DNA from: an uncultured Latescibacterota bacterium
GTDB taxonomy: Bacteria; Latescibacterota; UBA2968; UBA8231
Direction: 5' to 3'
NCBI GenBank assembly: GCA_951813615.1
Contig: OX638377.1
Location: 5,055,739 to 5,119,738 of the forward strand
DNA: 64,000 nucleotides
Shown: positions 1 through 64,000 of the stretch, in pieces
How positions within the stretch are numbered: the first letter of the stretch is position 1
Layout: the number at the start of each line of letters is the position of its first letter
Program-made: the position numbers and the translations under genes
Notes under the pieces: generated by a model
Told to the model about the DNA's origin: nothing
The model's input: only the letters and a program-made list of their open reading frames with translations
The model's database searches: none

Positions 1-479
1 CAGAAGCGGTCAAGATGGTGATGGATCTCAACTATCTAAGCGCCGTCCTGCCCTCGCAGGCCGTGGGCCGCGTCTTCGCCGCTAAAGGCGATGGAGCGGT
101 CGTCAATATCACCTCCATCGGCGGGGGCTTGCCGCTGTCGCGGGCCTTGGCGTATTCCAATGGCAAGGCTGCGGCCGATAGTTTCACCCGCTGGTTGGCC
201 GTACACATGGCCACGACCTACGCGCCCAAAATCCGCGTCAATGCCGTGGCTCCGGGCTTTATGATTACCACGCAAAACCGCTTCCTGCTCCTCGATGAAG
301 CAAGCGGCGAGCTGACCGACCGCGGCGAGACCATTCTCAAGAACGTCCCCATGGCCCGCTTTGGCGATCCGCACGAGGTCGTCGGCGCGGCCCTGTGGCT
401 TTTTTCGGACGCCGCCACATTTGTCACCGGTGCCATCGTGCCTATCGACGGCGGCTTTTCCGCGTTTTGCGGCGTATAG
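1..479 (+). CDS. SDR-family oxidoreductase, 3' part (5' end lies outside the window)
   Basis: The frame is open to the window edge. It has the YSNGK (YxxxK) catalytic motif, NAVAPGF, and the C-terminal FVTGAIVPIDGG SDR signature. Confidence 0.85.
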   Translation, partial: EAVKMVMDLNYLSAVLPSQAVGRVFAAKGDGAVVNITSIGGGLPLSRALAYSNGKAAADSFTRWLAVHMATTYAPKIRVNAVAPGFMITTQNRFLLLDEASGELTDRGETILKNVPMARFGDPHEVVGAALWLFSDAATFVTGAIVPIDGGFSAFCGV

Positions 480-506
480 ACCAACTTATTCAATCAGGAG
501 TTCACT

Positions 507-2180
507 TTGCTACCCGATATCGAAATCGCCCGCCAGACCTCACTCCGCCCCATCGACGACGTGGCCCCCCAGCTCGGGGTCGGCTCCGAACACCTCGAAC
601 ACTACGGCCGCGTCAAGGCCAAGATCTCGCAGGAATTCTGTCAGCAGTTCGAAGACGCACCTACCACCGGCAAACTAATTCTCGTCTCGGCCATCAACCC
701 GACTCCAGCGGGCGAAGGCAAAACCACCACTACCATCGGCCTCGGCGACGCGCTCAACCGCATTGGCAAGCGCGCCACCGTCTGCCTGCGGGAGCCTTCG
801 CTGGGGCCTTGCTTCGGCATGAAGGGCGGCGGCGCGGGCGGCGGCTACGCTCAGGTAGCGCCGATGGAGGACATCAACCTGCACTTCACCGGCGACATCC
901 ACGCAGTCTCCGCGGCCCACAACCTACTCGCCGCGGCCCTCGACAACTACATCCACCACGGCAATGTGCGCCGCATTGATCCCCGCCGCATCGTCTGGAA
1001 CCGCGTCCTCGACATAAACGACCGGGCACTGCGCGATATCGTCATCGGGCTAGGGGGGACCGCCAACTCCTTTCCGCGCCAATCGGGGTTCGACATTGCC
1101 GTGGCCTCGGAGGTCATGGCCATCCTCTGCCTGTCCGAATCGCGGGCCGAGCTCAAAGAGCGGCTCGGTCGGATCGTCGTCGCCCAGACCCGCTCCCGCG
1201 AGACCGTTCGCGCCGAGGATCTAGCCGTCCACGGTGCCATGGCAGTGCTGCTCAAGGACGCCTGCCAACCCAACTTGGTACAGACCCTAGAGGGCAACCC
1301 GGCGTTAGTCCACGGCGGCCCTTTTGCCAATATCGCCCACGGCTGCAACTCCATCGCCGCCACCCGCCTGAGTACGCGCCTCTCCGAATACACCGTCACC
1401 GAGGCTGGCTTTGGCGCGGACTTGGGCGCGGAGAAATTCGCCAACATCAAGTGCCGCCAGAGCGGTCTAACACCCGACCTCGTGGTGTTGGTAGCCACGG
1501 TGCGCGCCCTCAAATTTCACGGCAGTGCTTCGCTCAAAAGCATCGCCAAGCCCAATGTCGGAGCAGTTGAACGAGGCGTCGAAAACCTCAAGAAGCACAT
1601 CGAAAATATTCGCCTCTTCGGCTTGCCCGTCGTCGTCGCGGTCAATGCCTTTGCCACGGATACCGATGCCGAAATCCAGTGCATCCGCGACAAGTGCGCC
1701 CACCTCGGCGTTGAAATCGTGCCCGCACATCACCACGCCCTCGGCGGCGCAGGAGCCGAAGACCTCGCCCGCACCGTAGTGCAGGTGGCCGAAAACACGC
1801 AGAGCGACTTCCGGCTGCTCTATCCCGACGACATGCGGCTGTGGGACAAGGTGCGCACCGTCGCCCAAGCGATCTACGGCGCCGACGACATCATGGGAGA
1901 CAAGTTACTGCGAGGCAAGTTCCGGCGGCTGGAGGACGAAGGCTACGGCAACCTGCCCGTTTGCATCGCCAAGACCCAGTACTCGCTCTCGACCGATCCG
2001 GGGCTCAAGGGGCGGCCGCACGGCTTTGACGTGCCAATCCGCGACGTCAAGGTCTCGGCCGGGGCTGGCTTTGTGGTGGTGCTGACGGGCGATATTATGA
2101 CGATGCCCGGCCTACCGAAGAAGCCCTCGGCCGAGTCGATTGATCTCGACGAAGCAGGACAAATCAAAGGGTTGTTCTGA
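507..2180 (+). CDS. fhs: formate--tetrahydrofolate ligase
   Basis: 557 aa. It has the P-loop [15 protein letters not shown] and is full-length FTHFS-like throughout (KTQYSLS near the C-terminus). AGGAG lies 6 nt upstream of the TTG start. Confidence 0.96.
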
Positions 2181-2208
2181 GCCCGCAAACTATATAGGAC
2201 GACGCACC

Positions 2209-3579
2209 ATGTCACTATCAAAGCACCTAGAATCGTGCTCGCTCGAACGCATCACCAAGATGAAAGATGTGGTAGTGCAGGAGATCGATAGAATCGACCG
2301 TCAGCTAGTCGAGCAAGAACAAGAACTCGGCGCAATGATCGAAAAGGTCGAAACGGTCAGTTTGGTCAAACGGCACGGCCAATACGAACTGAGTCTGGAT
2401 AAGGCGGAAGCGCAGATCACCAGATTGAACGACGAAAAAGAGAAATTGCAGGACAAGGTCCGCGTCATTGAGCAGGCGCGGCAAAAGAAACACCTGATGG
2501 ACGAGCAGGCCCGAGTACTGGGCAGCGACGCGAGGGTGAAAGTCAAAGACCTGATCATCTTTTTTCTCATACTTTTTCTGATCGCAATCCTCGGCATCGA
2601 CTTCCTCGGCATCGGGGCCACAGGTACCGGTGCTACGGCAAAAGCCGAAGTAGTAGAAGGCCGGATCCATCGAATAAACGTTCTGAACGGGGGACAAGGG
2701 TATGAGCGGGTGAACATTCACCTAGCGGATGCAGAGGGGTCTGGTGCGCTTGTTTCTGGACAGGTCGTTGAGGGCAAACTAACACAAGTGGACGTCATCC
2801 ACCTCGGCGAGAACTACACAAATCCCGTCGTGGAAATAGAACCCCATTTTTCCGTCGGCACGCTGTGGATATTCTGGATCCTCGACTTGATATGCTGTAC
2901 CATTTTCATGGCCAATTTCTTCTTTGAACACCGGCTTGCCGCTTCCAAAAAGTGGTACTGGAAAAACAACTGGATCGACTTCATAACGTCCATTCCGCTG
3001 CCCCCGGTACAAGTTATCGCCGCATCACAGGTCGGCGACCTAGGTATCGTTCGCTTGGGGCGTTTGCTCAGGGCCGTACGAATTTTACGGGCGCTGCGCT
3101 TATTCCGCATCGCACTGTTTTTCTGGCGGGGCATGGATCACTTGAGCACCACATTGGACGTGCGGCTGCTCAAGCGGTCCCTACTGTACGGCTTGTTATC
3201 GCTCGTGTTTGGGGCCTTCATTTTCATGGGCTTGGAGCGCATGGAGTCTGGTTCGGGATTCGGGGCGAGTCTCTGGTGGAGCTTTACGACGCTGGTCACC
3301 GGCGGGTACGCCGACATCCACAATCCCGAGACGGCTTCGGGCAAAATCCTCACCGTTTTTCTGGTGATTACGGGGATGGTGCTGGTGGGTGTTTTTACGG
3401 CGACGCTGACGAGCATCCTCGTCAGCGATGAGGATTCCTTGAAGGTCGAGGAGCTAGAAGAACAGGTCGGGATCGTAACGAAAATTCAAGAAGACGTAAA
3501 AGACGTGAACGAGCGGCTAGACCGACTGGAAGATACCATCCGCGAAATCCGGGACGCCGTAAAGACGCGGGATAACTAG
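2209..3579 (+). CDS. voltage-sensor-type cation channel (ion_trans family) with coiled-coil termini and a non-canonical pore
   Basis: An S4-like helix has Arg at every third position (RLGRLLRAVRILRALRLFR). The pore segment is WWSFTTLVTGGYADI. The termini are heptad-rich and charged. I chose the ATG at 2209 because the ORF-track start at 2140 overlaps fhs. Confidence 0.75.
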   Translation: MSLSKHLESCSLERITKMKDVVVQEIDRIDRQLVEQEQELGAMIEKVETVSLVKRHGQYELSLDKAEAQITRLNDEKEKLQDKVRVIEQARQKKHLMDEQARVLGSDARVKVKDLIIFFLILFLIAILGIDFLGIGATGTGATAKAEVVEGRIHRINVLNGGQGYERVNIHLADAEGSGALVSGQVVEGKLTQVDVIHLGENYTNPVVEIEPHFSVGTLWIFWILDLICCTIFMANFFFEHRLAASKKWYWKNNWIDFITSIPLPPVQVIAASQVGDLGIVRLGRLLRAVRILRALRLFRIALFFWRGMDHLSTTLDVRLLKRSLLYGLLSLVFGAFIFMGLERMESGSGFGASLWWSFTTLVTGGYADIHNPETASGKILTVFLVITGMVLVGVFTATLTSILVSDEDSLKVEELEEQVGIVTKIQEDVKDVNERLDRLEDTIREIRDAVKTRDN

Positions 3580-3584
3580 CGGCT

Positions 3585-5240
3585 TCAGACTAACTTTTCT
3601 CTCGCTTCCAAGACTTTTGCCACTACGACTTCGACGTCCTTTTCATCGACAAACGGCGACACGATAAAGGACTTCAGCGCGACAATCGGTTCTTGGTATT
3701 GGGTGTGCCGATAGCAGTCGGTCGAGGAAAGGACGACCCCGCGTCCGGCCATGGCTTCCGCATGTACGTAGTCGAAAATTTTGCGGTTGTAGTCGTTGTG
3801 GGCTAGCAGCGTTTCCCGATAGGCCGGGTCTTCAAGTTCTTGGCGCTTGATCGCAAAAGTATCCACGTCGGGCGGATACACCCGGAAGAGCGTTACGGTG
3901 CCAAAGTTGTCGCGGTTGAGCACGGTGATGGCTTCGTGTCCTTCGAGGTGCTCGCGCAAAAGCTGGGTCATCTCGACGGTGTGCCCCAATGCGACGCGCA
4001 ATCCCTGCTCGCCGAAAAAGCGAAAATTGGCCAGCGCAGTCAGCGGGCCGGTTCCGGCTCTAGACGTTTCGAGGGTGTACATACCGGGGCGGTGGTCGCC
4101 AAAGTGATAGAGGTACGGCATCTGCTCCGGGCTGCGTATCAGTAGGTGCAAATCCGTGCGATCTTTGACGAGGACGAGGCTGGAGATATACGGGGCAAAG
4201 CCGGTCTTGTGGAAGTCGATGCCCACGGAATCGGCCAGCGCCAGATGGCGGATGCGGCGGCACGCTCCGGCGAGGGCGCGCAGGGTCCGCGGGCGAAACT
4301 CCAAGGGGTTGTCTTGAAAATCGTAGTCATTGAACACCGACCACGCCCAGCCAATGACCGAATCGGCGTGGATGTGCGGGCGGTAGGAGAGTTGGAATTC
4401 ATCGACGAGCGAGTCGCGCAAGGCCACAATCGCCTGCAAGTCGTCCAAGCCGAACGCATCCGTAGTCCCCATGGTCGCAATAATGGCGGCGATCTTTTTG
4501 CCGCTATCCAAGGCTGCCCGCGCTGCATCCGCTAGCTGCGCGAGGTCGATTTCGTTCTCAGCTAACGTCGGAATGACGATCAACTGATCGGTGCCAATGC
4601 CGAGCCAGCCGACGATGTTGTGGGCGCAGTAGTGCCCGGCGTCGGAAACGAGGACCACTACATCGTTGGGTACACCTTGGTCCATGGCCCGGGGGCAGGC
4701 TTTTTCCAGGCCGATCTTTACCCCGTAGAGCGTGGTGCCGGTCCCGCCGAAGGTAAACGTGCCGCCAGCTTGTTGTGGGTCGTAGCCAACCATCCGCGCG
4801 GTGATGGCGACCGCTTCGACTTCGGCCAAGGCGACGAGGCGGCTGTATTCATCCCAAGCGATGTTGGGGTTGTGCAACGAGGCGAGTAAGACGCCGATGA
4901 GGCTGGGGATGGTCGGGGGCGCAATGACGTTTTGTTGGGTGTGGGGATGGCTGGAGATGGTTATGCCGCGCAGGTAGCTGACGAGATCGGAGGTAACTGC
5001 CTCGACCGACGACATCTCAGCGGGCAGCTCGGCGTTTTGCGCTTCAGCAAAGTCGCCAGCAACCACCGGACCAAGCGTCGGCAACTGCATTTTCAGCGCA
5101 TCGACTTGGTCGAGGGCGCGCATGATGGAATGCACGAAATACGAATCGTGAATGGGATCGGATACCGGTTGGGGGAAGGCGCGGCGGATGTGCTCTAGGG
5201 CGTCGCGGTATGATGTAGCCATGTCTTGCGTCCAATGCAT
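3585..5240 (-). CDS. PLP-dependent group II amino-acid decarboxylase family protein
   Basis: 551 aa. It has the PLP-lysine motif DFHKTG, a GGT/GTT glycine-rich region and an aspartate-aminotransferase-fold layout. The substrate cannot be inferred. An alternative start is at 5222. Confidence 0.82.
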   Translation of the reverse strand: MHWTQDMATSYRDALEHIRRAFPQPVSDPIHDSYFVHSIMRALDQVDALKMQLPTLGPVVAGDFAEAQNAELPAEMSSVEAVTSDLVSYLRGITISSHPHTQQNVIAPPTIPSLIGVLLASLHNPNIAWDEYSRLVALAEVEAVAITARMVGYDPQQAGGTFTFGGTGTTLYGVKIGLEKACPRAMDQGVPNDVVVLVSDAGHYCAHNIVGWLGIGTDQLIVIPTLAENEIDLAQLADAARAALDSGKKIAAIIATMGTTDAFGLDDLQAIVALRDSLVDEFQLSYRPHIHADSVIGWAWSVFNDYDFQDNPLEFRPRTLRALAGACRRIRHLALADSVGIDFHKTGFAPYISSLVLVKDRTDLHLLIRSPEQMPYLYHFGDHRPGMYTLETSRAGTGPLTALANFRFFGEQGLRVALGHTVEMTQLLREHLEGHEAITVLNRDNFGTVTLFRVYPPDVDTFAIKRQELEDPAYRETLLAHNDYNRKIFDYVHAEAMAGRGVVLSSTDCYRHTQYQEPIVALKSFIVSPFVDEKDVEVVVAKVLEAREKLV

Positions 5241-5320
5241 GCAAAGGAATGAGATACAAAAGGCCGAGTACCCAAACAGGTACTCGGCCTTTATAACTTA
5301 GGATTGCCTTTCGGCGTTCC

Positions 5321-7927
5321 TTAGCGACTGTAGCTGTATTTCACGTACCAGAATGCGCCGCCAAAGCCGAATGGGCTGAACTGGCTGTACTTGTTGCCGG
5401 TCCGATCGGCGGCTAGTTCATGTTCGTCGGGATAGGTGTTGAGAATATTCTGCACGCCAATGGCGATGGCGGATTGGGCCTCGTCAAACGAGATGCTGGT
5501 TTCAAGGTCAAACAGCACCTTGCCGCTATAGGTCTGATCGTCTTCAGAGTCGTACCATTCGCCGTAGTAGCTGGCGCGACCTAGACCACTCCAACGCTCG
5601 CTCAGAGCTTGGGTCAGCGTCAAATTCCCGCGCTGCTTGGGCAGATTCTCCTCCAATTCCCGCAGCCGGAGCGCGTCTAGAACGTCCGGGTTGTGGTCGG
5701 TGACTTCGGAGCTCGTGTAGTTGTAGGCGAGGCTCAGCATCCCCGAACCTACCGGTGCCGACACAACGAGGTCAATTCCGTTGGTGGCGGAGTCGAAGTC
5801 ATTGGTGAAGAAGCGGAATTCCTGCAAGCCGGCCGCGCTGGTTAGACCCTCGTCGATTAGCTGCTGTTTCTGCTCATCGCTCAGCGCGAAGTCTTGCGAA
5901 ACCGTCAGGCGATCCTCCACCTTGATGTTGAAATAGTCGACCGTCGCACTAACGGCACCCATCTTGACGACGACGCCTCCGGAGAGGTTGACCGAATTTT
6001 CAGGTTTGAGCGCCGGCCCACCGCCATCTAAACCGAGGACCAGCCCAACTGCGCGGCTGGTCGAAGGCACGGTGCCGTTGTTGACTAGGTCGTTCTTCTC
6101 GAAGTTGAACTCGGTCGTTATGTTGAAGGCATTTTGCTGGCCAGGCGTCGGTGCCCGGAAGCCGGTGCTATAACTACCGCGCAGCTTCAGATCATCCGTA
6201 ACAGCGAAGTTAGCGGCTCCCTTGTAGTTGGTAGTGCTGCCAAAGTCGGAGAAATCCTCCGAGCGCAGGGCCAAGGAAAGCACCAGCGGATCAATCGGCT
6301 CAAAATCCGCCTCCACGTAAATGGCCGTGTTGGTGCGATCCCAGCGGCCCGCGGCCACTTTGCTGAAGCCCGAGAAACCATTAGTAGCGGGCTGGAATCC
6401 TTGGCTGGCCAACGGCTGACCGATCAGGTAGGACTCGATCTGTCCCTCCACGATCTCAAATGCTTCATTGCGACGTTCCGCCCCCGCAGCCAAAAACAAC
6501 TGGTCGCTGACCGGGTACGTAATGTCGAAGTTTAAGTTGACGTCCGTCTGGATATAGTCTCCAGGGTTGAACGATGTCGGCGTATCGGGGCCCATCGAGG
6601 CATTCACGGTGTTGAAGATGAAGTAGTCCGCGTGGTGGCGGCCATAAGATGCGCTCAAGCTCCAACCCAACGTCTCGGCCGCAAATCCCTTCAGGCCCAG
6701 AAGGAGGGATTCATCCGTGGTGAAACCGCCGAAGCGAGGCGTGAAACCACCGGGGAACATTTTTAGGAACGAGAAGCAATTGGGATCGTCGCGGACCTGT
6801 AGCCAAGCCTCCTGGTCCGGCTTGTTGTCGATTATGGGTACTGGGACGCATTCACTGCCCTGACCCACGCCGTCCAAATCGCCCACTAGCAGGGATGGAG
6901 TCCCGTCCTCGAGTTCCGGCCCCTTGAACACGCCGCTGCGGGTGTGGGGATTGCGGAAATAGAACCCGCCTTCCGTTTCCTTACTGGCGTAGTTGGCGTG
7001 ACCATAGAAGTCGAGGTTCTCGCTCAGATTGGCACCGTAGTTGGCGAAGAACTTCAGATCGTCGCGGATGAAGGGCTGCCCCCAGATTTGGGCGGGATTG
7101 GCCACATTCGTATTGCCCGCGGCAATCAGGCCCGCGGCATCGTTGCGCTGCACCGAGCGGATGGTTTCGCCCGCGTTGCCGTATTCCAAGCTGAGATTGG
7201 CCCACGCATTCTCGTTGCCCAAACCGAGATTGCCAGCGATAGAAAACAACTCGCCATCGCCGAGGATGCCATCGCCGTCTTGGAAGCTGCCGACTTTGGT
7301 CTCAATCGACAGACCATCGGAACGGTTCTTGAGGCGGAAGTTCAACACGCCGGCAATGGCATCTGAGCCGTACTGGGCCGACGCGCCGTCGCGCAGGACT
7401 TCCACTCGATCGAGCGCGATGGCCGGGATGGGCGCCAAGTCGGGGCCTTGCGCGCCATCGGCGACGCCATTGCCCAGCCAGTGAATCACCGCAGCGCGAT
7501 GGCGGCGCTTGCCGTTGACCAAGACCAGCGCGTGGTCGGGGGCCAACCCTCGCATGTTGGGCGGCCGGACGACCGTGCCCGCATCGCTGATCGGCTGGGT
7601 ATTGACGTTGTACGAAGGCACGACATTCCGAATCAGGTCTGCCAGATCCGCTCCGCCTTGCTTGGCAAACTCGTCGGCGGAAATGACGTCAATGGGCACG
7701 GGTGAGTCGGTTACGGTGCGCGATTGAGCACGCGAACCGGTCACCACCAGTTCTTCAACGTCCACAATGCCTTCGAGCATTTCTTCGTCTTCTTGCTCTT
7801 CTTCCTGCGCCGTCGCCCCGGACACAGTGCCTAGAGAAAGTGGCACAGCGATGCCAAGGGCCAAGGCGATTGGCTTAAAGCCAGATCTCCGCAGCGTAGA
7901 GAGCATGTGCAATATCATTTCGGTCAT
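5321..7927 (-). CDS. TonB-dependent outer-membrane receptor
   Basis: It has a signal peptide, a plug-domain region (VVTGSRAQSRTVTDSPVPIDVISADE), a long Gly/Asn/Tyr/Phe-rich barrel and an aromatic-rich C-terminus. AAGGAGG lies 5 nt upstream of the ATG at 7927. The ORF track extends to 7969. Confidence 0.9.
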   Translation of the reverse strand: MTEMILHMLSTLRRSGFKPIALALGIAVPLSLGTVSGATAQEEEQEDEEMLEGIVDVEELVVTGSRAQSRTVTDSPVPIDVISADEFAKQGGADLADLIRNVVPSYNVNTQPISDAGTVVRPPNMRGLAPDHALVLVNGKRRHRAAVIHWLGNGVADGAQGPDLAPIPAIALDRVEVLRDGASAQYGSDAIAGVLNFRLKNRSDGLSIETKVGSFQDGDGILGDGELFSIAGNLGLGNENAWANLSLEYGNAGETIRSVQRNDAAGLIAAGNTNVANPAQIWGQPFIRDDLKFFANYGANLSENLDFYGHANYASKETEGGFYFRNPHTRSGVFKGPELEDGTPSLLVGDLDGVGQGSECVPVPIIDNKPDQEAWLQVRDDPNCFSFLKMFPGGFTPRFGGFTTDESLLLGLKGFAAETLGWSLSASYGRHHADYFIFNTVNASMGPDTPTSFNPGDYIQTDVNLNFDITYPVSDQLFLAAGAERRNEAFEIVEGQIESYLIGQPLASQGFQPATNGFSGFSKVAAGRWDRTNTAIYVEADFEPIDPLVLSLALRSEDFSDFGSTTNYKGAANFAVTDDLKLRGSYSTGFRAPTPGQQNAFNITTEFNFEKNDLVNNGTVPSTSRAVGLVLGLDGGGPALKPENSVNLSGGVVVKMGAVSATVDYFNIKVEDRLTVSQDFALSDEQKQQLIDEGLTSAAGLQEFRFFTNDFDSATNGIDLVVSAPVGSGMLSLAYNYTSSEVTDHNPDVLDALRLRELEENLPKQRGNLTLTQALSERWSGLGRASYYGEWYDSEDDQTYSGKVLFDLETSISFDEAQSAIAIGVQNILNTYPDEHELAADRTGNKYSQFSPFGFGGAFWYVKYSYSR

Positions 7928-8315
7928 CTCGACCTCCTTAGAATTTGGTGGGAACACAACATGCAGCACATTTTATGGGGAGGGTTGTCTTCCATTGCGT
8001 CTTGGACCACCGCCTGAAAGGCCAAAGGCAAACACAACGGTAGTAGGACTTTTTTTATCGGATCTTCCTCCTTCAGAAGGAGACCGCGCTAAAGATGTTA
8101 AATAATCTGTCTCAAGTCAATATGTATTATCCATAGTGTTGGACTGGCTACAACATATTGTGTTATGTGTAATTATCCCTATAATTTGGGCTGTGGCGAT
8201 TTCGCAGTCAAAATAAAATTATTATTCTTAAATTCTATGTCAAAAACAGTGGGTTTTCTTGGTCAATTCTGCGTCCTTGTACTCGTAGTGTCATAAACTG
8301 GAAACAACCGGTCTC

Positions 8316-9239
8316 ATGCTGAATAAATTTTTCAACAAAGTAAAACAGGGATTGGCGCAGACGCGGCAGGCGATGACCGATGTGATCGCTGGCAATTCCC
8401 GTTTGGACGACGACGCCATCGACGATATCGAGGCCGCGCTGATCGGCGCTGATATGGGGCTGGAGACCGCCACTGAACTCGTCGATGAGCTGCGCGAGCG
8501 GCTCCAGAGTGGGCAAATGGCGGACGGGTCGGACGGCGTGATGCAGGTGCTGGAGGAGCAAGTCGCCGCGATGATGACCCTCGGCAATGGCGCGTCCTTG
8601 CCTCTGGCGGGCGAGCTGCCGGGCAAGCCGTTTGTCGTGCTGATCGTCGGCGTCAACGGCACCGGCAAGACGACGACGGTCGGCAAGCTGGCCAAGCAAT
8701 ACGCCGATGCCGGCAAGAAGGTGGTACTCGCTGCCAGCGACACGTTTCGGGCCGCGGCCATTCCCCAGCTCGCCATCTGGGCAGAGCGCGCCGGAGCCGA
8801 CCTGATACGCACGCAACAAGGAGCGGACCCGGCGGCCGTGGCCTTCGACGCGCTCGCTGCGGCCAAGTCGCGCGGAGCCGACGTGCTGCTGGTGGACACG
8901 GCCGGCCGCTTGCATAACAAGGTCAACTTGATGGAGGAGCTCAAGAAGATCTGCCGCTCGCTGGCCAAGCAAGACCCAACGGCCCCACACGAAACCCTGC
9001 TGGTCCTCGATGGCACCAGCGGCCAGAACGCCCTGTCGCAGGCGACCGCGTTCAACCAAGCCACCGAATTGACCGGGCTCGTGCTCACTAAGCTGGACGG
9101 GACGGCTAAGGGCGGGATCGTCGTCGCGCTGCGGCGGCAGATGGATCTGCCAGTGAAGCTGATTGGGGTGGGCGAGGGAGTGGACGATTTGCAGCCGTTT
9201 GACGCGGCAACATTCGCCCGCGCGTTGTTCGCCGAGTGA
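8316..9239 (+). CDS. ftsY: signal recognition particle receptor FtsY
   Basis: SRP-GTPase motifs are present: GVNGTGKTTTVGKLA, DTAGRL, TKLDGTAKGG. Confidence 0.95.
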   Translation: MLNKFFNKVKQGLAQTRQAMTDVIAGNSRLDDDAIDDIEAALIGADMGLETATELVDELRERLQSGQMADGSDGVMQVLEEQVAAMMTLGNGASLPLAGELPGKPFVVLIVGVNGTGKTTTVGKLAKQYADAGKKVVLAASDTFRAAAIPQLAIWAERAGADLIRTQQGADPAAVAFDALAAAKSRGADVLLVDTAGRLHNKVNLMEELKKICRSLAKQDPTAPHETLLVLDGTSGQNALSQATAFNQATELTGLVLTKLDGTAKGGIVVALRRQMDLPVKLIGVGEGVDDLQPFDAATFARALFAE

Positions 9240-9243
9240 GGGG

Positions 9244-10356
9244 TTACAGCGCAGCTAGCGCGTCTTCTAGTTCCCCTCGCACTTCTGCATCTTCTTCTAT
9301 TTCTAAGCGCCGTTCGAGCGCCCCTTTTGCCTCATCGCCCCCGAGTTGACCCAGTGCCCACGCCACGTGGCCGCGCACGAGCGACTCTTCGTCGTCGAGC
9401 GCACTGATCAGGGCTGGCACCGCGGCCTGCATACCCGAATTGCCCAAGGCCACGGCGACGTTGCGCAAAAAGCCCCGGCGCTTCGGGCGCTTGACCGGAT
9501 TGCGGCGAAATAGGGCGTTGAAGGCTGCGCGGTCGAGTTGGATCAGGTCGAGGAGCGCCGGGCTGTCGAGGCCGGCGCGGCTCTTGTACGCTGGCTCTGG
9601 GGCTGGCTCGGCCTTGCGGTTCCACGGGCACACCTCTTGACAGATGTCGCAGCCAAAGATCCACTGGCCCATGCCTTGGCGCAGGTCGCGGGGAATCGAT
9701 CCCTTGAGTTCGATGTTGAGATAGGAGATGCAGCGCTGAGCGTCGAGCACGTACGGCTCGGGGAAGGCGTCGGTGGGGCAGGCGTCTAGGCAGCGCGTGC
9801 AGGTGCCGCAGTGGTCTGGGGCGGGTTCATCGTAGTCGAGTTCGAGGTCGGTGATGATTTCGGCCAAAAAGAAATAGGAGCCTCGGCGCTTGTCGATCAG
9901 GCAGGTGTTCTTACCCCACCAGCCCAAACCCGCCCGCTGGGCGAGTTCGCGCTCTAGGACCGGGGCCGTATCGACAAAATAGCGGCCTTTGGTCTGCTCC
10001 CCAGCCTCGGCCAGCACGAATTCCCACAGCGCTGCCAAGCGCTTTTTAACGATGTCGTGATAGTCGTCGCCGCGGGCGTAACAAGCGATCTGGCCGCGCA
10101 GGGGGTCGGGGGCTGCTGTCGTGGGTTGATAGTAATCCATGCCGAGGCAGATGGCGGTCTGGGCACCGGGGACCATCTGGCGCGGATCCTCGCGCTTGTC
10201 GAGGTGGCGCTTGAGGTAGTCCATCTGGCCGGCGTAGCCCAAGGCCACCCAGCGGGCGTAAAACTCGGCCCCTTTTAGCGGGTCGGCCGGAGCGAAACCG
10301 ACCGAGGTAAAGCCCAAGGCGCGGGCCTTGTGGCGAATTTGTTCGGTCAGCGACAT
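9244..10356 (-). CDS. queG: tRNA epoxyqueuosine(34) reductase
   Basis: Two 4Fe-4S motifs are present (CGTCTRCLDACPT and CDICQEVCPWN), followed by C-terminal HEAT-like repeats (VRGHVAWALGQLG). Confidence 0.92.
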   Translation of the reverse strand: MSLTEQIRHKARALGFTSVGFAPADPLKGAEFYARWVALGYAGQMDYLKRHLDKREDPRQMVPGAQTAICLGMDYYQPTTAAPDPLRGQIACYARGDDYHDIVKKRLAALWEFVLAEAGEQTKGRYFVDTAPVLERELAQRAGLGWWGKNTCLIDKRRGSYFFLAEIITDLELDYDEPAPDHCGTCTRCLDACPTDAFPEPYVLDAQRCISYLNIELKGSIPRDLRQGMGQWIFGCDICQEVCPWNRKAEPAPEPAYKSRAGLDSPALLDLIQLDRAAFNALFRRNPVKRPKRRGFLRNVAVALGNSGMQAAVPALISALDDEESLVRGHVAWALGQLGGDEAKGALERRLEIEEDAEVRGELEDALAAL

Positions 10357-10377
10357 GCCGAACCGCGCAAGCAGCTA

Positions 10378-11688
10378 CTAGAACATCTCCGCGATGCGGC
10401 GGAAGACCATCTGATTGAGGTCGTTGAACGTGACAAACACCATGATTAACAGCATCATGGCCAAGCCGATCTGCTGAAAGACCTCGCGCTGGCGCAGCGA
10501 GAGCGGTCGGCGCATGATGGCCTCTAGCGTGAGGAAGGTCAGGTGGCCGCCGTCGAGCACGGGGATGGGCAGGAGGTTAATAATCGCCAAGTTGACGCTG
10601 AGTATGGCGAGAAAGCGGACGAAGGAGTCCAAGCCCTGCTCAGCGGTCTGTCCGGCTAGCTGGGCAATGCGCAGCGGGCCGCCCAATTCGTCGGTCGAGC
10701 GGTCGCCTTGGAAAAGCTCGCCCAAAAAGTCGAGGATCAGCCAAGAGGCATTGTACACGCCCAGCCCCCCCAGCACCACGGCTCGGCCCAGCCCAACGGT
10801 ATGGCGCGAGTCCTGCGGGCCGATGCCAATGCGCCCCACGAACGCGTCCCCCTCGGGGTGGGCCGCCGGGGTGATTAGCTGCTCCATGCGCTGGCTGTCG
10901 CGTTCCCAAACCAACGGAATCGTCGCGCCCGGATAGCGGCGGATTTCCTCGCTCATCTCGGCCCAGCTCACAACCGGCGCTTGGCCGACGGCGCGGATGA
11001 TGTCGCCCACTTGCAAGCCGAGGCTGTCGGCGGGCGTCCCGGGTTCAACGTGTCCCACGGTCGTGGGGCGCATGAGTTGCACGCCGTAGCCCTCGTCTCC
11101 CGCGGGCGGCAGGTCGAAGGCGAAGAGGATGCCATCGCGTTCGACTTCGAGTCTAGCACCGCTGCTGGCGATCTCGTCCAAGGCGCTGGCCAGTTCGTAG
11201 GCATTGTCGACGGACGTGCCTCCTACGGTGCGCACGCGATCGCCGCGCACCAGACCGACCTCGGCGGCGAGGGAATTCTCTTGGGGAGCGACGCGAGTGC
11301 TATCGAAGGAGTCGATCCCGTAAACGCTGAAGAGAAAAATCATCGCTGCGAAGGCGAAGAAGAAGTTCATCGCTGGGCCAGCGGCGATGACCGCCATGCG
11401 GATCCCCACCGACCTAGAGGGAAATTCCCAGTGCGCGCCGGTGGTTTCCTCAGTCCCCACATCGGCCATGCCAGCTACCTTGACGTAACCGCCAAAGGGA
11501 ATCCAAGAGATGCAGTACTCGGTTTCGCCGCGGGTAAAGCCGATCATTTTGGGCGGGTAGCCCAACGAGAAGCGCTCGACGCGGATGCCCGCCCATTTGG
11601 CGACCAGAAAGTGGCCCAGCTCGTGGACGAAGACCAAGACGCCTAAGGCGACGAGAAACGAGGCAATAGTAGTGAGGGTATCGAGCAT
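10378..11688 (-). CDS. rseP: RIP (site-2) zinc metalloprotease, M50 family
   Basis: It has HELGHF (HExxH) in the first TM helix, PDZ-like middle regions and a C-terminal NLLPIPVLDGG motif. Its position after uppS-cdsA is the classical gene order. Confidence 0.92.
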   Translation of the reverse strand: MLDTLTTIASFLVALGVLVFVHELGHFLVAKWAGIRVERFSLGYPPKMIGFTRGETEYCISWIPFGGYVKVAGMADVGTEETTGAHWEFPSRSVGIRMAVIAAGPAMNFFFAFAAMIFLFSVYGIDSFDSTRVAPQENSLAAEVGLVRGDRVRTVGGTSVDNAYELASALDEIASSGARLEVERDGILFAFDLPPAGDEGYGVQLMRPTTVGHVEPGTPADSLGLQVGDIIRAVGQAPVVSWAEMSEEIRRYPGATIPLVWERDSQRMEQLITPAAHPEGDAFVGRIGIGPQDSRHTVGLGRAVVLGGLGVYNASWLILDFLGELFQGDRSTDELGGPLRIAQLAGQTAEQGLDSFVRFLAILSVNLAIINLLPIPVLDGGHLTFLTLEAIMRRPLSLRQREVFQQIGLAMMLLIMVFVTFNDLNQMVFRRIAEMF

Positions 11689-11701
11689 ACTCTAATCCAT
11701 C

Positions 11702-12538
11702 TCAGGAAAAAACGGCCAACACATCCACGTAGAGATACGCCAGCGGGAAGGCTAAAAAATAGGAGTCAAAGCGATCGAGCAGACCGCCGTGGCCTGGAAT
11801 TAGCATCGGCGCGTCCTTGATGCCCATGTCGCGCTTAAAGGCCGATTCCACCAAATCGCCCACCTGCGCACCAATGCCCACGACGAGCAAAAGCCCCAGC
11901 AGCGACGCCGTAGAAAAGGAGGGCAGCAAAAAGCCCAAGGGCAGGGGCAGGGCGCTGCCGATTATGCCGCCGATGCATCCGATCCGCGTCTTATTGGGGC
12001 TAATCGCCGGGGCCAGCTTGACCCGGCCCCAAAACCGACCGCTGAAGTACGCGCCGGAATCCGTGAGCCAGATGCAGAGAAAGAGCACGGCCACCAAGTG
12101 GTGAGCCTCCTCGCCCCGACCAGCCGCCTGAAAAAGCAAAAGCGGCGCACTGCCCAAGACGCCGAAGAAGAACACGCCGCCCAACGTCAGAAAGGCATTG
12201 GCCGCATAGCGCTCTGTGCCTTGAAACAAGGCCCACACCACAACGAGCAAGATGGCCGCCATCAGCAACGCGGCGAGGTCATCGCCTGTGCCCTGACGCC
12301 AGAAGTAGCTGCACAGACCCAAGACCAACAAGCTGCCCGGCAGGCGAATGGGCCGGTAACCTGCCTCCTCTAAGATGTGGTGATATTCCCACGAGCAGCG
12401 CACGGCCACGGCCAACACCAAGAGGAAGAGTCCCCAGCTAGCCCCTTCGACCAGCAATAGGATCACTGGGACGAAGACGACAGCCGCGAGGACGCGCTGC
12501 CGCAGGCCGGAGGATTCTGCCGCGGTGTCAGCCGCCAA
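11702..12538 (-). CDS. cdsA: phosphatidate cytidylyltransferase
   Basis: It is a polytopic membrane protein with the C-terminal CTP-transferase signature SAFKRDMGIKDAPMLIPGHGGLLDRFDS. The start is uncertain. The ATG at 12613 would overlap uppS by 86 nt. A TTG at 12538 overlaps the uppS stop by 11 nt and gives 278 aa. Confidence 0.85.
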   Translation of the reverse strand: MAADTAAESSGLRQRVLAAVVFVPVILLLVEGASWGLFLLVLAVAVRCSWEYHHILEEAGYRPIRLPGSLLVLGLCSYFWRQGTGDDLAALLMAAILLVVVWALFQGTERYAANAFLTLGGVFFFGVLGSAPLLLFQAAGRGEEAHHLVAVLFLCIWLTDSGAYFSGRFWGRVKLAPAISPNKTRIGCIGGIIGSALPLPLGFLLPSFSTASLLGLLLVVGIGAQVGDLVESAFKRDMGIKDAPMLIPGHGGLLDRFDSYFLAFPLAYLYVDVLAVFS

Positions 12539-13334
12539 AGCGTCTCTGCCGTTGTTGATAGGCGGCAATGGCTTCGTACAGGTGCTGGCGGCGAAAATCC
12601 GGCCAATGCACATCGCCGATAAAGCAAATCTCCGTATAGACCATTTGCCAAGGTAGGAAGTTGCTCAGCCGCATTTCGCCGCTGGTGCGGATCAACAAAT
12701 CCGGGTCGGGTAAGTCGGCGGTATAGAGAGCGCCGCTGATTTCTTCCTCGTCGATGTCCTCTGGGTCCAGCCGACCCGCCGCCACTTCGACGGCCAGCTT
12801 GCGGAAGGCATCGACTAGCTCGCTGCGGCCCCCGTAGTTGAGCGCTAAATTGAGCTTGAGGCCGGTGTTGTTTTGGGTCTGAGCGAGGGCGTGCTCTAGG
12901 GCCAATTGGATGGTTGGCGACAATGCGTCGGTGCGGCCGATGGAGTTGAGCGATACGTTGTTTTCGTGCAGTTCCGACACTTCGTCGCGCAGCGACTCGT
13001 GCAGCCACTGCATCAGCTCTGCTACTTCCGCTTCGGGCCGGGACCAGTTCTCCGTTGAGAAGGTGTACAGAGTCAGCGCCTCGATCTGCAGTTGGCCGCA
13101 GGCGCGGACAATGTCGCGCACAGACTCGCGGCCAAAGCGATGGCCCTCGGTCTTGGGCAGATTGCGCTCGACGGCCCAGCGCCTGTCGCCGTCCATGATA
13201 ATGGCGATGTGTTGCGGCAGGTTTCCCCCGTCCTTGAGGCGCTGTTGGATGCGGAAGTCCTCTTCGGGGTGGAGGGGTTTTACCGGGTGGTATTCGCGGG
13301 GAGAAATTTCCAACGGCAGAGCCTGAGCACTCAT
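12528..13334 (-). CDS. uppS: isoprenyl transferase (undecaprenyl-diphosphate synthase)
   Basis: The motifs HIAIIMDGDRRWA, TLYTFSTENWSRP and IRTSGEMRLSNFLPWQ are present. Confidence 0.95.
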   Translation of the reverse strand: MSAQALPLEISPREYHPVKPLHPEEDFRIQQRLKDGGNLPQHIAIIMDGDRRWAVERNLPKTEGHRFGRESVRDIVRACGQLQIEALTLYTFSTENWSRPEAEVAELMQWLHESLRDEVSELHENNVSLNSIGRTDALSPTIQLALEHALAQTQNNTGLKLNLALNYGGRSELVDAFRKLAVEVAAGRLDPEDIDEEEISGALYTADLPDPDLLIRTSGEMRLSNFLPWQMVYTEICFIGDVHWPDFRRQHLYEAIAAYQQRQRRFGG

Positions 13335-13494
13335 AACGTAACGGTATAATTCGGTGGGTTTATGTGGCGGCCATCCACGGCCACTGTCGATAGATTTGGG
13401 CGCGTTTCGCCTTGAGAAAACAAGGCCGCACGTATCTTGGTCAATCTAGGGGAAAGGCTCATATTCGTCAAGCAATCCTAGGTGCCACACGCGC

Positions 13495-13523
13495 TTGACG
13501 CCCTTTATAGGTGCCAGTATTAT
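13495..13523 (+). promoter_or_regulatory. candidate sigma-70-type promoter (TTGACG-N17-TATTAT) for the MTHFS operon
   Basis: The -35 TTGACG is at 13495-13500, followed by a 17-nt spacer and the -10 TATTAT at 13518-13523. The predicted TSS at about 13530 would make the ATG at 13531 leaderless. Confidence 0.3.
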
Positions 13524-14127
13524 GGTACTTATGAAGAAGGAGGCGACGCGCGTCTGCAAAGAACGGCTCAGAAAGCACGTTATAGCTGTGCGCACGGGTT
13601 TGGACCGCAGCCAAGCGGAAGTCAGCGGGCAAGCCATATTAGCACATATCTTGGGCTTGGAGGCGTACCGCCGGGCCAAGCTCGTCCACACCTATGTCTC
13701 TAGCAAGGAAAACGAGGTCGATACACGCGCGTTGATTTGCACTTGCTTAAATCAGGGCAAGCGCGTGGCCGTGCCGGTGGTGATGTCGGGCACAAAGACG
13801 CTAGCCCACGCGCTGATCGACGGCCTAGACCAACTCGTCGTCGGCCCGTGGGGGCTGGCGCAACCCGATCCGGCCGCGGCCACTTGGCTGCCCGCAGAAG
13901 CTCGGATCGATTTGGTCGTAGTACCGGGCCTTGCCTTTGACCGGCGCGGACATCGCATCGGCTGGGGCGGTGGCTACTACGACCGCTTTCTCGCGCAAGT
14001 GCAAGCTGTCAAAATAGGGCTGTGCTACGACGCGCTAGTCCTAGACTGCATTCCCGGCGAGCCGCACGATGTGCCCGTGGACATGGTCGTCGCCGAAACC
14101 GCCATTTACCAAGGAGAATTTGCATGA
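13522..14127 (+). CDS. 5-formyltetrahydrofolate cyclo-ligase
   Basis: The motif VPGLAFDRRGHRIGWGGGYYDRFL is present. The start is ambiguous: TTG at 13495, ATG at 13522 or ATG at 13531. The stop overlaps the next start (ATGA). Confidence 0.88.
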   Translation: MVLMKKEATRVCKERLRKHVIAVRTGLDRSQAEVSGQAILAHILGLEAYRRAKLVHTYVSSKENEVDTRALICTCLNQGKRVAVPVVMSGTKTLAHALIDGLDQLVVGPWGLAQPDPAAATWLPAEARIDLVVVPGLAFDRRGHRIGWGGGYYDRFLAQVQAVKIGLCYDALVLDCIPGEPHDVPVDMVVAETAIYQGEFA

Positions 14128-14438
14128 TCTACGAATTGCGCATCTACCGCTTCCACAAGGGAGCCGACAACAAAAAGAAATTCCGCGCCGGCTTTGCCAA
14201 GGCGCGCCGCTTTATGTCCAAGTACGGCGTGACGTTTGTCGCCGCGTGGGAAAATCCCGACCGCGACGACGAGTTCATCTGGATTCGCTCCTTCCCCAAC
14301 GCCAAGGCCCGCGACAAGGCGATTGAAGCCTATTACGGCAGTCCGGAATGGGCCAAGATCGTCGATCAGATCCGGCCGCTAATCCGCCGGCGGGAAGTGC
14401 GGGTGATGAAAGCATTGCCCTATTCGACCCTGAAATAA
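14124..14438 (+). CDS. NIPSNAP family protein
   Basis: It is about 104 aa and begins MIYELRIYRF, typical of the NIPSNAP dimeric alpha-beta barrel. AAGGAG lies 7 nt upstream of the ATG at 14124. The upstream part of the ORF-track ORF overlaps MTHFS in another frame. Confidence 0.82.
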   Translation: MIYELRIYRFHKGADNKKKFRAGFAKARRFMSKYGVTFVAAWENPDRDDEFIWIRSFPNAKARDKAIEAYYGSPEWAKIVDQIRPLIRRREVRVMKALPYSTLK

Positions 14439-15433
14439 TGTTCCGCATCGGCCCAATAACCGCTGATCCCGGCATCCTGCTAGCGCCCATGGAGGATGTT
14501 TCCGAGCTACCATTCCGCCTGATTTGCAGGGAAATGGGAGCCGACATCGTCTATACTGAATTCGTCAATGCCGAGGGGCTGCTGCGCGAAGACCCCAACG
14601 GGCCGCGCCGCGCTTTTCGCAAACTGCGCTTTGCAGAGGCCGAGCGGCCCTTGGCGATTCAGCTCTACGGCGCGGCTTCGCTGTCTATGGAGAAAGCCGC
14701 CGAGATCGCCAGCGCGCAGCATCCAGACTTCATCGACATCAACTGCGGCTGCTGGGTGAGCAATGTGGCGCTGCGCGGAGCCGGGGCCGGGCTATTGCGC
14801 GACTTGCCGCAGATGAAGGAGGTCGTCGCGCGCGTCATCGGCGCGACGCACCTGCCGGTGACCGTGAAGACGCGCCTCGGCTGGGACCAGCAGAGCATCC
14901 GCATCGTCGAGGTAGCCCAGATGCTCGAAGACCTAGGCGTGCAGGCACTAGCTATTCACTGCCGCACCCGCGCACAAGGCCACAAGGGCGCGGTGGACTA
15001 CGAGTGGATTCCCAAGGTCAAGGCCGCGGTCTCTATACCGATCATTCTCAACGGCGACGTGACCTCGCCGCAGATGGTCAAAGATGCCTTTGACAGCACG
15101 GGGTGCGACGGAGTGATGATCGGTCGCGGTGCCATCCGCCACCCGTGGATTTTCCGCGAATCCCAGCACTACCTAAAGACGGGTGAACTCTTGCCCGAAC
15201 CAAGCGGGCAGGAGCGCGCCGAACTGTGCCTCAAGCACCTGCGACTGGCCGTTGAGCACGACGGCCCGCAAGGGGCGCTGATCGGCGTGCGACGCCACTA
15301 CGCCGGGTACTTTCGCGGTCTGCGTGGCGCGGCACAGCTCAGAGCCGAACTGGCCAGCTACAAGGAGCTAGCTCCCTTGTTGGATCGCCTCGCGGAACTG
15401 CACGACACCGATCCAGAGCGCCTCGCCGCCTGA
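14438..15433 (+). CDS. dus: tRNA-dihydrouridine synthase
   Basis: The motifs LAPMEDVSELPFRL, INCGCW and HCRTR place it in the Dus family. The ATG at 14438 overlaps the NIPSNAP stop (TAATG). Confidence 0.92.
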   Translation: MFRIGPITADPGILLAPMEDVSELPFRLICREMGADIVYTEFVNAEGLLREDPNGPRRAFRKLRFAEAERPLAIQLYGAASLSMEKAAEIASAQHPDFIDINCGCWVSNVALRGAGAGLLRDLPQMKEVVARVIGATHLPVTVKTRLGWDQQSIRIVEVAQMLEDLGVQALAIHCRTRAQGHKGAVDYEWIPKVKAAVSIPIILNGDVTSPQMVKDAFDSTGCDGVMIGRGAIRHPWIFRESQHYLKTGELLPEPSGQERAELCLKHLRLAVEHDGPQGALIGVRRHYAGYFRGLRGAAQLRAELASYKELAPLLDRLAELHDTDPERLAA

Positions 15434-15595
15434 TTCCCACCTCTCTGCAATTTCCGTCCCCGTCCCGTTTAACCGTGTACGATTCATAAATTTTTTCTAT
15501 TAATTACATAGTAATAATCAATTTGCCCAATGAATAGAACGCTCTACTTTATTCTGCGGCGAATGACATAACTCTTCCATACAAAGGAGACTCCT

Positions 15596-16909
15596 GTGAA
15601 CCAACCTGAATCCATCGCTCCGGCCACGGGCAAACTCGGCGTCCTCATTCCCGGCATGGGCGCTGTGGCCACCACGGTTATCGCCGGCGTCGAAGCCATC
15701 AAAGCCGGCATTGGGCAGCCCATCGGCTCGCTGACCCAGATGGGCACCATCCGCTTGGGCAAGCGCACCGAAGGACGCTCGCCGCTCATCAAGGACTTCG
15801 TGCCTTTGGCCGACATCGACAGTTTGGTCTTCGGCGGCTGGGACGTCTTTCCAGAAGATGCCTATGACTCGGCTATCCACGCCGGCGTCTTGGACCAAAG
15901 ACTGCTCGACCAGATCGCGGATCCGCTCAAGGCCGTCAAGCCGATGCCCGCGGTTTTTGACCGCAACTACGTGCGCCGCCTCGAAGGCTCCAACGTCAAA
16001 AGCGCCAAGAGCAAGTGGGATGCCGTGCTGGAAGTGCGCGAAGACATCCAGCGCTTCAAGGCCGACAACGGCGTCGAACGGCTAGTGATGATCTGGTGCG
16101 GCAGCACCGAGATTTTCATGGAGCACCACGAAGTACACGACACCATCGAGGGACTCGAAAAAGCCATCCAGGAAAACCACCCGGCCATTCCCCCGAGCAT
16201 GATCTACGCGTACGCCGCGCTACAGGAAGGCGTGCCCTTTCTAAACGGCGCGCCGAATTTGACCGTGGATGTCCCGGCCATGGTCGAACTGGCGAAGCAA
16301 AAGGGCGTGCCCATCGGCGGCAAGGACTTCAAGACCGGCCAGACCCTGATGAAGACTCTGCTAGCCCCGGGTCTCAAGGCGCGGATGCTCGGCGTGCAGG
16401 GCTGGTTTTCGACCAACATCTTGGGCAACCGCGACGGCGAGGTGCTCGACGACCCCGATTCGTTCAAGACCAAGGAAGTCAGCAAGCTCGATGTGCTGGA
16501 GTTTATCTTGCAGCCTAGCCTCTATCCCGAGCTCTACGGCGATATTTACCACAAGGTGCGGATCAACTACTATCCGCCGCGCGGCGACGAAAAGGAGGGC
16601 TGGGACAATATCGACATCTTCGGCTGGATGGGCATGCCCATGCAGATCAAGGTCGATTTCCTCTGCCGCGATTCGATTCTCGCCGCACCGCTGGTTTTGG
16701 ACTTGGTGCTGTTTGCCGATTTGGCGCAGCGCGCGCAGATGGGGGGGATCCAAGAGTGGCTGTCGTTTTACTTCAAGAGCCCGATGACCGCGCCCGACCT
16801 CTATCCCGAGCACGACCTCTTCATCCAGCTAATGAAGCTCAAGAACACGCTGCGCTTCTTGCGGGGCGAAGATCTAATTACCCACTTGGGTCAGGAGTAC
16901 TACGACTAG
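15596..16909 (+). CDS. ino1: inositol-3-phosphate synthase
   Basis: 437 aa with bacterial/archaeal MIPS-type sequence (GVLIPGMGAVATTVIAG and a GKDFKTGQT region). AAAGGAG lies upstream of the GTG start. Its stop TAG shares the palindrome CTAG with the stop of the convergent regulator. Confidence 0.92.
   Translation: MNQPESIAPATGKLGVLIPGMGAVATTVIAGVEAIKAGIGQPIGSLTQMGTIRLGKRTEGRSPLIKDFVPLADIDSLVFGGWDVFPEDAYDSAIHAGVLDQRLLDQIADPLKAVKPMPAVFDRNYVRRLEGSNVKSAKSKWDAVLEVREDIQRFKADNGVERLVMIWCGSTEIFMEHHEVHDTIEGLEKAIQENHPAIPPSMIYAYAALQEGVPFLNGAPNLTVDVPAMVELAKQKGVPIGGKDFKTGQTLMKTLLAPGLKARMLGVQGWFSTNILGNRDGEVLDDPDSFKTKEVSKLDVLEFILQPSLYPELYGDIYHKVRINYYPPRGDEKEGWDNIDIFGWMGMPMQIKVDFLCRDSILAAPLVLDLVLFADLAQRAQMGGIQEWLSFYFKSPMTAPDLYPEHDLFIQLMKLKNTLRFLRGEDLITHLGQEYYD
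16880..16909 (+). repeat. att-like 30-mer, copy 1 (functional 3' end of ino1)
   Basis: ACCCACTTGGGTCAGGAGTACTACGACTAG recurs at 60055-60084 and 62679-62708. Confidence 0.85.
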
Positions 16910-19900
16910 ACGCCTTTAATACCCAACTTTCTCATTTTGCCGTACAGCGTCGAAGGCGGCACTCCCAGCAGAGCCGCCGCTCCTTGTGCGCCCTTGATCC
17001 GCCAGTTAGTGGCGTTGAGTACTTCGAGAATATAGCGGCGTTCAAATTCAGGGAGAGGCATTATTTCGCGGCCTTGAGAAACGGATAACGCCCTTGCTTT
17101 AAGGCCAACAGTGGGGTCTGTAATGTCAAAACCGCACTGCATGAGATCGGTCGTGCCGATTTGAGAACCATTGCAGGCTATGACTACCCGCTGCATGAAA
17201 TGCTCCAGTTCCCGCACATTCCCCGGCCAATCGTAGGTTTGCAGCATTTCCATAACCTCGGAACCCAAGGAGGCGGGTTCCTTGTCCAGGTAGGCTGCCA
17301 TGCGATTCTTGAAAAACTCGACTAGGGCCGGGATGTCCTCCTTGTGCTCGCGCAAGGGCGGGATGTACAGCGGAAAAAGCTGCAGGCGCGAATACAGTCC
17401 CTCGCGAAAAACACCAACCTGCACCATCTTCTGCAGGTCGCGACTAGTCGCGGCTACAATGCGCGTCTGCGCAGTTAGCGTCTGCTTGCCGCCAACTCGC
17501 TCAAACGTGCGCGCTTCCAATAAGCGCAGGATCTTGTCCTGCGTTTCCAGCGTCATCTCGCCGATTTCGTCCAAAAACAGGGTGCCGTCTTTGGCTAGTT
17601 CCACCTTGCCTACTTCGCTAGTAGAAGTCTTGTTTTCGCACCCAAAGAGTTCACTGTCGATCAACGCTTGGGATGAGGCCCCGCAGTTGACAGATATAAA
17701 AGGGCCGTTGCCATAGGCACTCAACGCGTGTAACACCCGTGCCACTGACTCCTTACCCACACCCGTTTCGCCTAGAATCAGTACGGTCAGATCGGTGGGT
17801 GCCACCTCCGTGAGTTTGGTTTGAAGCTGGCGCAAGCCCTTGGTCTGTCCAATCCATTGGTTACCCCCACAAAATGCGGCCTCCGGTTTTACCGCAAGCT
17901 GCACCTGCGCCGTCTCCGAGTAATTGAGATCCCGATCTATCGCCCGGACTTGAAAAGTGTAATCGCCCGGCGGCAGGTTTCGATAACAGGCTTGCATCTC
18001 TCGGGTCGCGGGCCCCCAGTCGAGGTCGTAGCCCTGCAAGCGATAGACATAGAGCATGTCGCGGGGATGGGTGGAAAAACTCAGGCCCTTGTACTCGAAA
18101 ACCACCGGCTGTCCCACCGTGGAGGAACAGACTTCCGCTAGGTTCTCATAGACCTGATCGGTGGTAACTCGGATGAGACGAATCAGGGGTGGCGTTTGCT
18201 GCGGCCGGTAGCGTATGATGGAACCCACGACCGTGCCGAACCAGAAGGTGCCGTCGCGATCTTCGAGGATGCGGCAAACGGGTCCTATATGAGGAGACTT
18301 GATCGTCTGGAAAAGCCGACCATCGTACTGAGCCACCCCTCGGTCGGTGCCGATCCAGAGGTGACCGCGCGTATCCTCCAACAAACAGCGGATGCGGTTA
18401 CTCGGCAGCCCGTCTTCGGTCGCGAAGGTGCGGAAGGTGCTGCCATCAAAGCAACTGATACCACCCCGCGTAGCGACCCATAGGTTACCCTGGCGGTCTA
18501 CTAGTAGGTCATTGACATGGTTGTCTATCAGCCCGTCTTCGACTCCATACCATGTAAGTCCGTCTTCAGGATGCCAGCGGGCGAAGCCGGTGCCGCTCGC
18601 TAGGCCATCGCTACTGGTCAAATGGAAATAGATTTCATTGTTGCGCGTGGCAATCACCGTGCCAATGCGGCTGTACGGTGTTTTTTTGCTATCCTCCGTA
18701 AAAATGGTTTGGCACTGCTCGCCTTGTTGGTACACGATCTGTAATGGACTGGCCAGAAGCTTCTTTCGTTCGCGTATGGTGTAGTGTTCCCAACAGCCAA
18801 AAATGAATCGTCCTTGCCGATCTTGCGTGATGCTGCTGATCCCCCCTGCGTCTACATCGACCGCTATGTTCTCCTTTTTGAGCGTCTGCCCGTCATAGCG
18901 GAATAGACCTCTTCCACCGCCGAACCATAGGTGCCCCTCAAGGTCTTCGTAGATGGAAAAACAGTTGCCGATACTAAGACTTTTCCCATCGGATACGAAT
19001 GTAAAGTGCTCGCCATCAAAGCGGGCGACGCTCTTGTTATAAACGGGGAGACGGGGCGATACATACCCGATCCATATATCACCTTGCCGGTCTTGCGCGA
19101 TCTGTGAGACTTCATTCGGGTTCTTAGGATAGTTCGCACGAAAGTCAAAAACGCTGATGCTATGCGCATCGTATAGCCCAACGCCGTTCCAAGTGGCGAA
19201 CCAAAACTGATCCTCGCGATCGTGGAAAACGGCTTTGACGGAGGAATGGGGTAGGCCATCGGCCGCGGTAAATCGGCTGAACCCGTCATCGTCTTGGTAG
19301 AACACGCCATCCAACGTGCAAAACCACATCCGGCCTTCCCGGTCGCACATAATCCAGCGCAGCCAACAATTCAAACCGACCTTAACATCCTCGAAGGTGT
19401 TATTGGCGTAGAAATGGAATCGGCCTTTCCGAATCCAACCGATCCACACCTTGCCGGTAGGGTCCTGGCCCACCGCATAACCGTGCTTGTCTCGGGGAAA
19501 ACCCTCATCCGCTTCGTAGCGGTGGAATGATCTGCCATCGTAGCGGACGAGGTTTTCAAAGCCAAACCACAAGTGGCCTTGTGGGTCTTGGACAATGCCC
19601 CGACAAAAGGAGGAGAGCTCCTTCGCAGAAAAAAGCTCCTGGTACTGCTGAAGGTAGAGCGGAGTCAAGTCGTGGAAAGCCGTGCCGTCGTAATACCCCA
19701 AGGTCTCAGTGCCACCGCACCAGATACGACCCTGACGATCCTCGTAGATGAACTGCACAGCCCGGCCGGCAATGCCGTCGTCTTCCAAGGGATGGAAGTC
19801 GGCTCCGTCGTACCAGCAGACCCCCTTTGATGTACCAAACCACAACCGCTCCTGACGATCCGGCTGAATAAAGGAAACTTGGTCGTCAATAAGACCGTCC

Positions 19901-20076
19901 TGTGTAGTGAAATTCTGGAACGCATCGCCGTCAAAGCGGCTGGCTCCGTTATCCCATGTGGCGAACCAGATATACCCTGCGCTATCCTCGGCGATGTGTT
20001 CAATGCGCAGCGATGGCAGGCCATGATCTATGTCATAGGTTTTCCAAGTACCTATGCGGCTCAGTGACTTGATCAT
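16906..20076 (-). CDS. cytoplasmic beta-propeller (Reg_prop/Y_Y_Y-type) sensor fused to an AAA+ sigma-54-interaction-type ATPase and a Fis-type HTH
   Basis: 1056 aa with no signal peptide or TM helix. About 700 aa consist of repeated W/F-G-T..G propeller blades. These are followed by a YYY-like domain (YRLQGYDLDW), Walker A GETGVGKE, Walker B TLFLDEIG, R-finger ERVGG, WPGNVRELE and a C-terminal HTH (AAALLGVPPSTLYGKMRKLGI). The GAFTGA loop is absent. Confidence 0.9.
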   Translation of the reverse strand: MIKSLSRIGTWKTYDIDHGLPSLRIEHIAEDSAGYIWFATWDNGASRFDGDAFQNFTTQDGLIDDQVSFIQPDRQERLWFGTSKGVCWYDGADFHPLEDDGIAGRAVQFIYEDRQGRIWCGGTETLGYYDGTAFHDLTPLYLQQYQELFSAKELSSFCRGIVQDPQGHLWFGFENLVRYDGRSFHRYEADEGFPRDKHGYAVGQDPTGKVWIGWIRKGRFHFYANNTFEDVKVGLNCWLRWIMCDREGRMWFCTLDGVFYQDDDGFSRFTAADGLPHSSVKAVFHDREDQFWFATWNGVGLYDAHSISVFDFRANYPKNPNEVSQIAQDRQGDIWIGYVSPRLPVYNKSVARFDGEHFTFVSDGKSLSIGNCFSIYEDLEGHLWFGGGRGLFRYDGQTLKKENIAVDVDAGGISSITQDRQGRFIFGCWEHYTIRERKKLLASPLQIVYQQGEQCQTIFTEDSKKTPYSRIGTVIATRNNEIYFHLTSSDGLASGTGFARWHPEDGLTWYGVEDGLIDNHVNDLLVDRQGNLWVATRGGISCFDGSTFRTFATEDGLPSNRIRCLLEDTRGHLWIGTDRGVAQYDGRLFQTIKSPHIGPVCRILEDRDGTFWFGTVVGSIIRYRPQQTPPLIRLIRVTTDQVYENLAEVCSSTVGQPVVFEYKGLSFSTHPRDMLYVYRLQGYDLDWGPATREMQACYRNLPPGDYTFQVRAIDRDLNYSETAQVQLAVKPEAAFCGGNQWIGQTKGLRQLQTKLTEVAPTDLTVLILGETGVGKESVARVLHALSAYGNGPFISVNCGASSQALIDSELFGCENKTSTSEVGKVELAKDGTLFLDEIGEMTLETQDKILRLLEARTFERVGGKQTLTAQTRIVAATSRDLQKMVQVGVFREGLYSRLQLFPLYIPPLREHKEDIPALVEFFKNRMAAYLDKEPASLGSEVMEMLQTYDWPGNVRELEHFMQRVVIACNGSQIGTTDLMQCGFDITDPTVGLKARALSVSQGREIMPLPEFERRYILEVLNATNWRIKGAQGAAALLGVPPSTLYGKMRKLGIKGV

Positions 20077-20262
20077 AAAAAATGTCCTACTCCCGAAAAC
20101 AGCTTTGAAGAAGGCGGTGTTCAGTTAGCGAAAAAAGCTTGACGCCAAACTTGAGACTTGAAAGAATGTAAGAGGTGATGTGGTAAATGTACCTCCTAAA
20201 AAGTATAGCGACACATTGGGTGATTACACAAATCATCTGTCATTAAAAGTCATTTTCATAAA

Positions 20263-20329
20263 AGACCATATATAGTCTAAAATTCATAAAAGACCATATA
20301 TAGTCTTTTATGTCCGACTAAAAATACCC
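20263..20329 (+). promoter_or_regulatory. two 28-bp-phased palindromic boxes (AGACCATATATAGTCT) plus the conserved 15-mer CGACTAAAAATACCC
   Basis: The box cores start at 20266 and 20294. The 22-mer CATAAAAGACCATATATAGTCT is repeated exactly (20257 and 20285). The 15-mer at 20315-20329 is identical to 37286-37300. Confidence 0.6.
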
Positions 20330-20362
20330 TGACGTAAGGCTTCAGAATTCCAACCCAATAAA

Positions 20363-20426
20363 TCATCAATAAATCACCAATAAAGACCTACAAGTCACCC
20401 AAATATCACCGACAAATACTTATTAT
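20363..20426 (+). promoter_or_regulatory. TCACC direct-repeat module (4 boxes) plus a -10-like TATTAT
   Basis: Boxes start at 20363 (TCATC), 20374, 20395 and 20406, giving spacings of 11, 21 and 11 bp. TATTAT lies 10 nt after the last box. The module is homologous to those at 22682 and 34404. Confidence 0.55.
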
Positions 20427-20657
20427 AGATTATAGAACGCGATTTATTACCGGCGGTGTGGGATACCAATATTCTTCCGCGACCATAAGCCTTCCGAGCC
20501 CGTGTAGTAGGATATCCATGTGCCGCTCGGTTGGCGACTACTCGGGCGAGAAACAACGTGCCGAGCCGCCTTGAGGTATGCGTTGTCGAGCCGCGTTGAG
20601 GGTCCGCGTTGGACCTTACGAGGCTATCAACCAACAATAAGGAGCTTATAGAAAAGC

Positions 20658-21383
20658 ATGATTTGTCGTCTTACCATCCTGCTGCTGGGCTTCGCCGCGC
20701 TGTTCGTTCTTTCCGGCCCGGCGCAAGCCCAGACCACGATCTGGTCGGCCACGCTGACGCCGAAGTCTTTCTCGAATTCGGTGGGCTGCGACAACGCCCA
20801 ACTTCAACAGTCTAGGAAATGCAGCAACAGCAACAGGCTGAGCGAGGACGATTTCACCGATGACGGTACGAGTTACCGGGTCAGAAAAATCGTTGGCAAG
20901 AATAATGGAGACCTGAAATTCCAGCTCACTGCGCAGGCCACTACCGCCACCCAGACACTGACACTGATGATTGGCGGCGCGTCATACGCTCTGGCGGACG
21001 CCGCTCACACGACCCCCAGCAACAGGAGTACTTGGAAGTGGAGTAACGCCAACCTGAGTTGGAGTGCCGACACCGACGTCGCCGTGTCGCTCGTTGCGAT
21101 CGACGCCACCGCCACCGGCCAGCCGAGGATTTTCGGCGCGCCACAGGTGGGCAAGACGCTGACCGCGCTGATCGACGACATCGAAGACGGCGCGGGACTA
21201 CCGGCTGGGCTATCAGCTAACCCTGTTGAAGGATGCCGCCGTACGCTTCGAACTAGGAGTCGATGCCACGCGCCGCGAGGCCCTGCGCCAAGGCGAGGAG
21301 GACCATCGCGTTCTGGGCCGCATCACGACGCGCTGGTAAACGCCACGGATCCTAGGGTGGAAGGTAACGGACGTATCCTATGA
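20658..21383 (+). pseudogene. deletion remnant of an autotransporter-type giant adhesin gene (signal peptide plus first modules fused out of frame to the last ~47 barrel codons)
   Basis: The N-terminus is MICRLTILLLGFAALFVLSGPAQA|QTT. The motif GQPRIFGAPQVGKTLTALIDDIEDGAG matches the PTISGAPQVGELLTADTSGIEDTDG modules of the giant genes. From about 21196 a different frame reads DYRLGYQL...DHRVLGRITTRW*, which resembles the barrel end ARLGYRL...DHFVGMRAGMRW*. The current ORF may still yield a 241-aa secreted product. Confidence 0.55.
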
Positions 21384-22510
21384 GGAAGTGGGTCTGTGTA
21401 GTTTTGATGTTGTCTGGTATGAGTGTAGTATGGGTAGCTTGTTCGGTGGATCATCCGGTAGCCCCTTTGGGGCCAGCGGCAAAAATGACCACGAACGATT
21501 CGTCTGAGCGGCACTATATCCACTGGACCTGTGGTGCCAACGAATGGTCCCTACCAGCCGACTCCGTGTGGACGATCTTCTATGGCTCCAATCGGTTCTA
21601 CACGGATGGGCAGCGCGTCCAGATCTCCGAGTATCTCACCCCCAATTCCAGGCGCGTCTATTGGGCCGCTGAGACGGCCAGTGAACGATACAAGCGCGCC
21701 AGCGCTGGCTTGGTGCTGTCCGATAACACCTGCGCCCTTTGGAGCGACCTGATTGACCGGGACACCTCTGTGGTCCGCATCTATCGCGGTGAGGTCAAAT
21801 GGCACTACCGGGACTATCCGGATCATTCTCAATACGCGCTGGTAGAAAACGAGGAGACCTACCGCATCGCCTATGTCCGGGACAGCTTGGTGGTTCACCG
21901 AGATTTTGACTACTGGTTCGACCGCGATCCACACCCGACGGCCTTGGGCGACGCCCAGGCGTACTATCCTTTCAACTTCAGTCAGACCGCCATAGACACT
22001 CTGCCGAACGTGCCCGAAGATGACCGGCCCTACTTGCTTGATGTGGTGTGCGTCGGCGACGAGCTCCCTGAGTTCTTACGGCCAACGGCGACGCAGACGA
22101 CGGTGCGGTCTGCGGGTGGAGGAGGTGATGACAGCTACATTGGTGTTCAGTCCTCTGAAGAGGCGGAGGATCTTACTCCGGTGGCAATAGATTGTGGCTC
22201 GGTCCCGCAAGAGGTTCTCGATTCCCGCGGTTTGTTAGATGAGCTTCAAGAAAATCGCGACGAAAATCATGCTGTTTGGGCGGAGGAAGTGCAGGCTTTT
22301 ATCGAAAGTCTTGGTATCGAAGAGCTAAAGGAATGTCTTGTTCCGTTGAGCTATGAGCCTCTTACGTATCGCTATGACCCTCCTTGTACAGAGCATAATG
22401 AAGCATATGTTGCGCATAAGGAAACGGACCATCTGTTTAACGCTGCGCAAAGAGCTTTGGAGCAACTGGAAGAAGAGCATGGAATTGCTCCTGAATGTCG
22501 ATCTTTGTAG
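21380..22510 (+). CDS. hypothetical lipoprotein (orphan)
   Basis: It has a signal peptide with a lipobox-like VWVAC. I recognise no known motifs. The C-terminus is acidic and helical. The start overlaps the preceding stop (ATGA). Confidence 0.6.
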   Translation: MRKWVCVVLMLSGMSVVWVACSVDHPVAPLGPAAKMTTNDSSERHYIHWTCGANEWSLPADSVWTIFYGSNRFYTDGQRVQISEYLTPNSRRVYWAAETASERYKRASAGLVLSDNTCALWSDLIDRDTSVVRIYRGEVKWHYRDYPDHSQYALVENEETYRIAYVRDSLVVHRDFDYWFDRDPHPTALGDAQAYYPFNFSQTAIDTLPNVPEDDRPYLLDVVCVGDELPEFLRPTATQTTVRSAGGGGDDSYIGVQSSEEAEDLTPVAIDCGSVPQEVLDSRGLLDELQENRDENHAVWAEEVQAFIESLGIEELKECLVPLSYEPLTYRYDPPCTEHNEAYVAHKETDHLFNAAQRALEQLEEEHGIAPECRSL

Positions 22511-22681
22511 TTGACGCCCAAGGCTTATAGGTAGTCAGCCGCCGCTAACTGTCCCCAAAAGCGCGACCCCAACGTACCATCCCGGAACACGCCGCCCACA
22601 CTCCCTTGCGGCTCCTACGCCATCTATCGCCGGTCTGCCCAATGGCCCAGCTAGGGCCAATTATGCCGTATGGGCAAAATG

Positions 22682-22768
22682 TCACCAATAAATCACCGGA
22701 AATGTCACCAATAAATCACCGAACCAGACCTGCAAGTCACCCAAATATCACCAATAATTTTGTAGTTT
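22682..22768 (+). promoter_or_regulatory. TCACC direct-repeat module (6 boxes) plus a -10-like TAGTTT
   Basis: Boxes start at 22682, 22693, 22705, 22716, 22737 and 22748, giving spacings of 11, 12, 11, 21 and 11 bp. An A/T hexamer lies 10 nt after the last box. Confidence 0.55.
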
Positions 22769-22815
22769 AAAAGGCAATGTTGTGGGGTCCCAAGACGGAG
22801 GCATGTGGAGAACTT

Positions 22816-25800
22816 ATGAAACACGCAGGGCGTTATTCCCTTCCGAGTAATCCTGAATCTACCGCGAGGCCATCGGGCCGTCTGCGGCTGTGGTGCGGGC
22901 TGGCTGCCGGGCTGTTGCTGTGCGCCGCTACCGTCCAGGCGGGTCCAGCCACCGGCAAGCCCACCATCTCCGGCGCGCCGCAGGTCGGCGAGCTCCTGAC
23001 CGCAGACACCAGCGGCATCGAGGATACCGACGGCCTGGGCACGTTCAGCTACCAATGGATCCAAGTGGACGACCTCACCGAAACGAACATACTGGGTGCC
23101 ACGAGTAGCACGTACACGCCAGTAGCGGCGGATATAGGGAAAACCCTCAAGGTGAAGGTGAATTTCACTGACGGTGAGGGCAATGCCGAGACACTGACCA
23201 GCGACGCCTATCCGTCGGCGGGCTACCCCGTAGTAGCCATCGTGGCGGCGAAGACGACATGCCCTACCGACAGCGACTGGTGCGCGGAGCTAGGGGTGGG
23301 ATACCAGGGAATCTTCTCCGTGGGGGGGACTGACCTATATCTCGGTTACGATGTAGGATCTGGCGAAGGACACCTCGGGACACTCAGTGACACGGACGTC
23401 AGCCATGGTGAGTCCACCTACGCGTTTGCATCGATCAAATTCGTTTCTCGCTCGGGTATCTCCTACGTTCAGGTGAAGCTCGACGGACCCATGCCGATGG
23501 GGACGGTCTTCAATCTGGGCGGGACCACGTTCACAGCAAATCCTGTAGACTGGACATATCTTAGTCCCGGCAATGGAGAGTATAAATTTATAACGCCCTC
23601 CGGCTTCGGCATGGTCGAAGGCCAGAAGATGACGGTGAGTGTGAACTTCCCCGCCGACGTGACCGATAACAGCGGCGACGTCATTGATCCACCGATTAGT
23701 AGTCGTACACGTGCAGTCAAAGCTGCAATCGTTGCCGCAAGTGGCGTACAGACCGCCGCCGCCGTAACCGCTGAACATCTGGCTAATATCACAACGTTGG
23801 ACCTGAGCGAAAAATCAATCACGTCGTTGACTGCCGGCGACTTCAATGGACTCACCCAACTGGTACAGCTCGATCTGAACAACAACGATTTGAGCTCTTT
23901 ACCATCGGGTATCTTTAGCGAGTTGACCGCATTAAAGAACCTTGATCTATCCGATAACCGCTTGAGTGCTTTGCCGGCGGGCCTCTTTGACGACGCTACT
24001 GCACTGAGGGAGGTTCAACTGCAGTTTAACGAACTGAGCACTTTGCCAGCGGGAATTTTTAAAAATAGCAGTGAATTGAGGGATTTTGATGTGGAGCAAA
24101 ACAATCTGACCTCTTTGCCGGCGGATATTTTTCAAGATACTCCCAAATTGTACAGACTTTTTATGAGGCAAAACGAATTGGAGTCCGTGTCGTCGGACCT
24201 CGTTAGTGGTCTCTCCAACTTGTTCCTGTTCCATATAGGCTTCAACAACTTGGACTCTTTGCCGGCGGGTTTCTTTGTCGGACTCACCAATCTGAAATGG
24301 CTGTATGTGATGGGGAGCACCTCCTCATACACGACGCCCTTTACTGTGTCCTTAGAGAAGGTCGAAGACGGGAAAGTCAAGGCAGTCATCCGGGAGGGTG
24401 CGCCGTATGACATCCAAGTACACGTCACTGTTGAGAACGGTAGCCTCGCCGACGATGCGACCCTGATCGCGATCCCCCAAGGCGTGGTCGAAAGTGAAGC
24501 TATTGCCGTAACGCGTACCCCAGGAACAACGGGTGCCGTCACCGTGGATATTGAAAGGTATGGAGTTACCCTCCCTACTGGACTGCCGGTGCATCGGGGA
24601 TTCGAACTCGTGAAGCCAACCACGGGACTGCCGGTCGAAATCTATGCGGAGGTGGCGCTGTCGCTGAGCACGAGTTCGGTGGACGAGGATGCCGGGGCGA
24701 CTTCAATCACGGTTACCGGTACGCTGAACGGGACAACACGCACGGCGGACACGCCGGTGACGGTGGCGGTGGGCACCTCCAGCGACACCGCGACCGAGGG
24801 TACGGACTATGCCACAGTCAATGACCTCACACTGACCATTTTGGCAGGCGAGACCTCGGGCACCGCGTCGTTCACGCTGACCCCCACCGACGACGATGTG
24901 GACGAGGCGGACGAGACCCTGTCAGTCTCGGGCACCACCACGGCAACGGACCTCAGCGTAACCGGAACGACGGCGACCATCGTGGACGACGACGAGCGGG
25001 GTGTAGAGGTGTCGGCGACGACGCTGAGTGTGTCGGAGGGCGGTACGGCCACCTACACAGTGGCGCTGGAGTCCAAACCGACGGATACGGTGACGGTGGC
25101 GCTGTCGGCAAGCGGCGATGCAGACGTGACGGTGAGTCCCTCGTCGCTGAGCTTCATCACCGAAAACTGGTCCACGGCGCAGACGGTGACGGTATCGGCG
25201 GCGCCGGACGCCGCCGCGCGGGGAGACAGGGCAATGATCGCGCACGCGGCGTCCGGCGGGGACTACGGCTCGGTGTCGATAGACGCCGTGTCGGTGACAG
25301 TCGCACCGGGTCAGGTGACGGGAGTGACGGTAAGCGCAGGCATCGAAGAGTTGACAGTGACTTGGGATGCGGTCAGCAATGCAGACGGCTACAAGGTGCA
25401 GTGGAAGTCGGGCAGCGAGACATTTGCCAGCGCGGCCACCGACAACCGGGAAGCGACGATAGCTTCGGGCACGACGACTAGCTACGCGATCACGGGGCTG
25501 ACCAATGGTACGGCCTACAGCGTGCAGGTCATTGCGACCCGGGCCAACTCAGACGACGGGACGGCGTCGGCACCGGCAACGGCGATGCCCGTAGCACAGG
25601 CGAGGATCACCAGCGTCGAGTTCACCAACGTACCGTCGAGCGGTGTATACGGCTTGGGCAGCACGATTGAGGTGAGCGCGAGGTTCGACGCCGCGGTGGA
25701 GGTGACTGGGATGCCACAGATTCAATTGACTTTCCCCAGTACAACGATGTCCAACAAGTACGTCCACTACGACGACGCGGCGAGCACGGATAGGGTCTTG

Positions 25801-28800
25801 GTCTTCAAGCGTCTTGTGACCGGTGACGACGACGAGGAGGAGAGCGGCATACGCGTCGACACAAACAGTCTTGAGTTGAACGGTGGGACGATCAAGAGCA
25901 AGGGCACCTCGGTAAATGCAGACATCAGCCATAGCTACGTGACCGGCCCAAATGCCAAGACGCGGTGGGTCGAGAGCATCGCGGTGACCTCGGAGGCGGC
26001 GGCGGGCCGGGTTTACGGCCCTGACGAGAAGATCGAATTCACAGTAACCTTTGAATCCCCGGTCTATGTCGATCAGACAGGCGGCAATCCCCAACTGTTT
26101 TTTCAAGCCCGCAACTCCTCAACAACGCACGCTGCGGCATATGAAAGCGGCACGGGTACGAAGGAACTGGTGTTTGCGTGGACGGTACCGGCCGCAGTCG
26201 CGGACGACGGTGCCGACCTTGTTGTTCCCTCGAATGTCTACAATCTCTCGGCCGGGGTTGGATTGCACAACGACCGCGGCCTAGTACTGAATGGCGGAGC
26301 GATCGAGAACCGCAGCGGGATCGCAGTGAACATCCGCCACGAAGAGCACGATTTGGGCGTGCAAGTGGACACGACGACGCCGGTGCTTGCCAGCGGTGCC
26401 GACGGCGCGACGGTGGATGGCACGACGCTGGTGCTGACGTTCCAGAATCCGAATAACAGCAATCTTCCAGATCAGTTGGACGAAAATTCAGTGCCGACAC
26501 CGACCGACTTTGCGGTCACAGTGGCGGGTTCCGCTCAGACGGTGTCGAGCGTGGACGTGAGCGGTGCTACCGTGACGCTGAGCTTGGCTTCGCCGGTGGG
26601 CTATGCCCAGACGGTGACGATGGGCTACACACCGGGGACGAATCCGGTCCAGGACCTAGCGGGCAACGACGCGGCTTCGATTGCGGATCATTCCGTGCGC
26701 AACGATAGCCCGCAGCCGTCGCTGTCGATTCAAGATGCGACAGTGGCCGAGGACGCCGGCACGGCTGCCTTTACAGTGACACTAGACGTGGCGAGCGGTG
26801 AACTGGTCGCGGTCGATTACGCAACCGCAGACGGGACGGGTGCCGCAGGATCAGACTATACCGCGGCGAGCGGCACCCTGACCTTTGCGGCGGGCGAGAC
26901 GACCGGGACCATCGAGGTGGCGGTGGCGGACGACGCCATCGATGAGGAAGATGAGAGCTTCACGGTGACGCTCAGCAACCCCGTCACCGCCACCATCGCC
27001 AGCGCTACCGCCACGGGCACGATCACCGACGACGACACGGCTTCGACTGAGGCGACGCTGTCGGTGAGTCTGGTGGCGATGAGTGAAGACGCGGGTGCGA
27101 CGACCGTGACGGTTACGGCCGAACTGGACGAGTCGGCACGGACCTCGGCGACGGAGGTGACGGTATCGGTAGGTGATTCGGGCGACGGTGCGACAGAGGG
27201 CACGGATTATGCGACGGTCAGTGACTTCACGTTGACGATTGCAGCGGGTCAGACTACGGGCACGGCGACGTTTACGTTGACGCCAACCGATGACGATGTG
27301 GACGAAGAGGACGAGACGCTGACGGTGGACGGCACGGTGCAGGGTCTGACGGTGACGGCGACGACGCTAACCATCGAAGATGATGACACCCGGGGGATCG
27401 CGCTTTCGCCCACTAGTCTGACGGTGGCTGAGGGTGGAAGCAAGTCCTACGCGATAGTGTTGGAGAGTCAGCCGACGGCTGACGTGACCGTGAGTGTGAC
27501 CGTGCCGTCGGGCACGGAGGTGTCGGTGGATAACACCGCGCTGACGTTTACGACGAGCAACTGGGATCAGGTGCAGACGGTGACGGTCTCGGCGGCACAG
27601 GACGCTGACGCGGAGGACGGTGTTGCGACCATAACACACGCGGTATCCGGCGGCGACTACAGTACGATGACGGCCGACGACGTGGCGGTGACCGTCAACG
27701 ACGATGAGACGGCTTCGACTAAGGTGACCCTGTCGGTAAGTCTGGCGTCGGTGAGTGAAGACGCGGGTGCGACGACGGTGACGGTGACGGCGGAGTTGGA
27801 TGAGGCACCACGGGTCGATGACACCAGCGTGACCGGGACGGTGGGGGCGTCCGGCGACAGTGCGACGGAGGGGACGGATTACGCCACGGTAAGCGACATC
27901 ACGCTGACCATCGCGGCGGGTCAGACGAGCGTGACAGCGAGCTTCACGTTGACGCCAACGGATGACGCCATCGCTGAAGAGGACGAGACACTGACGGTGG
28001 ACGGCACGGTGCAGGGTCTGACCGTGACGGCGACGACCCTGACCATCGAAGACGACGACACGCGTGGGATTGCGGTTTCGCCAACCAATCTGACGGTGGC
28101 CGAGGGTAGAAGCAAGTCCTATACGGTAGTGCTGTCGTCGCAGCCGACAGCCGACGTGACGGTAACGCCGAGCGTCAGCGGTGATTCGGACGTGACCGTG
28201 GCTCCCTCGAAGCTGACGTTCACAGAGGACAACTGGGATCAGCCGCAGACGGTGACGGTCTCGGCAGCGCAGGACGCCGATGCGGAGGACGCTTCTGCAA
28301 CCATAGCGCACGCGGTGTCCGGCGGCGACTACGGCTCGATCGCGGCCGAGGACGTGGAGGTGACGGTCACCGACGACGAGATAGCTTCGACTAAGGTGAC
28401 CCTATCGGTGAGTGCGACATCGGTAGATGAGGACGCGGGCAGCACGAGCGTGACGGTTACGGCCGAACTGGACGAGTCGGCACGGACCTCGGCGACGGAG
28501 GTGACGGTATCGGTAGGTGCTGTGGGAGACGGTGCGACAGAGGGCACGGATTACGCCACGGTCAGCGACTTTACACTGACCATCGCGGCGGGTCAGACTA
28601 CGGGCACGGCGAGCTTCACGCTGACGCCGACGGATGACGCCATTGATGAAGATGACGAGACGCTGACGGTGGACGGCGCAGTGCAGGGGCTTTCGGTGAC
28701 GAGAACGACGCTGACCATTGAAGACGACGACACGCGCGGGATTGCGGTTTCGTCAACGGACCTGACCGTGGACGAGGGCGCAGGCAGTTCGACCTACACG

Positions 28801-31551
28801 GTGGTGCTGGAGAGCCAGCCGACGGGCACGGTCACGGTGACGCCGAGTGTCAGCGGTGATTCGGACGTGACGGTGGCTCCTTCGACGCTGACGTTCACAG
28901 AGGACAACTGGGATCAGCCGCAGACGCTGACGGTCTCGGCGGCGCAGGACGACGATGCGGACGACTCGTCTGCGACCATAACGCACGCGGTGTCCGGCGG
29001 CGACTACGGTTCGGAGACAGCGGACGATGTAGAGGTAACGGTCACCGACAACGATGTAGTGGCGATTCATACAGCTTCGATCACACTGTGCGGTGCCACG
29101 CTAGGGTCGACGACGGGCGTTGCGTATGATTCATCAGTGGACATATGCTGGGACACCGAGGGGCCGATCCCCATGGGCAGCGACGTGGTGATCGAGGAGC
29201 GCGTCAAGAAATTCCAGGATTACCCCGATCCGTTTTCCTCGTGGCAGGAAATCGCGCGCGGCAACAACTTCACGCCGTGCTCCTCGGACGACAACAGTTG
29301 CGTGAAATACACGCGCACCGGCTTGATGCGGGCAGAGTCTTTCACGCAGGAGTTGCGCATCCGCCGAGGTAGCGATGTCTTGGGGACCTCGCCACAACTG
29401 GAGGCGGCCGCACCCAACAGCAACGAGAACGGGTTGCAGGCGCAGCTATCGCAGGCCATAGACGAGGACACTTGGGCCTTTATCGAAAAGCCAACGGGGC
29501 CGTTCGTGGTAGGGCTGGTATTCAGCGAGCCTGACTTGGGCGCGCTGTATTCAGAAGCTGTGCGTGGCCTTAAGACGGACGACTTTCGGATGACCAACGG
29601 CACCGTGACCGCCATCGAAGGCTGGAACGGCGGATCCTACAAAGTCCGCGTTACGCCAACCACGCTGGGCGAGCCGGTGACGATCAAGCTGAAGGCAAAA
29701 ACGGTCCGGGGCGTTGGTGAAGGCATCACGGATGCCGGCAAGAACGCCTTCACGCGCAGGAACACCGGATCGAACAAGGTCGTGCAGCAAACCGCTGCCG
29801 CCGCTGGGAAGGTGACCGCCACGCCGGGGCTGTCGGTGGCCGACGCCGAGGTGGATGAAGGCCCGGACGCGACGCTCTCGTTCCAAGTAACGCTCAGCCG
29901 AGCGGCCTCGGGTTCAGTGGCCGTGGACTGGGCGACGGCGGACGGCACGGCGACGGCGGGGCAGGATTACACCGCCGCCCGTGGCACGCTCACCTTCGCC
30001 AGCGGCGAGACATCACAGACGGTGACCGTGACCGTGCTCGACGACGCGCACAACGAGGGCACGGAGACCCTCACCCTCACGCTCTCGAATCCGTCGGGCG
30101 CGCGGATTACCGACGGCACGGCGACCGGTACGATTATAAACAGCGACCCGATGCCCCAAGCATGGCTGGCGCGGTTCGGGCGCACAGTGGCGGACCAAGT
30201 GCTGACGTCAGTGAACAATCGAGCGCGGACGGCGCGGGCGCCGGGCTTCGAAGCCCGAGTCGCCGGACAGCGGCTTGAGGGCCTATTGGCGTCAGACGAA
30301 GAAGAGGAGCCGGAGGCGGCACGCCACCAGAAGGTGGACGGATACTCCAGCAAACGCGACGAGCGGGGAACGTGGTTGCGAGAGGTGACGGCACGTGACT
30401 TCGTCACCGGCTCCTCCTTTGCGCTGACGGGCGAAACGCAAGAGAGTGGCTTGGGTTCGCTGTGGGGACAGGGAACCCTCGCACGCTTCGACGGGCGCAA
30501 GGGCGACCTCTCGCTCGACGGCGAGATTCTGAGCAGCTTGTTGGGTGCGGACTGGACGAGAGGACGTGGGATCGCGGGAGTCTTACTCTCGCACGCACAG
30601 GGCAAGGGCGACGGGGATGGCGCGATGGAATCGACGCTGACCGGCCTCTATCCCTACGGGCACTATGCCATAGACGATCACCTGTCGGCGTGGAGCGTTT
30701 TCGGCTACAGTCGCGGCGAGCTGGCGCTGGTACCGACAGGCGGGACAACGCTGGAGGCCGGCATCGGCTTGGCCATGGCCGCAGCAGGTGCCCGGGGTAC
30801 GGTACTCGACGGGGACCGCAACGGGCTGACGTTGGCGCTAATCTCGGATGGGATGGCGATGCGGACGACCTCGGAGGCGGTTGAGGGCTTGGTGTCGTCG
30901 GAGGCGGATGTGACGCGGCTCCGACTCGGGCTTGAAGGATCGCGACCGCTACGGCTCGAAGGCGGGTCGGTGCTGACGCCCGCCATCGAGATCGGCGCGC
31001 GCCACGACGGCGGCGATGCAGAGACCGGCTACGGTGCTGACCTCGGGGCGGCGCTGGCGTGGTCGTACCCCAAACGCGGTCTGAAGGCCAAGGTCCAAGG
31101 TCGCGGGCTGGTTGCCCACCAAGACAGCGACTTCCAGGAGTGGGGCTTCGCCGGCTCGCTCGCTTGGGACCCGACGCCAGCCTCCGAGCTCGGGCCGTCG
31201 TTTACGCTCCAAGAGACCGTAGGAGCGGCGGCGACGGGCGGGATGCGGGCTCTGATGCAACGAGATTCCCCAGCGGATCTGACGACGAACGAGGTTCGCG
31301 GCGGCGGGCGGGTCGAAGCTGAGATCGGCTATGGCCTGCCAGTGTGGCGCGGGCGATTCGCCGGCATTCCCTCCTTCCGGTTCGGCTCTGCCGGCGGCGG
31401 CCGGACTGCTCGGCTCGGTTACCGGCTGAGTCCAATCAGTGCCGAGGGCTGGCAACTCAAACTGGCCGTCGAGGCCATGCGCCGAAAAAGCGCCAACGCC
31501 AACCGGCCGACCGACCACTTTGTCGGAATGCGCGCTGGGATGCGCTGGTGA
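22816..31551 (+). CDS. giant secreted multidomain adhesin-like protein (2911 aa): LRR, Calx-beta, FN3 and SwmB-like modules with a C-terminal autotransporter-type beta-barrel
   Basis: GGAG lies 5 nt upstream of the ATG at 22816 (the ORF track starts at 22777). The signal peptide ends LLLCAATVQA. Repeated EGTDYA..LTI.AG.TSGTASFTLTPTDD units are Calx-beta modules. GYKVQWKSG marks an FN3 module. The protein ends ...GMRAGMRW. Confidence 0.9.
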   Translation: MKHAGRYSLPSNPESTARPSGRLRLWCGLAAGLLLCAATVQAGPATGKPTISGAPQVGELLTADTSGIEDTDGLGTFSYQWIQVDDLTETNILGATSSTYTPVAADIGKTLKVKVNFTDGEGNAETLTSDAYPSAGYPVVAIVAAKTTCPTDSDWCAELGVGYQGIFSVGGTDLYLGYDVGSGEGHLGTLSDTDVSHGESTYAFASIKFVSRSGISYVQVKLDGPMPMGTVFNLGGTTFTANPVDWTYLSPGNGEYKFITPSGFGMVEGQKMTVSVNFPADVTDNSGDVIDPPISSRTRAVKAAIVAASGVQTAAAVTAEHLANITTLDLSEKSITSLTAGDFNGLTQLVQLDLNNNDLSSLPSGIFSELTALKNLDLSDNRLSALPAGLFDDATALREVQLQFNELSTLPAGIFKNSSELRDFDVEQNNLTSLPADIFQDTPKLYRLFMRQNELESVSSDLVSGLSNLFLFHIGFNNLDSLPAGFFVGLTNLKWLYVMGSTSSYTTPFTVSLEKVEDGKVKAVIREGAPYDIQVHVTVENGSLADDATLIAIPQGVVESEAIAVTRTPGTTGAVTVDIERYGVTLPTGLPVHRGFELVKPTTGLPVEIYAEVALSLSTSSVDEDAGATSITVTGTLNGTTRTADTPVTVAVGTSSDTATEGTDYATVNDLTLTILAGETSGTASFTLTPTDDDVDEADETLSVSGTTTATDLSVTGTTATIVDDDERGVEVSATTLSVSEGGTATYTVALESKPTDTVTVALSASGDADVTVSPSSLSFITENWSTAQTVTVSAAPDAAARGDRAMIAHAASGGDYGSVSIDAVSVTVAPGQVTGVTVSAGIEELTVTWDAVSNADGYKVQWKSGSETFASAATDNREATIASGTTTSYAITGLTNGTAYSVQVIATRANSDDGTASAPATAMPVAQARITSVEFTNVPSSGVYGLGSTIEVSARFDAAVEVTGMPQIQLTFPSTTMSNKYVHYDDAASTDRVLVFKRLVTGDDDEEESGIRVDTNSLELNGGTIKSKGTSVNADISHSYVTGPNAKTRWVESIAVTSEAAAGRVYGPDEKIEFTVTFESPVYVDQTGGNPQLFFQARNSSTTHAAAYESGTGTKELVFAWTVPAAVADDGADLVVPSNVYNLSAGVGLHNDRGLVLNGGAIENRSGIAVNIRHEEHDLGVQVDTTTPVLASGADGATVDGTTLVLTFQNPNNSNLPDQLDENSVPTPTDFAVTVAGSAQTVSSVDVSGATVTLSLASPVGYAQTVTMGYTPGTNPVQDLAGNDAASIADHSVRNDSPQPSLSIQDATVAEDAGTAAFTVTLDVASGELVAVDYATADGTGAAGSDYTAASGTLTFAAGETTGTIEVAVADDAIDEEDESFTVTLSNPVTATIASATATGTITDDDTASTEATLSVSLVAMSEDAGATTVTVTAELDESARTSATEVTVSVGDSGDGATEGTDYATVSDFTLTIAAGQTTGTATFTLTPTDDDVDEEDETLTVDGTVQGLTVTATTLTIEDDDTRGIALSPTSLTVAEGGSKSYAIVLESQPTADVTVSVTVPSGTEVSVDNTALTFTTSNWDQVQTVTVSAAQDADAEDGVATITHAVSGGDYSTMTADDVAVTVNDDETASTKVTLSVSLASVSEDAGATTVTVTAELDEAPRVDDTSVTGTVGASGDSATEGTDYATVSDITLTIAAGQTSVTASFTLTPTDDAIAEEDETLTVDGTVQGLTVTATTLTIEDDDTRGIAVSPTNLTVAEGRSKSYTVVLSSQPTADVTVTPSVSGDSDVTVAPSKLTFTEDNWDQPQTVTVSAAQDADAEDASATIAHAVSGGDYGSIAAEDVEVTVTDDEIASTKVTLSVSATSVDEDAGSTSVTVTAELDESARTSATEVTVSVGAVGDGATEGTDYATVSDFTLTIAAGQTTGTASFTLTPTDDAIDEDDETLTVDGAVQGLSVTRTTLTIEDDDTRGIAVSSTDLTVDEGAGSSTYTVVLESQPTGTVTVTPSVSGDSDVTVAPSTLTFTEDNWDQPQTLTVSAAQDDDADDSSATITHAVSGGDYGSETADDVEVTVTDNDVVAIHTASITLCGATLGSTTGVAYDSSVDICWDTEGPIPMGSDVVIEERVKKFQDYPDPFSSWQEIARGNNFTPCSSDDNSCVKYTRTGLMRAESFTQELRIRRGSDVLGTSPQLEAAAPNSNENGLQAQLSQAIDEDTWAFIEKPTGPFVVGLVFSEPDLGALYSEAVRGLKTDDFRMTNGTVTAIEGWNGGSYKVRVTPTTLGEPVTIKLKAKTVRGVGEGITDAGKNAFTRRNTGSNKVVQQTAAAAGKVTATPGLSVADAEVDEGPDATLSFQVTLSRAASGSVAVDWATADGTATAGQDYTAARGTLTFASGETSQTVTVTVLDDAHNEGTETLTLTLSNPSGARITDGTATGTIINSDPMPQAWLARFGRTVADQVLTSVNNRARTARAPGFEARVAGQRLEGLLASDEEEEPEAARHQKVDGYSSKRDERGTWLREVTARDFVTGSSFALTGETQESGLGSLWGQGTLARFDGRKGDLSLDGEILSSLLGADWTRGRGIAGVLLSHAQGKGDGDGAMESTLTGLYPYGHYAIDDHLSAWSVFGYSRGELALVPTGGTTLEAGIGLAMAAAGARGTVLDGDRNGLTLALISDGMAMRTTSEAVEGLVSSEADVTRLRLGLEGSRPLRLEGGSVLTPAIEIGARHDGGDAETGYGADLGAALAWSYPKRGLKAKVQGRGLVAHQDSDFQEWGFAGSLAWDPTPASELGPSFTLQETVGAAATGGMRALMQRDSPADLTTNEVRGGGRVEAEIGYGLPVWRGRFAGIPSFRFGSAGGGRTARLGYRLSPISAEGWQLKLAVEAMRRKSANANRPTDHFVGMRAGMRW
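23780..24315 (+). other. leucine-rich-repeat block (about 8 repeats) inside the 2911-aa protein
   Basis: It shows a 24-aa periodicity of the form L..L.L..N.L..LP.G.F, for example LDLNNNDLSSLPSGIFSELTALKNLDLSDNRLSALPAGLF. Confidence 0.85.
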
Positions 31552-31565
31552 GGCGTTGATCGGCA
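27700..31565 (+). repeat. segmental paralogy with 55450-59366 (3' ~3.9 kb of both giant genes plus 14 nt beyond the stop)
   Basis: The two segments align collinearly by eye. The barrel part is almost identical and upstream modules are progressively more diverged. Similarity ends at TGAGGCGTTGATCGGC. The boundaries are approximate. Confidence 0.8.
30148..31548 (+). other. autotransporter-type linker helix plus beta-barrel translocator domain
   Basis: A PMPQAWLARFGRTVADQVL helix is followed by about 440 aa of alternating-hydrophobic strands rich in G, A, L and Y. The terminal residue is the aromatic W. Confidence 0.7.
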
Positions 31566-31570
31566 GAAGT

Positions 31571-31605
31571 GACCCTCGTGCTATGCTCCCCATGGCGCGA
31601 GGGTC
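31571..31605. terminator. hairpin between convergent genes (possible bidirectional terminator)
   Basis: The 8-bp stem GACCCTCG / CGAGGGTC has a 19-nt loop and only a weak T-rich tail. It lies between the stops at 31551 (+) and 31652 (-). Confidence 0.3.
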
Positions 31606-31651
31606 GCTTGTGTATAACGGACCTCCGTCACCTCGTCTCCCGTTCCAGTTA

Positions 31652-34036
31652 CTATCCTTTTGGCATTCGGTAGCCGACGCGAGGCTCGGCAAAGATGTAC
31701 GTGGGGTTACTCGCGTCGTCGCCCAGCTTGCGGCGGAGTCTCCGGACGAGGGTGCGGAGCACCCGCACATCGCCGGAGCTAGTCAGGCCCCATACCCTGC
31801 GCAGCAACTGGGCGTGGGTCAACACCCGTCCGGCGTTGACCGACAGCTCAAAGAGCAGTTCGTACTCCGCGGCGGTCAGTTGCACCGGCTGGCCAGCTAT
31901 CGTCACGTAGCGCTTGGCATAGTCAATGGTCAGGCCGTCCAGCACGTAGGGTTCCGACGGCTCGGCCTGATATGGATTCGTCTGCCGGCGCAGGGCCGCT
32001 CGGACCCTCGCTACTAACTCCGTTGGCGAGAAGGGCTTGACGATGTAATCGGTGGCCCCCTGCTCAAAGGCCCGTGCGATGACTTGGTCCTTGCCGTACC
32101 CAGAGACGAAGATGATCGGCACATCGGCAGTACGGCGGATGGACTTCATCAGGTCGATTCCGTCGGAGTCGGGCAGCACTAGGTCGAGCAAGACCAAGTG
32201 GGGCCTTTTCTCCTCTGTGAGAAGAAGCGCATCTTGGGGGTCCGGGGTCACTATCGACGTGAAGCCCCCCTCCGAAAGCGCGTCCCGGATGTACCTCAGC
32301 GCTTGGGGGTCGTCGTCCACCACCAAAATGCAGGCATCCTCGCTCTTTTCCTGCTCCGGGTGGGTGGCGAGCTGAGGAGACTGGGTTGTTGCACTCGTCC
32401 CGGCCTCTTCGACCACCGGGATGGTGAAGGTAAACCGCGCGCCGAGGCCCAGCCCGCCGCTCTCAGCCCAGATGCGGCCACCGTGCGCCTCTACGATCCC
32501 CTTGCAGATGGCAAGGCCCAGACCCGAACCGCCCGTTTCGCGTTTCCGGTCCTCGCCGTCGATCTGGGAAAACTTCCTAAACAGGTGCGGCAACCGATCG
32601 GCGGGTATCCCTCTGCCCGCGTCGGTGACGGAGATCGCCACGTAGAGCTCCTCCCGCACGACGGCCACCTCAATGGCGGACGACTCCAGCGAGTGCCTTG
32701 CCGCGTTGGCAAGGAGGTTATCCAAGACTTGGACGATGCGTTGTCGGTCTGCCATGACCAAGGGCAGGTCTGGTGCGAGGTCGAGATTGAGAGCGTTACT
32801 CTCGCTGCCACTTAGAAAGGTGTTCCTGGCTCGGTCCACCAAGCTGGCAACCTCCGCTGGTTCGGGATGGACCGGCAAGGTGCCCGTCTCGATGCGCGCC
32901 ACGTCCAGCAGATCGCCGATCAGCCCGCGCATGTGGTCGACCTGCTGGACGATAATCTGGTGAAACTGGCGCGACTCGGCGGGGTCCAAGTCGGCTGAGG
33001 CCTCCAGCAGAGTGGTTGCAGAGCCTTTAATAGAGGTCAGCGGGACGCGCAACTCGTGGCTCACCATTCCGAGGAACTCGGCTCGCAGTCGCTCCAGTTC
33101 CTCCAGCGGTGTCATGTCCTGTAGCGTGACGATGACCGACTCGACCTCGCCGTCCTCCGAATGGATGGGCGTGGCGTTTACCAGCGTGGTCACCGACCGG
33201 CCGTCAGGGGCCTGAATGACGATCTCCTCGGTGCGGACGACCTCGCTGCTACTCAACACCTGCGCGAGGGGAAAATCGCCCAGAGCTATCTCGCTCCCAT
33301 CCGCACGTCGGATGGTAACCATATTGATGAGCTGCTCTATAGAGTCTCCTGGCATCCGCAGGTCTTTTATAATCCTTCGGGACTCCCGGTTGAGGGATAT
33401 CGGTACGCCCGTCTGGGCGTCGAAGACTGCCACGCCTACAGGAGAGGTGTTGATTAAGGTTTCTAGGTCGGCTCTGGCCCGTCGCTCGTCGCGGTACTTG
33501 CGGGCGTTGGAGATGACCAGCGCCGCTTGGGATGCAAACATGACCAAGAGCTCCTCGTCTTCGCGGGTGAACTCTTGCCCGAGACCCCTCTTTCCCAAGT
33601 AAATGTTGCCCGTGTTCTCGCCTTGGTAGTGGATCGGGGCCCCTAGGAAGGCGCTTACGCTCAGCTCAGCGGGGAGGGCAAACTCGGGAAGGCCCTGCGA
33701 TCTACTGTAGCTGGTAAAGTCCCGGACTCTCAGCGGTCCCGAAATGTTGCTTAGGCGTTCTAATAACTTATCCCCTTCGGGAACCTCCCATAACCGTTGG
33801 CTCTCCTCGACCGTCAGGCCAGAGGCCAAGAAATCTTCCACCTGCCTTGAATCGTCCAAGGTGATGATCACGCCGTACCGGGCGTCGGTCAACGACCGGG
33901 CGCTGTCCAAGATCCCCTGCAATACCGTGTCGAGGTCGAGGCTTTCGTTGATGCGGAGGCTGGCCTCGCTCAGCTTGGAAAGGCGGTTTTGTAGTGTCTC
34001 TATCTTCTGTTGGTCACGCTCGTCAGCGTTCTTCAA
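31652..34036 (-). CDS. single-polypeptide two-component system: GAF-PAS-HisKA-HATPase-REC-OmpR/PhoB-type winged helix
   Basis: 794 aa with no TM helix. The H-box is SHELRVPLTSIKG. The G-boxes are DAGRGIP and GGSGLGLAI. The receiver has ILVVDDDP...LVLLDLVLPD...KPF. The wHTH region has LTAAEYELLFEL...VRRLRRKL...VGYRM. GGAGGAG lies 5 nt upstream of the TTG start. Confidence 0.9.
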   Translation of the reverse strand: MKNADERDQQKIETLQNRLSKLSEASLRINESLDLDTVLQGILDSARSLTDARYGVIITLDDSRQVEDFLASGLTVEESQRLWEVPEGDKLLERLSNISGPLRVRDFTSYSRSQGLPEFALPAELSVSAFLGAPIHYQGENTGNIYLGKRGLGQEFTREDEELLVMFASQAALVISNARKYRDERRARADLETLINTSPVGVAVFDAQTGVPISLNRESRRIIKDLRMPGDSIEQLINMVTIRRADGSEIALGDFPLAQVLSSSEVVRTEEIVIQAPDGRSVTTLVNATPIHSEDGEVESVIVTLQDMTPLEELERLRAEFLGMVSHELRVPLTSIKGSATTLLEASADLDPAESRQFHQIIVQQVDHMRGLIGDLLDVARIETGTLPVHPEPAEVASLVDRARNTFLSGSESNALNLDLAPDLPLVMADRQRIVQVLDNLLANAARHSLESSAIEVAVVREELYVAISVTDAGRGIPADRLPHLFRKFSQIDGEDRKRETGGSGLGLAICKGIVEAHGGRIWAESGGLGLGARFTFTIPVVEEAGTSATTQSPQLATHPEQEKSEDACILVVDDDPQALRYIRDALSEGGFTSIVTPDPQDALLLTEEKRPHLVLLDLVLPDSDGIDLMKSIRRTADVPIIFVSGYGKDQVIARAFEQGATDYIVKPFSPTELVARVRAALRRQTNPYQAEPSEPYVLDGLTIDYAKRYVTIAGQPVQLTAAEYELLFELSVNAGRVLTHAQLLRRVWGLTSSGDVRVLRTLVRRLRRKLGDDASNPTYIFAEPRVGYRMPKG

Positions 34037-34190
34037 TTCATCTCCTCCATCGGGATGCGGAATGTGTGGTTATAGGATCATTGAGGTTTTTAAACCAGAA
34101 AAAGCTACCTGTTTGGTGGACATACAACGTCGTCTGTCATACGACTGAATCGAGCAGATTGGAGAATTTTAGAACAGTCTTTATTAGGGG

Positions 34191-34236
34191 CCATATATGG
34201 TCTTTTTTAATTAAAGGGCTATATATGGTCTTTTTT
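34191..34236 (+). promoter_or_regulatory. two 28-bp-phased palindromic boxes (CCATATATGGTCTTTTTT / CTATATATGGTCTTTTTT)
   Basis: The cores start at 34191 and 34219. They lie in the AT-rich region between the divergent HK-RR gene and the 34685 gene. Confidence 0.6.
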
Positions 34237-34403
34237 CAGCTATCATTTTATCGATTTCTATTTGTTAATTAATTTTTTATTCATCCTAAACAATAATTAA
34301 AAGATTGTGAGGCGCAAATGCCAATGAGCTAACCATAGGCGACAGACGAGTGATACCAAGCCGAGGCAACGCGGAGGACTTCTTGGGAAAGGGACCCATA
34401 AAA

Positions 34404-34467
34404 TCACCAAGAAATCACCGAAACAGACCTGCATGTCACCCACAAGTCACCAAGAAATTTTTAATAT
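34404..34467 (+). promoter_or_regulatory. TCACC direct-repeat module (4 boxes) plus a -10-like TAATAT
   Basis: Boxes start at 34404, 34415, 34436 and 34447, giving spacings of 11, 21 and 11 bp. TAATAT lies 10 nt after the last box. Confidence 0.55.
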
Positions 34468-34684
34468 AGTATTGTTGTGTTGTGGGGTGCTAAGAATGTC
34501 TCCAAAGATCATAAGCCTTCCGAGTCCAGCAGGATAACCGTGTGACGCTCGGTTGGCGGCCACTTTGTCGGGATGAGGGCGAGAAAGGGAGGAGTGGGCA
34601 CGGGAACGGATCACCGAATCAGGATCGGAATGCTGCTGCTCTCAAAAGGAAAGAAAAGCGAGAGGTAGAGCATACAGGAATAAA

Positions 34685-34921
34685 TTGATGGGTATTTCAA
34701 CGATGAGACGAATGGGGCGTCGCCACGAGCCTAGTGCTGGTCGGCACGAAGAGCGAGGGCAGGATAACCAGCCGGCGCTTGCACGGGCCGCGTCTCCAGC
34801 CGGGTCCCTTCTGGTGTTCCTTGCCCTGTTCGCCTGCGTCGCCATGATGGCCCCCCAGCCGCCCACGCGCAGACGGACAGCGACACGATTCCCACCGCGA
34901 GGCTCAAGAGCCTCACGGTGA
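34685..34921 (+). CDS. 5' segment encoding the signal peptide of the downstream ORF, separated from it by a frameshift in a C6 tract
   Basis: This frame encodes ...GSLLVFLALFACVAMMAP and then runs into Arg-rich nonsense. One extra C at 34851-34856 would read MMAPPAAHA|QTDSD... straight into the 34918 ORF. Confidence 0.6.
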   Translation: MMGISTMRRMGRRHEPSAGRHEERGQDNQPALARAASPAGSLLVFLALFACVAMMAPQPPTRRRTATRFPPRGSRASR

Positions 34922-36984
34922 CGCCGGTCACCGGCAGCCTCGTCTGGTTCAAGCCGGCGTTCCGCAAGGGACACCGGGGTCCCTACACCGCCTGGGTGAC
35001 GCACGACGCGACCGAGGTGACCCTTGATGCGGTGGCGACATGGGAACAGGCCCGGGTGGAGATGCCGGACGACGTGAACGGCATCGAAGGCACGCAGATC
35101 GAGGTACCGGCGGACGCGAGGAAGGTCCGTCTGATCAAGGTGTTCACCGGCCCCGAGGACCAACCCTGCCGGGAGGACTTGAGGCTGTGCTATTCCTATT
35201 CGCTCATCGTCAAGCGCCCGGGCAGTGCGCTGACGGGCGAGCTGGAGAAGCGCCCGTCGGTGACCGACGGCGGGTCGCTCCGCTACCGCTTCAGGGTCAA
35301 GCTAAGCGCGCCGGTCGAGCTCTCGCTCTCGGAATGGCAGAGCGACGTATTCACCGTCACCAACGGCACGATCACTGCCGCCAAGCACGTCGGCGGCGTG
35401 GGGTCGGGCCCCAACGGCGAACCGCTGGCCAAGACCTGGGACCTGACGGTGAACCCGACGGCCAACAGGACGGAGGTCGAGTACACGAGCAAGTCGAGTT
35501 GCACCGTGACCGGGGCGGTGTGCACGGTGGGCGGGCTGAAGCTCGGCAGCTTGAATTCGCTCACTTTCCGTAGAGGGGCGGATGGTGTGCCGAATGTCTC
35601 CATCGCGGACGCGAGCGCGATCCCGGAGGACGGGGAAATCGTGTTCACCGTCAGCATGACCAAGGCCTCGGACCATTACGCATATGTCGGCTTCCGAACC
35701 ATCGACTCCGGCGACGGAATGGGCACCGCCACGCCGAGCGAGGACTACCGGCCGCAGACCACTAAGCTCGTCATCCCCCCCGGAAAGACAGAGGTGAGCG
35801 CGGGCGTCGCCCTCATCACGGACCCGGAGGCCACCACCGAGAAGACGATCGAGGTGCAAATCGAGAACGCGAGGCTGGTCAACGGCAACCAAACGCTCTA
35901 CACGCTCCCGATCGATCGGGGCACGGCGACGGGCAGGATCGACTGTCGCGCCACGACCCGCACCCACTGCGGCATCGAAGTGGGCGAATCGGTCATCGGC
36001 AGGCTCGCCAGCACTTCCGACCGGGACTGGTACAGAGTGACGTTCGAAGCGGGAAAGGCCTACAGGATACACATGCCGGCAGGGATCGTCGATCCGCACT
36101 TCCATGGTGTGTACGACGATGGTGGCACGCTGATCGACGGCACGGCGAACGACGACGCCAGCGATGGCGACCTCGCAAGTACGGTCCATTTCCAGCCGAC
36201 GCGGAGCGGCGTTTACTACCTCTCGGCAGGGTCCAGCATCGGCGCCGGTCGATACAATCTCACCGTGACAGAGCTTGTCGATGACTGTTCTGCCAATACG
36301 GGCACCACCTGTTCGGTCACCGTGGGCGGTTCAGCCAGCGGGGAGATTCAGTTCGTTGGCGACCGGGATTGGCACGAGGTGCAGTTCGTATCGGGAACGG
36401 AGTACCGGATCGATCTGAAGGGTGAGGATGAGGACGCCTCCTTGACGCTGCCCGATCCGTACTTCCACGGAATCTACGACGACAGCGGCAATGTCATCAG
36501 CAATACGGAGAACGACGACGGCCTTGGTTCCAATGCAGGCAGCCGGGTCACGTACACGGCGACTCGGACCGGCGCCCACTATCTTTCCGCGGGTAATTTC
36601 GAGAGTGACGACGTACACCCGGATGATGCCGTCGGCACGTACAAGCTCGAGGTGACCGACACGAACTCTGGAAAGGTGGTGGTGGACGACCCGCTGGCCC
36701 TGCCCGACCGCCCTCAGTTGGCGCAGAACGCACCCAATCCATTCAACAGTCAGACAGTGCTGGCTTACTTCTTGCCCGCGGCCGGGCCAGTGCGCTTAGA
36801 CGTGTTTTCGTTGACCGGACAGCGAGTGGCCGTCTTGCAGCACGGGCTGCAACAGGCCGGCTATCACCAACTGCGCTGGCAGGGCCGCGACGACGCAGGG
36901 CATCCCCTCGCCAGCGGCATATATCTGTATCGACTAGTGACCTCAGAAGAGATTTTGACCCGCAAGCTCATCCTGCTGCGATAG
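34918..36984 (+). CDS. secreted protein with cadherin-like, Calx-beta and 2x PPC (pre-peptidase C-terminal)-like modules and a T9SS-type C-terminal sorting domain
   Basis: LKSLTVTP... indicates a cadherin-like beta sandwich. EDYRPQTTKLVIPPGKTEV indicates Calx-beta. DRDWYRVTFEAGKAYRI and DRDWHEVQFVSGTEYRI indicate PPC modules. The C-terminus is LAQNAPNPFNSQTVLAYFL...SGIYLYRL...KLILLR. The real N-terminus probably lies in the 34685 ORF. Confidence 0.85.
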   Translation: MTPVTGSLVWFKPAFRKGHRGPYTAWVTHDATEVTLDAVATWEQARVEMPDDVNGIEGTQIEVPADARKVRLIKVFTGPEDQPCREDLRLCYSYSLIVKRPGSALTGELEKRPSVTDGGSLRYRFRVKLSAPVELSLSEWQSDVFTVTNGTITAAKHVGGVGSGPNGEPLAKTWDLTVNPTANRTEVEYTSKSSCTVTGAVCTVGGLKLGSLNSLTFRRGADGVPNVSIADASAIPEDGEIVFTVSMTKASDHYAYVGFRTIDSGDGMGTATPSEDYRPQTTKLVIPPGKTEVSAGVALITDPEATTEKTIEVQIENARLVNGNQTLYTLPIDRGTATGRIDCRATTRTHCGIEVGESVIGRLASTSDRDWYRVTFEAGKAYRIHMPAGIVDPHFHGVYDDGGTLIDGTANDDASDGDLASTVHFQPTRSGVYYLSAGSSIGAGRYNLTVTELVDDCSANTGTTCSVTVGGSASGEIQFVGDRDWHEVQFVSGTEYRIDLKGEDEDASLTLPDPYFHGIYDDSGNVISNTENDDGLGSNAGSRVTYTATRTGAHYLSAGNFESDDVHPDDAVGTYKLEVTDTNSGKVVVDDPLALPDRPQLAQNAPNPFNSQTVLAYFLPAAGPVRLDVFSLTGQRVAVLQHGLQQAGYHQLRWQGRDDAGHPLASGIYLYRLVTSEEILTRKLILLR

Positions 36985-37055
36985 CTTGACAGCGCGCTTC
37001 GAAGCAATACCCCCACGCCACGCACGACGGTAGCGAGTTTACCTTTTGTACGCAG
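36695..37055 (+). repeat. duplicated T9SS-CTD coding end plus ~70-bp 3' flank (partner 59646-59996)
   Basis: The CTD codons are roughly 85-90% identical by eye. The flank TAGCTTGACAGCGCGCTTCGAAGCAATACCCCCACGCCACGCACGACGGTAGCGAGTTTACCTTT is identical. Confidence 0.85.
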
Positions 37056-37181
37056 TAGCACTCTATCTTGGGGTGTATCGAAAACTGTGACCCAAGACCT
37101 ACGCCTTCAAGCCGTCCGACAATTCTGAGTTCCCCCTTTTCCTCCTTCAGATTACAGCTAGACAATCTTTCTTCAAAAAGA

Positions 37182-37300
37182 CCATATATGGCCCTTTTTA
37201 TAATTTATACCATATATGGTCTTTTTGTTATTTTATATCATATATGGTCTTTTGATTTATTTTTTGTTTTATATGGTCTTTTACTCGACTAAAAATACCC
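37182..37300 (+). promoter_or_regulatory. four 28-bp-phased palindromic boxes (CCATATATGGTCTTTT) plus the conserved 15-mer CGACTAAAAATACCC
   Basis: The cores start at 37182, 37210, 37238 and 37267. The 15-mer is at 37286-37300. The array lies about 180-300 nt upstream of the giant-gene ATG. Confidence 0.65.
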
Positions 37301-37328
37301 CAATATAAATAATTATTATTGTAGTATC

Positions 37329-37357
37329 TTGACAATTTTTTATTCCTTAAATAAATT
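37329..37357 (+). promoter_or_regulatory. candidate sigma-70-type promoter TTGACA-N17-TAAATT for the 7291-aa gene
   Basis: It has a perfect -35 hexamer at 37329-37334 and a 17-nt spacer. The -10 at 37352-37357 matches 4 of 6 positions. This would give a leader of about 113 nt. Confidence 0.3.
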
Positions 37358-37476
37358 TTTGATTTTATGTGATTATGGTGCGGCTTCTTTGTCGGGATGA
37401 GGGATGAGGTGTTGATTGGCCGAACTCTATTTCCAAAACGCAGCGAGTGTTATCGCATCTTTCCGAAAGGCGATCT

Positions 37477-40400
37477 ATGTCCAAAGCCAAGCCCTTTTAC
37501 GTGTATGATTTGCTATCCTTTTGTTCCGTGTCGGCCCGTTCGGTGTCGACGCTCTTCCTCGCCTTCGCCGCGCTGCTGACCGCGGCGGCACCCGCCCAAG
37601 CACAGACCGAAGTTCCGAGCAACTGGCCACTCATCCCTTCCGGTTTGAGCGCCGGCGATCAGTTCCGTCTGCTGGTGGTGGTGGAGGAAGCGAGGGACGC
37701 CACCGCAACCGACATCGCGGAATACGACAGCTTCGTTCAGACGGAAATCAGCCAGAACGGCCACGCGTCGATCCGGGACCATTCCAGCATTTTCAAGGTT
37801 CTGGGCTCGACGGCGACCGTCGACGCCAGGGATCATACGAACACGACCTATACCGCGTCGGACACCGGCGTGCCCATCTACTGGCTCAATGGCTCCAAGA
37901 TCGCCGACGACTACGACGATTTCTACGACGACGACTGGGACGGCAACAGCAAGGCAAATCCCCGATACGAGGACGGCAGCGCCGTCAACCCAGCCAACTC
38001 CTTCCGAATCTGGACCGGATCGTTTAATGACGGCACGACCTTTACTAATCAGGGCGGCCAGCCGTTGGGAGGAAACGGTGACGGCACCGGGAAGACGCGA
38101 ACGGCACGACCCACCGGGGGGACGGGCACACTCAACAACGGCCAGCGTGACGTCGCCACAGAGGTCCTCCCTGTCTTCGCCCTTTCCGGCGTCTTCGAAG
38201 TCGGCACCTCTTCCGCCGCCACCGTTTCGAATATTCAGATCACCTCCACCAACGGCGGCGACGGCGAATACGTGGCCGGCGACGAACTGGAATTCACCGT
38301 CACCTTCAGCGAAGCCGTCACCGTCACCGGCTCGCCGCAACTGAATTTCGTCACCAACGACACGGGTGGATCGTCCCCGGAAACGAGGCAGGCCACCTAC
38401 GACTCCGGCGCCAGCACCGGCACGGAACTGGTGTTCAACTACACGATAACGAGCGGGGATTTCGACGAGGACGGCATTGAATTGCCGAGAGACCCGATCG
38501 ATCTCAACGGCGGAACCATCGTCTCGCAGGCATCGAGCGATAACGCGGACCTGGCGTTCGCGGGCCGCTCCGACCAGGCGGCGCACAAGATCCACATTAA
38601 GCCAAAGCTCGTATTATCGAGCGTCAGCGTGGTTTCCGATCCTGCGTCGGCGGCAAACGGCTATGTGACCGGTGAAACCATCCGCATCGCCGTGACCTGG
38701 GACAAGATGGTCCGGGCGGTCACCAATCCGGTGGGCACGAGCAGCGACCCGAACTACCTGCCCGGCGGCGCTTCGCAAGTCACCATCAAGTTCGATTCCG
38801 ACGACGGCCTTGCCGCCTACTCCGAGGCGAGCGACGACTATACGCTGCACTTCGACTATGTCGTCCAGCCCGACGACTGGGACGACGGGGGATTGGTGAC
38901 CAACAGCTACCTCGTCCGCAACGGCGGCGCGATCACGCGCAAGGAAGTGACCGATGGCGTCGCAAGATTCGTGCGGGCTGCCGAGACCGGCCTGGCCCTG
39001 CCGCAACAAATCGCGCACAAGGTCAACGTAAACCGGCCCAAATTCAGCAGCCTCGCCGTCACCTCCTCGCCGGCCACGGGCGACACCTACCAGACCGGAG
39101 AAACCATCAAGGCCGAACTCACCTTCGACCAGACGGTGACCGTGGACGAGACCGGCGGCACGCCTCGGGTCACGATAGAATTGCAATCCGAGGGCGTTGG
39201 CGCCCCGGTCGAGCACTATTTCGATTATGCCAGCGGCAGCGGTACGGCGACGCTGGTGTTCGAATACGTGGTCCAGGCCGGGGACTCCGATGACAACGGC
39301 ATCACGATCCCTGCCAAGGCGCTGAAACTCAACGGCGGCACCATACGCTCTGCCAACGGCACCGACCTGCATTTAGAGGGTGGCGTGCCGGACGGCGGCA
39401 CCGATTACTCCGGCCACAAGGTCGACGGTGGCACCGTGGTCGCAGTGACCGTCTCCTTCGACGCCGCCACGTACACCGCCAGCGAGGAAGGCGCGGACGC
39501 CACCGTGACCGTCAACCTGAGCGCCGACCCCGAACGCGACGTCGTCATTCCCATCGTTGCGGAGGGTGCAAACGGCGGCAGCGCGAATGACTTCACGCTC
39601 ACCTCCCAGACCGTCACCATCGCCAGCGGGGCAACCTCCGGCACCTTCAAGGTCAGGGCGACCGACGACCTGATCGACGACGACGGCGAGACCGTCGCGC
39701 TCAGCTTCGGCGGGCTGCCGACCGGCGTTACCGCCGGCGCCCAGGCCACCGCCAGCGTCTCGATCACGGACGAGGACACGCGCGGCGTGATCTACAGCAG
39801 CCAGTCCGTCCGCGTCCCCGAAGGGCTTATTACGACTGCCGACGTGTTCACGATGAAGTTGGCCACGCAGCCGAGCAACGACGTTCGCGTGACTTTCGCC
39901 GAGGACCCCGATCAACAACTCGACATAACCCCTTCCCTGAATTTCACTCCGAGCAACTGGGGCACGCCGCAGCCTGTAAGTGTAGTGTGGGCCGCCAACG
40001 CCAGCCCGGACGAGAATATCGTGATCACGCTCACGCCCGAGTTCCAAGGAAGCGATTACCGCGACCTGGTGACTCCGGCAACCGTGACGCTCACCATCTT
40101 CGACCGGAGCCGACCAAGGCTGGAGAGCGCGACAGTCGACGGAACCAGCCTGGTACTGACCTACAATCAGGACCTCGACGACACCTCCGTGCCCGCGCAG
40201 GGCGACTTCGAGGTGACGGTTGATGGCGCGGACGTCTCGGTCAGTAGCGTCTCGATCGGCAGTAGCGTCTCGATCGACGGCGCAAAGGTTACCCTGACGC
40301 TGGCGACCGCGGCGGTGATGGGGGATGAGGTCGAGGTTTCCTATACGGTCCCAACCACCAATCCCATCCAGGACGAGGACGAGAACAAGGCCGGGGCGCT

Positions 40401-43400
40401 AACCGACCGGGCCGTGACCAACAACTCGCCCGACACCACCGCACCGAGCTTCAGTTCGGCGACCATCAACGGCGATATGCTGGTCCTCACGTACGATGAA
40501 GACCTGGACACGGGTTCGACGCCTGCGTCGGGTGCCTTCGAGGTGACGGTGGATGGCGCGGACGTCTCGGTCAGTAGCGTCTCGATCGGCAGTAGCGTCT
40601 CGATCGACGGCGCAAAGGTTACCCTGACGCTGGCGACCGCGGCGGTGATGGGGGATGCGGTCGTGGTTTCCTACACGGTCCCGGCCAACAATCCCATCCA
40701 GGACGAGGCGGAAAACATGGCTGCGGCGTTCAGCAACGAGTCGGTGACCAACAACACCGGGGAAGATTCGGACGCCACGCTCAGCGCCCTCACCCTCACA
40801 GAGACGGACGGCACGGCCATATCGCTGAACCAGACGTTCGCCTCCGGCACAACGAGCTACACGGCCATGGTTGCGGTCGGTATCGAGCAGGTCACCATCG
40901 TCGGCACGCCAACAAGCAGCGCCGCAAGTGTGGCCTACACGCCTTCGACCGACGCTGACCCGAACGAAGACGACCACCAGGTCGATCTGTCCTTCGGCGA
41001 GAATACGCTCAAGATCGTGGTTACCGCCGCCGACGCAACCGAGGAAACCTACACGGTCACGGTCGAGCGCGAAAAGCCGGTTGTTGAGATCATGGGCATA
41101 CAGGTTGCCGAAGGCGATGCCTCGGCGAGCCTCGGCGTTTCTCTCACGCCTGCGGTCAACGAGGAGGTGGTCGTGAACTACGAGACCCGGGACTACCCGG
41201 ATACAGGTAGTCCGGATCACGCATATGCCGGCTACGACTACACCGCGGTTTCCGGCAGCCTGACCTTTGCGGCCAACGAAACCGCCAAAACCATCGAGGT
41301 GGAGATTCTGGAAGACGACCTCTACGAAGGGGGAGGGGAGGTAGACGGAGAAACATTTTGGGTGTATCTCGCATTGCCTGCGGGGGCGAAAAACGCGAAC
41401 GTGGGTGTTCCGGGCGCAGTGCTGATTCGCGATAACGACGACCCGCCCACGGTCAGCATCGCCGACGCGAGCGCGGCAGAGGGCGACCCGGTCTCGTTTA
41501 CGGTGAGCCTGTCGGAGGTGAGCGGCCTCGACGTGACCGCCTCCTATACGACCTCGGTCAAAAGCGACGACACGGCGATTTCGGACACCGATTTCACTGC
41601 GGTAACCGGCGGAACCGTGACAGTCGCCGCCGGGAGCACGACCGCCACGGCGGATGTGGTTACCGTCGAGGACACCCACTACGAGGCCGACGAGACTTTC
41701 ACCGTCACCCTGAGCGCGCCACCGGCGGGCACGCACTTGAACGCGACCCTGTCCTCGGATCCGGTCGTGACCGGGACCATCACCAACGACGACGTTCTCG
41801 AACAGGTCACCGGGGTCACCCCGACGGTCGGTAATGCGAAGCTCACCATCAACTGGACCGCGGTGGTCGGCGCGGGCGGCTACAAGGTGCAGTGGAAATC
41901 CGGCACCGAGGACTACAGCGACTCGGCCACCCCCAGCCGTCAGGCGACGATTTCATCCGGAACCACCACGTCGTATGAACTCACCGGCCTGACCAACGAT
42001 GTCGAATACACCATTCGCGTCGCCGCCACGCACAGTGCCGCCGATGATGGTGCATGGTCCAGTGAAGTCTCGGCGACGCCCCGCACGCCGAACTCGCCTG
42101 CGGGGGGCGAGCCGACGATTTCGGGCGAGGCGCTTGTGGGCGAGGAATTGACCGCCGATGCCAGCGGAATCACCGATGCGAACGGCACGACCACGGCGAC
42201 CTACGCCTATCAATGGATTCGGGTGGACAGCGACGGCGTCAGCAATGCAACCGACATCGCCAACGCAACCGGCAGCACGTACACCCTAATCGCCGACGAC
42301 GAGAACAAAAAGATCAAGGTCAAGGTGAATTTCACCGACGACGCGGAGTATGAGGAGGAGCGAACGAGCGCGGCCTATCCCGCCACCAGTACGGTCGGTC
42401 CTGCCCGGAGCGACGACGCCACGCTCAGCGCCCTCACCCTTGCAGAGACGGACGGCACGGCCATATCGCTGAACCAGACGTTCTCCCCCGGCACAACGAG
42501 CTACACGGCCGAAGTCGCGGACGACGTCGCCCAGGTCACGATCGCCGCGACCGCCAACCATTCCGCCGCCAGCGTCGCCTACACGCCTTCGACCGACGCC
42601 GACACGGAAGAAGACGGCCACCAAGTCGATCTGTCCTTCGGCCAGAATACGCTCACGGTCGTGGTGACCGCCCAGGACGAAAGCACGGAAACCTACACGG
42701 TCACGGTCACGCGCAAGAAGAGCGACGACGCCACGCTCAGCGCCCTCACCCTTGCAGAGACGGACGGCACGGCCATATCGCTGAACCAGACGTTCTCCTC
42801 CAACAGAACGAGCTATACGGCCGAAGTCGAGGCCGACGTCCCTCGGATCACGATCGCCGCGACCGCCAACCATTCCGCCGCCAGCGTCGCCTACACGCCT
42901 TCGACCGACGACGACACGGAAGTAGACGGCCACCAGGTCGATCTGTCCTTCGGCCAGAATACGCTCACGGTCGTGGTGACCGCCCAGGACGAAAACACGG
43001 AAACCTACACGGTCAGGGTCATGCGCAAGCCGGTGACGGTTGGATTAGCCACGACAGGACATCAGACCACCGAAGACAACACGTCCCTTGAATTCACGGT
43101 AACGCTCAGCCCTGCGGTCGACGAGGCCGTGACGGTGGACTACCAGACTGTTTCAAATCCACCCGAAGACTATCCAGATGCCCCCGTCGCAGGCGAGGAC
43201 TACGTGGCGGCGTCCGGCAGCCTTACCTTTGCGGCAAACGAAACGTCGAAGATCATCGAGGTACGTATCCTGGAGGACCTGGCGGACGAAGAGGACGAGA
43301 ACTTCTGGCTGCAGCTCCTCGAGCCTGCGGACGCCACGAACGTGGATATTCCTACGAACAAAGTGTGGGCGACGATCCTCATATTCGACGACGACGATCC

Positions 43401-46400
43401 ACCTACCCTCGGCATCGCCGACGCCAGCGGGGACGAAGGGAATCCGGTTTCCTTCACCGTGAGTCTGTCGGCGGCCAGCGGCAAGGAGGTTTCCTTCCGC
43501 TACAAGACTTCAGTCGAAAGCGGCGACGACGCCACCTCGGGCACGGATTTCACTGCGGAATCCGGCCAGGACGTTACCATCGAACGCGGAAACGCGTCCG
43601 TCACGCTGGACATCGCTACGATCGAAGACACCGACTTCGAGGCGGACGAGACCTTCACCGTCACCTTGAGCGAGCATTCCTCGGTCACGGAAATGAACGC
43701 GACCCTGGAATCGGATCCGACCGCGACGGGGACCATCGTCGACGACGAGGAGCTCGCACAGGTCACCGGCGTCACGGCGACCGCTGGCAACGGCAAGCTC
43801 ACCGTCGAGTGGACCGCGGTGGCCAACGCCCAGGGCTACAGGCTGCAATGGAAGTCGGAAAACGACACGGACTACAGCAATTCGGCCACCGACAACCGCG
43901 AGGCGACGATTTCGTCCGGGACGACCGTTTCCTACGACCTCACCGGATTGACCAACGGCGTCGAATACACCGTTCACATCGCCGCCACCCACAACCTCGC
44001 CGGTGACGGCGCATGGTCCACCGAAGCCTCGGGGACGCCCTTCGTCCCGGACACCAGCATGCCGACCCTGACGCTGGCCACCGTCAGCGGCAACATGCTG
44101 GCGCTGACCTACGACAAGGACCTAGACGAGGACTCCGTGCCGGCGGCAAGCGATTTCACCGTGACCGTGGCGGGTTCGTCCGTCGCCGTGAACGACGTCT
44201 CGGTGAGCGGCAAGGCGGTTACCCTGACGCTGGCCACCGCCGCCGAGCACGGTAACACGGTGAGTCTGAGCTACACGATCCCGGCCAACAACCCCATCCA
44301 GGATACTTCCGGAAATGACGCGGCCGCCCTGAGCGCGCAGACCGTGACCAACAACACGCCCGATACCACCGCGCCCGCGTTGAGCAGCGCCGACGTCCAC
44401 GGCGCATCGCTGGTGCTGACCTACGACGAGGACCTGGACGGCAACTCCACGCCGGGGGCAAGCGATTTCACCGTGACCGTGGCGGGTTCGTCCGTCACCG
44501 TGAGCAACGTCTCGGTGAGCGGCAAGACGGTTACCCTGACGTTGGCCGCAGCCGTCGAGCACGGGAACACGGTGAGCCTGAGCTACACGATCCCGGCTAC
44601 CAACCCCATCCAGGACGCTGCCGGGAACGATGCGGCCGCCCTGAGCGGGCAGGCGGTGACCAACGACACGCCCGACACCACTGCGCCGGTGCTTGACACG
44701 GCGACCGTCAACGGCACATCGCTGGTGCTGACGTACGACGAGGACCTGGACGAGGACTCCGTGCCGGCGGCAAGCGATTTCACCGTGACCGTGGCGGGTT
44801 CGTCCGTTGCGGTGAGCGGGGTTGAGATAAGCGGCAAGGCGGTTACCCTGACGCTCGCCGCCCGCGCCCCATACGGCGACACGGTGAGCCTGAGTTACAC
44901 GGTTCCCGCCAGCAACCCGATCCAGGACGTTGACGGAAACAATGTGATGGGCCTGAGCGGGCAGACCGTAACCAATATCACGACGACGACGGCGGTGGCG
45001 CTGAGTGTGGATCCTGCGTCGGTGGACGAGGACGCCGGGGCGACGACGGTGACGGTGACGGGGACGCTGGACGGCGCGCCGCGCACGGTGGACACGGAAG
45101 TAACGGTAGCGGTGGGTGCGTCGGGCGACGCGGCGACCAGTGGGACCGACTACGCTGCGGTCGCCGATCTGACGCTGACGATTGCCACGGGCGCAACCTC
45201 CGGGACGGCCACGTTCTCGCTGACGCCGACGGACGACGACGTGGACGAAGCGGACGAGACCCTGTCGGTGACGGGCGCGACCACGGGCCTGACGGTGACC
45301 GGGACCACGGTGACAATCACCGACGACGAGGCGCGCGGGGTCACGGTCTCGGCAACCACGCTGAGCGTGCCCGAGGGCAGCACGGCCACCTACACGGTGG
45401 TGCTGACCTCGGAGCCGACAGCCGACGTGACGGTGACGCCGTCGGTGGCCTCGGGTTCGACCGATGTGACGTTCAGTCCGGAGTCGCTCACCTTCACCTC
45501 GGACAATTGGGGGACAGCCCAGGAGGTGACGGTGTCGGCGGCGCACGATTCCGATATCGACGACGACGAGGAGACGATAGAACATGCGGTGTCCGGCGGC
45601 GACTACGGGGCCAACAGCGTGACGGCCTCCGACGTTGCGGTGACCGTGACCGACGACGACACCGCTCCGGCGATCATTGCGGGGGGCGTGGAGGTCGCCT
45701 CCTACTCTCTGGCGACCTACAACACCTATGGCGTGGACGAGATCATTGCGGTCAGCGTGACGTTCGACAGGGACGTGAATGTAACCACGGCCGGCGGGAC
45801 GCCCTACGTCAAGGTGGAGTTCAAGAACGAGGACGTCAACGCCGTCGCTACCGAAAAGCATTTTAGCTACGCGAGCGGTTCCGGTACGCCCACGCTGCTG
45901 TTCGAGTACGAGGTGCAGGCCGCCGACCGGGACGACGACGGGATCAGGATCGAGAGTAACGCGCTGGTGCTGAACGGCGGCGTCATCCAGGATACCGACA
46001 GCCGGGACGCCCTGCTCACGCATGCCGCGGCCGGCAGGCAGCAGGCACACCGGGTCGACGGGAGCGAGGTGGTCGGGCCGGCGGAGCTGACGGGCTTCAA
46101 CCTCCGCCTGGCAGGCCTCAATAGCTCTGTGTCGTTCAGCCCGAGTTTCGATCCGGAGATCACGGCCTACACGGCTTCGGTCGACTACGGTGTCACACAC
46201 ATTACAGTGCGGGCAACCGCGGAGGAGGGCGGTGATGTGACCTATGCGGCCGAGGTGGTGGAAGGTTTCCAGTCTGGGAGACTGGTAGTTGCCCTAAGCG
46301 CGGGTTCGAACGAAATCAGGATCACGGCGAAGCGGCGCGGCATCCCCAATCGGGTCTATACCCTTACCGTAACGCGGGGGAGGCCGACCGTCACCATCGC

Positions 46401-49400
46401 CGCATCCGAATCCTCCACGACATACCGTCTCGAAGACGTGTCCTTCACGGTGACCCATGATCAGGTGGCTTTCAGCGATGAGATGGACGTGGACGTGGCG
46501 TTCGAGCAGGACCAGACCTTCCTTCCGGCATCGGATCTGTCGCGCACCGTGACCATCCCGGCCGATGAATCTTCGGTCACGCTGACCCTCGGAATCGGCG
46601 CCTTCACCGGCGGGGCCACCGCGAACGGTACTTTCACCGCGGCCATCGCCCAGAGCGACGGCTACGCCATCGGCACTGCCGGTTCCGCAAGCGTGGATTT
46701 CGTTGTGGCGGATCCGGCGCTCACGGTGCGCTTCGACAACGTGGCCTACGAATTCTTCGAGGATGACGGCGACGTCACGCTCGACATCGTTGCGGAGACG
46801 GCGCCGGATGTGGTGCTATCGGATGCGTTTTCCGTGACCGTCCAGACGAGGGGCCGCGATGACTCCGCGGTCATCATCACCGACTATATCTTCACTGGCG
46901 GCGGCGTGACCTTCGAGGCGGCCGACTTCGCCGCGTCGGACGGCGCTCTGGCGGCAACCAAGTCGATCGAGCTGCAGCTGGTCGACGACAGCGTCACGGA
47001 AGGGGAGAAATCGTTTTGGATCGAGCTCTCCGCGAACAATTTCCCCCCGGCGGCTACCCTGCTTCAGGGCGACGGAACCGCTTGCTCCGGCACATGCCGT
47101 TCGAAGGTGACCATCGTCGACGACGAGAGCCCTGGCCAGGTTACTGGCGTGGAGCTCGATCCGGGCGCCGGTGCGTTGACCGTGGACTGGACCGCCGTGG
47201 TCAGCGCGACCGGGTACAAGGTGCAGTGGAAATCCGGCACAGAGACGTTTGCGGATGCGGCGACCGACAACAGAGAGGTGACCGTAACGCCCGGATCGAC
47301 CACCAGCTACACCATCACCGGACTCACCGACGGCACGGACTACACGGTGCGGGTGATCGCCACGAGGACCGATTCCCCGGACGGACCGGCCTCCGCCGAG
47401 GTCACCGGCACGCCGGGACTGCCGACGCTGACGATTGCGGACGCCACGGCGACGGAAGGGAATGCGGTGGAATTCACGGTGACGCTGAGTCCGGCGGCGG
47501 ACATGGCGGTGTCGGTGGAGTACGCCACGAGCGACGGCACGGCGACGTCGGACGCTACGCACGAGGACGGGGCGGACTACACGGCGGCGCCGGACGACGA
47601 GGCATTGGTGATATTGGCGGGTGAGACGAGCGCGACGATCAGCATCGAGACCGGAGACGATACGGTGGACGAGGACGACGAGACCTTCACGGTGACGCTG
47701 TCGTCCCCGACGTCGAATGCGGTGCTCGGCACGGTCGTGGCGGCGACCGGAACCATTGAGGACAACGACACGGACCCGGCCGAGGTCACCGGCGTTGCGT
47801 TCGAGAACGCGCCTGCAAACGGCGAGTACGCGCTGGGCGATGAGATCGAGGTGAGCGTGACCTTCGACACGGCGGTGGAGGTGACGGGCGAGCCAAGGGT
47901 CCGGCTGGAGATGCCCGGCACGGAGGCCGCAAGCTACGCGGACTACGACGCGGACGAGAGCACCGATACGGTGCTGGCGTTTTTCTACACCGTGACGGCG
48001 GACGACGACGATGCGGACGGGATTTCCGTGGTCGCGAACAGCCTGGAGCTCAACAACGGCACCATCTTCAACAAGGAGACGACAGTGGTTGCGGCGCTGG
48101 CGCACGACGCGGTGCAGGGCGGAAACATCCGCACGCGCTCGGTCGAGAGCATCGCCATCACGTCCGATCCCGAGGTGAGATCGCCTGCGCCGGAGGGAAT
48201 TTACGGTCCCGGCGAGGTGGTGGAATTCACGGTAACGTTTGCGGCGGCGGTTACGGTGGATAACAACGACGGGAATCCGAAACTGGTCTTTGCGGCAAGC
48301 GACGGCGCCCGGCAGGAGGCCGCCTATGTGAGCGGTACGGGCACCACGGAGTTGGTATTCGAGTGGACGGTGCTAGCGGACGTGCCGGGCGAGGAAGGCG
48401 CAATCGATATTCCGGCGAATACGACCGGCGGGGGCACGTTGCTCACCGACGGCGGCCTGGTGCTGAACGGCGGCACGATCGAGGACGCGCAGGACCGGGG
48501 CGTGAACATCCGCCATGGAGAATATGCGACCGAATCGGAGGTGGATACCACGCCGCCGGTATTGGCCAGCGGCGCGGAAGGCGCGACGGTCGATGGGACG
48601 ACGCTGGTGCTGACATTCGAGCGGGCAAGCGGGGTTGCGGACCATCTGGACGGGAGCTCGGTCCCGGCACCGGAGAAGTTTATAATCATTGCGGCGGGGA
48701 GCGCGCAGCAAGCGTCGGCGGTGGAGGTGGACGGCGCGACGGTGACGCTCACGCTTGGTTCGGAAGTGGGCCACGCGCAGGATGTGAAGATGCAGTACCA
48801 GGGGAGCGACGAGAACCCGATCCGGGACCTGTGGGGCAACGACACGCCTCCGTTCAGAGATCGCGCGGTGCGCAACGATAGCCCGGAACCGGAGCTTTCC
48901 ATCACCGACGTGACGGTGGCCGAGGACGCTGGCGAGGCCACGTTCACGGTGACGCTGAATGTGGAGAGCGGCGAGGAGGTGACGGTGGAGTACGCCACCA
49001 GCGACGACACGGCGAAGGCGGATTCGGACTACGAGGAAGCCACCGGCACGCTGACGATTGCGGCGGGTGAGACCAGCGGTACGTTCGATGTGACGGTGAA
49101 CAACGACGTGGTCAGCGAGAGCGACGAGGCATTCACCGTCACGCTGTCCGGCGCGGTAGGTGCGACCATCGCCACGGCGACGGCCACGGGCACGATTACC
49201 GACGACGAGGAGGTCCCGACGCTGACAATTTCGGACGCTACGGCGACGGAAGGGAGCGCGGTGGAATTCACGGTGACGCTGAGTCCGGCGGCGGACCAAG
49301 CAGTGACCGTGGCGTACGCTACCACCGACGGCACGGCGACGTCGGACGCTGCGCACGAGGACGGGGCGGACTACACGGCGGCGGCGAGCGACGCGGAACT

Positions 49401-52400
49401 GACGATTGACGCTGGGGAGACGAGCGCGACGATCAGCATCGCAACCGGGAACGACGCGGTGGACGAGGACGACGAGACCTTCACGGTGACGCTGTCAGAC
49501 CCGTCGTCGAACGCAGTGCTCGGCACCGACCAGGCGGCGACCGGTACCATCGTAGACAACGACACCGACCCGGCCGAAGTCACCGGCGTCGCATTCGAGA
49601 ACGCGCCGTCGAGCGGCGAGTACGTGCTGGGCGACGTGATCGAGGTCAGCGTGACCTTCGACACGGACGTGGAGGTGACGGGCGCGCCAAGGGTTCGGCT
49701 GTCAATGTCCGGCACGGCGGCCAGCACCAGCTACGCGCACTACGACGGCAACGAGAGCACCGACACGGTGCTGGCGTTTCGCCACACGGTGACCGCGGAC
49801 GACGACGACGCGAATGCAATCTCCGTGGCTGCGAACGGCTTGGAGCTCAACGGCGGCACGATCAACAACAAGGGGACGAGCGTAGCCGCAGTCCTAGATC
49901 ACGACGCGGTGCAGGGCGGAGACATCCGCACGCGCTGGGTCGAGAGCATCGCCATCACGTCGGAGCCTGAGGTGGGGGAATTGGTGCCGGAGGGGATTTA
50001 CGGTCCCGGCGAGGAGGTGTCGTTCACGGTAACGTTCTCGGCGGCGGTCACGGTGGACGACAGCGGTGGGGACCCGGTGCTGATCGTCGCGGCGAGCGAT
50101 GGCACCCGGCAAGAGGCCGCCTATGCGAGCGGCTCGGGCACCACGGCGCTGGTATTCGAGTGGACGGTGCCTTCGGACGTTTCGGGCGAGGAAGGCGCGA
50201 TCGAGATTCCCGCGAACACGACCGGCGGCGGCACGCTGCTCACCAATGGCGGTCTGGTGCTGAACGGCGCGACGATCGAGGACGCGAGCAGCCGGGCCGT
50301 GAACATCCGCCACGGGGCGTACTCGACCGGGTCGGAGGTGGATACTACGCCGCCGGTGGTGGCCAGCGGTGCGGGCGGTGCGACGGTCGATGGGACAAAG
50401 CTGATGCTGGCGTTCGAGCGGGCGAGCGGGGTCGCGGACCACCTGGACGAGAGCTCGGTGCCGGCGGCGACGGATTTTGTGGTCACTGTGGCCGGGAGCG
50501 CACAGACGGTGTCGGGGGTGGCGGTGGACGATGCAACGGTGACGCTCACCTTGCAGTCGCCGGTGGGCCACGCGCAGACGGTAACGGTGAACTACTCGCC
50601 GGGCACGGACCCGATCCGGGATATGTGGGGCAATAACGCGGTCGCGTTCAGCGATCGTGCGGTGCGCAACGACAGCCCGGAGCCGGAGCTTTCAATTGGG
50701 GACGTGACGGTGGCCGAGGACGCCGGCGAGGCCACGTTCACGGTGACGCTGGACGTGGTGAGCGGCGAGGAGGTGACGGTGGACTACGCCACCAGCGACG
50801 ACACCGCAGAGACGGATTCGGACTATGACGAAGCCAGCGGCACCCTGACGATTGCGGCCGGGGCAACGAGCAACACGTTCGATGTGACGGTGAATGACGA
50901 CTCCGTCGGCGAGGGCGACGAGACCTTCACGGTGACGCTGGCCAGCGCGGTGAACGCAACCATCGCCACGGCCACGGCCACGGCCACGATCACCGACGAC
51001 GAGACCCCGACGCTGACGATTGCGGACGCCTCGGCGACGGAGGGGAATGCGATGGTGTTCACGGTGACGCTGAGTCCGGCGGCAGACGAGGCCGTGACCG
51101 TGGCGTACGCCACCAGCGACGGCACGGCGACAGCGGACGCCACGCACGAGGACGGCGCGGACTACACCGCGCCGGCGAGCGACGCGCAGTTGACGATCGC
51201 GGCTGGCCAGACCAGCGGCACGATCAGCATCGCAACCGGGAACGACGCGGTATTCGAGGGTGACGAGACCTTCACCGTGACGCTATCAGACCCGTCGTCG
51301 AACGCGGTGCTCGGCACCGACAAGGCGGCGACCGGTACCATCGAGAACAACGATGCTGCGTCAACCGATGCGGCACTGAAGTCGCTGGTGCTGAAGGTCG
51401 GTGGCAGCGACGTGGACCTGACGCCCGTCTTCACCGCCACCACGTACAGCTACGAGGCGGATGCTGCGAACATCGCCGCAACCGTAGAGGTGGTGGCCGA
51501 GTCGAATCACGCCAAGGCAACCATCGCGATCAGCGGGGACGACGACACCACATCCCCCGGCGAAGCGGCGTTGCCTTTGGCGTTCGGGGAGAACACGCTC
51601 ACCGTGACGGTGACGGCGGAGGACGGCAACGCGACGCAGACCTACACGGTGAAGGTGACCCGGGGCTTGCCCGTACTGAGTTGGAAGCATGGCCTACTTG
51701 TTCTCATCGAGAACGTCGGCGAGGTGACGCTCACCGCCACGCTGACGCCCGCGAGCATCGACGAAGTGACGGTTGACTATGCGACGCAGGCCGCCGGCGC
51801 CACGCCCGGCGAGGATTTCATCGAAACCAGCGGAACGCTGACCTTCGCGGCGGGCGAGACCGAGAAGACGGTCAAGGTCACGATCCTGGACGACAATCTG
51901 TACGAGCCCGGCGGCGCGAGTGACGTCAACGTGATTTTGACCGATCCGACCGGCACCGCGGTGCTGGGATCGGGCCTGGGTAACAAATCGATACTCAGAC
52001 TTACCGACAATGATGATCCGCCAACGGTGACGATGGAGAACGTCACGGTCGATGAGGACGCGGGGACGATGGAGTTCACGCTGTCGCTCAGCCACGGGGT
52101 GGAAACGGACGACCTGGAGTATGAAGTCGCATCGAGTGGGGTGGGTGGCACCGCCACTTCCGGGTCCGACTACGAGTCGTTTATCTCCGGCTCCAGCGCC
52201 ACCCTCGCGGTTCCTTCGCGTGCGACCTCGGCGACGTTCAGCGTGTCCATTCTCGACGACGACATTGACGAGGATGACGAGACGATCACCCTGCAGTGGA
52301 GGCAACTCAGCCTCACCCAGTACGTGGCGGAAGCCTCGCAGTCTATTGACGTCACTGGCACGATCACCGACGACGACACCCGAGGCGTGACGGTCTCGGC

Positions 52401-55400
52401 GACGACGCTGACGGTGCCCGAGGGCGGCACGTCCACCTACACGGTGGTGCTGACCTCGGAGCCGACAGACGACGTGACGGTGACGCCCTCGCTTGCCACC
52501 GGGTCCAGCTCCGACGTGACGTTCAGTCCGACGTCGCTGACCTTCGGGACCACGGACTGGGATACCGCGCAGACGGTGACAGTCGCGGCCGGCCACGACG
52601 ACGATGCGGTCGCGGACGCGGCGACGATCGAGCATGCCGCGACGGGCGGAGACTACGCCTCCGCGCCAACCGGTGAGGTATCCGTCAGCGTGACCGACGA
52701 CGATCAGGCGTCGACGGCGGGGGCGCTGGCGGTGGAGGGGACGTCGGTGGACGAGGATGCGGGGGCGACCACGATCACGGTGACGGGCACACTCAACGGT
52801 GGAACCATCGCGACGGCAACCGACGTGACGGTGTCGGTGGGTGCCTCCGGTGACGCGGCGATGGAGGGGACGGACTACACCACGGTTGCTGACTTCACGC
52901 TGACCATCGATGCGGGCGAGACCTCCGGGACGGCCACGTTTACGCTGACGCCGACCGACGACGACATCGACGAAGCCGACGAGACCCTGTCGGTGACGGG
53001 CACGGTGACGGGTTTGACGGTGACCGGAACGACGCTGACCATCGCAGACGACGACGAGCGCGGCGTGACGGTGACGCCAACGGCGCTGGATGTAACAGAA
53101 GGCTCAAACGCAACGTATACGGTGGTGCTGACCTCGGAGCCGACGGACGATGTGACAGTGACCCCGTCGCGAGCCTCGGGCTCCACCGATGTGACGTTCA
53201 GCCCGGCGTCGCTCACCTTCACGTCGGAAGATTGGGACACCGCGAAGACGGTGACCGTGGCGGCGGCGGAGGATGCGGACGCGGAGGACGACGAGGCAAC
53301 CATCTCGCACGCGGTGTCCGGCGGCGACTATGGGGCCAACAGCGTGACGGCCTCCAGCGTTGCGGTGACGGTTGACGACGACGAGACGGCTTCGACGGCG
53401 GTGGCGCTGAGCGTGAGCCCGGCGTCGGTTGCCGAGGACGCGGGGGCCACCACCGTGACGGTGACGGGCACGCTGAATGGCGCACCTCGGACATCTGCAA
53501 CGGCAGTGACGGTGGCAGTAGGCGCATCTTCTGACGCGGCGACCGAAGGCACCGACTATGCGACGGTGACCGATCTGACCCTGACCATCGATGTCGGCGA
53601 GACTTCGGGCACGGCCACGTTTACGCTGACGCCGACCGACGACGACATCGACGAAGCCGACGAAACCCTGTCAGTTACCGGCACGACCACCGGCCTCAGC
53701 GTGACGAGCACCACGGCGACGATCACCGACGACGACACCCGCGGCGTGACGGTCTCGGCAACCACGCTGAGCGTGCCGGAGGGCAGCACGGCCACCTACA
53801 CGGTGGTGCTGACCTCAGAGCCGACGGCGACCGTGACGGTGACCCCGTCGCGGGCATCGGGTTCTACCGATGTGACCTTCAGCCCATCGTCGTTGAGCTT
53901 CACGACGGACGATTGGAAAACCGCACAGACGGTGACCGTGGCGGCAGCCGACGACGACGATGCCGACAACGACACCGCGACGTTGGCGCACGCGGTCTCC
54001 GGCGGCGACTACGGGACCAACAGCGTGACAGCCTCCGACGTTGAGGTGACGGTCTCTGACGACGAGACGGCTTCGACGACGGTCGCGCTGAGTGTGAATC
54101 CGGCGTCGGTGGCTGAAGACGCGGGGGCCACCACTGTGACGGTGACGGGCACGCTGGACGGGACAGCTAGGACCACGGACACGTCGGTGACGGTGGAGGT
54201 GGGCGCCTCTTCCGATGCGGCGATGGAGGGCACCGACTACACCACGGTTGCTGACTTCACGCTGACCATCGATGCGGGCGAGACCACCGGCACGGCCACG
54301 TTTACGCTAACGCCGACCGACGACGACCTCGACGAAGCCGACGAAATCCTGTCGGTCACCGGCACACACATGACAATCGACATCGATACCGATCCCGCCA
54401 ACCTTGAGGAACTGACGGTGACCGGGACCTCGGCCACCATCACCGACGACGACACCCGCGGCGTGACGGTGACGCCGACGGCGCTGGATGTAACAGAAGG
54501 CTCAAACGCAACGTATACGGTGGTACTGACCTCGGAGCCGACGGCGACCGTGACGGTGACCCCGTCGCGGGCCTCGGGCTCCAGCGATGTGACGTTCAGT
54601 CCGGCGTCGTTAAGCTTCACGGCGGACGATTGGAACACGGCGAAGACGGTGACAGTGGAGGCGGCCGACGACGACGATGCCGACAACGACACCGCGACGC
54701 TATCGCACGCGGTGTCCGGTGGCGACTATGGGACCAACAGCGTGACAGCCTCCAGCGTTGAGGTGAAGGTCGACGACGACGAGACGGCTTCGACGGCGGT
54801 GGCGCTGAGTGTGAGCCCGGCGTCAGTGGCTGAAGACGCGGGGGCCACCACCGTGACGGTCACGGGCACGCTGAATGGCGCACCTCGGACATCTGCAACG
54901 GCGGTGACGGTGGCGGTGGGCGCACCCGGTGATGCGGCGACCGAAGGCACCGACTACACCACGGTGACCGATCTGACCCTGACCATCGATGCCGGCGAGA
55001 CCTCCAGCACGGCCACGTTCTCGCTGACGCCGACCGACGACGACATCGACGAAGCCGACGAGACCCTGTCGGTGAAGGGCACGACCACGGTGACGAGTCT
55101 CAGCGTGACGGCAACCACGGCGACCATCGCAGACGACGACGAGCGCGGCGTGACGGTGACGCCGACGGCGCTGGATGTAACAGAAGGCTCAAACGCAACG
55201 TATACGGTGGTACTGACCTCAGAGCCGACGGCGACCGTGACGGTGACCCCGTCGCGAGCCTCGGGCTCCAGCGATGTGACCTTCACCCCGGCGTCGGTCA
55301 CCTTCACGTCGGAAGATTGGGACGCCGCGAAGACAGTGACGGTGGCGGCAGCCGACGACGACGATGCCGAGGATGACACGGCGACGCTATCGCACGCGGT

Positions 55401-58400
55401 CTCCGGCGGCGACTACGGCTCGGAGACAGCGGACGATGTGGCGGTGACGGTCACGGACGATGAGACGGCATCAACGAAGGTGACGCTGTCGGCGAGTGCG
55501 ACATCGGTAGATGAGGACGCGGGCAGCACGAGCGTGACGGTGACGGCTGAGTTGGACGAAGCAGCGCGGACCTCGGCGACAGAGGTGACGGTGGTGGTAG
55601 GTGCGTCGGGGGACGGTGCGACGGAGGGGACGGATTACGCCACGGTCAATGACTTTACACTGACCATCGCGGCGGGTCAGACCTCGGGTACGGCGAGCTT
55701 CACGCTGACGCCAACGGATGACGATGTGGACGAGGAGGACGAGACACTGACGGTGGACGGCACCGTGCAAGATCTGACCGTGACGGCGACGACGCTGACC
55801 ATTGAAGACGACGACACGCGCGGGATTGCGGTTTCGCCAACCAATCTGACGGTGGCCGAGGGTAGAAGCAAGTCCTACACGGTGGTACTGTCGTCACAGC
55901 CGACAGGCGCAGTGACGGTCACGCCGAGTGTCAGCGGTGATTCGGACGTGACAGTGGCTCCCTCAAAGCTGACGTTCACAGAGGACAACTGGGATCAGCC
56001 GCAGACGGTGACGGTCTCGGCGGCACAGGACGCCGATGCGGAGGACGCTTCTGCAACCATAGTGCACGCGGTGTCCGGCGGCGATTACGGCTCTGAGACA
56101 GCAGCCGATGTATCGGTGACGGTCACGGACGATGAGACGGCATCAACGAAGGTGACCCTATCGGTGAGTGCGACATCGGTAGATGAGGACGCGGGCAGCA
56201 CGACCGTGACGGTTACGGCCGAACTGGACGAGTCGGCACGGACCTCGGCGACGGAGGTGACGGTATCGGTAGGTGCTGCGGGAGACGGTGCGACAGAGGG
56301 CACGGATTACGCCACAGTGAGCGATGTCACCCTGACCATCGCGGCGGGTCAGACGAGCGGGACAGCCAGCTTCACGCTGACGCCAACGGATGACGACGTG
56401 GATGAACAGGCTGAGACGCTGACGGTGGACGGCACGGTACAGAGTCTGACGGTGACCGGGACGAGCCTGACCATCGAAGACGACGACACGCGCGGGATCG
56501 AGGTCTCGTCAACGGACGTGACAGTAGCCGAGGGCGCAGGCAGTTCGACCTACACGGTGGTACTCGAAAGCCAGCCGACAGCCGACGTCACGGTGACGCC
56601 GAGTGTGAGCGGCGATTCGGACGTGACGGTGGCTCCTTCGACGCTGACGTTCACAGAGGACAACTGGGATCAGCCGCAGACGGTGACCGTGTCGGCGGCG
56701 CAGGACGCCGATGCGGACGACTCGTCTGCAACCATAGCGCACGTGGTGTCCGGCGGCGACTACGGTTCGGAGACAGCGGACGATGTAGCGGTGACGGTCA
56801 CCGACGACGATATAGCCGTGTCGGCGGCGACGCCTTCGACCTCTTCGACCGCGACGTCGGTAGGCTCGATCTACCTGTGCGGTGCCACGGTCGGGACGAC
56901 GACGGGCGTGGCCTATGATTCGTCGGTGGACGTGTGCTGGGACACCGGGAGTTCGATCCCCACGGGCAGCGACGTGGTCATCGAGGAACGCAGCAAGGAC
57001 TATTGGAACTCCCCTAATTCGTTTTCCTCATGGCAAGAAATCGCCCGTGGCAACACCTTCACGCCGTGCTCCGAAGGCGACGATAGCTGCGTGCAATACG
57101 CACACACCGGCTTGAGGCGAGCAGGAACCTTCACGCAGGAGCTACGCATCCGCCAAGGTAGCAACGTACTGAAGACCTCGCCGCAACTGAAGGCCGCCGC
57201 CCCCAACAGCAACGGGAAAGGATTGCAGGCGCAGCTATCGACGGCTATGGACGAGGACACCTGGGCCTTTATCGAAAAGCCAACAGGGCCGTTCGTGGTA
57301 GGGCTGGTATTCAGCGAGCCGGACCTGGGTGCGACCTACGCAGAGGAGGCCGTGCAGGGCCTCGGGACGGACGACTTTCGGATGACCAACGGCACCGTGA
57401 CCGCCATCGAAGGCTGGAACAGCGGAGGCTACAAGGTCCGCGTTACGCCGACCACGCTGGGCGAGCCGGTGACGATCAAGCTGAAGGCAAAAACGGTCCA
57501 GGGCGTGGGTGAGGGCATCACGGCGGCTGGCACGAACACGTTCACGCGCAGCAACACCGGATCGAACAAGGTTGTGCAGGAGACTGCTGCCGCCGCCGGG
57601 AAGGTGACCGTCACGCCGGGACTCTCGGTGGCCGACGCCGAGGTAAACGAAGGCGCAGACGCGACGCTCTCGTTCCAAGTAACGCTCAGCCGAGCGGCCT
57701 CGGGTTCGGTGACCGCGGACTGGGCGACGGCGGACGGCACGGCGACGGCGGGGCAGGATTACACCGCCGCCCGTGGCACGCTGACCTTCGCCACGGGTGA
57801 GACATCACAGACGGTGACCGTGACCGTGCTCGACGACACACACGACGAGGGCACGGAGACCCTCACCCTCACGCTCTCGAATCCGTCGGGCGCGCGGATT
57901 ACCGACGGCACGGCGACGGGTACGATTATAAACAGCGACCCGATGCCCCAAGCATGGCTGGCGCGGTTCGGGCGCACAGTGGCGGACCAAGTGCTGACGT
58001 CAGTGAACAATCGGGCGCGGACGGCGCGGACGGCGCGGGTGCCGGGCTTCGAAGCCCGAATCGCCGGACAGCGGCTTGAGGGCCTATTGGCGTCAGACGA
58101 AGAAGAGGAGCCGGAGGCGGCACGCCACCAGAAGGTGGACGGACCCTCCCGCAAACGCGACGAGCGGGGAACGTGGTTGCGGGAGGTGACGGCACGTGAC
58201 TTCGTCACCGGCTCCTCCTTCGCGCTGACGGGTGAAACGCAAGAGAGTGGCTTGGGTTCGCTGTGGGGACAGGGAACCCTCGCACGCTTCGACGGGCGCA
58301 AGGGCGACCTCTCGCTCGACGGCGAGATTCTGAGCAGCTTGTTGGGTGCGGACTGGACGAGAGGACGTGGGATCGCGGGAGTCTTACTCTCGCACGCACA

Positions 58401-59352
58401 GGGCAAGGGCGACGGGGATGGCGCGATGGAATCGACGCTGACCGGCCTCTATCCCTACGGGCACTATGCCGTAAACGATCACCTGTCGGCGTGGAGCGTT
58501 TTCGGCTACAGTCGCGGCGAGCTGGCGCTGGTGCCGACAGGCGGGACCGCGCTGGAGGCCGGCATCGGCTTGGCCATGGCCGCAGCAGGTGCCCGGGGCA
58601 CGGTGCTCGACGGGGACCGCAACGGGCTGACGCTGGCGCTAATTTCGGATGGGATGGCGATGCGGACGACCTCGGAGGCGGTTGAGGGCTTGGTGTCGTC
58701 GGAGGCGGACGTGACGCGGCTCCGACTCGGGCTTGAAGGATCGCGACCGCTACGGCTCGAAGGCGGGACAGTGCTGACGCCCGCCATCGAGATCGGCGCG
58801 CGCCACGACGGCGGCGATGCAGAGACCGGCTACGGTGCTGACCTCGGGGCGGCGCTGGCGTGGTCGTACCCCAAACGCGGTCTGAAGGCCAAGGTCCAAG
58901 GTCGCGGGCTGGTTGCCCACCAAGACAGCGACTTCCAGGAGCGGGGCTTCGCCGGCTCGCTCGCTTGGGACCCGACGCCAGCCTCCGAGCTCGGGCCATC
59001 GTTTACGCTCCAAGAGACCGTAGGAGCGGCGGCGACGGGCGGGATGCGGGCTCTGATGCAACGAGATTCCCCAGCGGGTCTGACGACGAACGAGGTTCGC
59101 GGCGGCGGGCGGGTCGAAGCTGAGATCGGCTATGGCCTGCCAGTGTGGCGCGGGCGATTCGCCGGCATTCCCTCCTTCCGGTTCGGCTCTGCCGACGGCG
59201 GCCGGACTGCTCGGCTCGGTTACCGGCTGAGTCCAATCAGTGCCGAGGGCTGGCAACTCAAACTGGACATCGAGACCATGCGCCGAAAAAGCGCCAACGC
59301 CAACCGGCCGACCGACCACTTTGTCGGAATGCGCGCTGGGATGCGCTGGTGA
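37477..59352 (+). CDS. giant secreted multidomain adhesin-like protein (7291 aa): Calx-beta, cadherin-like, SwmB-like and FN3 modules with a C-terminal autotransporter-type beta-barrel
   Basis: The ORF is uninterrupted over 21.9 kb. The ATG at 37477 gives MSKAKPF...LTAAAPAQA|QTE (the ORF track starts at 37447). It contains dozens of beta-sandwich modules. The last ~470 aa are nearly identical to the end of the 2911-aa protein and finish ...GMRAGMRW. Confidence 0.9.
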   Translation: MSKAKPFYVYDLLSFCSVSARSVSTLFLAFAALLTAAAPAQAQTEVPSNWPLIPSGLSAGDQFRLLVVVEEARDATATDIAEYDSFVQTEISQNGHASIRDHSSIFKVLGSTATVDARDHTNTTYTASDTGVPIYWLNGSKIADDYDDFYDDDWDGNSKANPRYEDGSAVNPANSFRIWTGSFNDGTTFTNQGGQPLGGNGDGTGKTRTARPTGGTGTLNNGQRDVATEVLPVFALSGVFEVGTSSAATVSNIQITSTNGGDGEYVAGDELEFTVTFSEAVTVTGSPQLNFVTNDTGGSSPETRQATYDSGASTGTELVFNYTITSGDFDEDGIELPRDPIDLNGGTIVSQASSDNADLAFAGRSDQAAHKIHIKPKLVLSSVSVVSDPASAANGYVTGETIRIAVTWDKMVRAVTNPVGTSSDPNYLPGGASQVTIKFDSDDGLAAYSEASDDYTLHFDYVVQPDDWDDGGLVTNSYLVRNGGAITRKEVTDGVARFVRAAETGLALPQQIAHKVNVNRPKFSSLAVTSSPATGDTYQTGETIKAELTFDQTVTVDETGGTPRVTIELQSEGVGAPVEHYFDYASGSGTATLVFEYVVQAGDSDDNGITIPAKALKLNGGTIRSANGTDLHLEGGVPDGGTDYSGHKVDGGTVVAVTVSFDAATYTASEEGADATVTVNLSADPERDVVIPIVAEGANGGSANDFTLTSQTVTIASGATSGTFKVRATDDLIDDDGETVALSFGGLPTGVTAGAQATASVSITDEDTRGVIYSSQSVRVPEGLITTADVFTMKLATQPSNDVRVTFAEDPDQQLDITPSLNFTPSNWGTPQPVSVVWAANASPDENIVITLTPEFQGSDYRDLVTPATVTLTIFDRSRPRLESATVDGTSLVLTYNQDLDDTSVPAQGDFEVTVDGADVSVSSVSIGSSVSIDGAKVTLTLATAAVMGDEVEVSYTVPTTNPIQDEDENKAGALTDRAVTNNSPDTTAPSFSSATINGDMLVLTYDEDLDTGSTPASGAFEVTVDGADVSVSSVSIGSSVSIDGAKVTLTLATAAVMGDAVVVSYTVPANNPIQDEAENMAAAFSNESVTNNTGEDSDATLSALTLTETDGTAISLNQTFASGTTSYTAMVAVGIEQVTIVGTPTSSAASVAYTPSTDADPNEDDHQVDLSFGENTLKIVVTAADATEETYTVTVEREKPVVEIMGIQVAEGDASASLGVSLTPAVNEEVVVNYETRDYPDTGSPDHAYAGYDYTAVSGSLTFAANETAKTIEVEILEDDLYEGGGEVDGETFWVYLALPAGAKNANVGVPGAVLIRDNDDPPTVSIADASAAEGDPVSFTVSLSEVSGLDVTASYTTSVKSDDTAISDTDFTAVTGGTVTVAAGSTTATADVVTVEDTHYEADETFTVTLSAPPAGTHLNATLSSDPVVTGTITNDDVLEQVTGVTPTVGNAKLTINWTAVVGAGGYKVQWKSGTEDYSDSATPSRQATISSGTTTSYELTGLTNDVEYTIRVAATHSAADDGAWSSEVSATPRTPNSPAGGEPTISGEALVGEELTADASGITDANGTTTATYAYQWIRVDSDGVSNATDIANATGSTYTLIADDENKKIKVKVNFTDDAEYEEERTSAAYPATSTVGPARSDDATLSALTLAETDGTAISLNQTFSPGTTSYTAEVADDVAQVTIAATANHSAASVAYTPSTDADTEEDGHQVDLSFGQNTLTVVVTAQDESTETYTVTVTRKKSDDATLSALTLAETDGTAISLNQTFSSNRTSYTAEVEADVPRITIAATANHSAASVAYTPSTDDDTEVDGHQVDLSFGQNTLTVVVTAQDENTETYTVRVMRKPVTVGLATTGHQTTEDNTSLEFTVTLSPAVDEAVTVDYQTVSNPPEDYPDAPVAGEDYVAASGSLTFAANETSKIIEVRILEDLADEEDENFWLQLLEPADATNVDIPTNKVWATILIFDDDDPPTLGIADASGDEGNPVSFTVSLSAASGKEVSFRYKTSVESGDDATSGTDFTAESGQDVTIERGNASVTLDIATIEDTDFEADETFTVTLSEHSSVTEMNATLESDPTATGTIVDDEELAQVTGVTATAGNGKLTVEWTAVANAQGYRLQWKSENDTDYSNSATDNREATISSGTTVSYDLTGLTNGVEYTVHIAATHNLAGDGAWSTEASGTPFVPDTSMPTLTLATVSGNMLALTYDKDLDEDSVPAASDFTVTVAGSSVAVNDVSVSGKAVTLTLATAAEHGNTVSLSYTIPANNPIQDTSGNDAAALSAQTVTNNTPDTTAPALSSADVHGASLVLTYDEDLDGNSTPGASDFTVTVAGSSVTVSNVSVSGKTVTLTLAAAVEHGNTVSLSYTIPATNPIQDAAGNDAAALSGQAVTNDTPDTTAPVLDTATVNGTSLVLTYDEDLDEDSVPAASDFTVTVAGSSVAVSGVEISGKAVTLTLAARAPYGDTVSLSYTVPASNPIQDVDGNNVMGLSGQTVTNITTTTAVALSVDPASVDEDAGATTVTVTGTLDGAPRTVDTEVTVAVGASGDAATSGTDYAAVADLTLTIATGATSGTATFSLTPTDDDVDEADETLSVTGATTGLTVTGTTVTITDDEARGVTVSATTLSVPEGSTATYTVVLTSEPTADVTVTPSVASGSTDVTFSPESLTFTSDNWGTAQEVTVSAAHDSDIDDDEETIEHAVSGGDYGANSVTASDVAVTVTDDDTAPAIIAGGVEVASYSLATYNTYGVDEIIAVSVTFDRDVNVTTAGGTPYVKVEFKNEDVNAVATEKHFSYASGSGTPTLLFEYEVQAADRDDDGIRIESNALVLNGGVIQDTDSRDALLTHAAAGRQQAHRVDGSEVVGPAELTGFNLRLAGLNSSVSFSPSFDPEITAYTASVDYGVTHITVRATAEEGGDVTYAAEVVEGFQSGRLVVALSAGSNEIRITAKRRGIPNRVYTLTVTRGRPTVTIAASESSTTYRLEDVSFTVTHDQVAFSDEMDVDVAFEQDQTFLPASDLSRTVTIPADESSVTLTLGIGAFTGGATANGTFTAAIAQSDGYAIGTAGSASVDFVVADPALTVRFDNVAYEFFEDDGDVTLDIVAETAPDVVLSDAFSVTVQTRGRDDSAVIITDYIFTGGGVTFEAADFAASDGALAATKSIELQLVDDSVTEGEKSFWIELSANNFPPAATLLQGDGTACSGTCRSKVTIVDDESPGQVTGVELDPGAGALTVDWTAVVSATGYKVQWKSGTETFADAATDNREVTVTPGSTTSYTITGLTDGTDYTVRVIATRTDSPDGPASAEVTGTPGLPTLTIADATATEGNAVEFTVTLSPAADMAVSVEYATSDGTATSDATHEDGADYTAAPDDEALVILAGETSATISIETGDDTVDEDDETFTVTLSSPTSNAVLGTVVAATGTIEDNDTDPAEVTGVAFENAPANGEYALGDEIEVSVTFDTAVEVTGEPRVRLEMPGTEAASYADYDADESTDTVLAFFYTVTADDDDADGISVVANSLELNNGTIFNKETTVVAALAHDAVQGGNIRTRSVESIAITSDPEVRSPAPEGIYGPGEVVEFTVTFAAAVTVDNNDGNPKLVFAASDGARQEAAYVSGTGTTELVFEWTVLADVPGEEGAIDIPANTTGGGTLLTDGGLVLNGGTIEDAQDRGVNIRHGEYATESEVDTTPPVLASGAEGATVDGTTLVLTFERASGVADHLDGSSVPAPEKFIIIAAGSAQQASAVEVDGATVTLTLGSEVGHAQDVKMQYQGSDENPIRDLWGNDTPPFRDRAVRNDSPEPELSITDVTVAEDAGEATFTVTLNVESGEEVTVEYATSDDTAKADSDYEEATGTLTIAAGETSGTFDVTVNNDVVSESDEAFTVTLSGAVGATIATATATGTITDDEEVPTLTISDATATEGSAVEFTVTLSPAADQAVTVAYATTDGTATSDAAHEDGADYTAAASDAELTIDAGETSATISIATGNDAVDEDDETFTVTLSDPSSNAVLGTDQAATGTIVDNDTDPAEVTGVAFENAPSSGEYVLGDVIEVSVTFDTDVEVTGAPRVRLSMSGTAASTSYAHYDGNESTDTVLAFRHTVTADDDDANAISVAANGLELNGGTINNKGTSVAAVLDHDAVQGGDIRTRWVESIAITSEPEVGELVPEGIYGPGEEVSFTVTFSAAVTVDDSGGDPVLIVAASDGTRQEAAYASGSGTTALVFEWTVPSDVSGEEGAIEIPANTTGGGTLLTNGGLVLNGATIEDASSRAVNIRHGAYSTGSEVDTTPPVVASGAGGATVDGTKLMLAFERASGVADHLDESSVPAATDFVVTVAGSAQTVSGVAVDDATVTLTLQSPVGHAQTVTVNYSPGTDPIRDMWGNNAVAFSDRAVRNDSPEPELSIGDVTVAEDAGEATFTVTLDVVSGEEVTVDYATSDDTAETDSDYDEASGTLTIAAGATSNTFDVTVNDDSVGEGDETFTVTLASAVNATIATATATATITDDETPTLTIADASATEGNAMVFTVTLSPAADEAVTVAYATSDGTATADATHEDGADYTAPASDAQLTIAAGQTSGTISIATGNDAVFEGDETFTVTLSDPSSNAVLGTDKAATGTIENNDAASTDAALKSLVLKVGGSDVDLTPVFTATTYSYEADAANIAATVEVVAESNHAKATIAISGDDDTTSPGEAALPLAFGENTLTVTVTAEDGNATQTYTVKVTRGLPVLSWKHGLLVLIENVGEVTLTATLTPASIDEVTVDYATQAAGATPGEDFIETSGTLTFAAGETEKTVKVTILDDNLYEPGGASDVNVILTDPTGTAVLGSGLGNKSILRLTDNDDPPTVTMENVTVDEDAGTMEFTLSLSHGVETDDLEYEVASSGVGGTATSGSDYESFISGSSATLAVPSRATSATFSVSILDDDIDEDDETITLQWRQLSLTQYVAEASQSIDVTGTITDDDTRGVTVSATTLTVPEGGTSTYTVVLTSEPTDDVTVTPSLATGSSSDVTFSPTSLTFGTTDWDTAQTVTVAAGHDDDAVADAATIEHAATGGDYASAPTGEVSVSVTDDDQASTAGALAVEGTSVDEDAGATTITVTGTLNGGTIATATDVTVSVGASGDAAMEGTDYTTVADFTLTIDAGETSGTATFTLTPTDDDIDEADETLSVTGTVTGLTVTGTTLTIADDDERGVTVTPTALDVTEGSNATYTVVLTSEPTDDVTVTPSRASGSTDVTFSPASLTFTSEDWDTAKTVTVAAAEDADAEDDEATISHAVSGGDYGANSVTASSVAVTVDDDETASTAVALSVSPASVAEDAGATTVTVTGTLNGAPRTSATAVTVAVGASSDAATEGTDYATVTDLTLTIDVGETSGTATFTLTPTDDDIDEADETLSVTGTTTGLSVTSTTATITDDDTRGVTVSATTLSVPEGSTATYTVVLTSEPTATVTVTPSRASGSTDVTFSPSSLSFTTDDWKTAQTVTVAAADDDDADNDTATLAHAVSGGDYGTNSVTASDVEVTVSDDETASTTVALSVNPASVAEDAGATTVTVTGTLDGTARTTDTSVTVEVGASSDAAMEGTDYTTVADFTLTIDAGETTGTATFTLTPTDDDLDEADEILSVTGTHMTIDIDTDPANLEELTVTGTSATITDDDTRGVTVTPTALDVTEGSNATYTVVLTSEPTATVTVTPSRASGSSDVTFSPASLSFTADDWNTAKTVTVEAADDDDADNDTATLSHAVSGGDYGTNSVTASSVEVKVDDDETASTAVALSVSPASVAEDAGATTVTVTGTLNGAPRTSATAVTVAVGAPGDAATEGTDYTTVTDLTLTIDAGETSSTATFSLTPTDDDIDEADETLSVKGTTTVTSLSVTATTATIADDDERGVTVTPTALDVTEGSNATYTVVLTSEPTATVTVTPSRASGSSDVTFTPASVTFTSEDWDAAKTVTVAAADDDDAEDDTATLSHAVSGGDYGSETADDVAVTVTDDETASTKVTLSASATSVDEDAGSTSVTVTAELDEAARTSATEVTVVVGASGDGATEGTDYATVNDFTLTIAAGQTSGTASFTLTPTDDDVDEEDETLTVDGTVQDLTVTATTLTIEDDDTRGIAVSPTNLTVAEGRSKSYTVVLSSQPTGAVTVTPSVSGDSDVTVAPSKLTFTEDNWDQPQTVTVSAAQDADAEDASATIVHAVSGGDYGSETAADVSVTVTDDETASTKVTLSVSATSVDEDAGSTTVTVTAELDESARTSATEVTVSVGAAGDGATEGTDYATVSDVTLTIAAGQTSGTASFTLTPTDDDVDEQAETLTVDGTVQSLTVTGTSLTIEDDDTRGIEVSSTDVTVAEGAGSSTYTVVLESQPTADVTVTPSVSGDSDVTVAPSTLTFTEDNWDQPQTVTVSAAQDADADDSSATIAHVVSGGDYGSETADDVAVTVTDDDIAVSAATPSTSSTATSVGSIYLCGATVGTTTGVAYDSSVDVCWDTGSSIPTGSDVVIEERSKDYWNSPNSFSSWQEIARGNTFTPCSEGDDSCVQYAHTGLRRAGTFTQELRIRQGSNVLKTSPQLKAAAPNSNGKGLQAQLSTAMDEDTWAFIEKPTGPFVVGLVFSEPDLGATYAEEAVQGLGTDDFRMTNGTVTAIEGWNSGGYKVRVTPTTLGEPVTIKLKAKTVQGVGEGITAAGTNTFTRSNTGSNKVVQETAAAAGKVTVTPGLSVADAEVNEGADATLSFQVTLSRAASGSVTADWATADGTATAGQDYTAARGTLTFATGETSQTVTVTVLDDTHDEGTETLTLTLSNPSGARITDGTATGTIINSDPMPQAWLARFGRTVADQVLTSVNNRARTARTARVPGFEARIAGQRLEGLLASDEEEEPEAARHQKVDGPSRKRDERGTWLREVTARDFVTGSSFALTGETQESGLGSLWGQGTLARFDGRKGDLSLDGEILSSLLGADWTRGRGIAGVLLSHAQGKGDGDGAMESTLTGLYPYGHYAVNDHLSAWSVFGYSRGELALVPTGGTALEAGIGLAMAAAGARGTVLDGDRNGLTLALISDGMAMRTTSEAVEGLVSSEADVTRLRLGLEGSRPLRLEGGTVLTPAIEIGARHDGGDAETGYGADLGAALAWSYPKRGLKAKVQGRGLVAHQDSDFQERGFAGSLAWDPTPASELGPSFTLQETVGAAATGGMRALMQRDSPAGLTTNEVRGGGRVEAEIGYGLPVWRGRFAGIPSFRFGSADGGRTARLGYRLSPISAEGWQLKLDIETMRRKSANANRPTDHFVGMRAGMRW
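40201..40700 (+). repeat. two 330-bp SwmB-like modules with a ~122-bp near-identical core, each containing an 18-bp internal tandem duplication
   Basis: 40207-40328 and 40537-40658 differ at about 1 nt. AGTAGCGTCTCGATCGGC / AGTAGCGTCTCGATCGAC lie at 40243-40278 and again one period later. Confidence 0.85.
42409..43032 (+). repeat. two tandem 312-bp cadherin-like modules, near-identical
   Basis: AGCGACGACGCCACGCTCAGCGCCCTCACCCTTGCAGAGACGGACGGCACGGCCATATCGCTGAACCAGACGTTCTCC occurs at 42409 and 42721. Confidence 0.85.
47422..51360 (+). repeat. tandem ~1.79-kb (598/597-aa) supermodule, 2 full copies plus a partial third
   Basis: Copy starts CCGACGCTGAC(G/A)ATT are at 47422, 49216 and 51007, giving periods of 1794 and 1791 nt. 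Each copy begins PTLTI(A/S)DA(T/S)ATEG..V(E/V)FTVTLSPAAD. Confidence 0.85.
52372..56810 (+). repeat. tandem array of ~670-715-bp two-module units (Calx-beta plus an LTFT..NW..QTVTV module), about 6.5 copies
   Basis: Unit starts GACGACGAC(ACC/GAG)CG.GG are at about 52372, 53047, 53725, 54440, 55135, 55808 and 56478. Long stretches are identical between non-adjacent units. Confidence 0.8.
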
Positions 59353-59366
59353 GGCGTTGATCGGCG
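55450..59366 (+). repeat. segmental paralogy with 27700-31565
   Basis: See the partner entry. It contains an extra 9-bp unit, ACGGCGCGG x2, at 58031-58048, versus x1 at 30229-30237. Confidence 0.8.
57940..59349 (+). other. autotransporter-type linker helix plus beta-barrel translocator domain
   Basis: The sequence features are the same as at 30148-31548. The two nucleotide sequences are almost identical by eye. Confidence 0.7.
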
Positions 59367-59478
59367 GCGCATGGAGTACCGCCCTGCCGGTGCCGCTGTA
59401 ACGGATTGGGCACGGACGTGTTAGAGTGACTACTATCCGCAGGACTTCACGATCTACTTTGTACCGGAGCAGACCACG

Positions 59479-59934
59479 GTGAATGCGGGCGTGGCCTTGC
59501 TCCCGGATACGGTGACCGACGACGGCGGGACGATCAATGTCCGCATCAGTAATGCCCGGCTGACGACGGATAACTGGGAACGGACGCTGACAATCACCAC
59601 GGCGGAGGCGACGGGGATGATCCACAACAGCGGTGGCAAGCCGGTCGCTCTGCCGGACCGACCCCAGTTGGCGCAGAACGCACCCAATCCATTCAACAGT
59701 CAGACGACGCTAGCCTATTTCTTGCCCGCGGCAGGGCCAGTGCGCTTAGAAGTGTTCTCGTTGAGCGGACAACGGGTGGCGGTTCTGCGCCACGGGCTGA
59801 AACAGGCCGGCTATCACCAACTGCGCTGGCAGGGCCGCGACGACGACGGTCGTCGGGTCGCGAGCGGCATATACCTATACAGGCTGATGACGACCGAAGA
59901 GGTCTTGACGGGCAAGCTCATCCTGCTGCGGTAG
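59479..59934 (+). pseudogene. 3' relic of a T9SS-CTD protein gene, paralogous to the end of 34918..36984
   Basis: It encodes half a Calx-beta module plus a complete CTD (LAQNAPNPFNSQTTLAYFL...KLILLR). Upstream in the same frame, decayed Calx-beta sequence (EYRPAGAAVTDWARTC*SDYYPQDF) contains a TAG at 59422-59424. There is no signal peptide or start context. Confidence 0.65.
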
Positions 59935-59996
59935 CTTGACAGCGCGCTTCGAAGCAATACCCCCACGCCACGCACGACGGTAGCGAGTTTACCTTT
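59646..59996 (+). repeat. duplicated T9SS-CTD coding end plus 3' flank (partner 36695-37055)
   Basis: See the partner entry. Confidence 0.85.
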
Positions 59997-60054
59997 GCGT
60001 TGCGCTTTGATGAGGAAATCTCGATCAGCTATTTGACTCGTCCATCTCACCATC

Positions 60055-60333
60055 ACCCACTTGGGTCAAGAGTACTACGACTAGCTTACCAGAGCGTGTA
60101 CCCGCCATCGACGACCAAGTCGTGGCCGGTCGCGTAGGAAGAGGCGTCCGAAGCGAGGAAGACGACGGCACCCTGATAGTCGGCAGGAACGCCTAGACGG
60201 CCCATCGGCGTGTTGGCGAGCCAGGCGTTTTTCATGTCGTCTTCGGCGTGCGCGGTCATGGGGGTAAGCGTGTGACCGGGGCTGATGGAATTGACGCGGA
60301 CGCCTTGCGCGGCCCACTCTGCAGCGCACACTC
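60055..60333 (+). repeat. direct repeat, copy 1 (ino1 3' relic plus SDR 3' fragment)
   Basis: It is collinear and near-identical to 62679-62957. It begins with an ino1-end relic encoding ITHLGQEYYD*. Confidence 0.85.
60086..60333 (-). pseudogene. duplicated 3' fragment of the SDR gene at 62709..63476
   Basis: The last ~82 codons (CAAEWAAQGVRVNSISPGH...DLVVDGGYTLW) are nearly identical to the intact copy. Homology stops abruptly at about 60333. The N-terminal two-thirds of the enzyme are missing. Confidence 0.85.
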
Positions 60334-60491
60334 CCAAGCTCAAAATCAACAGGTGCTTGACACAGGGAGTGGTCGTACTCATATATGTAAACTCATACAT
60401 CGCAACCATATGCTACTAGGCGAAAGCACGACTCCTGTTAGAAGGCCGAGTAACCCGAACTCACGTTATTCAAAGGAGAGGCGGCGGCGTT

Positions 60492-62627
60492 ATGAAGACA
60501 GCAATCGGATGGTTCGTCGGATTAGTTTTAAGCGTCCCCATGTCGGCGGAGCCACTGCTTGAAGGGCGGGTGCGATTGGAATCTGGGGAGCCCGTGGTCG
60601 ACGCGCAGGTGCGAATCTTCGATTTGAGCGACCTGCGGCAGGGAGCCATTGCCCGAGCGATAACCGATGGCACGGGATATTTCACACTGCCGTTAGCCGC
60701 TCTGACGGGGCAGGTGCTGCCAGAGCGGTTCGCGTTGGGGCCGAATTATCCCAATCCATTCAATCCCTCGACGATCATTCCCTATCAACTGGCGGCTTCG
60801 GCTCAGGTGCGGCTGGAGGTGTTCAACCTGTTGGGGCAGCGCATTGCGACGTTGGTGGATGGGGAGCGTGTGGCGGGCTTTCACAAGACGACGTGGCACG
60901 CGGTGGATAGGGCGGGTCGTGCGGTAGGAGCGGGGGTATACATCTACCGAATGACGGTGGGGGTGGAGAGCCAGACGGGTCGGATGGTGCTGCTTGACGG
61001 GCACGCGGGTGTCTCGGCTGGTGGAGCCGCTTCTGTTTGGTCTGGTGCGTCTGGTGTCGGCGGGTCGGATGGGGAAGGTGCGCAGGTGTATGGGTTGGTT
61101 GTTTCGGGTCGTGGGTTGGTTCCCTATGTGGATTCGGCCTTTCGGGTTGAGTCGGGCATGGCCCCGGTGGAGTTGGTGGTGTCGTCGGGACCGCATTCGG
61201 CGGGCAAGGCCACAGAAGACGACTGTTTCTTTTGCAGCTTTTTCGGCGGGCTTGAGAGTTCGGAGGGACCGGACCTGATCGTCCAGTCTCCTTCGGTCAG
61301 CGCCGTCAGGCTGACGCCGGGGCAAGCGTTCATCTTGCAGGTCACCGTGCATAACCAAGGCGACGGGCAGGCCGCGGCGGCGACGCTGCACTACTATCGC
61401 TCCAACAAGGCGACGATTACTGCTAGCGATACGAAAGTGGGTACCGACGCAATAGATGCACTGGACGCCTCGGCCACCCGTGCGGCGTCGATTAGCCTAA
61501 CGGCCCCCTCTCCCGGTACCTACTACTACGGGGCCTGCGTGGAGTGGAAGAGCGGCGAGAAGGCCGGGAATAACTGCTCTACTGGCATACGCGTGATCGT
61601 CGAAAATTGGGTTCCCAGCAACGGAGGCTCCGTGACCAGCATCACGGGGCTCACTGGAAAGACGACGCTGACGGCACACCCGAATCCCGGATACGACTTC
61701 CAGCAGTGGACCAAGGGCGGCGAAACGCTATCGACCGATACCACCTATGTCGCGGAAGCCATCGACGCGCAGGAGCTCTTGGCCCACTTCTTGGTCAACC
61801 AGGACCGAGGGAAGTGGAACGTGGGGCAGACATACTCTTGGTACACATTCCCGGAGGGCGAATACGAGAGCTTAGAGTGGACGTTCATGTCTGTGGCCGA
61901 TCCATCGGAGAGCCTGAGCAAAGAGGGCCTTCTTCACTACTACGCCTACAGCTTCTTCTTGGTCGACTACACCGAAGACGGCGGCAAAGGGTATGCCGGA
62001 TTTCAGTCTGACGGCCGCTTCCGCCGCGCCAAGACGTTCACCTACGAGCCGCAGGGAAAGGTCATCAACTACGCGATCTGGGGCTCAAACGGCGGCAAGA
62101 CCGACGGGTTGCATCAACCCTACAACCTGGAAAGCGGGGGTCATCAGATCATGTACCCGTTCGAGTGGATCGAGGGGCAGGCCTATCGGTTCGAGTTGCG
62201 CGAGGGGCCAAGCGGATTGGACGACCGCGGGAAGTGGTGGGGACTGTGGGTTGAGGATGTGGCGACCGGATCGGTCACCTTCGTCGGAGAGCTGCGGGTG
62301 CCGACTAAGATCAACGGGCGAGACGCCACGATGTGGAGTTCGCTCACGTACGTGTTCGGGGAAGACCTGCACTGGTGGCGTGCCTCTAGGGGCGAGTACA
62401 TCTGCAGCGACTTTCAGCCGTCGTCGATGGCCGTATTAGATGTAACAGCGGGTGCCAACCGAGCCCAGCCTCAGGTCAGCTACAACGTCAATAGCGGCGA
62501 AGGCTATACTTGGCCGAATGGACGCAAGACGACCAACTGCCACGTGACCATGTTCGCGAACGAACAAGGCGACACGCAGCATAACCTCGGATTCTGGCCC
62601 GAGCCTCCACCGAATGTGCTGGATTAA
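60492..62627 (+). CDS. secreted multidomain protein: CarboxypepD_reg-like domain, internal T9SS-type CTD, CARDB-like domain, InlB-B-repeat-like domain and an unknown ~300-aa C-terminal domain
   Basis: It has a signal peptide. EGRVRLESGEPVVDAQVRIFD indicates the CarboxypepD_reg-like domain. PDLIVQSPSVS...VTVHNQGDG indicates CARDB. GYDFQQWTKGGETLS indicates the B-repeat. The C-terminal domain with GYAGFQ is only tentatively DUF3472-like. Confidence 0.8.
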   Translation: MKTAIGWFVGLVLSVPMSAEPLLEGRVRLESGEPVVDAQVRIFDLSDLRQGAIARAITDGTGYFTLPLAALTGQVLPERFALGPNYPNPFNPSTIIPYQLAASAQVRLEVFNLLGQRIATLVDGERVAGFHKTTWHAVDRAGRAVGAGVYIYRMTVGVESQTGRMVLLDGHAGVSAGGAASVWSGASGVGGSDGEGAQVYGLVVSGRGLVPYVDSAFRVESGMAPVELVVSSGPHSAGKATEDDCFFCSFFGGLESSEGPDLIVQSPSVSAVRLTPGQAFILQVTVHNQGDGQAAAATLHYYRSNKATITASDTKVGTDAIDALDASATRAASISLTAPSPGTYYYGACVEWKSGEKAGNNCSTGIRVIVENWVPSNGGSVTSITGLTGKTTLTAHPNPGYDFQQWTKGGETLSTDTTYVAEAIDAQELLAHFLVNQDRGKWNVGQTYSWYTFPEGEYESLEWTFMSVADPSESLSKEGLLHYYAYSFFLVDYTEDGGKGYAGFQSDGRFRRAKTFTYEPQGKVINYAIWGSNGGKTDGLHQPYNLESGGHQIMYPFEWIEGQAYRFELREGPSGLDDRGKWWGLWVEDVATGSVTFVGELRVPTKINGRDATMWSSLTYVFGEDLHWWRASRGEYICSDFQPSSMAVLDVTAGANRAQPQVSYNVNSGEGYTWPNGRKTTNCHVTMFANEQGDTQHNLGFWPEPPPNVLD
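60729..60998 (+). other. T9SS-type (FlgD-Ig-like) sorting domain located internally (aa ~80-169 of 711)
   Basis: FALGPNYPNPFNPSTIIPYQL...VRLEVFNLLGQRIATLVDG...GAGVYIYRMTV...GRMVLLDG matches the C-terminal domains at 36695 and 59646. Here it reads on for a further 540 aa. Confidence 0.7.
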
Positions 62628-62678
62628 CAAACGGGGGCATTGTGACGCGCAAGCTCACTCCGCTGCGTTGAGCATGCT

Positions 62679-62957
62679 ACCCACTTGAGTCAAGAGTACT
62701 ACGACTAGCTACCAGAGCGTGTACCCGCCATCGACGACCAAGTCGTGCCCGGTTGCGTAGGCTGAAGCGTCCGAAGCGAGGAAGACGACGGCCCCCTGAT
62801 AGTCGGCAGGGACGCCTAGACGGCCCATCGGCGTGTTGGCAAGCCAAGCGTTTTTCATGTCGTCTTCGGCGTGAGCGGTCATGGGGGTGAGCGTGTGGCC
62901 GGGGCTGATGGAATTGACGCGGACGCCTTGCGCGGCCCATTCTGCGGCGCACACTCT
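62679..62957 (+). repeat. direct repeat, copy 2 (ino1 3' relic plus 3' end of the intact SDR gene)
   Basis: It is collinear and near-identical to 60055-60333. Confidence 0.85.
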
Positions 62958-63476
62958 AGTTAGCTGGTAGGCACCCGCCTTGGCCGCGTTGTAGTGGCCG
63001 TGCAGTTGAGGACGATTGACGGTGTGGGACGAGATCGAGACGACGTTGATGATCGAACCAGAGCCTCGTTGCAGCATGGCGCGGCCCTCGGCCTGACAGC
63101 AGAGGAAAACGGCTTTGAGGTCAAGGTCGAGGACTCGGTCCCAATCGGCCTCGCTGATGTCCTCCATGGGGCCGCGCAAGGCAATGCCGGCGCTATTGAC
63201 GCCGACGTCCAACCGATCCCAAGTGGCGAGAACGGTATCGACCATGTTTTCGACTTGGTTCTTGGCGGTTACATCTGTAGGGATAGCTAGAGTCCGGCGA
63301 CCGAGGTTTTCAATCCGAGCACAGGTGTCAGAAGTGCCAGCGGCGTCGATGTCGGCGATGGCCACGTCCGCACCGGCTTCGGCAAGGGCGACGGCGAGGG
63401 CCTGCCCAATGCCAGAGCCGCCGCCGGTGACCAGCGCCTTGCGGTCGAGGAGGGAGAAGCGGTCGAGGATGCCCAT
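62709..63476 (-). CDS. SDR-family oxidoreductase (FabG-like)
   Basis: The motifs TGGGSGIGQALA, NSAG, YNAAKAG and the C-terminal DLVVDGGYTLW are present. Confidence 0.92.
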   Translation of the reverse strand: MGILDRFSLLDRKALVTGGGSGIGQALAVALAEAGADVAIADIDAAGTSDTCARIENLGRRTLAIPTDVTAKNQVENMVDTVLATWDRLDVGVNSAGIALRGPMEDISEADWDRVLDLDLKAVFLCCQAEGRAMLQRGSGSIINVVSISSHTVNRPQLHGHYNAAKAGAYQLTRVCAAEWAAQGVRVNSISPGHTLTPMTAHAEDDMKNAWLANTPMGRLGVPADYQGAVVFLASDASAYATGHDLVVDGGYTLW

Positions 63477-63503
63477 TGGCGATTTATCTATCCGTGCGCG
63501 CCG

Positions 63504-64000
63504 CTACAGAGCTGAAGGGGTGAGCCGCGTCCCCGAGTGCTTTTCAATCCCTTCGTCATTCCAAGCAACACCCAAGCCAGGCTGGTCGGAGATGGTCAGG
63601 AAGCCTTCCTCGTCGAGGGAAAAGGGTGCGCTGACGAGATCCTCAATATAGGGGGCCGGGGTGATGTATTCTACCCAGCGGGCCGTCGGCACGGCCGCCA
63701 CTAGCTGCAAGTCGGCCGCCAGTCCGACGGCGGTGTTCCAGCCGTGGGGGACGAAGAGAATCGAGTGGTCATAGGCGTACATCGCAATGCGGAATTCCTC
63801 GGTGAGGCCGCCGACCTTGGTGACATCGGGTTGGATGTAGTCAACCGCGCGGCGCTCGATCCACGGCAGAAAGGACTGCCGGCGCGTCAGCACCTCGCAG
63901 CCCGTAATCGGCAGGGGCGCGTGCTCAGTGAGTTTGATGTACCCTTCGATATCGTCGGGGCGCAGGGCCTCCTCGAACCAAGTGACATCGTAGTTGGCGA
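63504..64000 (-). CDS. enolase-superfamily (mandelate racemase/muconate-lactonizing, acid-sugar dehydratase-like) enzyme, 3' part; the 5' end lies outside the window
   Basis: The C-terminal barrel segment reads VDYIQPDVTKVGGLTE...VPHGWNTAVGLAADLQL. The frame stays open to the window edge. Confidence 0.8.
   Translation of the reverse strand, partial: ANYDVTWFEEALRPDDIEGYIKLTEHAPLPITGCEVLTRRQSFLPWIERRAVDYIQPDVTKVGGLTEEFRIAMYAYDHSILFVPHGWNTAVGLAADLQLVAAVPTARWVEYITPAPYIEDLVSAPFSLDEEGFLTISDQPGLGVAWNDEGIEKHSGTRLTPSAL

Follow-up and report, generated by a model that had tools for sequence, protein, structure and literature searches.

The window, that is, the whole 64-kb stretch of DNA analysed here from a sponge-symbiont Latescibacterota, carries an ino1-SDR interval in which genes for adhesins and regulators take up about 46 kb. 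The intact left anchor is ino1 (15596..16909, + strand; Pfam PF07994/PF01658), encoding myo-inositol-1-phosphate synthase, and its protein shows 92-98% amino acid identity across 26 related loci. The intact right anchor is the SDR gene (62709..63476, - strand; Pfam), whose protein shows 87-95% amino acid identity in related Latescibacterota genomes. Beyond it, the following core gene is represented by its 3' part (63504..64000, - strand); in relatives this gene belongs to the mandelate racemase / enolase superfamily.

The first gene of the island encodes a sigma-54-dependent activator (16906..20076, - strand) with a Reg_prop/Y_Y_Y sensor, AAA+ and HTH_8 domains in Pfam. The cargo had been described as starting directly after the ino1 stop codon (16910), but there is no clean gap, because the stop codons of the activator gene and ino1 overlap in the palindrome CTAG. 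The activator gene is also convergent on ino1 in OZ220690, OZ220721 and VXML51, where the junction reads TAG/GAACGTTTAAT as compared with TAG/ACGC/CTTTAAT in the window. An AT-rich regulatory region with paired palindromes follows, and then two ORFs (20077..22776, + strand); a family search with these ORFs, 20658-21383 and 21380-22510, gave no match. The remaining large genes, assigned by Pfam, encode a 2924-aa LRR / fn3 / Calx-beta surface protein (22777..31551, + strand), a hybrid GAF-PAS histidine kinase / receiver / OmpR-type DNA-binding regulator (31652..34036, - strand), a 688-aa secreted protein with Calx-beta, PPC and T9SS-type C-terminal domains (34918..36984, + strand) and a 7301-aa adhesin with Calx-beta / cadherin-like / SWM-repeat / fn3 domains and internal repeats (37447..59352, + strand).

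The 43-kb block ends with p151, a 151-aa ORF with a T9SS-type C-terminal domain (59479..59934, + strand; Pfam), and a 120-nt spacer (59935..60054). Next comes a 30-nt copy of the ino1 3' end (60055..60084, + strand), referred to below as a scar. Orthologues of p151 adjoin the same 30-nt scar in L154, L158 and L159, and the junction between spacer and scar, ...CTCACCATC/ACCCAC, is identical in all three. The scar is followed by a dead 3' fragment of the SDR gene (60086..60333, - strand) that covers codons ~174-255 and whose frame is still open. The p711 upstream region (60334..60491), the left edge of which is an illegitimate junction with the SDR fragment, is 98.7% identical to that of L152. 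The p711 gene itself (60492..62627, + strand; Pfam) encodes a CARDB / InlB-B-repeat secreted protein, and its orthologues adjoin SDR in VXML61/L153, L152 and L155. A 51-nt flank (62628..62678) holds a relic of the end of a T9SS C-terminal-domain gene (GACGCGCAAGCTCACTCCGCTGCG), which matches the p151 gene end at 21/24 positions by a hand count from the L154 alignment. Between this flank and the intact SDR gene lies the second scar (62679..62708, + strand), whose junction is unchanged in L152, L155, L158 and L159.

Several repeat features claimed in an earlier note on this DNA were reproduced. The ino1 30-mer occurs three times, at the live gene end (16880-16909, 0 mismatches) and in the two scars (60055-60084, 1 mismatch; 62679-62708, 2 mismatches); its chance expectation is 0, with a match in 0/100 shuffles. 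An SDR stop codon lies 0-1 nt after each relic, and Pfam recognizes a complete SDR at 62709-63476(-) and the C-terminal third only at 60086-60409(-), in line with an intact and a dead copy. The suspected direct repeat of about 280 bp corresponds to 60055-60333 versus 62679-62956, that is, 279 nt at 94.3% identity with one 1-nt indel, and brackets a 2.3-kb insert holding one gene, p711. The 30-mer is no dispersed repeat, since related genomes have one copy each, at the ino1 end, with a single relic as the exception.

When we compared the two SDR copies of the window, 14 of the 16 differences were at third codon positions, and 14 were synonymous and two were not. This third-position bias is significant even against a decay model (P = 7e-4). 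At 12 of 15 informative SDR sites, both states are present among 17 live orthologues, and the dead fragment is 96.0% identical to the live SDR of another species versus 93.6% to that of its own genome. The SDR fragment of OZ220721 shows a like pattern (nine synonymous differences and one that is not). Since the differences are almost all synonymous and polymorphic in live SDR orthologues, the repeat copies would represent alleles of different lineages; judged from these sequences, the 279-bp copies appear to be different alleles and not a fresh duplication.

Integrase and transposase domains were found by Pfam in none of the sizeable ORFs of the window, and tRNA and Rfam scans of the window were also empty, as the earlier note had claimed for integrase, transposase and tRNA. 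Likewise, no recombinase was found in the cargo ORFs of relatives (Pfam) or in L152, L153, L155, L157, L158 and L159 (precomputed Pfam), and a search for phage or plasmid similarity of the cargo found none. The inverted-repeat list for the window contains no pair at the block borders. Nor do the data point to a Tn7-like insertion downstream of a conserved gene: the Pfam scans gave no transposase or TnsA/B/C/D-type domains, and the scars are 14-70 nt, not 5 bp.

The same site was examined in about 25 related sponge-associated Latescibacterota genomes. An ancestral state in which ino1 converges directly on SDR had been proposed, and such an empty site, with a 2-nt spacer, is present in three relatives (OZ244561.1, OZ253462.1 and L157). 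The empty sites of L030 and L032 align with the 279-bp block without interruption and have it as a single copy. Among relatives the site holds 0, 2.35-2.45, 5.9, 11.3, 11.6, 16.3 or 46 kb of cargo of unrelated types, namely a C5-methylase pair, an MMPL/LolA-like cassette or the sigma-54 activator with adhesins. The methylase pair, which sits there in many relatives, is probably a restriction-modification (R-M) system. Scar lengths vary among relatives (14, 30, 54 and 70 nt). Some boundaries recur: a 30-nt scar follows both p151 and p711, and a 14-nt scar follows both the methylase pair and the upstream region of the sigma-54 activator. The methylase-pair insert is flanked by the 14-nt repeat only, and repeats of 134, 236 and 279 bp take in the 3' end of the neighbouring gene, which they enter by 64 nt where it is the sigma-54 activator gene and by 200-250 nt where it is SDR. 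Islands are unlike one another at both their left and right ends, with no conserved element ends or arm sites, and the internal point at which the MMPL cassette is joined varies among OZ244790, OZ241889 and OZ220721. In OZ220721, the one junction at which microhomology could be checked because both parents are known, the SDR fragment and the MMPL cassette meet within 6 nt (ATGGAA) found in both parent sequences. CTAG and AG overlaps at other joints would be compatible with the same kind of join.

Comparison of haplotypes showed that both halves of the window exist separately. L154 has the adhesin end, p151, the 120 nt, the 30-nt scar and then intact SDR. In L152, ino1 is followed by the methylase pair, and then come a 14-nt scar, the SDR fragment, p711, the 30-nt scar and SDR. 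Both parental haplotypes predicted for the window, island-scar-intact SDR and R-M-scar-SDR fragment-p711-scar-SDR, were thereby found, and the three 30-mers of the window are accounted for as the live gene end and the scars of two haplotypes. The junction between the SDR fragment and the p711 upstream region is identical, and contiguous in alignments, in the window, L152, L155, L158 and L159, and the left partner of the fragment differs in three ways among these same loci. Identity between the window and L152 is a mosaic of 84-100% per 100 nt. The flanks of the locus are 90-98% identical, and identity is mosaic along ino1, the SDR fragment, p711 and SDR. The fragment and live SDR alleles are reshuffled between haplotypes, and displaced 3' fragments are kept, including ino1 scars, SDR fragments and a 64-nt piece of the sigma-54 activator gene. 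One sample, ERZ18545484, contains at least four coexisting haplotypes.

Based on these observations, we suggest that the ino1-SDR interval is probably an integrase-free hotspot in a population of sponge-associated Latescibacterota, shaped by homologous recombination in the flanking genes and dead fragments together with occasional microhomology joins. The cargo would have accumulated through exchange among coexisting strains and not through a hidden integrase. Incoming DNA of a related lineage would pair by homology on one side, in ino1, SDR or a dead fragment of either, and its opposite side would be joined at microhomology. If the microhomology join lies within a resident gene's tail, the severed part would stay as a scar and the intact gene end would be supplied by the incoming DNA, so that both core genes would outlast every event. 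Existing scars and fragments could then act as homology for plain double-crossover swaps of entire blocks.

For the window, which we infer to be a recombinant of L154-like and L152-like haplotypes, three steps can be proposed. First, the island with the sigma-54 activator and T9SS-type adhesin genes would have been joined to ino1, leaving the 30-nt ino1 scar beside SDR as in L154. Second, in another haplotype, the p711 module would have been joined 250 nt inside SDR, leaving the dead fragment as in L152 and L155; this module probably carried the same ancestral scar as the island. Descent of the two 30-nt scars from one ancestral scar is plausible, since each of their left flanks starts with the end of a T9SS-domain gene, and the two ends match at the 21/24 positions given above. 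Third, a crossover within the SDR fragment (60086..60333), which may have served as the homology anchor for a left-block swap, would have set the 43-kb island and its scar ahead of the fragment. We infer this order of events, as well as the route of DNA transfer. The mechanism, called unexplained in the earlier note, can thus be accounted for by recombination of two observed haplotypes. Some points speak against the hotspot reading. One scar length recurs with different left neighbours, in the 30-nt pair and in the 14-nt pair, microhomology could be checked at a single junction, and 43 kb would be an unusual length for an import by one-sided homology. The length would pose no problem for a plain double crossover, with exchanges in ino1 and in the SDR fragment, but the left junction of the island donor haplotype was not recovered among the haplotypes found.

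A different origin of the 279-bp repeat should be considered. Insertion with long target duplication is said to have been described by Nobusato et al. in 2000, and criteria for it were given by Furuta et al. 2010 (PMC2853133). Under this explanation, the p711 module entered the ino1-SDR junction as a circle or at a staggered break, the 279 bp were duplicated in situ, and the alleles diverged later by conversion or replacement. As in the published cases, the direct repeat is tens to hundreds of bp long, single-copy in empty genomes and overlaps gene 3' ends without mobility genes, and a probable R-M methylase pair occurs at the same site in relatives. With regard to the criteria, the p711 insert is <20 kb, has no other mobile-element genes and has a repeat of >30 bp; in place of R and M genes, however, the 279-bp repeat flanks p711, an adhesin-like CARDB/InlB-repeat protein, and the R-M-like insert has a repeat of 14 nt only. 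A precursor of the form ino1-fragment-p711-scar-SDR would also explain the later entry of the methylase pair or the 43-kb island by double crossover, and gene conversion between the repeat copies is evident and may have acted on them later, but this precursor was not found among the haplotypes. All three long repeats examined (134, 236 and 279 bp) have identities of 91-95%, with no value close to 100%, unlike the near-identical copies of known cases, and the equivalent junction in OZ220721 is a microhomology join of two known sequences. Since live orthologues share the synonymous polymorphisms by which the repeat copies differ, extra replacements would be needed in each lineage, and we regard duplication in situ as unlikely.

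Site-specific integration into the ino1 3' end fares worse. The earlier note had read the locus as two attL/attR-type or Campbell-type integrations at one point, each leaving ino1 intact; recurrent use of the site stands, whereas the integration reading is not supported. A recombinase encoded elsewhere or since lost would have acted with crossovers at -30 and -14 of the ino1 stop, or, in a variant, a resident restriction enzyme would have broken the AGTACT palindrome. It would fit the boundaries that recur with different neighbours (30 nt twice, 14 nt twice), the ino1 gene always left intact, the single repeat copy at empty sites (OZ244561.1, OZ253462.1, L157) and the probable R-M pair filling the site in many relatives. 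However, no recombinase was seen in or beside the locus among the ORFs examined in the window and roughly 25 relatives, scars of 54 and 70 nt occur too, and repeats run 64-250 nt into the neighbour with no fixed core. Island ends are not conserved, the joints of the MMPL cassette vary, and the cargo consists of ordinary chromosomal genes. Together with the 6-nt microhomology, the allelic repeat copies and the third 30-mer explained by two observed haplotypes, these points make such integration quite improbable. We are equally doubtful of a related proposal, in which boundaries recur not from common descent but because a trans-acting activity breaks the ino1 tail at -30 (before ACCCAC) and -14 (before the palindrome AGTACT), seeding island capture; the breaker could be a chromosomally encoded recombinase, or cleavage by the R-M pair often found at the site. 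Finally, an assembly chimera fusing two coexisting haplotypes through their common SDR 3' sequence, to which the separate halves in metagenomes and the repeat as their sole link might point, is close to refuted, since two independent long-read contigs, L158 (217 kb) and L159 (169 kb), whose strains differ in protein sequence, have both relics in the same order with junction sequences identical to those of the window, L155 independently has adhesin-scar-fragment-p711-scar-SDR, and products identical to those of the window are recorded on a 6.27-Mb chromosome-level record.

The preferred reading, an integrase-free hotspot, has precedents. Hotspots with a variable interval between core genes are known (2017, PMC5635113) and resemble this locus in being bounded by core genes, without integrase or transposase, with fast turnover of unrelated cargo and mosaic flanks. 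They differ in that here the flanking genes converge and abut with a 2-nt spacer, which forces insertions to leave gene-end scars recording the events, and in that dead gene fragments within the island provide further anchors. Sequential displacement by homology-facilitated illegitimate recombination is known from Vibrio cholerae T6SS effector-immunity arrays and from Rhs/CDI orphan arrays (Kirchberger et al. 2017, PMC5361080; among the works cited in that article are de Vries & Wackernagel 2002, Prudhomme et al. 2002 and Meier & Wackernagel 2003). Those arrays likewise combine a conserved anchor on one side with a non-homologous join on the other, lack an integrase, keep displaced 3' fragments of the resident gene downstream and have members from different lineages. 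Here, in contrast, the cargo is not made of toxin-immunity modules, both sides of the locus anchor, the fragments have no evident function and blocks reach 43 kb. Integrase islands and prophages at gene 3' ends (tRNA-type sites) also leave the target intact, have inserts bounded by 3'-end direct repeats and can form multi-repeat arrays; unlike them, this locus lacks a recombinase, a fixed repeat length and conserved element ends, its repeats run into the neighbour, and its cargo does not resemble that of a mobile element.

The locus is probably a further example of an already known type of integrase-free hotspot, which removes the apparent mystery of a 46-kb island with att-like repeats and no recombinase. 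Its cargo, giant LRR, cadherin-like and Calx-beta surface proteins with regulators of their own, is a type of gene set that in sponge symbionts is commonly associated with host interaction. As the core genes abut and each event leaves a scar, individual recombination events can be read from the sequence, making this an unusually legible case of how such hotspots grow, in which dead gene fragments are seen acting as portable homology arms. With several haplotypes coexisting in one sample, the locus could mark strain-level exchange in an uncultured phylum.

When we searched the window with the last 30 nt of ino1, the myo-inositol-1-phosphate synthase gene assigned by Pfam (15596-16909, plus strand), this 30-mer, ACCCACTTGGGTCAGGAGTACTACGACTAG, was found at 16880 as an exact copy, at 60055 with one mismatch and at 62679 with two, and 100 shuffles gave no match. 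These are the three copies that the earlier note had described. Pfam also identified a complete SDR gene at 62709-63476 and, at 60086-60409, no more than the last third of one, both on the minus strand. The direct repeats of about 280 bp reported in that note were likewise recovered, as blocks 60055-60333 and 62679-62956, with 94.3% identity over 279 nt. No tRNA gene and no Rfam family was found in the window, and in domain scans of the window ORFs neither the housekeeping left flank nor the cargo showed an integrase or transposase domain, in agreement with the first reading. In its formal structure, the 279-bp repeat is also compatible with an insertion with long target duplication (PMC2853133), an unlikely reading that we keep as the main rival explanation.

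The cargo begins with a sigma-54 activator gene (16906-20076, minus strand), whose stop overlaps that of ino1 on the plus strand in the palindrome CTAG at 16906-16909. It is followed by two ORFs without a family match, a 2924-aa LRR/fn3/Calx-beta protein, a hybrid kinase/OmpR-type regulator, a 688-aa protein with a T9SS-type C-terminal domain, a 7301-aa Calx-beta/cadherin-like adhesin and p151 (59479-59934), a 151-aa ORF with a T9SS-type domain, and p711 (60492-62627), a 711-aa CARDB protein, lies beyond the SDR fragment that follows the first relic. A similarity search with 16910-22776 gave no phage matches and plasmid matches only to generic AAA+ proteins. The two giant adhesin genes share 97% identity at their C-terminal ends (30223-30522 and 58024-58323), and the ends of the 688-aa gene and of p151, taken with 62 nt downstream, share 86% (36681-37046 and 59632-59996), indicating that the 43-kb block (16910-60054) was partly built by internal segmental duplication. 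Sorting domains of the T9SS type are normally C-terminal; in p711, a FlgD_ig/T9SS C-terminal-like domain is located near the N terminus (amino acids 98-155), and the 3' flank of the gene (62640-62670) holds a relic of another T9SS-type-domain gene end. The dead SDR fragment (60086-60409, minus strand) still has an open frame that continues into about 25 codons of the p711 upstream region, and five assemblies annotate this predicted ORF as a gene of 104 aa.

The AT-rich intergenic regions upstream of cargo genes contain the palindrome AGACCATATATGGTCT in tandem with 28-nt spacing in three regions (20263-20306, 34188-34231 and 37179-37250), making seven sites against 0.04 expected, and the motif also occurs directly past ino1 in two related loci (L012 and L013). 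The palindrome probably serves as operator for a regulator that the island itself encodes. Three cargo genes are preceded by an upstream leader cassette with TCACC direct repeats (20353-20542, 22705-22795 and 34394-34564), whose copies are 69-88% identical and in which no canonical sigma-54 promoter was found. The sigma-54 promoter TGGCAC-N5-TTGCW with at most one mismatch had no match in the intergenic regions, and its matches overall were no more than chance. Adjacency and common upstream motifs are the basis for a putative link between the regulator and the cargo.

Beyond the window, 13 sponge-associated Latescibacterota assemblies (some of them labelled Gemmatimonadota) each have a single 30-mer at the end of ino1, and one additional copy is a relic; the 30-mer is therefore not a dispersed repeat, a doubt that the earlier note had raised. 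Scans for ino1 and SDR gave 26 loci, many of them on complete chromosomes, in which ino1 is 92-98% identical. In OZ244561.1 and OZ253462.1, the 279-bp block of the window aligns unbroken as the ino1 TAG, 2 nt and the SDR stop, and L157 is a third empty site. Since empty sites exist in three genomes, the ancestral state in which ino1 and SDR converge directly, so far only deduced, is now observed. In other relatives, the interval holds 2.35-2.45 kb with a C5-cytosine methylase and a 334-aa partner, 5.9 kb with an MPAB/MMPL/LolA-like/DUF1302 cassette, or 11-16 kb in which these elements are combined with the sigma-54 activator. The 2.35-kb methylase pair is accompanied by a 14-nt scar, a leftover copy of the ino1 tail, in L018 (11338-13565), L152 (7274-9495), OZ247580, JAJEFJ68, JAJDVZ178 and CBDCDC2. 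The 334-aa partner has no Pfam or NCBIfam match; the two genes are probably a type II restriction-modification system, adjacency suggesting the restriction enzyme. In OY282352.1, 760 kb separate the two ends of the pair (L031 and L085), indicating a rearrangement through it. Distant ino1 homologues (55-76% at the amino acid level) have neither the sigma-54 activator nor SDR downstream and are thus uninformative on the origin of the island.

The length of the ino1-tail scar beside SDR varies: 14 nt, seen after two different left neighbours, 30 nt, 54 nt (JAPPEG12) and 70 nt (OZ241867), and longer repeats take in the 3' end of the neighbouring gene. In OZ241867, 70 nt of ino1 and 64 nt of the sigma-54 activator gene form a 134-bp repeat (94.8% identical) around 7.4 kb, and in OZ220721 a 236-bp repeat (90.7%), with about 200 nt of SDR inside, surrounds 5.9 kb. 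The junction points of the MMPL cassette are internal and differ from genome to genome. These features speak against the attL/attR-type integration suggested in the earlier note. A site-specific activity acting in trans at the ino1 tail is retained as a reading because the 14-nt scar recurs beside two unrelated neighbours, but a recombinase with a fixed crossover does not fit the variable scars, the neighbour-including repeats and the shifting cassette joins, and we consider this reading very improbable.

Further remnants were seen at this locus. In L021 (JAPPEG010000012.1, 19883-20473), a 54-nt ino1 scar and an SDR fragment (codons 181-255, stop mutated) are fused straight to the 3' part of a racemase-like gene, and the same MAG has an intact SDR on a separate contig (L080). 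The mandelate-racemase-like gene beside SDR (from 63504 in the window) is represented by a 55-aa remnant in L152 (13071-13238) and L154 (1632-1799). When metagenome contigs were scanned for a scar plus SDR end (TACTACGACTAG-N1-5-CCAGAGCG), the sole match, L151, was unrelated and due to chance. Exact-protein look-ups with ino1, p711, SDR and the fragment ORF of the window, and with a protein identical to p151, gave no match.

The SDR part of the window repeat shows 16 differences, 14 at third, two at first and none at second codon positions; 14 codons are synonymous and two non-synonymous, and the codon-position skew differs from a conservative decay expectation (P = 7e-4). Both states are present among 17 live SDR orthologues at 12 of the 15 informative sites. 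The dead fragment is 96.0% identical to the live SDR of VXML61, another species, and 93.6% to that of its own genome. An independent SDR fragment in OZ220721 has the same pattern (nine synonymous, one non-synonymous). The synonymous pattern and the polymorphism in live orthologues indicate that the copies diverged as working genes in different lineages, and by sequence the two repeat copies appear to be alleles.

Long-read metagenome contigs were reached through homologues of p711, p151 and the fragment ORF. In L152 (1.38 Mb), the order is ino1, methylase pair, 14-nt scar, SDR fragment, p711 upstream region, p711, 30-nt scar and SDR. L154 reads adhesin end, p151, 120 nt, 30-nt scar and intact SDR, and its junction CTCACCATC|ACCCAC matches 60054/60055 of the window. 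L155 reads adhesin end, cttgacagaaaag, a 12-14-nt scar, fragment, p711, 30-nt scar and SDR. The order of the window and both scar junctions are found exactly in L158 (217 kb) and L159 (169 kb), whose proteins differ from those of the window, and a 6.27-Mb chromosome records products identical to p711, p151 and the fragment ORF. Thus the window is not a chimera, and the assembly error feared earlier is nearly refuted. The window, L152, L155, L158 and L159 have the same junction between SDR fragment and p711 upstream region, which therefore has a single origin, and three versions of the segment left of the fragment exist among them. The window fragment matches that of L152 from about 60 nt inside SDR onward and differs toward the stop codon and in the scar; a crossover with a donor of the L154 type would lie there. 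Identity between the window and L152 is a mosaic (84-100% per 100 nt), and fragment and live SDR alleles are reshuffled across haplotypes. Since the repeat copies are allelic and separate parental haplotypes exist, a simple tandem duplication in situ with a later insertion was rejected as the main explanation. The interpretation in the earlier note is partly supported, for the ancestral empty site and not for the attachment site, given the variable scars, the allelic copies and the parental haplotypes. Dif/Xer-type capture was considered and set aside; the 30-mer did not look dif-like by eye, and cumulative GC skew gave no sign of a nearby terminus.

Both parents are known for one joint only, that of OZ220721. 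Its SDR fragment ends with ...GCTGATGGAA and the cassette continues with ATGGAAATAGAT..., and ATGGAA is present in the live SDR and in the left region of the OZ244790 cassette, so that the two were joined at a microhomology of 6 nt. At the remaining joints, the overlaps are 2-4 nt long (CTAG between ino1 and the sigma-54 activator, AG at the 14-nt scars). The left joint of the window, TAG|ACGC|CTTTAAT, has ACGC in common with the left end of the L152 methylase pair (TAG|ACGCTTGGGC), and this may tentatively be a 4-nt trace of a displaced pair. The activator ends in KGV* instead of the KRS* of relatives because the junction differs by 5 nt.

In its behaviour, the ino1-SDR locus resembles the MGE-free hotspots of Oliveira et al. 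(PMC5635113), and its junctions have the anatomy put forward for sequential displacement through homology-facilitated illegitimate recombination (PMC5361080). We suggest that one end of incoming related DNA would recombine in ino1, SDR or a retained fragment, and that the other end would be joined at microhomology. A join within the tail of a resident gene would leave that tail behind as a scar, and the donor would bring a complete gene end. The three 30-mers are then the live ino1 end, the scar carried along with the adhesin island (compare L154) and the scar carried along with p711 (compare L152). Both 30-nt scars have a T9SS-domain gene end (GACGCGCAAGCTCA..CTGCG) in front of them, about 11 and 123 nt away, with 21 of 24 positions identical by hand count, and both scars probably derive from one ancestral event. 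The order of events, the DNA transfer route and the first origin of the island are what we infer. The feature adds a new, well-resolved case to a kind of system that is already known.

Follow-up and report, generated by a model that had tools for sequence, protein, structure and literature searches.

A soluble propeller-AAA+ regulator lacking the GAFTGA loop, and candidate operator arrays before giant adhesin genes, in a sponge-associated Latescibacterota bacterium

Enhancer-binding proteins (EBPs) contact region I of sigma-54 through the GAFTGA motif at the tip of loop 1 (L1) of their AAA+ domain, and a member of the group that lacks this element raises the question of which promoters it serves and by what means. 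Such a regulator is encoded in a 64,000-nucleotide stretch of an uncultured Latescibacterota genome (assembly GCA_951813615.1, contig OX638377.1, positions 5,055,739 to 5,119,738; hereafter the window), in an island that also carries genes for giant adhesins. To our knowledge, the GAFTGA-less EBP homologues acting with sigma-70 so far number a handful, mostly receiver-domain proteins that were studied singly, and the propeller module that this regulator carries is elsewhere known solely as a periplasmic glycan sensor. The features considered here are collected in Table 1.

Table 1. Regulator gene, protein domains and candidate regulatory elements, in window coordinates
Feature	Position	Strand	Details
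Propeller-AAA+-HTH regulator gene (P0001)	16906..20076	-	1056 aa; open reading frame and translation, Pfam domains, homologues 97-62% identical
Soluble sensor module (Reg_prop double beta-propeller, Y_Y_Y), residues 1-730	17887..20076	-	Pfam, PDB sequence matches, Foldseek
Sigma54_activat AAA+ core, residues 742-903	17368..17853	-	Walker A/B, L2 ERVGG and both arginine fingers kept
L1 remnant CENKTSTSEVGK between ELFG and LFLDEIG, residues 809-840	17557..17652	-	4 residues short, no GAFTGA
AAA+ lid with sensor II (WPGNVRELE), residues 909-979	17140..17352	-	Pfam AAA_lid_14, 74.4 bits; conservation
HTH_8, Fis-type, DNA-binding domain, residues 1008-1051	16924..17055	-	Pfam, 35.7 bits; alignment; half-site covariation
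Array 1: pair of AAGACCATATATAGTCT palindromes at 28-bp spacing	20262..20307		Divergent intergenic region, regulator / 20658 gene; candidate regulator sites
CGACTAAAAATACCC box just 3' of array 1	20315..20329	+	Conserved behind arrays of degenerate-clade loci
Array 2: pair of palindromes at 28-bp spacing	34187..34232		Between GAF-PAS-HK-REC-wHTH gene (31652-34036, -) and 34918 gene
Array 3: three palindromes, 28-bp period	37178..37251		Upstream of 7301-aa adhesin gene (37447-59352)
CGACTAAAAATACCC box behind array 3	37286..37300	+	
Sigma-70-like promoter TTGACA-N17-TAAATT	37329..37357	+	Downstream of array 3; position matches paralogue/orthologue TTGACAT-N17-TATAGT

An intact ATPase, a missing loop and a cytoplasmic sensor

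The regulator matches the Pfam Sigma54_activat family (PF00158) with 174.5 bits (cut-off 20.2), Reg_prop with 161.8 bits and Y_Y_Y with 45.8 bits. An earlier note, made from the letters of this DNA, had described the ATPase core as intact, and both the translation and the conservation within the clade agree: Walker A (GETGVGKE), Walker B (LFLDEIG) and sensor II (WPGNVRELE) are all present, and sensor I reads ATS in place of ATN. The same note had named ERVGG as the arginine finger; the arginine fingers are indeed kept, but the label is inexact, as they lie in FREGLYSRL and, by comparison with the PspF and NtrC1 structures, ERVGG forms L2/pre-sensor-I. The recognition helix of the HTH_8 domain is PPSTLYGKMRKLGIK. 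Homologues across many genomes are 70-97% identical, with every domain free of decay, as expected of purifying selection, which extends over all 1056 residues.

Residues 809-840 read ELFGCENKTSTSEVGKVELAKDGTLFLDEIGE. Within them, the segment NKTSTSEV had been placed at 17611-17634, which corresponds exactly to residues N815-V822, and the shortening of the loop by about four residues was confirmed by phmmer alignments, in which a 4-residue gap falls exactly at the GAFTGA of FlrA and FleQ. Brucella NtrX, which is also GAFTGA-less, aligns to the L1 of the regulator without a gap. Alignment of the core recovered no GAFTGA-like loop. Among the 22 EBPs of the same genome, 20 carry G[AS][FY]T[GNSD]A at the L1 position, and a loop of this kind is missing only from the regulator and one 75%-identical paralogue. 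Since rpoN is present (TIGR02395, 435.8 bits; a 491-aa open frame), loss of sigma-54 from the genome does not explain the missing loop.

A cytoplasmic Reg_prop/YYY input region of roughly 700 residues, without signal peptide, transmembrane helix or receiver domain, had also been proposed for this protein, together with a comparison to the periplasmic module of Bacteroidetes hybrid two-component systems (HTCS); both points are supported. No transmembrane helix or signal peptide was found in the regulator, the highest Kyte-Doolittle mean over 19 residues being 0.97, and Pfam searches detected no HK, REC or AraC domain. Y_Y_Y ends at about residue 727 and the AAA+ domain begins at 742, leaving a linker of some 15 residues that holds no transmembrane segment. 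Sequence matches of the propeller module in the PDB include 3v9f (E 2.7e-42), 4a2l (2e-37) and 3ott. The best Foldseek matches of the modelled sensor are likewise the sensor domains of BT4663, BT3049 and BT4673, at low TM-scores and from a low-confidence model. The full-length AlphaFold model, built from a 21-sequence alignment, has a mean pLDDT of 63 and a pTM of 0.40, with Y_Y_Y and L1 below 50; being of moderate quality only, it serves to assign the fold class, whereas neither a ligand pocket nor the geometry of the loop can be read from it. The propeller module is predicted by this model to comprise about 14 four-stranded blades.

The Bacteroides HTCS sensors BT4663 (4a2l/4a2m), BT3049 (3v9f) and BT4673 (3ott) share the Reg_prop double propeller and Y_Y_Y with the regulator. 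However, their modules are periplasmic, flanked by transmembrane segments and coupled to an HK-REC-AraC output, whereas that of the regulator is cytoplasmic and fused directly to AAA+. The regulator carries a cytoplasmic counterpart of the HTCS periplasmic module, which indicates that an HTCS-type double propeller can serve as a cytoplasmic sensor. A search of one literature collection turned up no publication dealing with Reg_prop-EBP fusions or the propeller-EBP family.

A degenerate-loop clade and its promoters

The degenerate-loop proteins group in a single clade (SH-aLRT 100; stem length 0.30) nested inside a large family of about 6000 members, found in metagenome-assembled genomes of sponge-associated Latescibacterota and Gemmatimonadota, the genome studied here among them. 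The essential Phe of L1 is missing in 49 of the 49 clade members examined, and the loops vary in both length and sequence. The rest of the ATPase is well preserved: the Walker A Lys is found in 100% of the clade, the Walker B D and E in 95% and 97%, the two arginine fingers of FREGLYSRL in 97% and 100%, and the R of WPGNVRELE in 87%, with within-clade AAA+ identity of 0.81 for the degenerate type versus 0.78 for the GAFT type. Heterogeneous loops that lack the Phe throughout suggest that constraint has been relaxed in L1 alone. In 93% of the degenerate clade, Ser takes the place of the sensor I Asn, and the YYRL of the GAFT type becomes Y[LS]RL in the degenerate type.

This genome encodes six propeller-EBP paralogues, four with GAFT[GS]A and two without, and many closely related paralogues (dozens, 59-65% identical) share the same genomes, most of them keeping GAFT(G/S)A together with tandem sites at 20-bp spacing and a textbook -24/-12 promoter. 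One counterpart is a GAFTSA paralogue (genome 6013851-6017066, minus strand) that matches the regulator at 59% identity from end to end, shares its domain order and has almost the same recognition helix. Its L1 loop is HEKGAFTSAVSHRLGR; unlike the regulator, it keeps GAFTSA, the sensor I ATN and YYRL. Definition of a target operon by synteny was attempted and dropped: orthologue neighbourhoods differ, so that gene order defines no regulon, and the only recurring theme is an adjacent large secreted protein.

To relate loop type to promoter type, near-consensus -24/-12 sites (score 18.5 or more out of 19.9) were recorded at 58 intact loci, up to 600 bp from the gene. Such a site occurs at 38 of the 45 GAFT-type loci versus none of the 13 degenerate loci, and at 0 of 56 control flanks taken 2.1-2.7 kb away. 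Fisher's test gives p = 2.5e-8 for loop type against -24/-12 site, a value to be read with the shared ancestry of the loci in mind, as the counts are not phylogenetically independent; the association represents one evolutionary transition (or two, counting the GAFA[SN]A clade) and not 13 independent events. Within this genome, each of the four GAFT[GS]A propeller paralogues has a strong TGGCAC-N5-TTGC-like site in the adjoining intergenic DNA, that of the GAFTSA paralogue being TGGCACACTTTTTGCA at genome 6013523-6013538, and no such site was found beside the two loop-less paralogues. The earlier failure to find a convincing -24/-12 promoter in the island is also borne out, the best score in its intergenic DNA being 16.2 of 19.9. 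Five identical TGGCACGAAGATCGCC "sigma-54 sites" near subfamily-A paralogues were rejected, as they are coding PD40 repeats (SPDGTKIAY) of uncalled genes; genuine -24/-12 promoters near these paralogues lie at 1887218, 1889550, 4669529 and 4660785.

Palindrome arrays and downstream elements

Seven palindromes occur in the window versus 0 expected by chance, in three 28-bp-phased arrays before adhesin genes, and array 3 is followed by an extra half-site at about 37271-37282. Across the genome, the motif of the window is confined to this island and one lone site. More generally, tandem GAC(C/G)-N6-(C/G)GTC palindromes adjoin the gene in both GAFT and degenerate loci, among paralogues as well as orthologues; they were located by a tandem-repeat search, a strict 16-mer palindrome detector having missed most sites. 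At GAFT loci, the palindromes are spaced 18-20 bp apart and lie 100-190 bp upstream of the -24/-12 site, whereas those of degenerate loci have a spacing of 25-28 bp and lie upstream of sigma-70-like promoters. The GAFTSA paralogue illustrates the former arrangement: as at the regulator, GACC-N6-GGTC palindromes stand in tandem beside the gene, but 20 bp apart instead of 28 bp. They precede TGGCAC-N5-TTGC promoters by about 120-130 bp, and the paralogue has two units of this kind. No palindromes were found in the upstream 500-600 bp of the close orthologues L034, L035, L084 and L091.

In both clades, the half-site varies together with the recognition-helix residue that follows STLY. Asn at this position accompanies GACC in 7/7 cases, and Ser or Thr accompanies GACG, GGCG or AACG in 6/6.

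Further elements lie between the arrays and the genes. A GACTAAAAATRCCC box is common to degenerate loci, downstream of their arrays, and four of these loci carry TTGACAT-N17-(T/G)ATA..GTT in the same direction from the array. Scans with sigma-70 consensus hexamers gave matches not above shuffled expectation in this AT-rich DNA, so positional conservation across loci was relied on instead. Arrays 1 and 2 are accompanied by 11-bp-phased TCACC repeats in place of a -35 element, which probably belong to another regulator. No Rfam family matched in the window, the conserved leader included, and a search for transcripts among sequencing runs yielded DNA runs or runs of unknown type, plus two RNA runs with no coverage.

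Mode of action and relation to known GAFTGA-less regulators

Taken as a whole, it is fairly probable that the regulator is a soluble, one-component, sigma-54-independent EBP that senses through its propellers and acts on adhesin promoters via the arrays. In the proposed mechanism, the HTH domain would bind the 28-bp-spaced GACCATATATGGTC palindromes of arrays 1 to 3, and the arrays would act in an enhancer-like manner from about 85-280 bp upstream of predicted -10 elements or starts, the predicted starts lying near 20445, 34480 and 37365. In this way the regulator would control sigma-70-type promoters of giant secreted or adhesin genes and, probably, the neighbouring HK-REC-wHTH gene, working without sigma-54; the propellers would sense a cytoplasmic ligand to which the protein responds. 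The housekeeping sigma factor would then be the one used by the target promoters, ATP binding or oligomerisation may still be required, and activation seems somewhat favoured over repression as the outcome.

The most serious alternative, although an unlikely one, is an NtrX-like repressor or anti-activator that binds the arrays, possibly with looping, and silences the adhesin promoters or only autoregulates, while an OmpR-type fusion regulator bound to the TCACC arrays would be the true activator. The L1 of the regulator has the same length as that of Brucella NtrX in a gapless alignment, and NtrX is a reported repressor (PMC6158489). Moreover, a second regulator appears to have its own phased TCACC sites at the same promoters, and array 1 separates the regulator gene from the divergent gene next to it, a layout typical of autoregulation. 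However, the distance of the arrays from the predicted -10 elements leaves no overlap with them, their geometry is inherited from the bona fide upstream activating sequences (UAS) of GAFT paralogues, and the fully conserved ATPase motifs would be unneeded for simple occupancy.

Continued use of sigma-54, either through a non-canonical L1 that contacts region I or through mixed rings in which a GAFT paralogue provides the contact and the regulator the targeting and sensing, appears quite improbable. Such use is made conceivable by rpoN and the many GAFT paralogues, whose HTH and AAA+ interfaces are near-identical, and by the intact ATPase motifs of the regulator. There is also a TGGTAT-N5-TTGCA site in the promoter region of the degenerate loci L029 and L038, which represent one orthologous site (TGGTATAAATATTGCA, score 18.1) at the position where the others have their sigma-70-like promoter. 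Against this stand the -24/-12 survey of the 13 degenerate loci and the island, the absence of the Phe from all degenerate members, and the shift in array spacing from about 20 to about 28 bp, which coincides with promoter type. In addition, the loops of the clade vary without restraint in sequence and length, and an alternative functional contact would be conserved. It is still less probable that the palindromes belong to another DNA-binding protein, with the regulator an orphan or decaying paralogue that has no role at these promoters: some close orthologues do lack adjacent palindromes, but arrays occur almost solely beside family members, half-sites covary with the recognition helix in both clades, and selection has kept the protein whole.

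A regulator acting independently of sigma-54, as this one appears to, would have several precedents. R. capsulatus NtrC, Caulobacter NtrC, VpsR, TyrR, HupR, PhhR, HsfA and NtrX are GAFTGA-less EBPs described as acting with sigma-70 (bioRxiv 10.1101/2023.06.06.543975; PMC6158489), and for R. capsulatus NtrC, ATP binding but not hydrolysis was reported to be essential (bioRxiv 10.1101/2023.06.06.543975). Like the regulator, R. capsulatus and Caulobacter NtrC are EBP-like AAA+ proteins with L1/GAFTGA deleted, and they use tandem upstream sites at sigma-70 promoters. They are, however, response regulators that carry a receiver domain, come from Alphaproteobacteria and have lost more of L1, whereas the present protein, whose action is predicted, has a propeller/Y_Y_Y sensor of about 730 residues and no receiver, and comes from another phylum. 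The best full-length solved match to its C-terminal half is Brucella abortus NtrX (PDB 5m7n/5m7o/5m7p, E 6e-59), which has an equally shortened L1 and the same AAA+ plus HTH_8 arrangement, but possesses a receiver domain that the regulator lacks. As the loop sequences are unrelated (EMDGGERK in NtrX, ENKTSTSE in the regulator), the two proteins lost the motif convergently. E. coli TyrR, P. putida PhhR, R. capsulatus HupR, M. xanthus HsfA and V. cholerae VpsR also belong to the Sigma54_activat family, have no functional GAFTGA and work with sigma-70 RNA polymerase (PMC6158489). Their input domains (ACT/PAS, REC) differ from the propeller, the Walker B of VpsR is degenerate while that of the regulator is intact, and the TyrR model scores 178.9 bits on the core of the regulator, below its own cut-off of 576 (NCBIfam). 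On sequence grounds, the protein is best read as a new atypical EBP of the R. capsulatus NtrC/NtrX kind, equipped with a new sensor.

A broader evolutionary reading can be offered tentatively. One clade of the expanded propeller-EBP family may have switched from sigma-54 to sigma-70 promoters while keeping a re-spaced array (from about 20 to about 28 bp), the ATPase and the ring-forming AAA+ body. The product would activate the housekeeping polymerase from a distance and in an ATP-dependent manner, gating giant adhesin genes of sponge symbionts by a cytoplasmic ligand. The locus offers a likely regulator and a candidate operator for the giant LRR, Calx-beta and cadherin-like surface proteins of uncultured sponge symbionts. 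The GAFT and degenerate paralogues constitute a matched natural comparison for the rewiring of an enhancer-dependent activator to the housekeeping polymerase, and the same comparison bears on what the conserved ATPase still does. The full conservation of the ATPase motifs also fits a protein that is still remodelling something.

Domain structure and loop decay

The earlier note described the propeller-AAA+-HTH regulator as a bacterial enhancer-binding protein (EBP) with an intact ATPase core and no GAFTGA, the L1-loop motif that contacts sigma-54, and this observation is confirmed. In phmmer alignments, the GAFTGA of the solved EBPs FlrA and FleQ faces a 4-residue gap in the regulator, and Brucella NtrX, which likewise lacks GAFTGA, aligns without a gap. 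Walker A, Walker B, sensor II and both arginine fingers are retained; the fingers lie in FREGLYSRL and not in ERVGG, which had been mislabelled as the R-finger and which we take to be the L2 region. The proposed soluble input without a transmembrane helix also holds: since no hydrophobic segment occurs in the whole protein (highest 19-residue Kyte-Doolittle mean, 0.97) and the linker from Y_Y_Y to AAA+ is only ~15 residues long, the regulator is predicted to be cytoplasmic over its entire length. The closest solved relatives of its sensor are periplasmic glycan sensors of Bacteroides hybrid two-component systems. The structure model (pLDDT 63) was too weak for a pocket search.

Features of the regulator, the island and related genomic sites
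Feature	Position	Strand	Remarks
Regulator gene	window 16906-20076	-	single ORF, 1056 aa
Reg_prop repeats + Y_Y_Y	residues ~1-730		Pfam
Sigma54_activat	residues 742-903		Pfam, 174.5 bits
L1 region, ELFGCENKTSTSEVGKVELAKDGTLFLDEIGE	residues 809-840; window 17557-17652
AAA_lid_14	residues 909-979		Pfam
HTH_8	residues 1008-1051		Pfam
TGGCACGGTGATTGCC	window 18649-18664	-	within regulator ORF
Array 1	window 20262-20307		two AAGACCATATATAGTCT
Array 2	window 34187-34232		two AAGACCATATATAGTCT
Array 3	window 37178-37251		three AAGACCATATATAGTCT
AAATCACC-type direct repeats	window 20357-20412 and 34400-34460		11-bp-phased
TTGACA-N17-TAAATT	window 37329-37357		after array 3
5' leaders	window 20484-20560, 34510-34590, 37378-37412
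ORF with signal peptide	window 20658-21383
GAF-PAS-HK-REC-wHTH fusion gene	window 31652-34036
Loop-less paralogue	genome 5979692-5982976	-	L1 = RENEISTSEIGK
Lone palindrome	genome 5192299		AGACGATATATCGTCT
Subfamily-A sigma-54 promoters	genome 1887218, 1889550, 4669529, 4660785

The genome (6.27 Mb, 59% G+C, single contig) carries an intact rpoN (435.8 bits), a gene whose presence had been left to be checked. L1 reads G[AS][FY]T[GNSD]A in 20 of its 22 Sigma54_activat proteins, the only exceptions being the regulator and one paralogue with 75% identity to it. Six of the 22 are propeller-EBPs of ~1050 aa in two subfamilies: A, with three copies that all bear GAFT[GS]A, and B, with one GAFTSA copy (59% identity to the regulator) and the two loop-less copies. 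Related MAGs carry the labels Candidatus Latescibacterota or Gemmatimonadota and derive at least in part from sponge metagenomes.

Across the degenerate (loop-less) clade, L1 is mutated without shortening (xENETATSAVSRK) or is shorter by one residue in two ways (HEKGA-TSADSRR and RENERAKTAISK), by four (RENETATSEVGK; CENKTSTSEVGK in the regulator) or by five (HASAVSHKVGK), and the GAFTGA Phe is absent from 49/49 sequences. Such variety, together with Phe loss, is the pattern expected if constraint was released on L1 alone. Judged by conservation, the AAA+ domain outside L1 is not decaying: the Walker A Lys is invariant (100%), the Walker B D and E are kept in 95% and 97%, the arginine fingers in 97% and 100% and the sensor II Arg in 87%, with AAA+ identity inside the clade at 0.81 versus 0.78 inside the GAFT clade. 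Two changes are clade-specific: sensor I ATN to ATS (93%) and YYRL to Y[LS]RL. Most degenerate proteins, the regulator not among them, also have the first AAA+ helix duplicated in tandem over 26 residues (VGPS..LRQFQTKL.EVAP.DLTVL / IGQS..), just ahead of Walker A; carriers include the loop-less paralogue and homologues P0011, P0015, P0025, P0036, P0020 and P0033.

Loop type and sigma-54 promoters

GG-N10-GC sites were scored against TGGCACG-N4-TTGCW (top possible score 19.9), giving 126 sites at 18.5 or above on both strands of the genome. Strong -24/-12 sites lie in the intergenic region adjoining all four GAFT-bearing propeller-EBPs (e.g., TGGCACACTTTTTGCA, 24 bp before the gene next after the GAFTSA paralogue), and none lies beside either loop-less copy, in line with the missing promoter reported earlier. 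After retrieval of 77 related loci, 58 intact family genes were classed, with the copies from this genome counted in. At a score of 18.5 or above, 38/45 GAFT-type loci have a site no more than 600 bp from the gene, versus 0/13 degenerate loci (Fisher p = 2.5e-8), and 0/56 control stretches 2.1-2.7 kb away have one. Because the degenerate proteins all group together in one clade (SH-aLRT 100, stem length 0.30), this phylogeny makes the contrast one evolutionary transition, not 13. Seven GAFT-class loci have no site, and six of these fall in a separate monophyletic clade with a GAFA[SN]A loop (Thr to Ala; L040, L046, L048, L053, L093, L100 and also L045), 6/7 of whose members lack a strong site within 600 bp; this may represent a second, independent shift away from sigma-54.

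In the RENERAKTA subgroup (L034, L035, L084, L091), a conserved CGGCACGGAACATGC[CT] scoring 17.2-18.4 lies ~240 bp ahead of where the regulator begins and is directed at the regulator gene; it may be a weak -24/-12-like element or may simply reflect coding sequence in the gene next door. Within the regulator ORF, TGGCACGGTGATTGCC is a -24/-12 match that scores 19.1, and is most likely a coding by-product, since orthologues and GAFT paralogues conserve identical codons.

Palindrome arrays and putative sigma-70-type promoters

Array 1, with copies 28 bp apart, lies upstream of the regulator, between it and its divergent neighbour. Motif matches in the window number seven against none expected, and the rest of the genome holds one lone site, a perfect palindrome of the family operator type far from any family gene. 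The other loop-less copy has two AAGGACCGCATACGGTCC 28 bp apart in its divergent region, and the GAFTSA copy has, ~120-130 bp ahead of either of its two adjoining -24/-12 sites, two GGACCGTATTAGGTCC 20 bp apart. Orthologues elsewhere follow this pattern. Where tandem palindromes are detectable, spacing is 18-20 bp in 10/12 GAFT loci and 25-28 bp in 7/8 degenerate loci. In both clades, the recognition-helix residue that follows STLY varies with the half-site (Asn with GACC, 7/7; Ser/Thr with GACG, GGCG or AACG, 6/6), which is the strongest evidence so far that the palindromes are probably cognate sites of the adjacent regulator. The paralogue/promoter contrast, the phylogeny and this HTH covariation are what the present analysis adds to the operator reading.

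Downstream of the palindromes, GAFT loci have a -24/-12 element at 100-190 bp; degenerate loci have a conserved GACTAAAAATRCCC box, followed in four loci by TTGACAT-N17-(T/G)ATA..GTT. At arrays 1 and 2, the AAATCACC repeats take the -35 position, with TATAGA or TATAGT after them. In DNA this AT-rich, hexamer matches by themselves do not exceed chance; positional conservation and absent -24/-12 elements are therefore the basis of the sigma-70 assignment, with the caveat that degenerate loci L029 and L038 carry TGGTATAAATATTGCA (score 18.1) where other loci have the sigma-70-like promoter. The soluble GAF-PAS-HK-REC-wHTH fusion protein is the likely binder of the AAATCACC repeats, in which case island promoters would combine two regulators; the CCATATATGG palindromes are candidate operators of the propeller regulator, and the TCACC arrays candidate sites of the OmpR-type fusion. 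Island transcripts share a conserved 5' leader (CATAAGCCTTCCGAG...GCTCGGTTGGCG...TCGGG.GAGGGCGAGAAA) with a CCGAGC/GCTCGG stem, which matches no Rfam family.

Proposed regulation and known systems

The island encodes 2924-aa and 7301-aa LRR / Calx-beta / fn3 surface proteins and a T9SS-CTD-like protein. On the most economical reading, the regulator would be an atypical EBP that binds the 28-bp arrays and from there regulates sigma-70-type island promoters independently of sigma-54. The earlier note's interpretation is supported. By analogy with R. capsulatus NtrC, for which ATP binding but not hydrolysis was reported essential (bioRxiv 10.1101/2023.06.06.543975), action at a distance is favoured by the conserved ATPase and by the location of the arrays, ~85 to 280 bp ahead of predicted start sites. 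NtrX, which aligns without a gap, has been reported as a repressor (PMC6158489); against that distance and conservation, an NtrX-like repressor role for the regulator seems the less likely alternative.

The regulator has neither a GAFTGA loop nor a cognate -24/-12 promoter, two defining features of sigma-54 activators, and fits the atypical EBPs (TyrR, PhhR, HupR, HsfA, NtrX, VpsR, R. capsulatus and Caulobacter NtrC). What sets it apart is its phylum, a propeller/Y_Y_Y sensor in place of REC or ACT-PAS, and the presence in its genomes of canonical sister paralogues that have matching UAS-promoter units. A literature search found no paper on this propeller-EBP family.

The ORF at 20658-21383 begins with a clean signal peptide (MICRLTILLLGFAALFVLSGPAQA), ends in an Arg/Pro-rich, out-of-frame-looking stretch and looks like a frameshifted or truncated adhesin-gene remnant. 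After the subfamily-A propeller-EBPs (GAFTGA or GAFTSA) come sigma-54 promoters, which lie 45-130 bp ahead of genes for secreted PD40-repeat proteins with a common signal peptide (MNYRSLLIVCLATLGLAVAGWG), and the whole expanded family appears to be dedicated to secreted or surface proteins.

Follow-up and report, generated by a model that had tools for sequence, protein, structure and literature searches.

Phased TCACC arrays as candidate operators of a GAF-PAS-HK-REC-wHTH regulator family

PHO boxes consist of 11-nt direct-repeat units, each with a 7-nt core and an A/T-rich remainder, that are bound head-to-tail by a winged helix (PMC4415409). The core reads CTGTCAT in E. coli and GTTCACC in Streptomyces, the number of units varies among operators, and the promoter-proximal pair sits in place of the -35 element (PMC4415409). 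In cryo-EM structures, M. tuberculosis PhoP occupies DNA as a single dimer or as two or three dimers in tandem, of which the downstream dimer lies over the -35 and displaces sigma R4 (PMC11825685). The Bacteroides HTCS combine HK, receiver and DNA-binding output in one polypeptide that regulates neighbouring loci (PMC11253607).

Here we analyze the window, by which we mean the whole stretch of 64,000 nucleotides introduced above, in which three promoters carry phased arrays of TCACC boxes. We propose, with a probability of roughly 0.65, that these arrays are operators for the wHTH domain of a family of GAF-PAS-HK-REC-wHTH proteins, here most likely the copy encoded at 31652-34036. The pho-box/OmpR activator layout that the sequence-only reading of this DNA had recognized in them agrees with the geometry of the published PHO-box and PhoP complexes (PMC4415409, PMC11825685).

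Array geometry and the genes behind it

The arrays lie, to the base, where they had been placed from the sequence alone, and each is followed by a putative -10 hexamer.

20363-20410, + strand: locus 1 array, TCATC at 20363, TCACC at 20374, AGACC at 20384, TCACC at 20395 and 20406
20421-20426, + strand: putative -10 TATTAT, 10 nt past the last box of locus 1
22682-22752, + strand: locus 2 array, TCACC at 22682, 22693, 22705 and 22716, AGACC at 22726, TCACC at 22737 and 22748
22763-22768, + strand: putative -10 TAGTTT, 10 nt past the last box of locus 2
34404-34451, + strand: locus 3 array, TCACC at 34404 and 34415, AGACC at 34425, TCACC at 34436 and 34447
34462-34467, + strand: putative -10 TAATAT, 10 nt past the last box of locus 3

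A four-unit matrix scores the three loci at 60.3, 63.4 and 58.3 bits, respectively, and locus 1 agrees with the four-box consensus at 19 of 20 positions. The layout of pairs 11 bp apart that step by 21 bp is as first described, but the 16-nt "spacer" is not empty: when the copies are anchored on the last box, it holds a degenerate in-phase box, AGACC, at all three loci. The arrays thus contain five units at loci 1 and 3 and seven at locus 2, with a spacing of 11/10/11/11, and locus 2 owes its additional pair to the tandem duplication of 23 bp (22682-22704 and 22705-22727). As four turns are covered in 43 bp, all units of an array should fall on one face of the helix. The same head-to-tail direct repeats, with a period of 10-11 bp, are found in all modules of two species. 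The 11-nt unit has the consensus A-W-R-T-C-A-C-C-n-A-A, with information content peaking on T-C-A-C-C; the T, C and A are each present in 26/26 units, and the base 3 nt 5' of the box is an A in 24/26.

Within the window, TCACC-N6-TCACC with at most one mismatch occurs 15 times, compared with 5.08 +/- 2.25 times in dinucleotide shuffles, and none of 100 shuffles reached 15. The three loci account, on the + strand, for all six exact matches and for one of those with a single mismatch; the other eight, which also have a single mismatch, fall within the repeat-rich giant genes. At a threshold of 16 bits, a two-unit position weight matrix returns only seven sites, which score 27.8-31.7 bits and belong without exception to the three loci; the total from 30 block-shuffled windows was one such match, or about 0.03 per window. 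Among the window copies, identity is 97% in the boxes, 71% at the non-box positions of the module and 22-33% in the flanks. With the 11-nt pair held fixed, a pair-to-pair offset of 21 yields 12 matches of at least 16/20, and any other offset between 15 and 29 yields 0-6; enrichment at this offset alone indicates that the array is specific in its spacing.

The hexamers had been reported to follow the last box after exactly 10 nt, which is accurate at all three loci, and by sequence a TAnnnT hexamer behind a 10-nt gap is kept in 7/7 modules of the two species. No TTGACA-like -35 had been seen, and promoter calling indeed returned no sigma70-type -35/-10 pair, with a canonical -35 located 16-18 nt from the -10, at any of the three loci. 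By sequence, the position of the -35 is taken, at a fixed distance from the putative -10, by the proximal pair of units. The promoter of the 7301-aa giant gene, also described as lacking the module, has a canonical TTGACA-17-TAAATT at 37329-37357 instead. An ECF-sigma or sigma54 promoter was considered and rejected, as box-to-hexamer distances of 10 and 21 nt misfit a 16-17-nt spacer and GG-N10-GC was not seen on inspection. Iterons or recombinase arm sites were likewise rejected: the arrays keep a fixed distance from a -10 and the sense of the gene, and neither replication nor integrase genes were found nearby.

The genes behind the modules are as follows.

20658-22510, + strand: locus 1 genes, for proteins of 241 aa and 376 aa
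22816-31551, + strand: giant secreted protein (LRR, fn3, SWM_repeat, Calx-beta), behind locus 2
34918-36984, + strand: 688-aa secreted protein (Calx-beta, PPC, T9SS type A sorting domain), behind locus 3

The 241-aa protein has a signal-peptide-like N-terminus. The 376-aa protein belongs to no Pfam or NCBIfam family, and a 74%-identical ortholog is encoded directly behind module 98c in a second species (L098). The mechanical ORF of the giant gene at locus 2 starts at 22777; its true start is probably the ATG at 22816, which is preceded 5 nt upstream by GGAG and gives the protein a signal-peptide-like N-terminus (MKHAGRYSLPSN...LLLCAATVQA). The 688-aa protein matches TIGR04183 with 36.6 bits against a cut-off of 23. 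The N-terminus of the 7301-aa protein matches the product of the gene behind module 98d, so this giant gene is one that has a module in the species of L098. Behind the modules, in the window as in L098, there are neither phosphate-uptake nor phosphatase genes (for a PHO box proper, pst, pho or ugp genes); the modules instead precede genes for LRR/Calx-beta/T9SS-sorted proteins and for small proteins of unassigned family.

The motif GTGTTGTGGGGTnCyAAGA is conserved just 3' of the putative -10 at all three loci (20455-20469, 22777-22797 and 34477-34495), where it would fall at the very 5' end of the predicted transcripts, and L098 modules a and b have the related cTTGTGGAGTTTCAC. Furthermore, the leaders of loci 1 (20484-20537) and 3 (34510-34559) have CATAAGCCTTCCGAG...GCTCGGTTGGCG in common, a sequence similar to the N-terminal coding part (TATTCCCTTCCGAG) of the locus 2 gene. 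A hairpin in these two leaders (CCGAGC...GCTCGG) was rejected as a structured RNA since it is no stabler than shuffles (z = 0.26 and 0.36), and what the two leaders have in common is therefore probably left over from a 5' coding end that was duplicated. Homology to the locus 3 leader is also seen in that of the 7301-aa gene (about 37385-37410, CTTTGTCGGGATGAGGG). An Rfam scan of the whole window matched no family, and the conserved leaders thus do not correspond to any known RNA.

The window also contains a second element that is specific to the island, the palindrome AGACCATATATGGTCT, with seven copies (at most three mismatches), compared with 0.04 expected, in three clusters with a 28-bp period.

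20263-20306: palindrome cluster upstream of the locus 1 module
34188-34231: palindrome cluster 152-195 nt upstream of the regulator start
37179-37250, with a partial copy near 37263: palindrome cluster just upstream of the sigma70 promoter of the 7301-aa gene

A related palindrome, AAGACGATATATCGTCTT, lies between two modules in L098. The palindrome may be the operator of another dimeric regulator, and a sigma54 activator gene adjoins the first cluster: the product of 16906-20076 (- strand), which is divergent from locus 1, is a sigma54 enhancer-binding protein (Sigma54_activat, HTH_8) whose sensor is a fused Reg_prop/Y_Y_Y beta-propeller, the sensor type of the Bacteroides HTCS with a different output here. 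At the far end of the window, the 7301-aa ORF ends at 59352 and the FlgD_ig/T9SS-type C-terminal domain is found on an ORF of its own, of 151 aa (59479-59934), which suggests that the giant gene is split, frameshifted or mis-assembled. The last codons of the 688-aa gene and the sequence downstream (36960-37040) are repeated near-exactly after this 151-aa ORF (59900-59990). The 3' parts of the two giant genes are 97% identical over 300 nt (30223-30522 and 58024-58323), and because all other repeats of these genes are far more diverged, this suggests recent gene conversion between them.

The fused regulator and the arrays at regulator promoters

The candidate regulator is encoded next to locus 3.

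31652-34036, - strand: fused regulator, 794 aa, TTG start, divergent from locus 3

Its domains are GAF (residues 33-175), PAS (191-308), HisKA (318-385), HATPase (430-541), REC (570-679) and an OmpR-type wHTH (715-791). The H-box reads SHELRVPL, the REC Asp lies in LLDLVLP and the Lys in VKPF, and the N-terminus is hydrophilic with no evident membrane segment. With Pfam scores of 95.3 bits for Response_reg and 71.6 bits for Trans_reg_C, the protein has the REC Asp and Lys and the C-terminal Trans_reg_C of an OmpR/PhoB-family response regulator. The best solved relatives of the REC-wHTH part align over its full length and are MtrA (1e-39), KdpE and RegX3 (E = 1e-39 to 1e-36 for these three), PrrA and RpaA. 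All NCBIfam equivalogs compared are below their cut-offs (MtrA 173.2 bits against 300, PhoB 151.9 against 296.2, KdpE 150.7 against 325), as are the best matches of the kinase part, PnpS and PhoR.

The sequence-only reading had named this as the only OmpR/PhoB-type winged helix of the window, and none was found in the other window ORFs that were scanned. It had also spoken of the island's regulator; the protein is not specific to the island but a member of a conserved multi-paralog family with several copies per genome. The architecture is common to more than 100 clusters at 72-80% identity, and the source names of the homologs are Gemmatimonadota, by which both the family and the window were assigned to this phylum. 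Single genomes have at least three paralogs with almost identical recognition helices, so the sequence does not single out the responsible paralog. In one 6.9-Mb genome, two of them (L111, 7222-9615 and 10001-12406) are divergent, each with its own phased array in their common 385-nt intergenic region, and a third (L112) has no array by the four-unit matrix.

Arrays of GGTGA boxes, the reverse complement of TCACC, are found with their spacing kept upstream of regulator genes in other genomes. We scanned 22-kb regulator loci using a matrix made from target-promoter units only, with four units at 11/20-22/11. One match of at least 22 bits was returned per locus (L097, 25.4 bits; L099, 51.1; L100, 56.5; L101, 46.1; L111, 34.4), the array upstream of the regulator in L098 scores 54.5 bits, and that of L110 is weak; the same four-unit scan of 20 block-shuffled windows gave no match of at least 15 bits. 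In L097-L101 and L111 the arrays, spaced 11/20-21/11 as in the target promoters, lie 114-127 nt upstream of the TTG start, on the opposite strand, and nowhere else in the loci except for L098's own modules. The neighbours of these regulator genes are unrelated, among them an ilvD/DRL context and phage-defence genes, which indicates that the array travels with the regulator gene.

Read as the reverse complement, locus 2 and module 98d are homologous to this regulator-upstream region, and the homology takes in its conserved (C/T)ATAAT as well as the beginning of the leader. In the window the homology extends into the following feature.

22600-22681, - strand: relic of a regulator promoter and leader, CATAAT at 22665-22660 and then GGCCC..GCTGGGCC

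The relic is homologous to the regulator-upstream regions in L097-L101, L110 and L111, and no regulator gene follows it. From the homology of locus 2 and 98d, the island modules appear to derive from the promoter cassette of the regulator. The window's own regulator is without the proximal array seen in its relatives, the nearest array being locus 3 at 368 nt from the TTG start; on this comparison, it is a regulator that has lost its proximal array.

In the regulator promoters, the box nearest to the gene overlaps a weak -35 (TTGGTG-17-CATAAT), which suggests that the fused regulator is autoregulated through the array over its own -35. Because the units here are in the opposite orientation, this regulation could have either sign, and the same protein could not act at these promoters by the same contact geometry. 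Box sequence and protein sequence also appear to be linked: where '..GDVR..' precedes the recognition helix, the unit closest to the regulator's promoter is TCACC, and where '..RDVR..' does so, the units are TCAT(A)/TCAC(R). This comparison of 2 against 5 related sequences hints that the box co-varies with the residue in front of that helix. In a third lineage (L113), a homolog of the 376-aa protein (72% identical) is encoded with neither a regulator nearby nor a module. Thus, of the earlier proposal that the arrays are operators of the fused regulator of an island, the operator part is favoured by co-location, by homology and, as a negative co-occurrence only, by the absence of both elements in L113, while the idea of an island-specific regulator is abandoned.

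Could another regulator of the OmpR/PhoB type own these arrays, be it the organism's phosphate regulator of the PhoB/PhoP type, in which case they would be PHO boxes in the strict sense, or a different paralog of the fused family? We regard this as unlikely, although several observations point in its direction. The (A/G)TCACC box has its TCAC core in common with the CTGTCAT of E. coli and differs little from the GTTCACC of Streptomyces; an 11-nt unit at 10 nt from the -10 is the PHO-box layout, and E. coli pho promoters follow a 10-nt distance rule to the -10. Such a core and geometry are also what a PhoB/PhoP-type regulator would recognize, the kinase part of the fused protein has PnpS and PhoR as its best, sub-threshold matches, and near-identical paralogs are at hand in each genome. 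The genes behind the modules, however, encode T9SS cargo and secreted proteins rather than phosphate functions, both in the window and in L098, and the fused protein falls far short of the PhoB equivalog cut-off. Additionally, at six loci or more, whose neighbouring genes are unrelated, an array is present upstream of the fused-regulator gene, and the boxes appear to differ by regulator clade, which would be unexpected for a single conserved global regulator.

Conservation of the arrays between species

Comparison with related genomes bears on whether the boxes are conserved for a function or are a remnant of duplication. Loci 2 and 3 are kept in a near-identical strain (L096). In the second species, L098, the regulator is 80% identical and is surrounded by five modules, which precede genes for secreted FlgD_ig/T9SS-type proteins. 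Pairwise comparison of seven modules from the two species, in a gapless alignment, gave between-species identities of 89% for the four boxes and 90% for the middle box, AGACC. The hexamer is 71% identical, the positions of the module outside the boxes 64% and the 10-nt gap 50%. In the flanks, identity is 27% over the 40 nt upstream and 29% over the 34 nt downstream.

Conservation begins a few bases 5' of the first box and ends at the hexamer. In module 98d the spacers are non-homologous and the middle box is AAGCC rather than AGACC, and the boxes are still 88% identical. The sequence-only reading had staked its claim on the boxes being better conserved than their flanks, and this comparison, 89% against 27-29% between two species, comes out in its favour. 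A profile with such sharp edges and a peak on T-C-A-C-C is what we would expect of a promoter-operator and not of a decaying duplicate, with the caveat that target-promoter modules come from two species and a near-identical strain, so part of the conservation signal reflects common ancestry.

A strict four-box scan of GTDB species genomes returned 93 stretches, and the sole match in Gemmatimonadaceae (L068) is a GC-rich repeat within ORFs; the others are from scattered taxa and a Myroides repeat family. In JGI metagenomes, a pattern that fits all 8 known copies gave 8 matches, all of the wrong composition and attributed to chance. The arrangement TCACC-N6-TCACC-N16-TCACC-N6-TCACC occurs many times in three Myroides genomes (L003, L014, L015, L027, L033, L049, L061, L072 and L073), and looks either like a dispersed repeat with no relation to the arrays or, in this genus of Bacteroidota, like a family of similar operators.

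The conservation profile bears on two further explanations. It is conceivable that the boxes act through DNA shape, as phased A-tracts that confer curvature or resemble an UP element, or through a protein without a winged helix. The units do open with an A-rich run (AAAT before the box) phased at about 10.75 bp, of which the A 3 nt before the box is nearly invariant. The information peak lies on the box itself, however, and not on the A-runs, which vary at two of their three positions; the degenerate middle unit retains ACC. Direct repeats of 11 bp are, in addition, the signature of OmpR/PhoB wHTH dimers (PMC4415409, PMC11825685), and we consider an action through shape or through another type of protein very unlikely. 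That the module is a relic of recent promoter duplication, with boxes under no selection, deserves hardly any credence: the three window copies and 98a-c are paralogous, with a leader and even N-terminal coding sequence in common, and the L098 copies are near-identical over more than 100 nt, but the flanks are at random level between species, 98d and the regulator-proximal arrays keep boxes and spacing despite unrelated spacers, and all seven modules keep TAnnnT at its fixed distance.

Proposed mechanism and comparison with known systems

Returning to the fused regulator family as the owner of the arrays, we propose the following mechanism. The soluble GAF-PAS sensor would control autophosphorylation of the H-box histidine, from which the phosphoryl group would pass to the REC Asp of the same polypeptide or dimer. 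Once activated, the wHTH domains would bind the 11-nt direct-repeat units head-to-tail, so that two dimers (three at locus 2) align on one face of the helix. The promoter-proximal pair, predicted to cover about -41 to -20 and to end 10 nt before the TAnnnT hexamer, would replace the -35 by touching sigma region 4 and the beta flap, in the way of PhoB and PhoP at PHO boxes. The genes activated would be those of giant T9SS-type surface or secreted proteins and of small secreted proteins. In relatives, the reversed array over the regulator's own -35 would imply autoregulation, with the island modules being copies of the regulator-promoter cassette.

A wider hypothesis, which we offer tentatively and would sooner bet against than for, is that the box array and the regulator's own promoter make up a self-contained, bidirectional cassette, copies of which, lacking the regulator gene, came to lie ahead of genes for giant T9SS surface proteins. 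Through it, the soluble one-polypeptide system would directly set the surface repertoire of Gemmatimonadota cells, and the family would have radiated into several paralogs per genome, the circuits of which are insulated by the co-variation of box and residue (TCACC with GD, TCAYR with RD).

Gemmatimonadota are abundant in soils and rarely cultured, and to our knowledge their gene regulation is almost unstudied. If confirmed, the system would unite all parts of a two-component switch in a compact form, with an operator that is defined, and would be tied to the control of giant T9SS-sorted adhesin-like proteins. Phosphotransfer within one molecule to an OmpR-type output could be modelled on it, and synthetic biology could use it as a part. 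The array itself offers a precise cis-regulatory code, with an 11-nt unit, a fixed geometry, a fixed distance to the -10 and a named candidate regulator. As the mechanism follows the known PhoB/PhoP paradigm, a specialist may find it neat and not surprising.

Like the PHO boxes of PhoB in E. coli and PhoP in Streptomyces coelicolor, the arrays are tandem 11-nt direct repeats with a TCAC core inside 7 conserved nt, an A/T-rich remainder, a number of units that varies among operators and a promoter-proximal pair in place of the -35, and it is only through this TCAC that they resemble CTGTCAT and GTTCACC, which are consensuses of E. coli and Streptomyces. Unlike PHO boxes, they have an (A/G)TCACC core, five or seven units and a fixed degenerate middle unit, AGACC, and unlike the Pho systems they would serve surface-protein targets through a kinase-fused candidate regulator that scores below the PhoB equivalog cut-off. 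By analogy, then, the arrays may work like a PHO box without being one, since they precede genes other than those for phosphate and the regulator is no PhoB equivalog. The M. tuberculosis PhoP complexes, with 2, 4 or 6 PhoP molecules on one to three PHO boxes and cooperative binding of the tandem dimers, match in layout the two pairs of loci 1 and 3 and the three pairs of locus 2; the pair step of 21 nt through a degenerate unit and the architecture of the regulator are different.

With respect to the regulator, MtrA, KdpE and RegX3 are stand-alone proteins with separate kinases, although the REC-wHTH part of the fused protein aligns with them over its full length. A shallow search of the literature, which is weak evidence of absence, found no characterised fusion of HK, REC and an OmpR-type output. 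The Bacteroides HTCS have HK, REC and output in one polypeptide, as does the fused regulator, and both belong to the FCB-related part of the bacterial tree (PMC11253607). The HTCS are transmembrane proteins with a periplasmic sensor and an AraC-type output; the fused regulator has neither the periplasmic sensor with its membrane segments nor the AraC HTH, having instead a cytoplasmic GAF-PAS sensor, in which the GAF begins at residue 33, and an OmpR-type winged helix (Trans_reg_C) as output. Taken together, we would class the system as a variant of the one-polypeptide two-component regulator, with its closest counterpart in the Bacteroides HTCS.

Follow-up and report, generated by a model that had tools for sequence, protein, structure and literature searches.

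Which protein reads the palindromes repeated ahead of the giant surface-protein genes of this Latescibacterota island, and does it work there in the manner of a classical sigma54-dependent enhancer-binding protein (bEBP)? We followed the question across one stretch of 64,000 nucleotides, referred to here as the window, and across the corresponding loci of relatives. The comparison favours, at a probability of about 0.65, an atypical sigma54-independent enhancer-binding protein that would use the palindromes as its operators and thereby control sigma70-type promoters of the giant surface-protein genes. The coordinates of all features are collected in Table 1.

Table 1. Window positions of the arrays, boxes, candidate promoter and genes discussed in the text.
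Feature	Position	Strand	Description
Propeller-AAA+ regulator, 1056 aa	16906..20076	-	Pfam: Reg_prop repeats, Y_Y_Y, Sigma54_activat AAA+, AAA_lid_14, HTH_8
Array A	20263-20278, 20291-20306	strandless	two palindromes AGACCATATATAGTCT; 28-bp period; between regulator gene (-) and gene 20658 (+)
Box, first copy	20315..20329	+	CGACTAAAAATACCC; past array A
First targets past array A, 241 aa and 376 aa	20658..22510	+	no Pfam hit
Hybrid kinase-regulator (HK-RR)	31652..34036	-	Pfam: GAF-PAS-HisKA-HATPase-REC-Trans_reg_C (OmpR-type)
Array B	34188-34203, 34216-34231	strandless	GGGCCATATATGGTCT and GGGCTATATATGGTCT; 28-bp period; between HK-RR gene (-) and gene 34685/34918 (+)
Target past array B	34685..36984	+	secreted; Pfam: Calx-beta, PPC, FlgD_ig C-terminal domain
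Array C	37179-37194, 37207-37222, 37235-37250; right half-site 37272-37282	strandless	periods 28, 28 and 29 bp
Box, second copy	37286..37300	+	CGACTAAAAATACCC; past array C
Sigma70-like promoter candidate	37329..37357	+	TTGACA-17-TAAATT; 10/12 consensus matches; 47 bp past array C
Target past array C, giant surface protein, 7291-7301 aa	37447..59352	+	Pfam: SWM_repeat, Calx-beta, Cadherin-like, fn3

Palindrome arrays and a second repeat in the window

Within the window, whose GC content is about 60% and whose intergenic regions are AT-rich, the core CCATATATGG occurs seven times with at most one mismatch (20266, 20294, 34191, 34219, 37182, 37210 and 37238), against 0.53 matches expected, a count that none of 100 shuffles attained. 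All seven matches are intergenic and form three arrays, A to C, beyond which the 64-kb window holds no core match at this threshold. The first-pass annotation had described palindromes reiterated at a 28-bp period, and this is borne out, the copies starting 28 bp apart inside each array (20266/20294, 34191/34219 and 37182/37210/37238). The single 29-bp interval that it reported is real as well and separates the third copy of array C from a perfect right half-site, TATGGTCTTTT. The fourth full copy that it placed at 37267 reduces to this half-site, the sequence there (TTTTATATGG) having three core mismatches.

The 16-bp consensus of the palindrome is AGACCATATATGGTCT, present in 2, 2 and 3.5 copies per array, and the full unit is a palindrome of 16-22 bp, (AAA)AGACCATATATGGTCT(TTT), with the extended form AAAAGACCATATATGGTCTTTT. 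Three of the eight cores are perfect, and the variants are CCATATATAG (twice), CTATATATGG and TCATATATGG. The half-site TATGGTCTTTT, again with at most one mismatch, is found nine times in the window where 0.26 matches are expected, always within the three arrays. In array A it is the left halves that are perfect, and because they are the better ones there we read the unit as a true, partly degenerate dyad; a directional unit, with the right half and a T-run always toward the genes, was ruled out by the same half-site count. T-runs stand behind some of the palindrome copies. No Rfam family was matched in the window.

Past the arrays lie genes for giant secreted or surface proteins with LRR, fn3, cadherin-like, Calx-beta and SWM repeats, the 7291/7301-aa gene being the one behind array C. 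The FlgD_ig domain at the C terminus of the protein past array B looks like a T9SS sorting domain.

A separate element, TCACC-N6-TCACC, forms an 11-bp direct repeat with six matches in the window against 0.14 expected. Its pairs lie at 20395, 22682-22752 and 34404-34451, and none was found near 37182 at array C, which agrees with the earlier description of palindromes and TCACC modules as used combinatorially. OmpR-type domains recognise direct repeats with a spacing of roughly 10-11 bp, a pattern that fits the TCACC module and not the palindromes, which are inverted repeats with a 28-bp period. For this reason the OmpR-type hybrid kinase-regulator is the natural candidate for TCACC, not for the palindromes, and it probably reads the 11-bp repeats. 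Promoters A and B would then receive a second input through TCACC, and 22816 its sole input.

The palindromes and the propeller-AAA+ regulator across relatives

The 1056-aa regulator, whose start codon lies about 190 bp from array A, matches Sigma54_activat (PF00158, E = 2e-51) and HTH_8 (E = 7e-9), and neither a signal peptide nor a transmembrane segment was found in it. The statement that exactly one such AAA+ protein is encoded stands for the window and fails for related genomes, which carry up to 10 or more paralogues. A metagenome scan with the regulator returned one distant match. The relatives place the source organism among sponge-associated Candidatus Latescibacterota, some of the MAGs being labelled Gemmatimonadota.

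Orthologous regulators of 77-97% identity are present in at least five relatives (OZ220721.1, OZ220690.1, VXML01000093, JAPPEG010000012 and ERZ18545484), those of the first four being about 78-81% identical, and all five have a two-site 28-bp array directly upstream of the regulator gene and divergent from it; in the strain with 97% identity the same array is followed by the same box as in the window (described below) and seven TCACC repeats. Of two complete relative genomes, OZ220721.1 (6.26 Mb) has the exact two-site 28-bp pattern at a single place, adjoining the regulator, and OZ220690.1 (6.60 Mb) has it at two, one beside the regulator with a giant-protein gene after it, the other ahead of a 687-aa LRR lipoprotein gene. 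With one and two copies per complete relative genome, placed beside the regulator or before the LRR lipoprotein gene, the array is no dispersed repeat. The genome-wide scatter that the first-pass annotation had named as fatal to its proposal is thus seen neither in the window, where the arrays occupy three promoter regions, nor in these two complete relatives. The exact 20-mer AAAGACCATATATGGTCTTT, perfect in no window copy, was found in the genome collection only in the unrelated Granulicatella, Streptococcus and Carnobacterium.

The arrays could also be non-regulatory DNA, namely a MITE- or REP-like element, a series of tandem weak terminators or a cruciform-forming stretch, and the single strand of array C does fold better than its shuffles (z = -6.8), with T-runs behind some of the copies. 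The strong fold is trivial, since it follows from the repetition of palindromes, and no terminator-like site was found, which ruled out the terminator or hairpin reading. The low copy number in the complete relatives, the constant placement of the arrays upstream of genes and beside the regulator, and the covariation of their sequence with a protein helix leave such an explanation with a negligible share of the probability.

This covariation extends over about 60 family members from both subclades and ties the palindrome to the recognition helix of the HTH. Helix STLYGKM(R/K)(K/R) goes with (A/G)GACCATAT..GGTC (ACCATAT) in the window, in L051, L028-type loci, L055, L072, L076, L089 and L107, and in others; helix STLY(N/H)KM goes with GGACCGTAT(A/G)CGGTCC (ACCGTAT) in L052, L054, L062, L064 and L078; and helix STL(Y/F/R)SKM goes with (G/A/T)CGATAT..CG in L056, L061, L063, L067, L091, L098, L106 and L110. 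These helix-site pairs offer a starting point for a recognition code of Fis-type HTHs in the regulator's family. The sites are also concentrated next to the regulator genes: at 54 family loci, the density of GAC-N8-GTC with an AT-rich centre is 1.74 per kb over the 500 nt preceding the regulator gene and 0.057 per kb in the remainder of these loci, an upstream enrichment of about 30-fold.

In paralogues that retain the GAFTGA loop, two or three AGAC-N8-GTCT sites with a period of 18-22 bp are followed, at a distance of about 130 bp, by a perfect sigma54 promoter, TGGCAC(G/A)CTTTTTGCA. This promoter is directed away from the regulator, whose start codon lies 257-282 nt from it, a distance that hardly varies. 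Because the same sites stand before a sigma54 promoter in these paralogues, the palindromes can be regarded as the cognate upstream activating sequences of the family. Taken together with the orthologue arrays and the helix covariation, this means that the proposed link between the palindromes and the island's single AAA+ regulator is strongly supported by the comparison. Conservation of the 28-bp phasing, which had been suggested as a check, holds in the closest relatives and breaks down elsewhere in the family (18-29 bp). L052 and L061 share the 28-bp period of the closest relatives, L062 and L064 have one of 27 bp, L056 and L063 one of 25 bp and L133 one of 20 bp; within the window's own clade the period is 27-29 bp in most members seen and 20-25 bp in a few.

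A different factor might occupy the arrays, whether the OmpR-type hybrid, some nucleoid protein or a paralogous EBP from another locus, with the adjacency of the regulator a coincidence. Array B abuts the HK-RR gene, the sites are AT-rich within a 60% GC genome, and paralogues in related genomes have near-identical recognition helices, which would allow cross-talk or the presence of another paralogue at arrays B and C. However, the 11-bp TCACC repeats suit an OmpR-type domain better, the arrays accompany the EBP gene also at loci with no adjacent HK-RR gene, and the covariation between HTH_8 helix and palindrome would be hard to explain otherwise. We consider binding by another factor very improbable and retain the regulator as the putative reader of all three arrays.

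Loss of the sigma54-contact loop and of sigma54 promoters

Classical bEBP sites, such as those of NtrC at glnAp2, XylR, DctD and NifA (TGT-N10-ACA), consist of at least two dyads of about 16-17 bp spaced 20-35 bp apart, each of which holds an HTH dimer, and form a platform for oligomerisation. The first-pass annotation placed the arrays in this class. A bEBP hexamer assembled on them would then remodel sigma54-RNAP by ATP hydrolysis at a -24/-12 promoter, a mechanism that fits the tandem palindromes upstream of genes and the Sigma54_activat and HTH_8 architecture, and that the close paralogues use in exactly this way with the same type of site.

The AAA+ domain of the regulator aligns with solved bEBPs at E = 1e-60 and keeps Walker A and Walker B intact (GETGVGKE, LFLDEIG). 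At the GAFTGA loop it reads ELFGCENKTS----TSEVGK, as against ELFGHEKGAFTGAITARKG of the solved bEBPs, a four-residue deletion accompanied by substitutions. In the alignment to solved FlrA and to NtrC/FleQ the four-residue gap falls exactly at the loop and the remaining AAA+ domain is conserved, the loop stretch being ELFGCENKTSTSEVGK / ELFGCENKTSTSEVGKVELA where bEBPs have ELFGHEKGAFTGA...G(K/R).ELA. Among the best 120 relatives, GAFTGA is lost in all 46 listed with at least 69% identity, typically in the form ELFGRENETATSEVGK, and GAFT(S/G)A or a close variant is kept in the 74 listed with at most 66% identity. Apparent intermediates of the loop (HEKGATSE and HEKGATSADSRR) look like loss of the Phe. 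The truly GAFTGA-less sequences all cluster when judged by neighbour-joining tree order and identity rank, the neighbour-joining test of monophyly itself being blurred by two regex misclassifications (P0070 and P0087).

None of the four intergenic regions of the window (20077-20657, 22511-22830, 34037-34917 and 36985-37480) contains a GG-N10-GC element scoring at least 9/12; the best -24/-12 scores there are 8/12, with both invariant dinucleotides kept in only one case, and under strict criteria the best window-wide matches fall inside genes. In the wider family, 22 of 48 GAFTGA-retaining loci have a sigma54 promoter in the 600 nt upstream of the regulator, as against 0 of 13 loci that have lost GAFTGA (Fisher p = 0.002, phylogeny ignored); the 22 have a canonical TGGCACGCTTTTTGCA downstream of their sites. 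Because 26 of the 48 GAFTGA-retaining paralogues show no sigma54 promoter within 600 nt either, its absence alone is weak evidence, and because the GAFTGA-less proteins form one clade, one event may account for the disappearance of both loop and promoter. Sigma54 promoters are clearly in use among relatives of the phylum.

Measured against the classical bEBPs, the regulator and its arrays show an AAA+ domain with Walker A and B, a Fis-type HTH and tandem dyads, and lack GAFTGA and a -24/-12 element, whereas the GAFTGA-retaining paralogues match the classical systems fully. With the loop deleted or substituted in the window protein and in its whole subclade, and with no matching promoter in the four intergenic regions or at any of the GAFTGA-lost loci, the sigma54 enhancer mechanism put forward for this island does not hold up, and we rate it as very improbable. 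The loss of the loop, together with targets that have no -24/-12 element, suggests that the regulator acts without sigma54.

Candidate sigma70-type control and its parallels

An identical 15-mer had been noted after the arrays at two loci, and we recovered it as CGACTAAAAATACCC past arrays A and C. Across loci this box has the consensus (C/G/T)(G/A)(A/C)CTAAA(A/G)(A)TAC(C) and its start keeps a constant distance of 18.5-19.5 bp from the midpoint of the proximal palindrome, across palindrome variants. It is found at window arrays A and C and at L051, L052, L055, L056, L061, L063, L064 and L042; window array B and the L028-type arrays were without the box CTAAAAATACC. Considered as a -10 or -35 element, an IHF site or, on the opposite strand, a -7 element of the Bacteroidetes type, CTAAAAATACC fitted none of these well. 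The box is A-rich and has a likeness to the proximal UP-element subsite, so that our best guess for it is an UP-like or alpha-CTD subsite, at which the RNA-polymerase alpha-CTD may bind or the DNA may bend.

Past the box, the GAFTGA-less loci often have a TATT(G/A)TAATAT block at 27-33 nt, and TTGAC(A/T)-16/17-TAnnnT candidates lie 50-140 bp from the proximal palindrome; those found after the arrays in L042, L052, L055, L056, L062, L063 and L064 are consensus matches only. Two sigma70 promoter candidates were found against 1.5 expected in shuffles, a comparison made in AT-rich DNA and by consensus match only. Transcription of the sigma70 type would be expected to start behind TAAATT or behind the TATTGTAGTAT box. 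The GAFTGA-less regions share a layout in which the regulator gene, on the opposite strand, is followed by a conserved 190-350-nt leader, then by two or three palindromes, the box and the candidate promoter.

In the mechanism we propose, each 16-bp palindrome (AGACC-N6-GGTCT) would serve as the operator for a dimer of the regulator's Fis-type HTH, and upstream of three island promoters the tandem sites, 28 bp apart, would seed a higher-order AAA+ oligomer. The trigger may be a cytoplasmic ligand of the N-terminal beta-propeller/Y_Y_Y module, which would control oligomerisation. From its upstream position the oligomer would activate sigma70-type promoters (TTGACA-17-TAnnnT) 50-140 bp downstream, and these three promoters would drive the giant LRR/fn3/cadherin/Calx-beta surface-protein genes. 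At 10.5 bp per turn, 28 bp amounts to 2.67 turns, or 240 degrees per site, and three sites make eight turns; the spacing in the sigma54-dependent paralogues is about two turns.

The same regulator might instead bind the arrays as a repressor or autoregulator, either through oligomer repression of the TyrR kind or as a roadblock on the divergent promoter of its own gene. Arrays A and B do lie between divergent genes, array A close to the regulator's start, and Caulobacter NtrC and TyrR act as repressors at some sigma70 promoters; moreover, if CTAAAAAT were the -10 element, the proximal site would cover the -35 region. Array C, however, has no divergent gene, and the best promoter candidates lie downstream of the sites without being covered by them. 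Two points favour activation: every promoter candidate lies downstream of the sites, and the paralogues, in which activation is the ancestral role, are activators. Repression or autoregulation is less probable but a serious alternative. Read as an activator that has dispensed with sigma54, the regulator raises the possibility that one family of sponge-associated Latescibacterota keeps both sides of a switch from sigma54-dependent to sigma54-independent control: the sister paralogues with GAFTSA, closely spaced sites (18-22 bp) and a perfect -24/-12 promoter, and the window's clade with the loop deleted, the sites re-spaced, the promoter replaced by a sigma70-type one plus the A-rich box at its fixed distance, and the HTH and the palindrome kept. 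We advance this tentatively, at somewhat below even odds; if true, the switch would amount to dedicated control of giant eukaryote-like adhesins for host interaction.

Several known systems resemble parts of this one. R. capsulatus NtrC uses tandem upstream sites, and it shares with Caulobacter NtrC and with the regulator described here a deleted L1/GAFTGA, an otherwise conserved AAA+ domain and a Fis-type HTH. The two NtrC proteins have a REC domain and control nitrogen genes, whereas here a double beta-propeller and Y_Y_Y replace any REC domain and the targets are adhesin-like; unlike in those cases, Latescibacterota also have sigma54-dependent sister paralogues that use this kind of site. 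In Bacteroides hybrid two-component systems such as BT4663 the Reg_prop/Y_Y_Y sensor is periplasmic and fused to HK-REC-AraC, whereas here the same module comes without signal peptide or transmembrane segment and is fused to AAA+ and HTH_8.

Judged by its sequence, the regulator would be placed functionally among the known 'atypical EBPs'. GAFTGA-less EBPs that act on sigma70 promoters include R. capsulatus NtrC, Caulobacter NtrC, NtrX, VpsR, TyrR and HupR (bioRxiv 10.1101/2023.06.06.543975; PMC6158489), and VpsR, TyrR, HupR, HsfA, PhhR and NtrX are listed as atypical EBPs in PMC6158489. For R. capsulatus NtrC, the work of Bowman & Kranz 1998, as cited in bioRxiv 10.1101/2023.06.06.543975, gives a deleted L1/GAFTGA and sigma70 promoters. 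VpsR, TyrR and the other atypical EBPs are, as here, without a functional GAFTGA, and theirs is a sigma70-RNAP partnership with sites upstream of or abutting the -35 element (PMC6158489). VpsR, which controls surface and biofilm-matrix genes (PMC6158489), has a degenerate Walker B where the regulator described here keeps Walker A and B intact. The sensor domains and site sequences of the two differ, and 28-bp phased arrays, present here, are not mentioned for VpsR in PMC6158489.

What is new is the fusion of a cytoplasmic Reg_prop/Y_Y_Y module to AAA+ and HTH_8, the phylum, and the giant eukaryote-like adhesin cargo in a hypervariable island. New as well are sister paralogues, sigma54-dependent and sigma54-independent, on one type of site, which document rewiring. 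The general significance is moderate, since the arrays themselves are ordinary transcription-factor binding sites. If correct, our reading would provide a testable sensor-operator-target circuit for uncultured sponge symbionts, with targets thought to mediate host interaction, and a phylogenetically remote, paired example of EBP rewiring from sigma54 to the housekeeping polymerase. As to the surroundings of the circuit, the flank left of the regulator shows synteny with OZ220721.1, with amino-acid identities of 85-97%, and the island side differs even from the strain whose regulator is 97% identical.

A hypervariable island and its promoter cassette

The island adjoining the regulator gene is hypervariable, as seen when the window (20658-62627) is set against L051 (1-9344), a locus from a strain whose regulator is 97% identical: synteny of the left flank is identical, yet the giant LRR/fn3/Calx-beta genes of that strain are other than those of the window. 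Every cargo gene codes for a eukaryote-like repeat surface protein, and the C-terminal domains of these proteins look like T9SS sorting domains. The promoter cassette appears to move together with the cargo genes.

A complete cassette was also observed ahead of a 687-aa LRR lipoprotein gene in L042 (OZ220690.1, 2850-5141), comprising two palindromes at 28 bp, a AAAAATACCCC box and the candidate promoter TTGACA-17-TATACT; this gene is an insertion between two ABC-transporter ATPase genes. Separately, relatives with 81% identity carry a gene for a small secreted protein (about 150-170 aa) between array and regulator gene, which the window lacks.

Positions of elements in the window and in related loci
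Feature	Position	Context
Exact block CATAAGCCTTCCGAG, 2 copies	window 20484-20498, 34510-34524	5' leaders of island genes
Exact block TTTGTCGGGATGAGGG, 2 copies (0 expected)	window 34564-34579, 37388-37403	5' leaders of island genes
TCACC direct repeats, 11-bp spacing	window 20373-20410, 22682-22752, 34404-34451	
Inserted small secreted-protein gene	L028 9446-9952	also L034, L047, L049
Inverted repeat, ~50 bp	about 160-230 nt upstream of regulator start codon	paralogue loci

Leader blocks and TCACC repeats

The 5' leaders of island genes have the exact blocks CATAAGCCTTCCGAG and TTTGTCGGGATGAGGG in common, which suggests that a conserved element of the 5'-UTR follows the island promoters; Rfam gave no match. 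TCACC pairs at 11-bp spacing number six in the window against 0.14 expected, and seven TCACC copies are found in L051. Such direct repeats match the way in which OmpR/PhoB-type winged helices bind, and a domain of this type, Trans_reg_C, forms the C-terminus of the GAF-PAS-HK-REC hybrid encoded in the island (31652-34036, minus strand).

The regulator family and its paralogues

The propeller-AAA+-HTH_8 family, comprising 1704 database clusters at E <= 1e-50, is strongly expanded in sponge-associated Latescibacterota (P0001-P0120, the 120 best relatives of the regulator; L057-L134), with up to 10 or more paralogues in a single genome (OX638329.1) and apparent intermediates of GAFTGA decay (HEKGATSE, HEKGATSADSRR).

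Paralogue loci that retain GAFTGA (L067-L121; e.g., L083, L072, L099) share a conserved inverted repeat, AGAGCCAATCCGACTAT-N16-ATAGTCAGATTGGCTCT followed by a T-run, with the palindromic sites on one side of it and the sigma54 promoter on the other. Within the left arm of the repeat is CCGACTA, resembling the CGACTAAAAATACCC box, the A-rich 15-mer of the window. The repeat may act as a terminator, or it may take the place of IHF as an intrinsic bend or a cruciform.

Many genomes of Granulicatella, Streptococcus and Carnobacterium (L001-L027) contain the perfect 20-bp palindrome AAAGACCATATATGGTCTTT, these Lactobacillales copies presumably being an unrelated operator or repeat.
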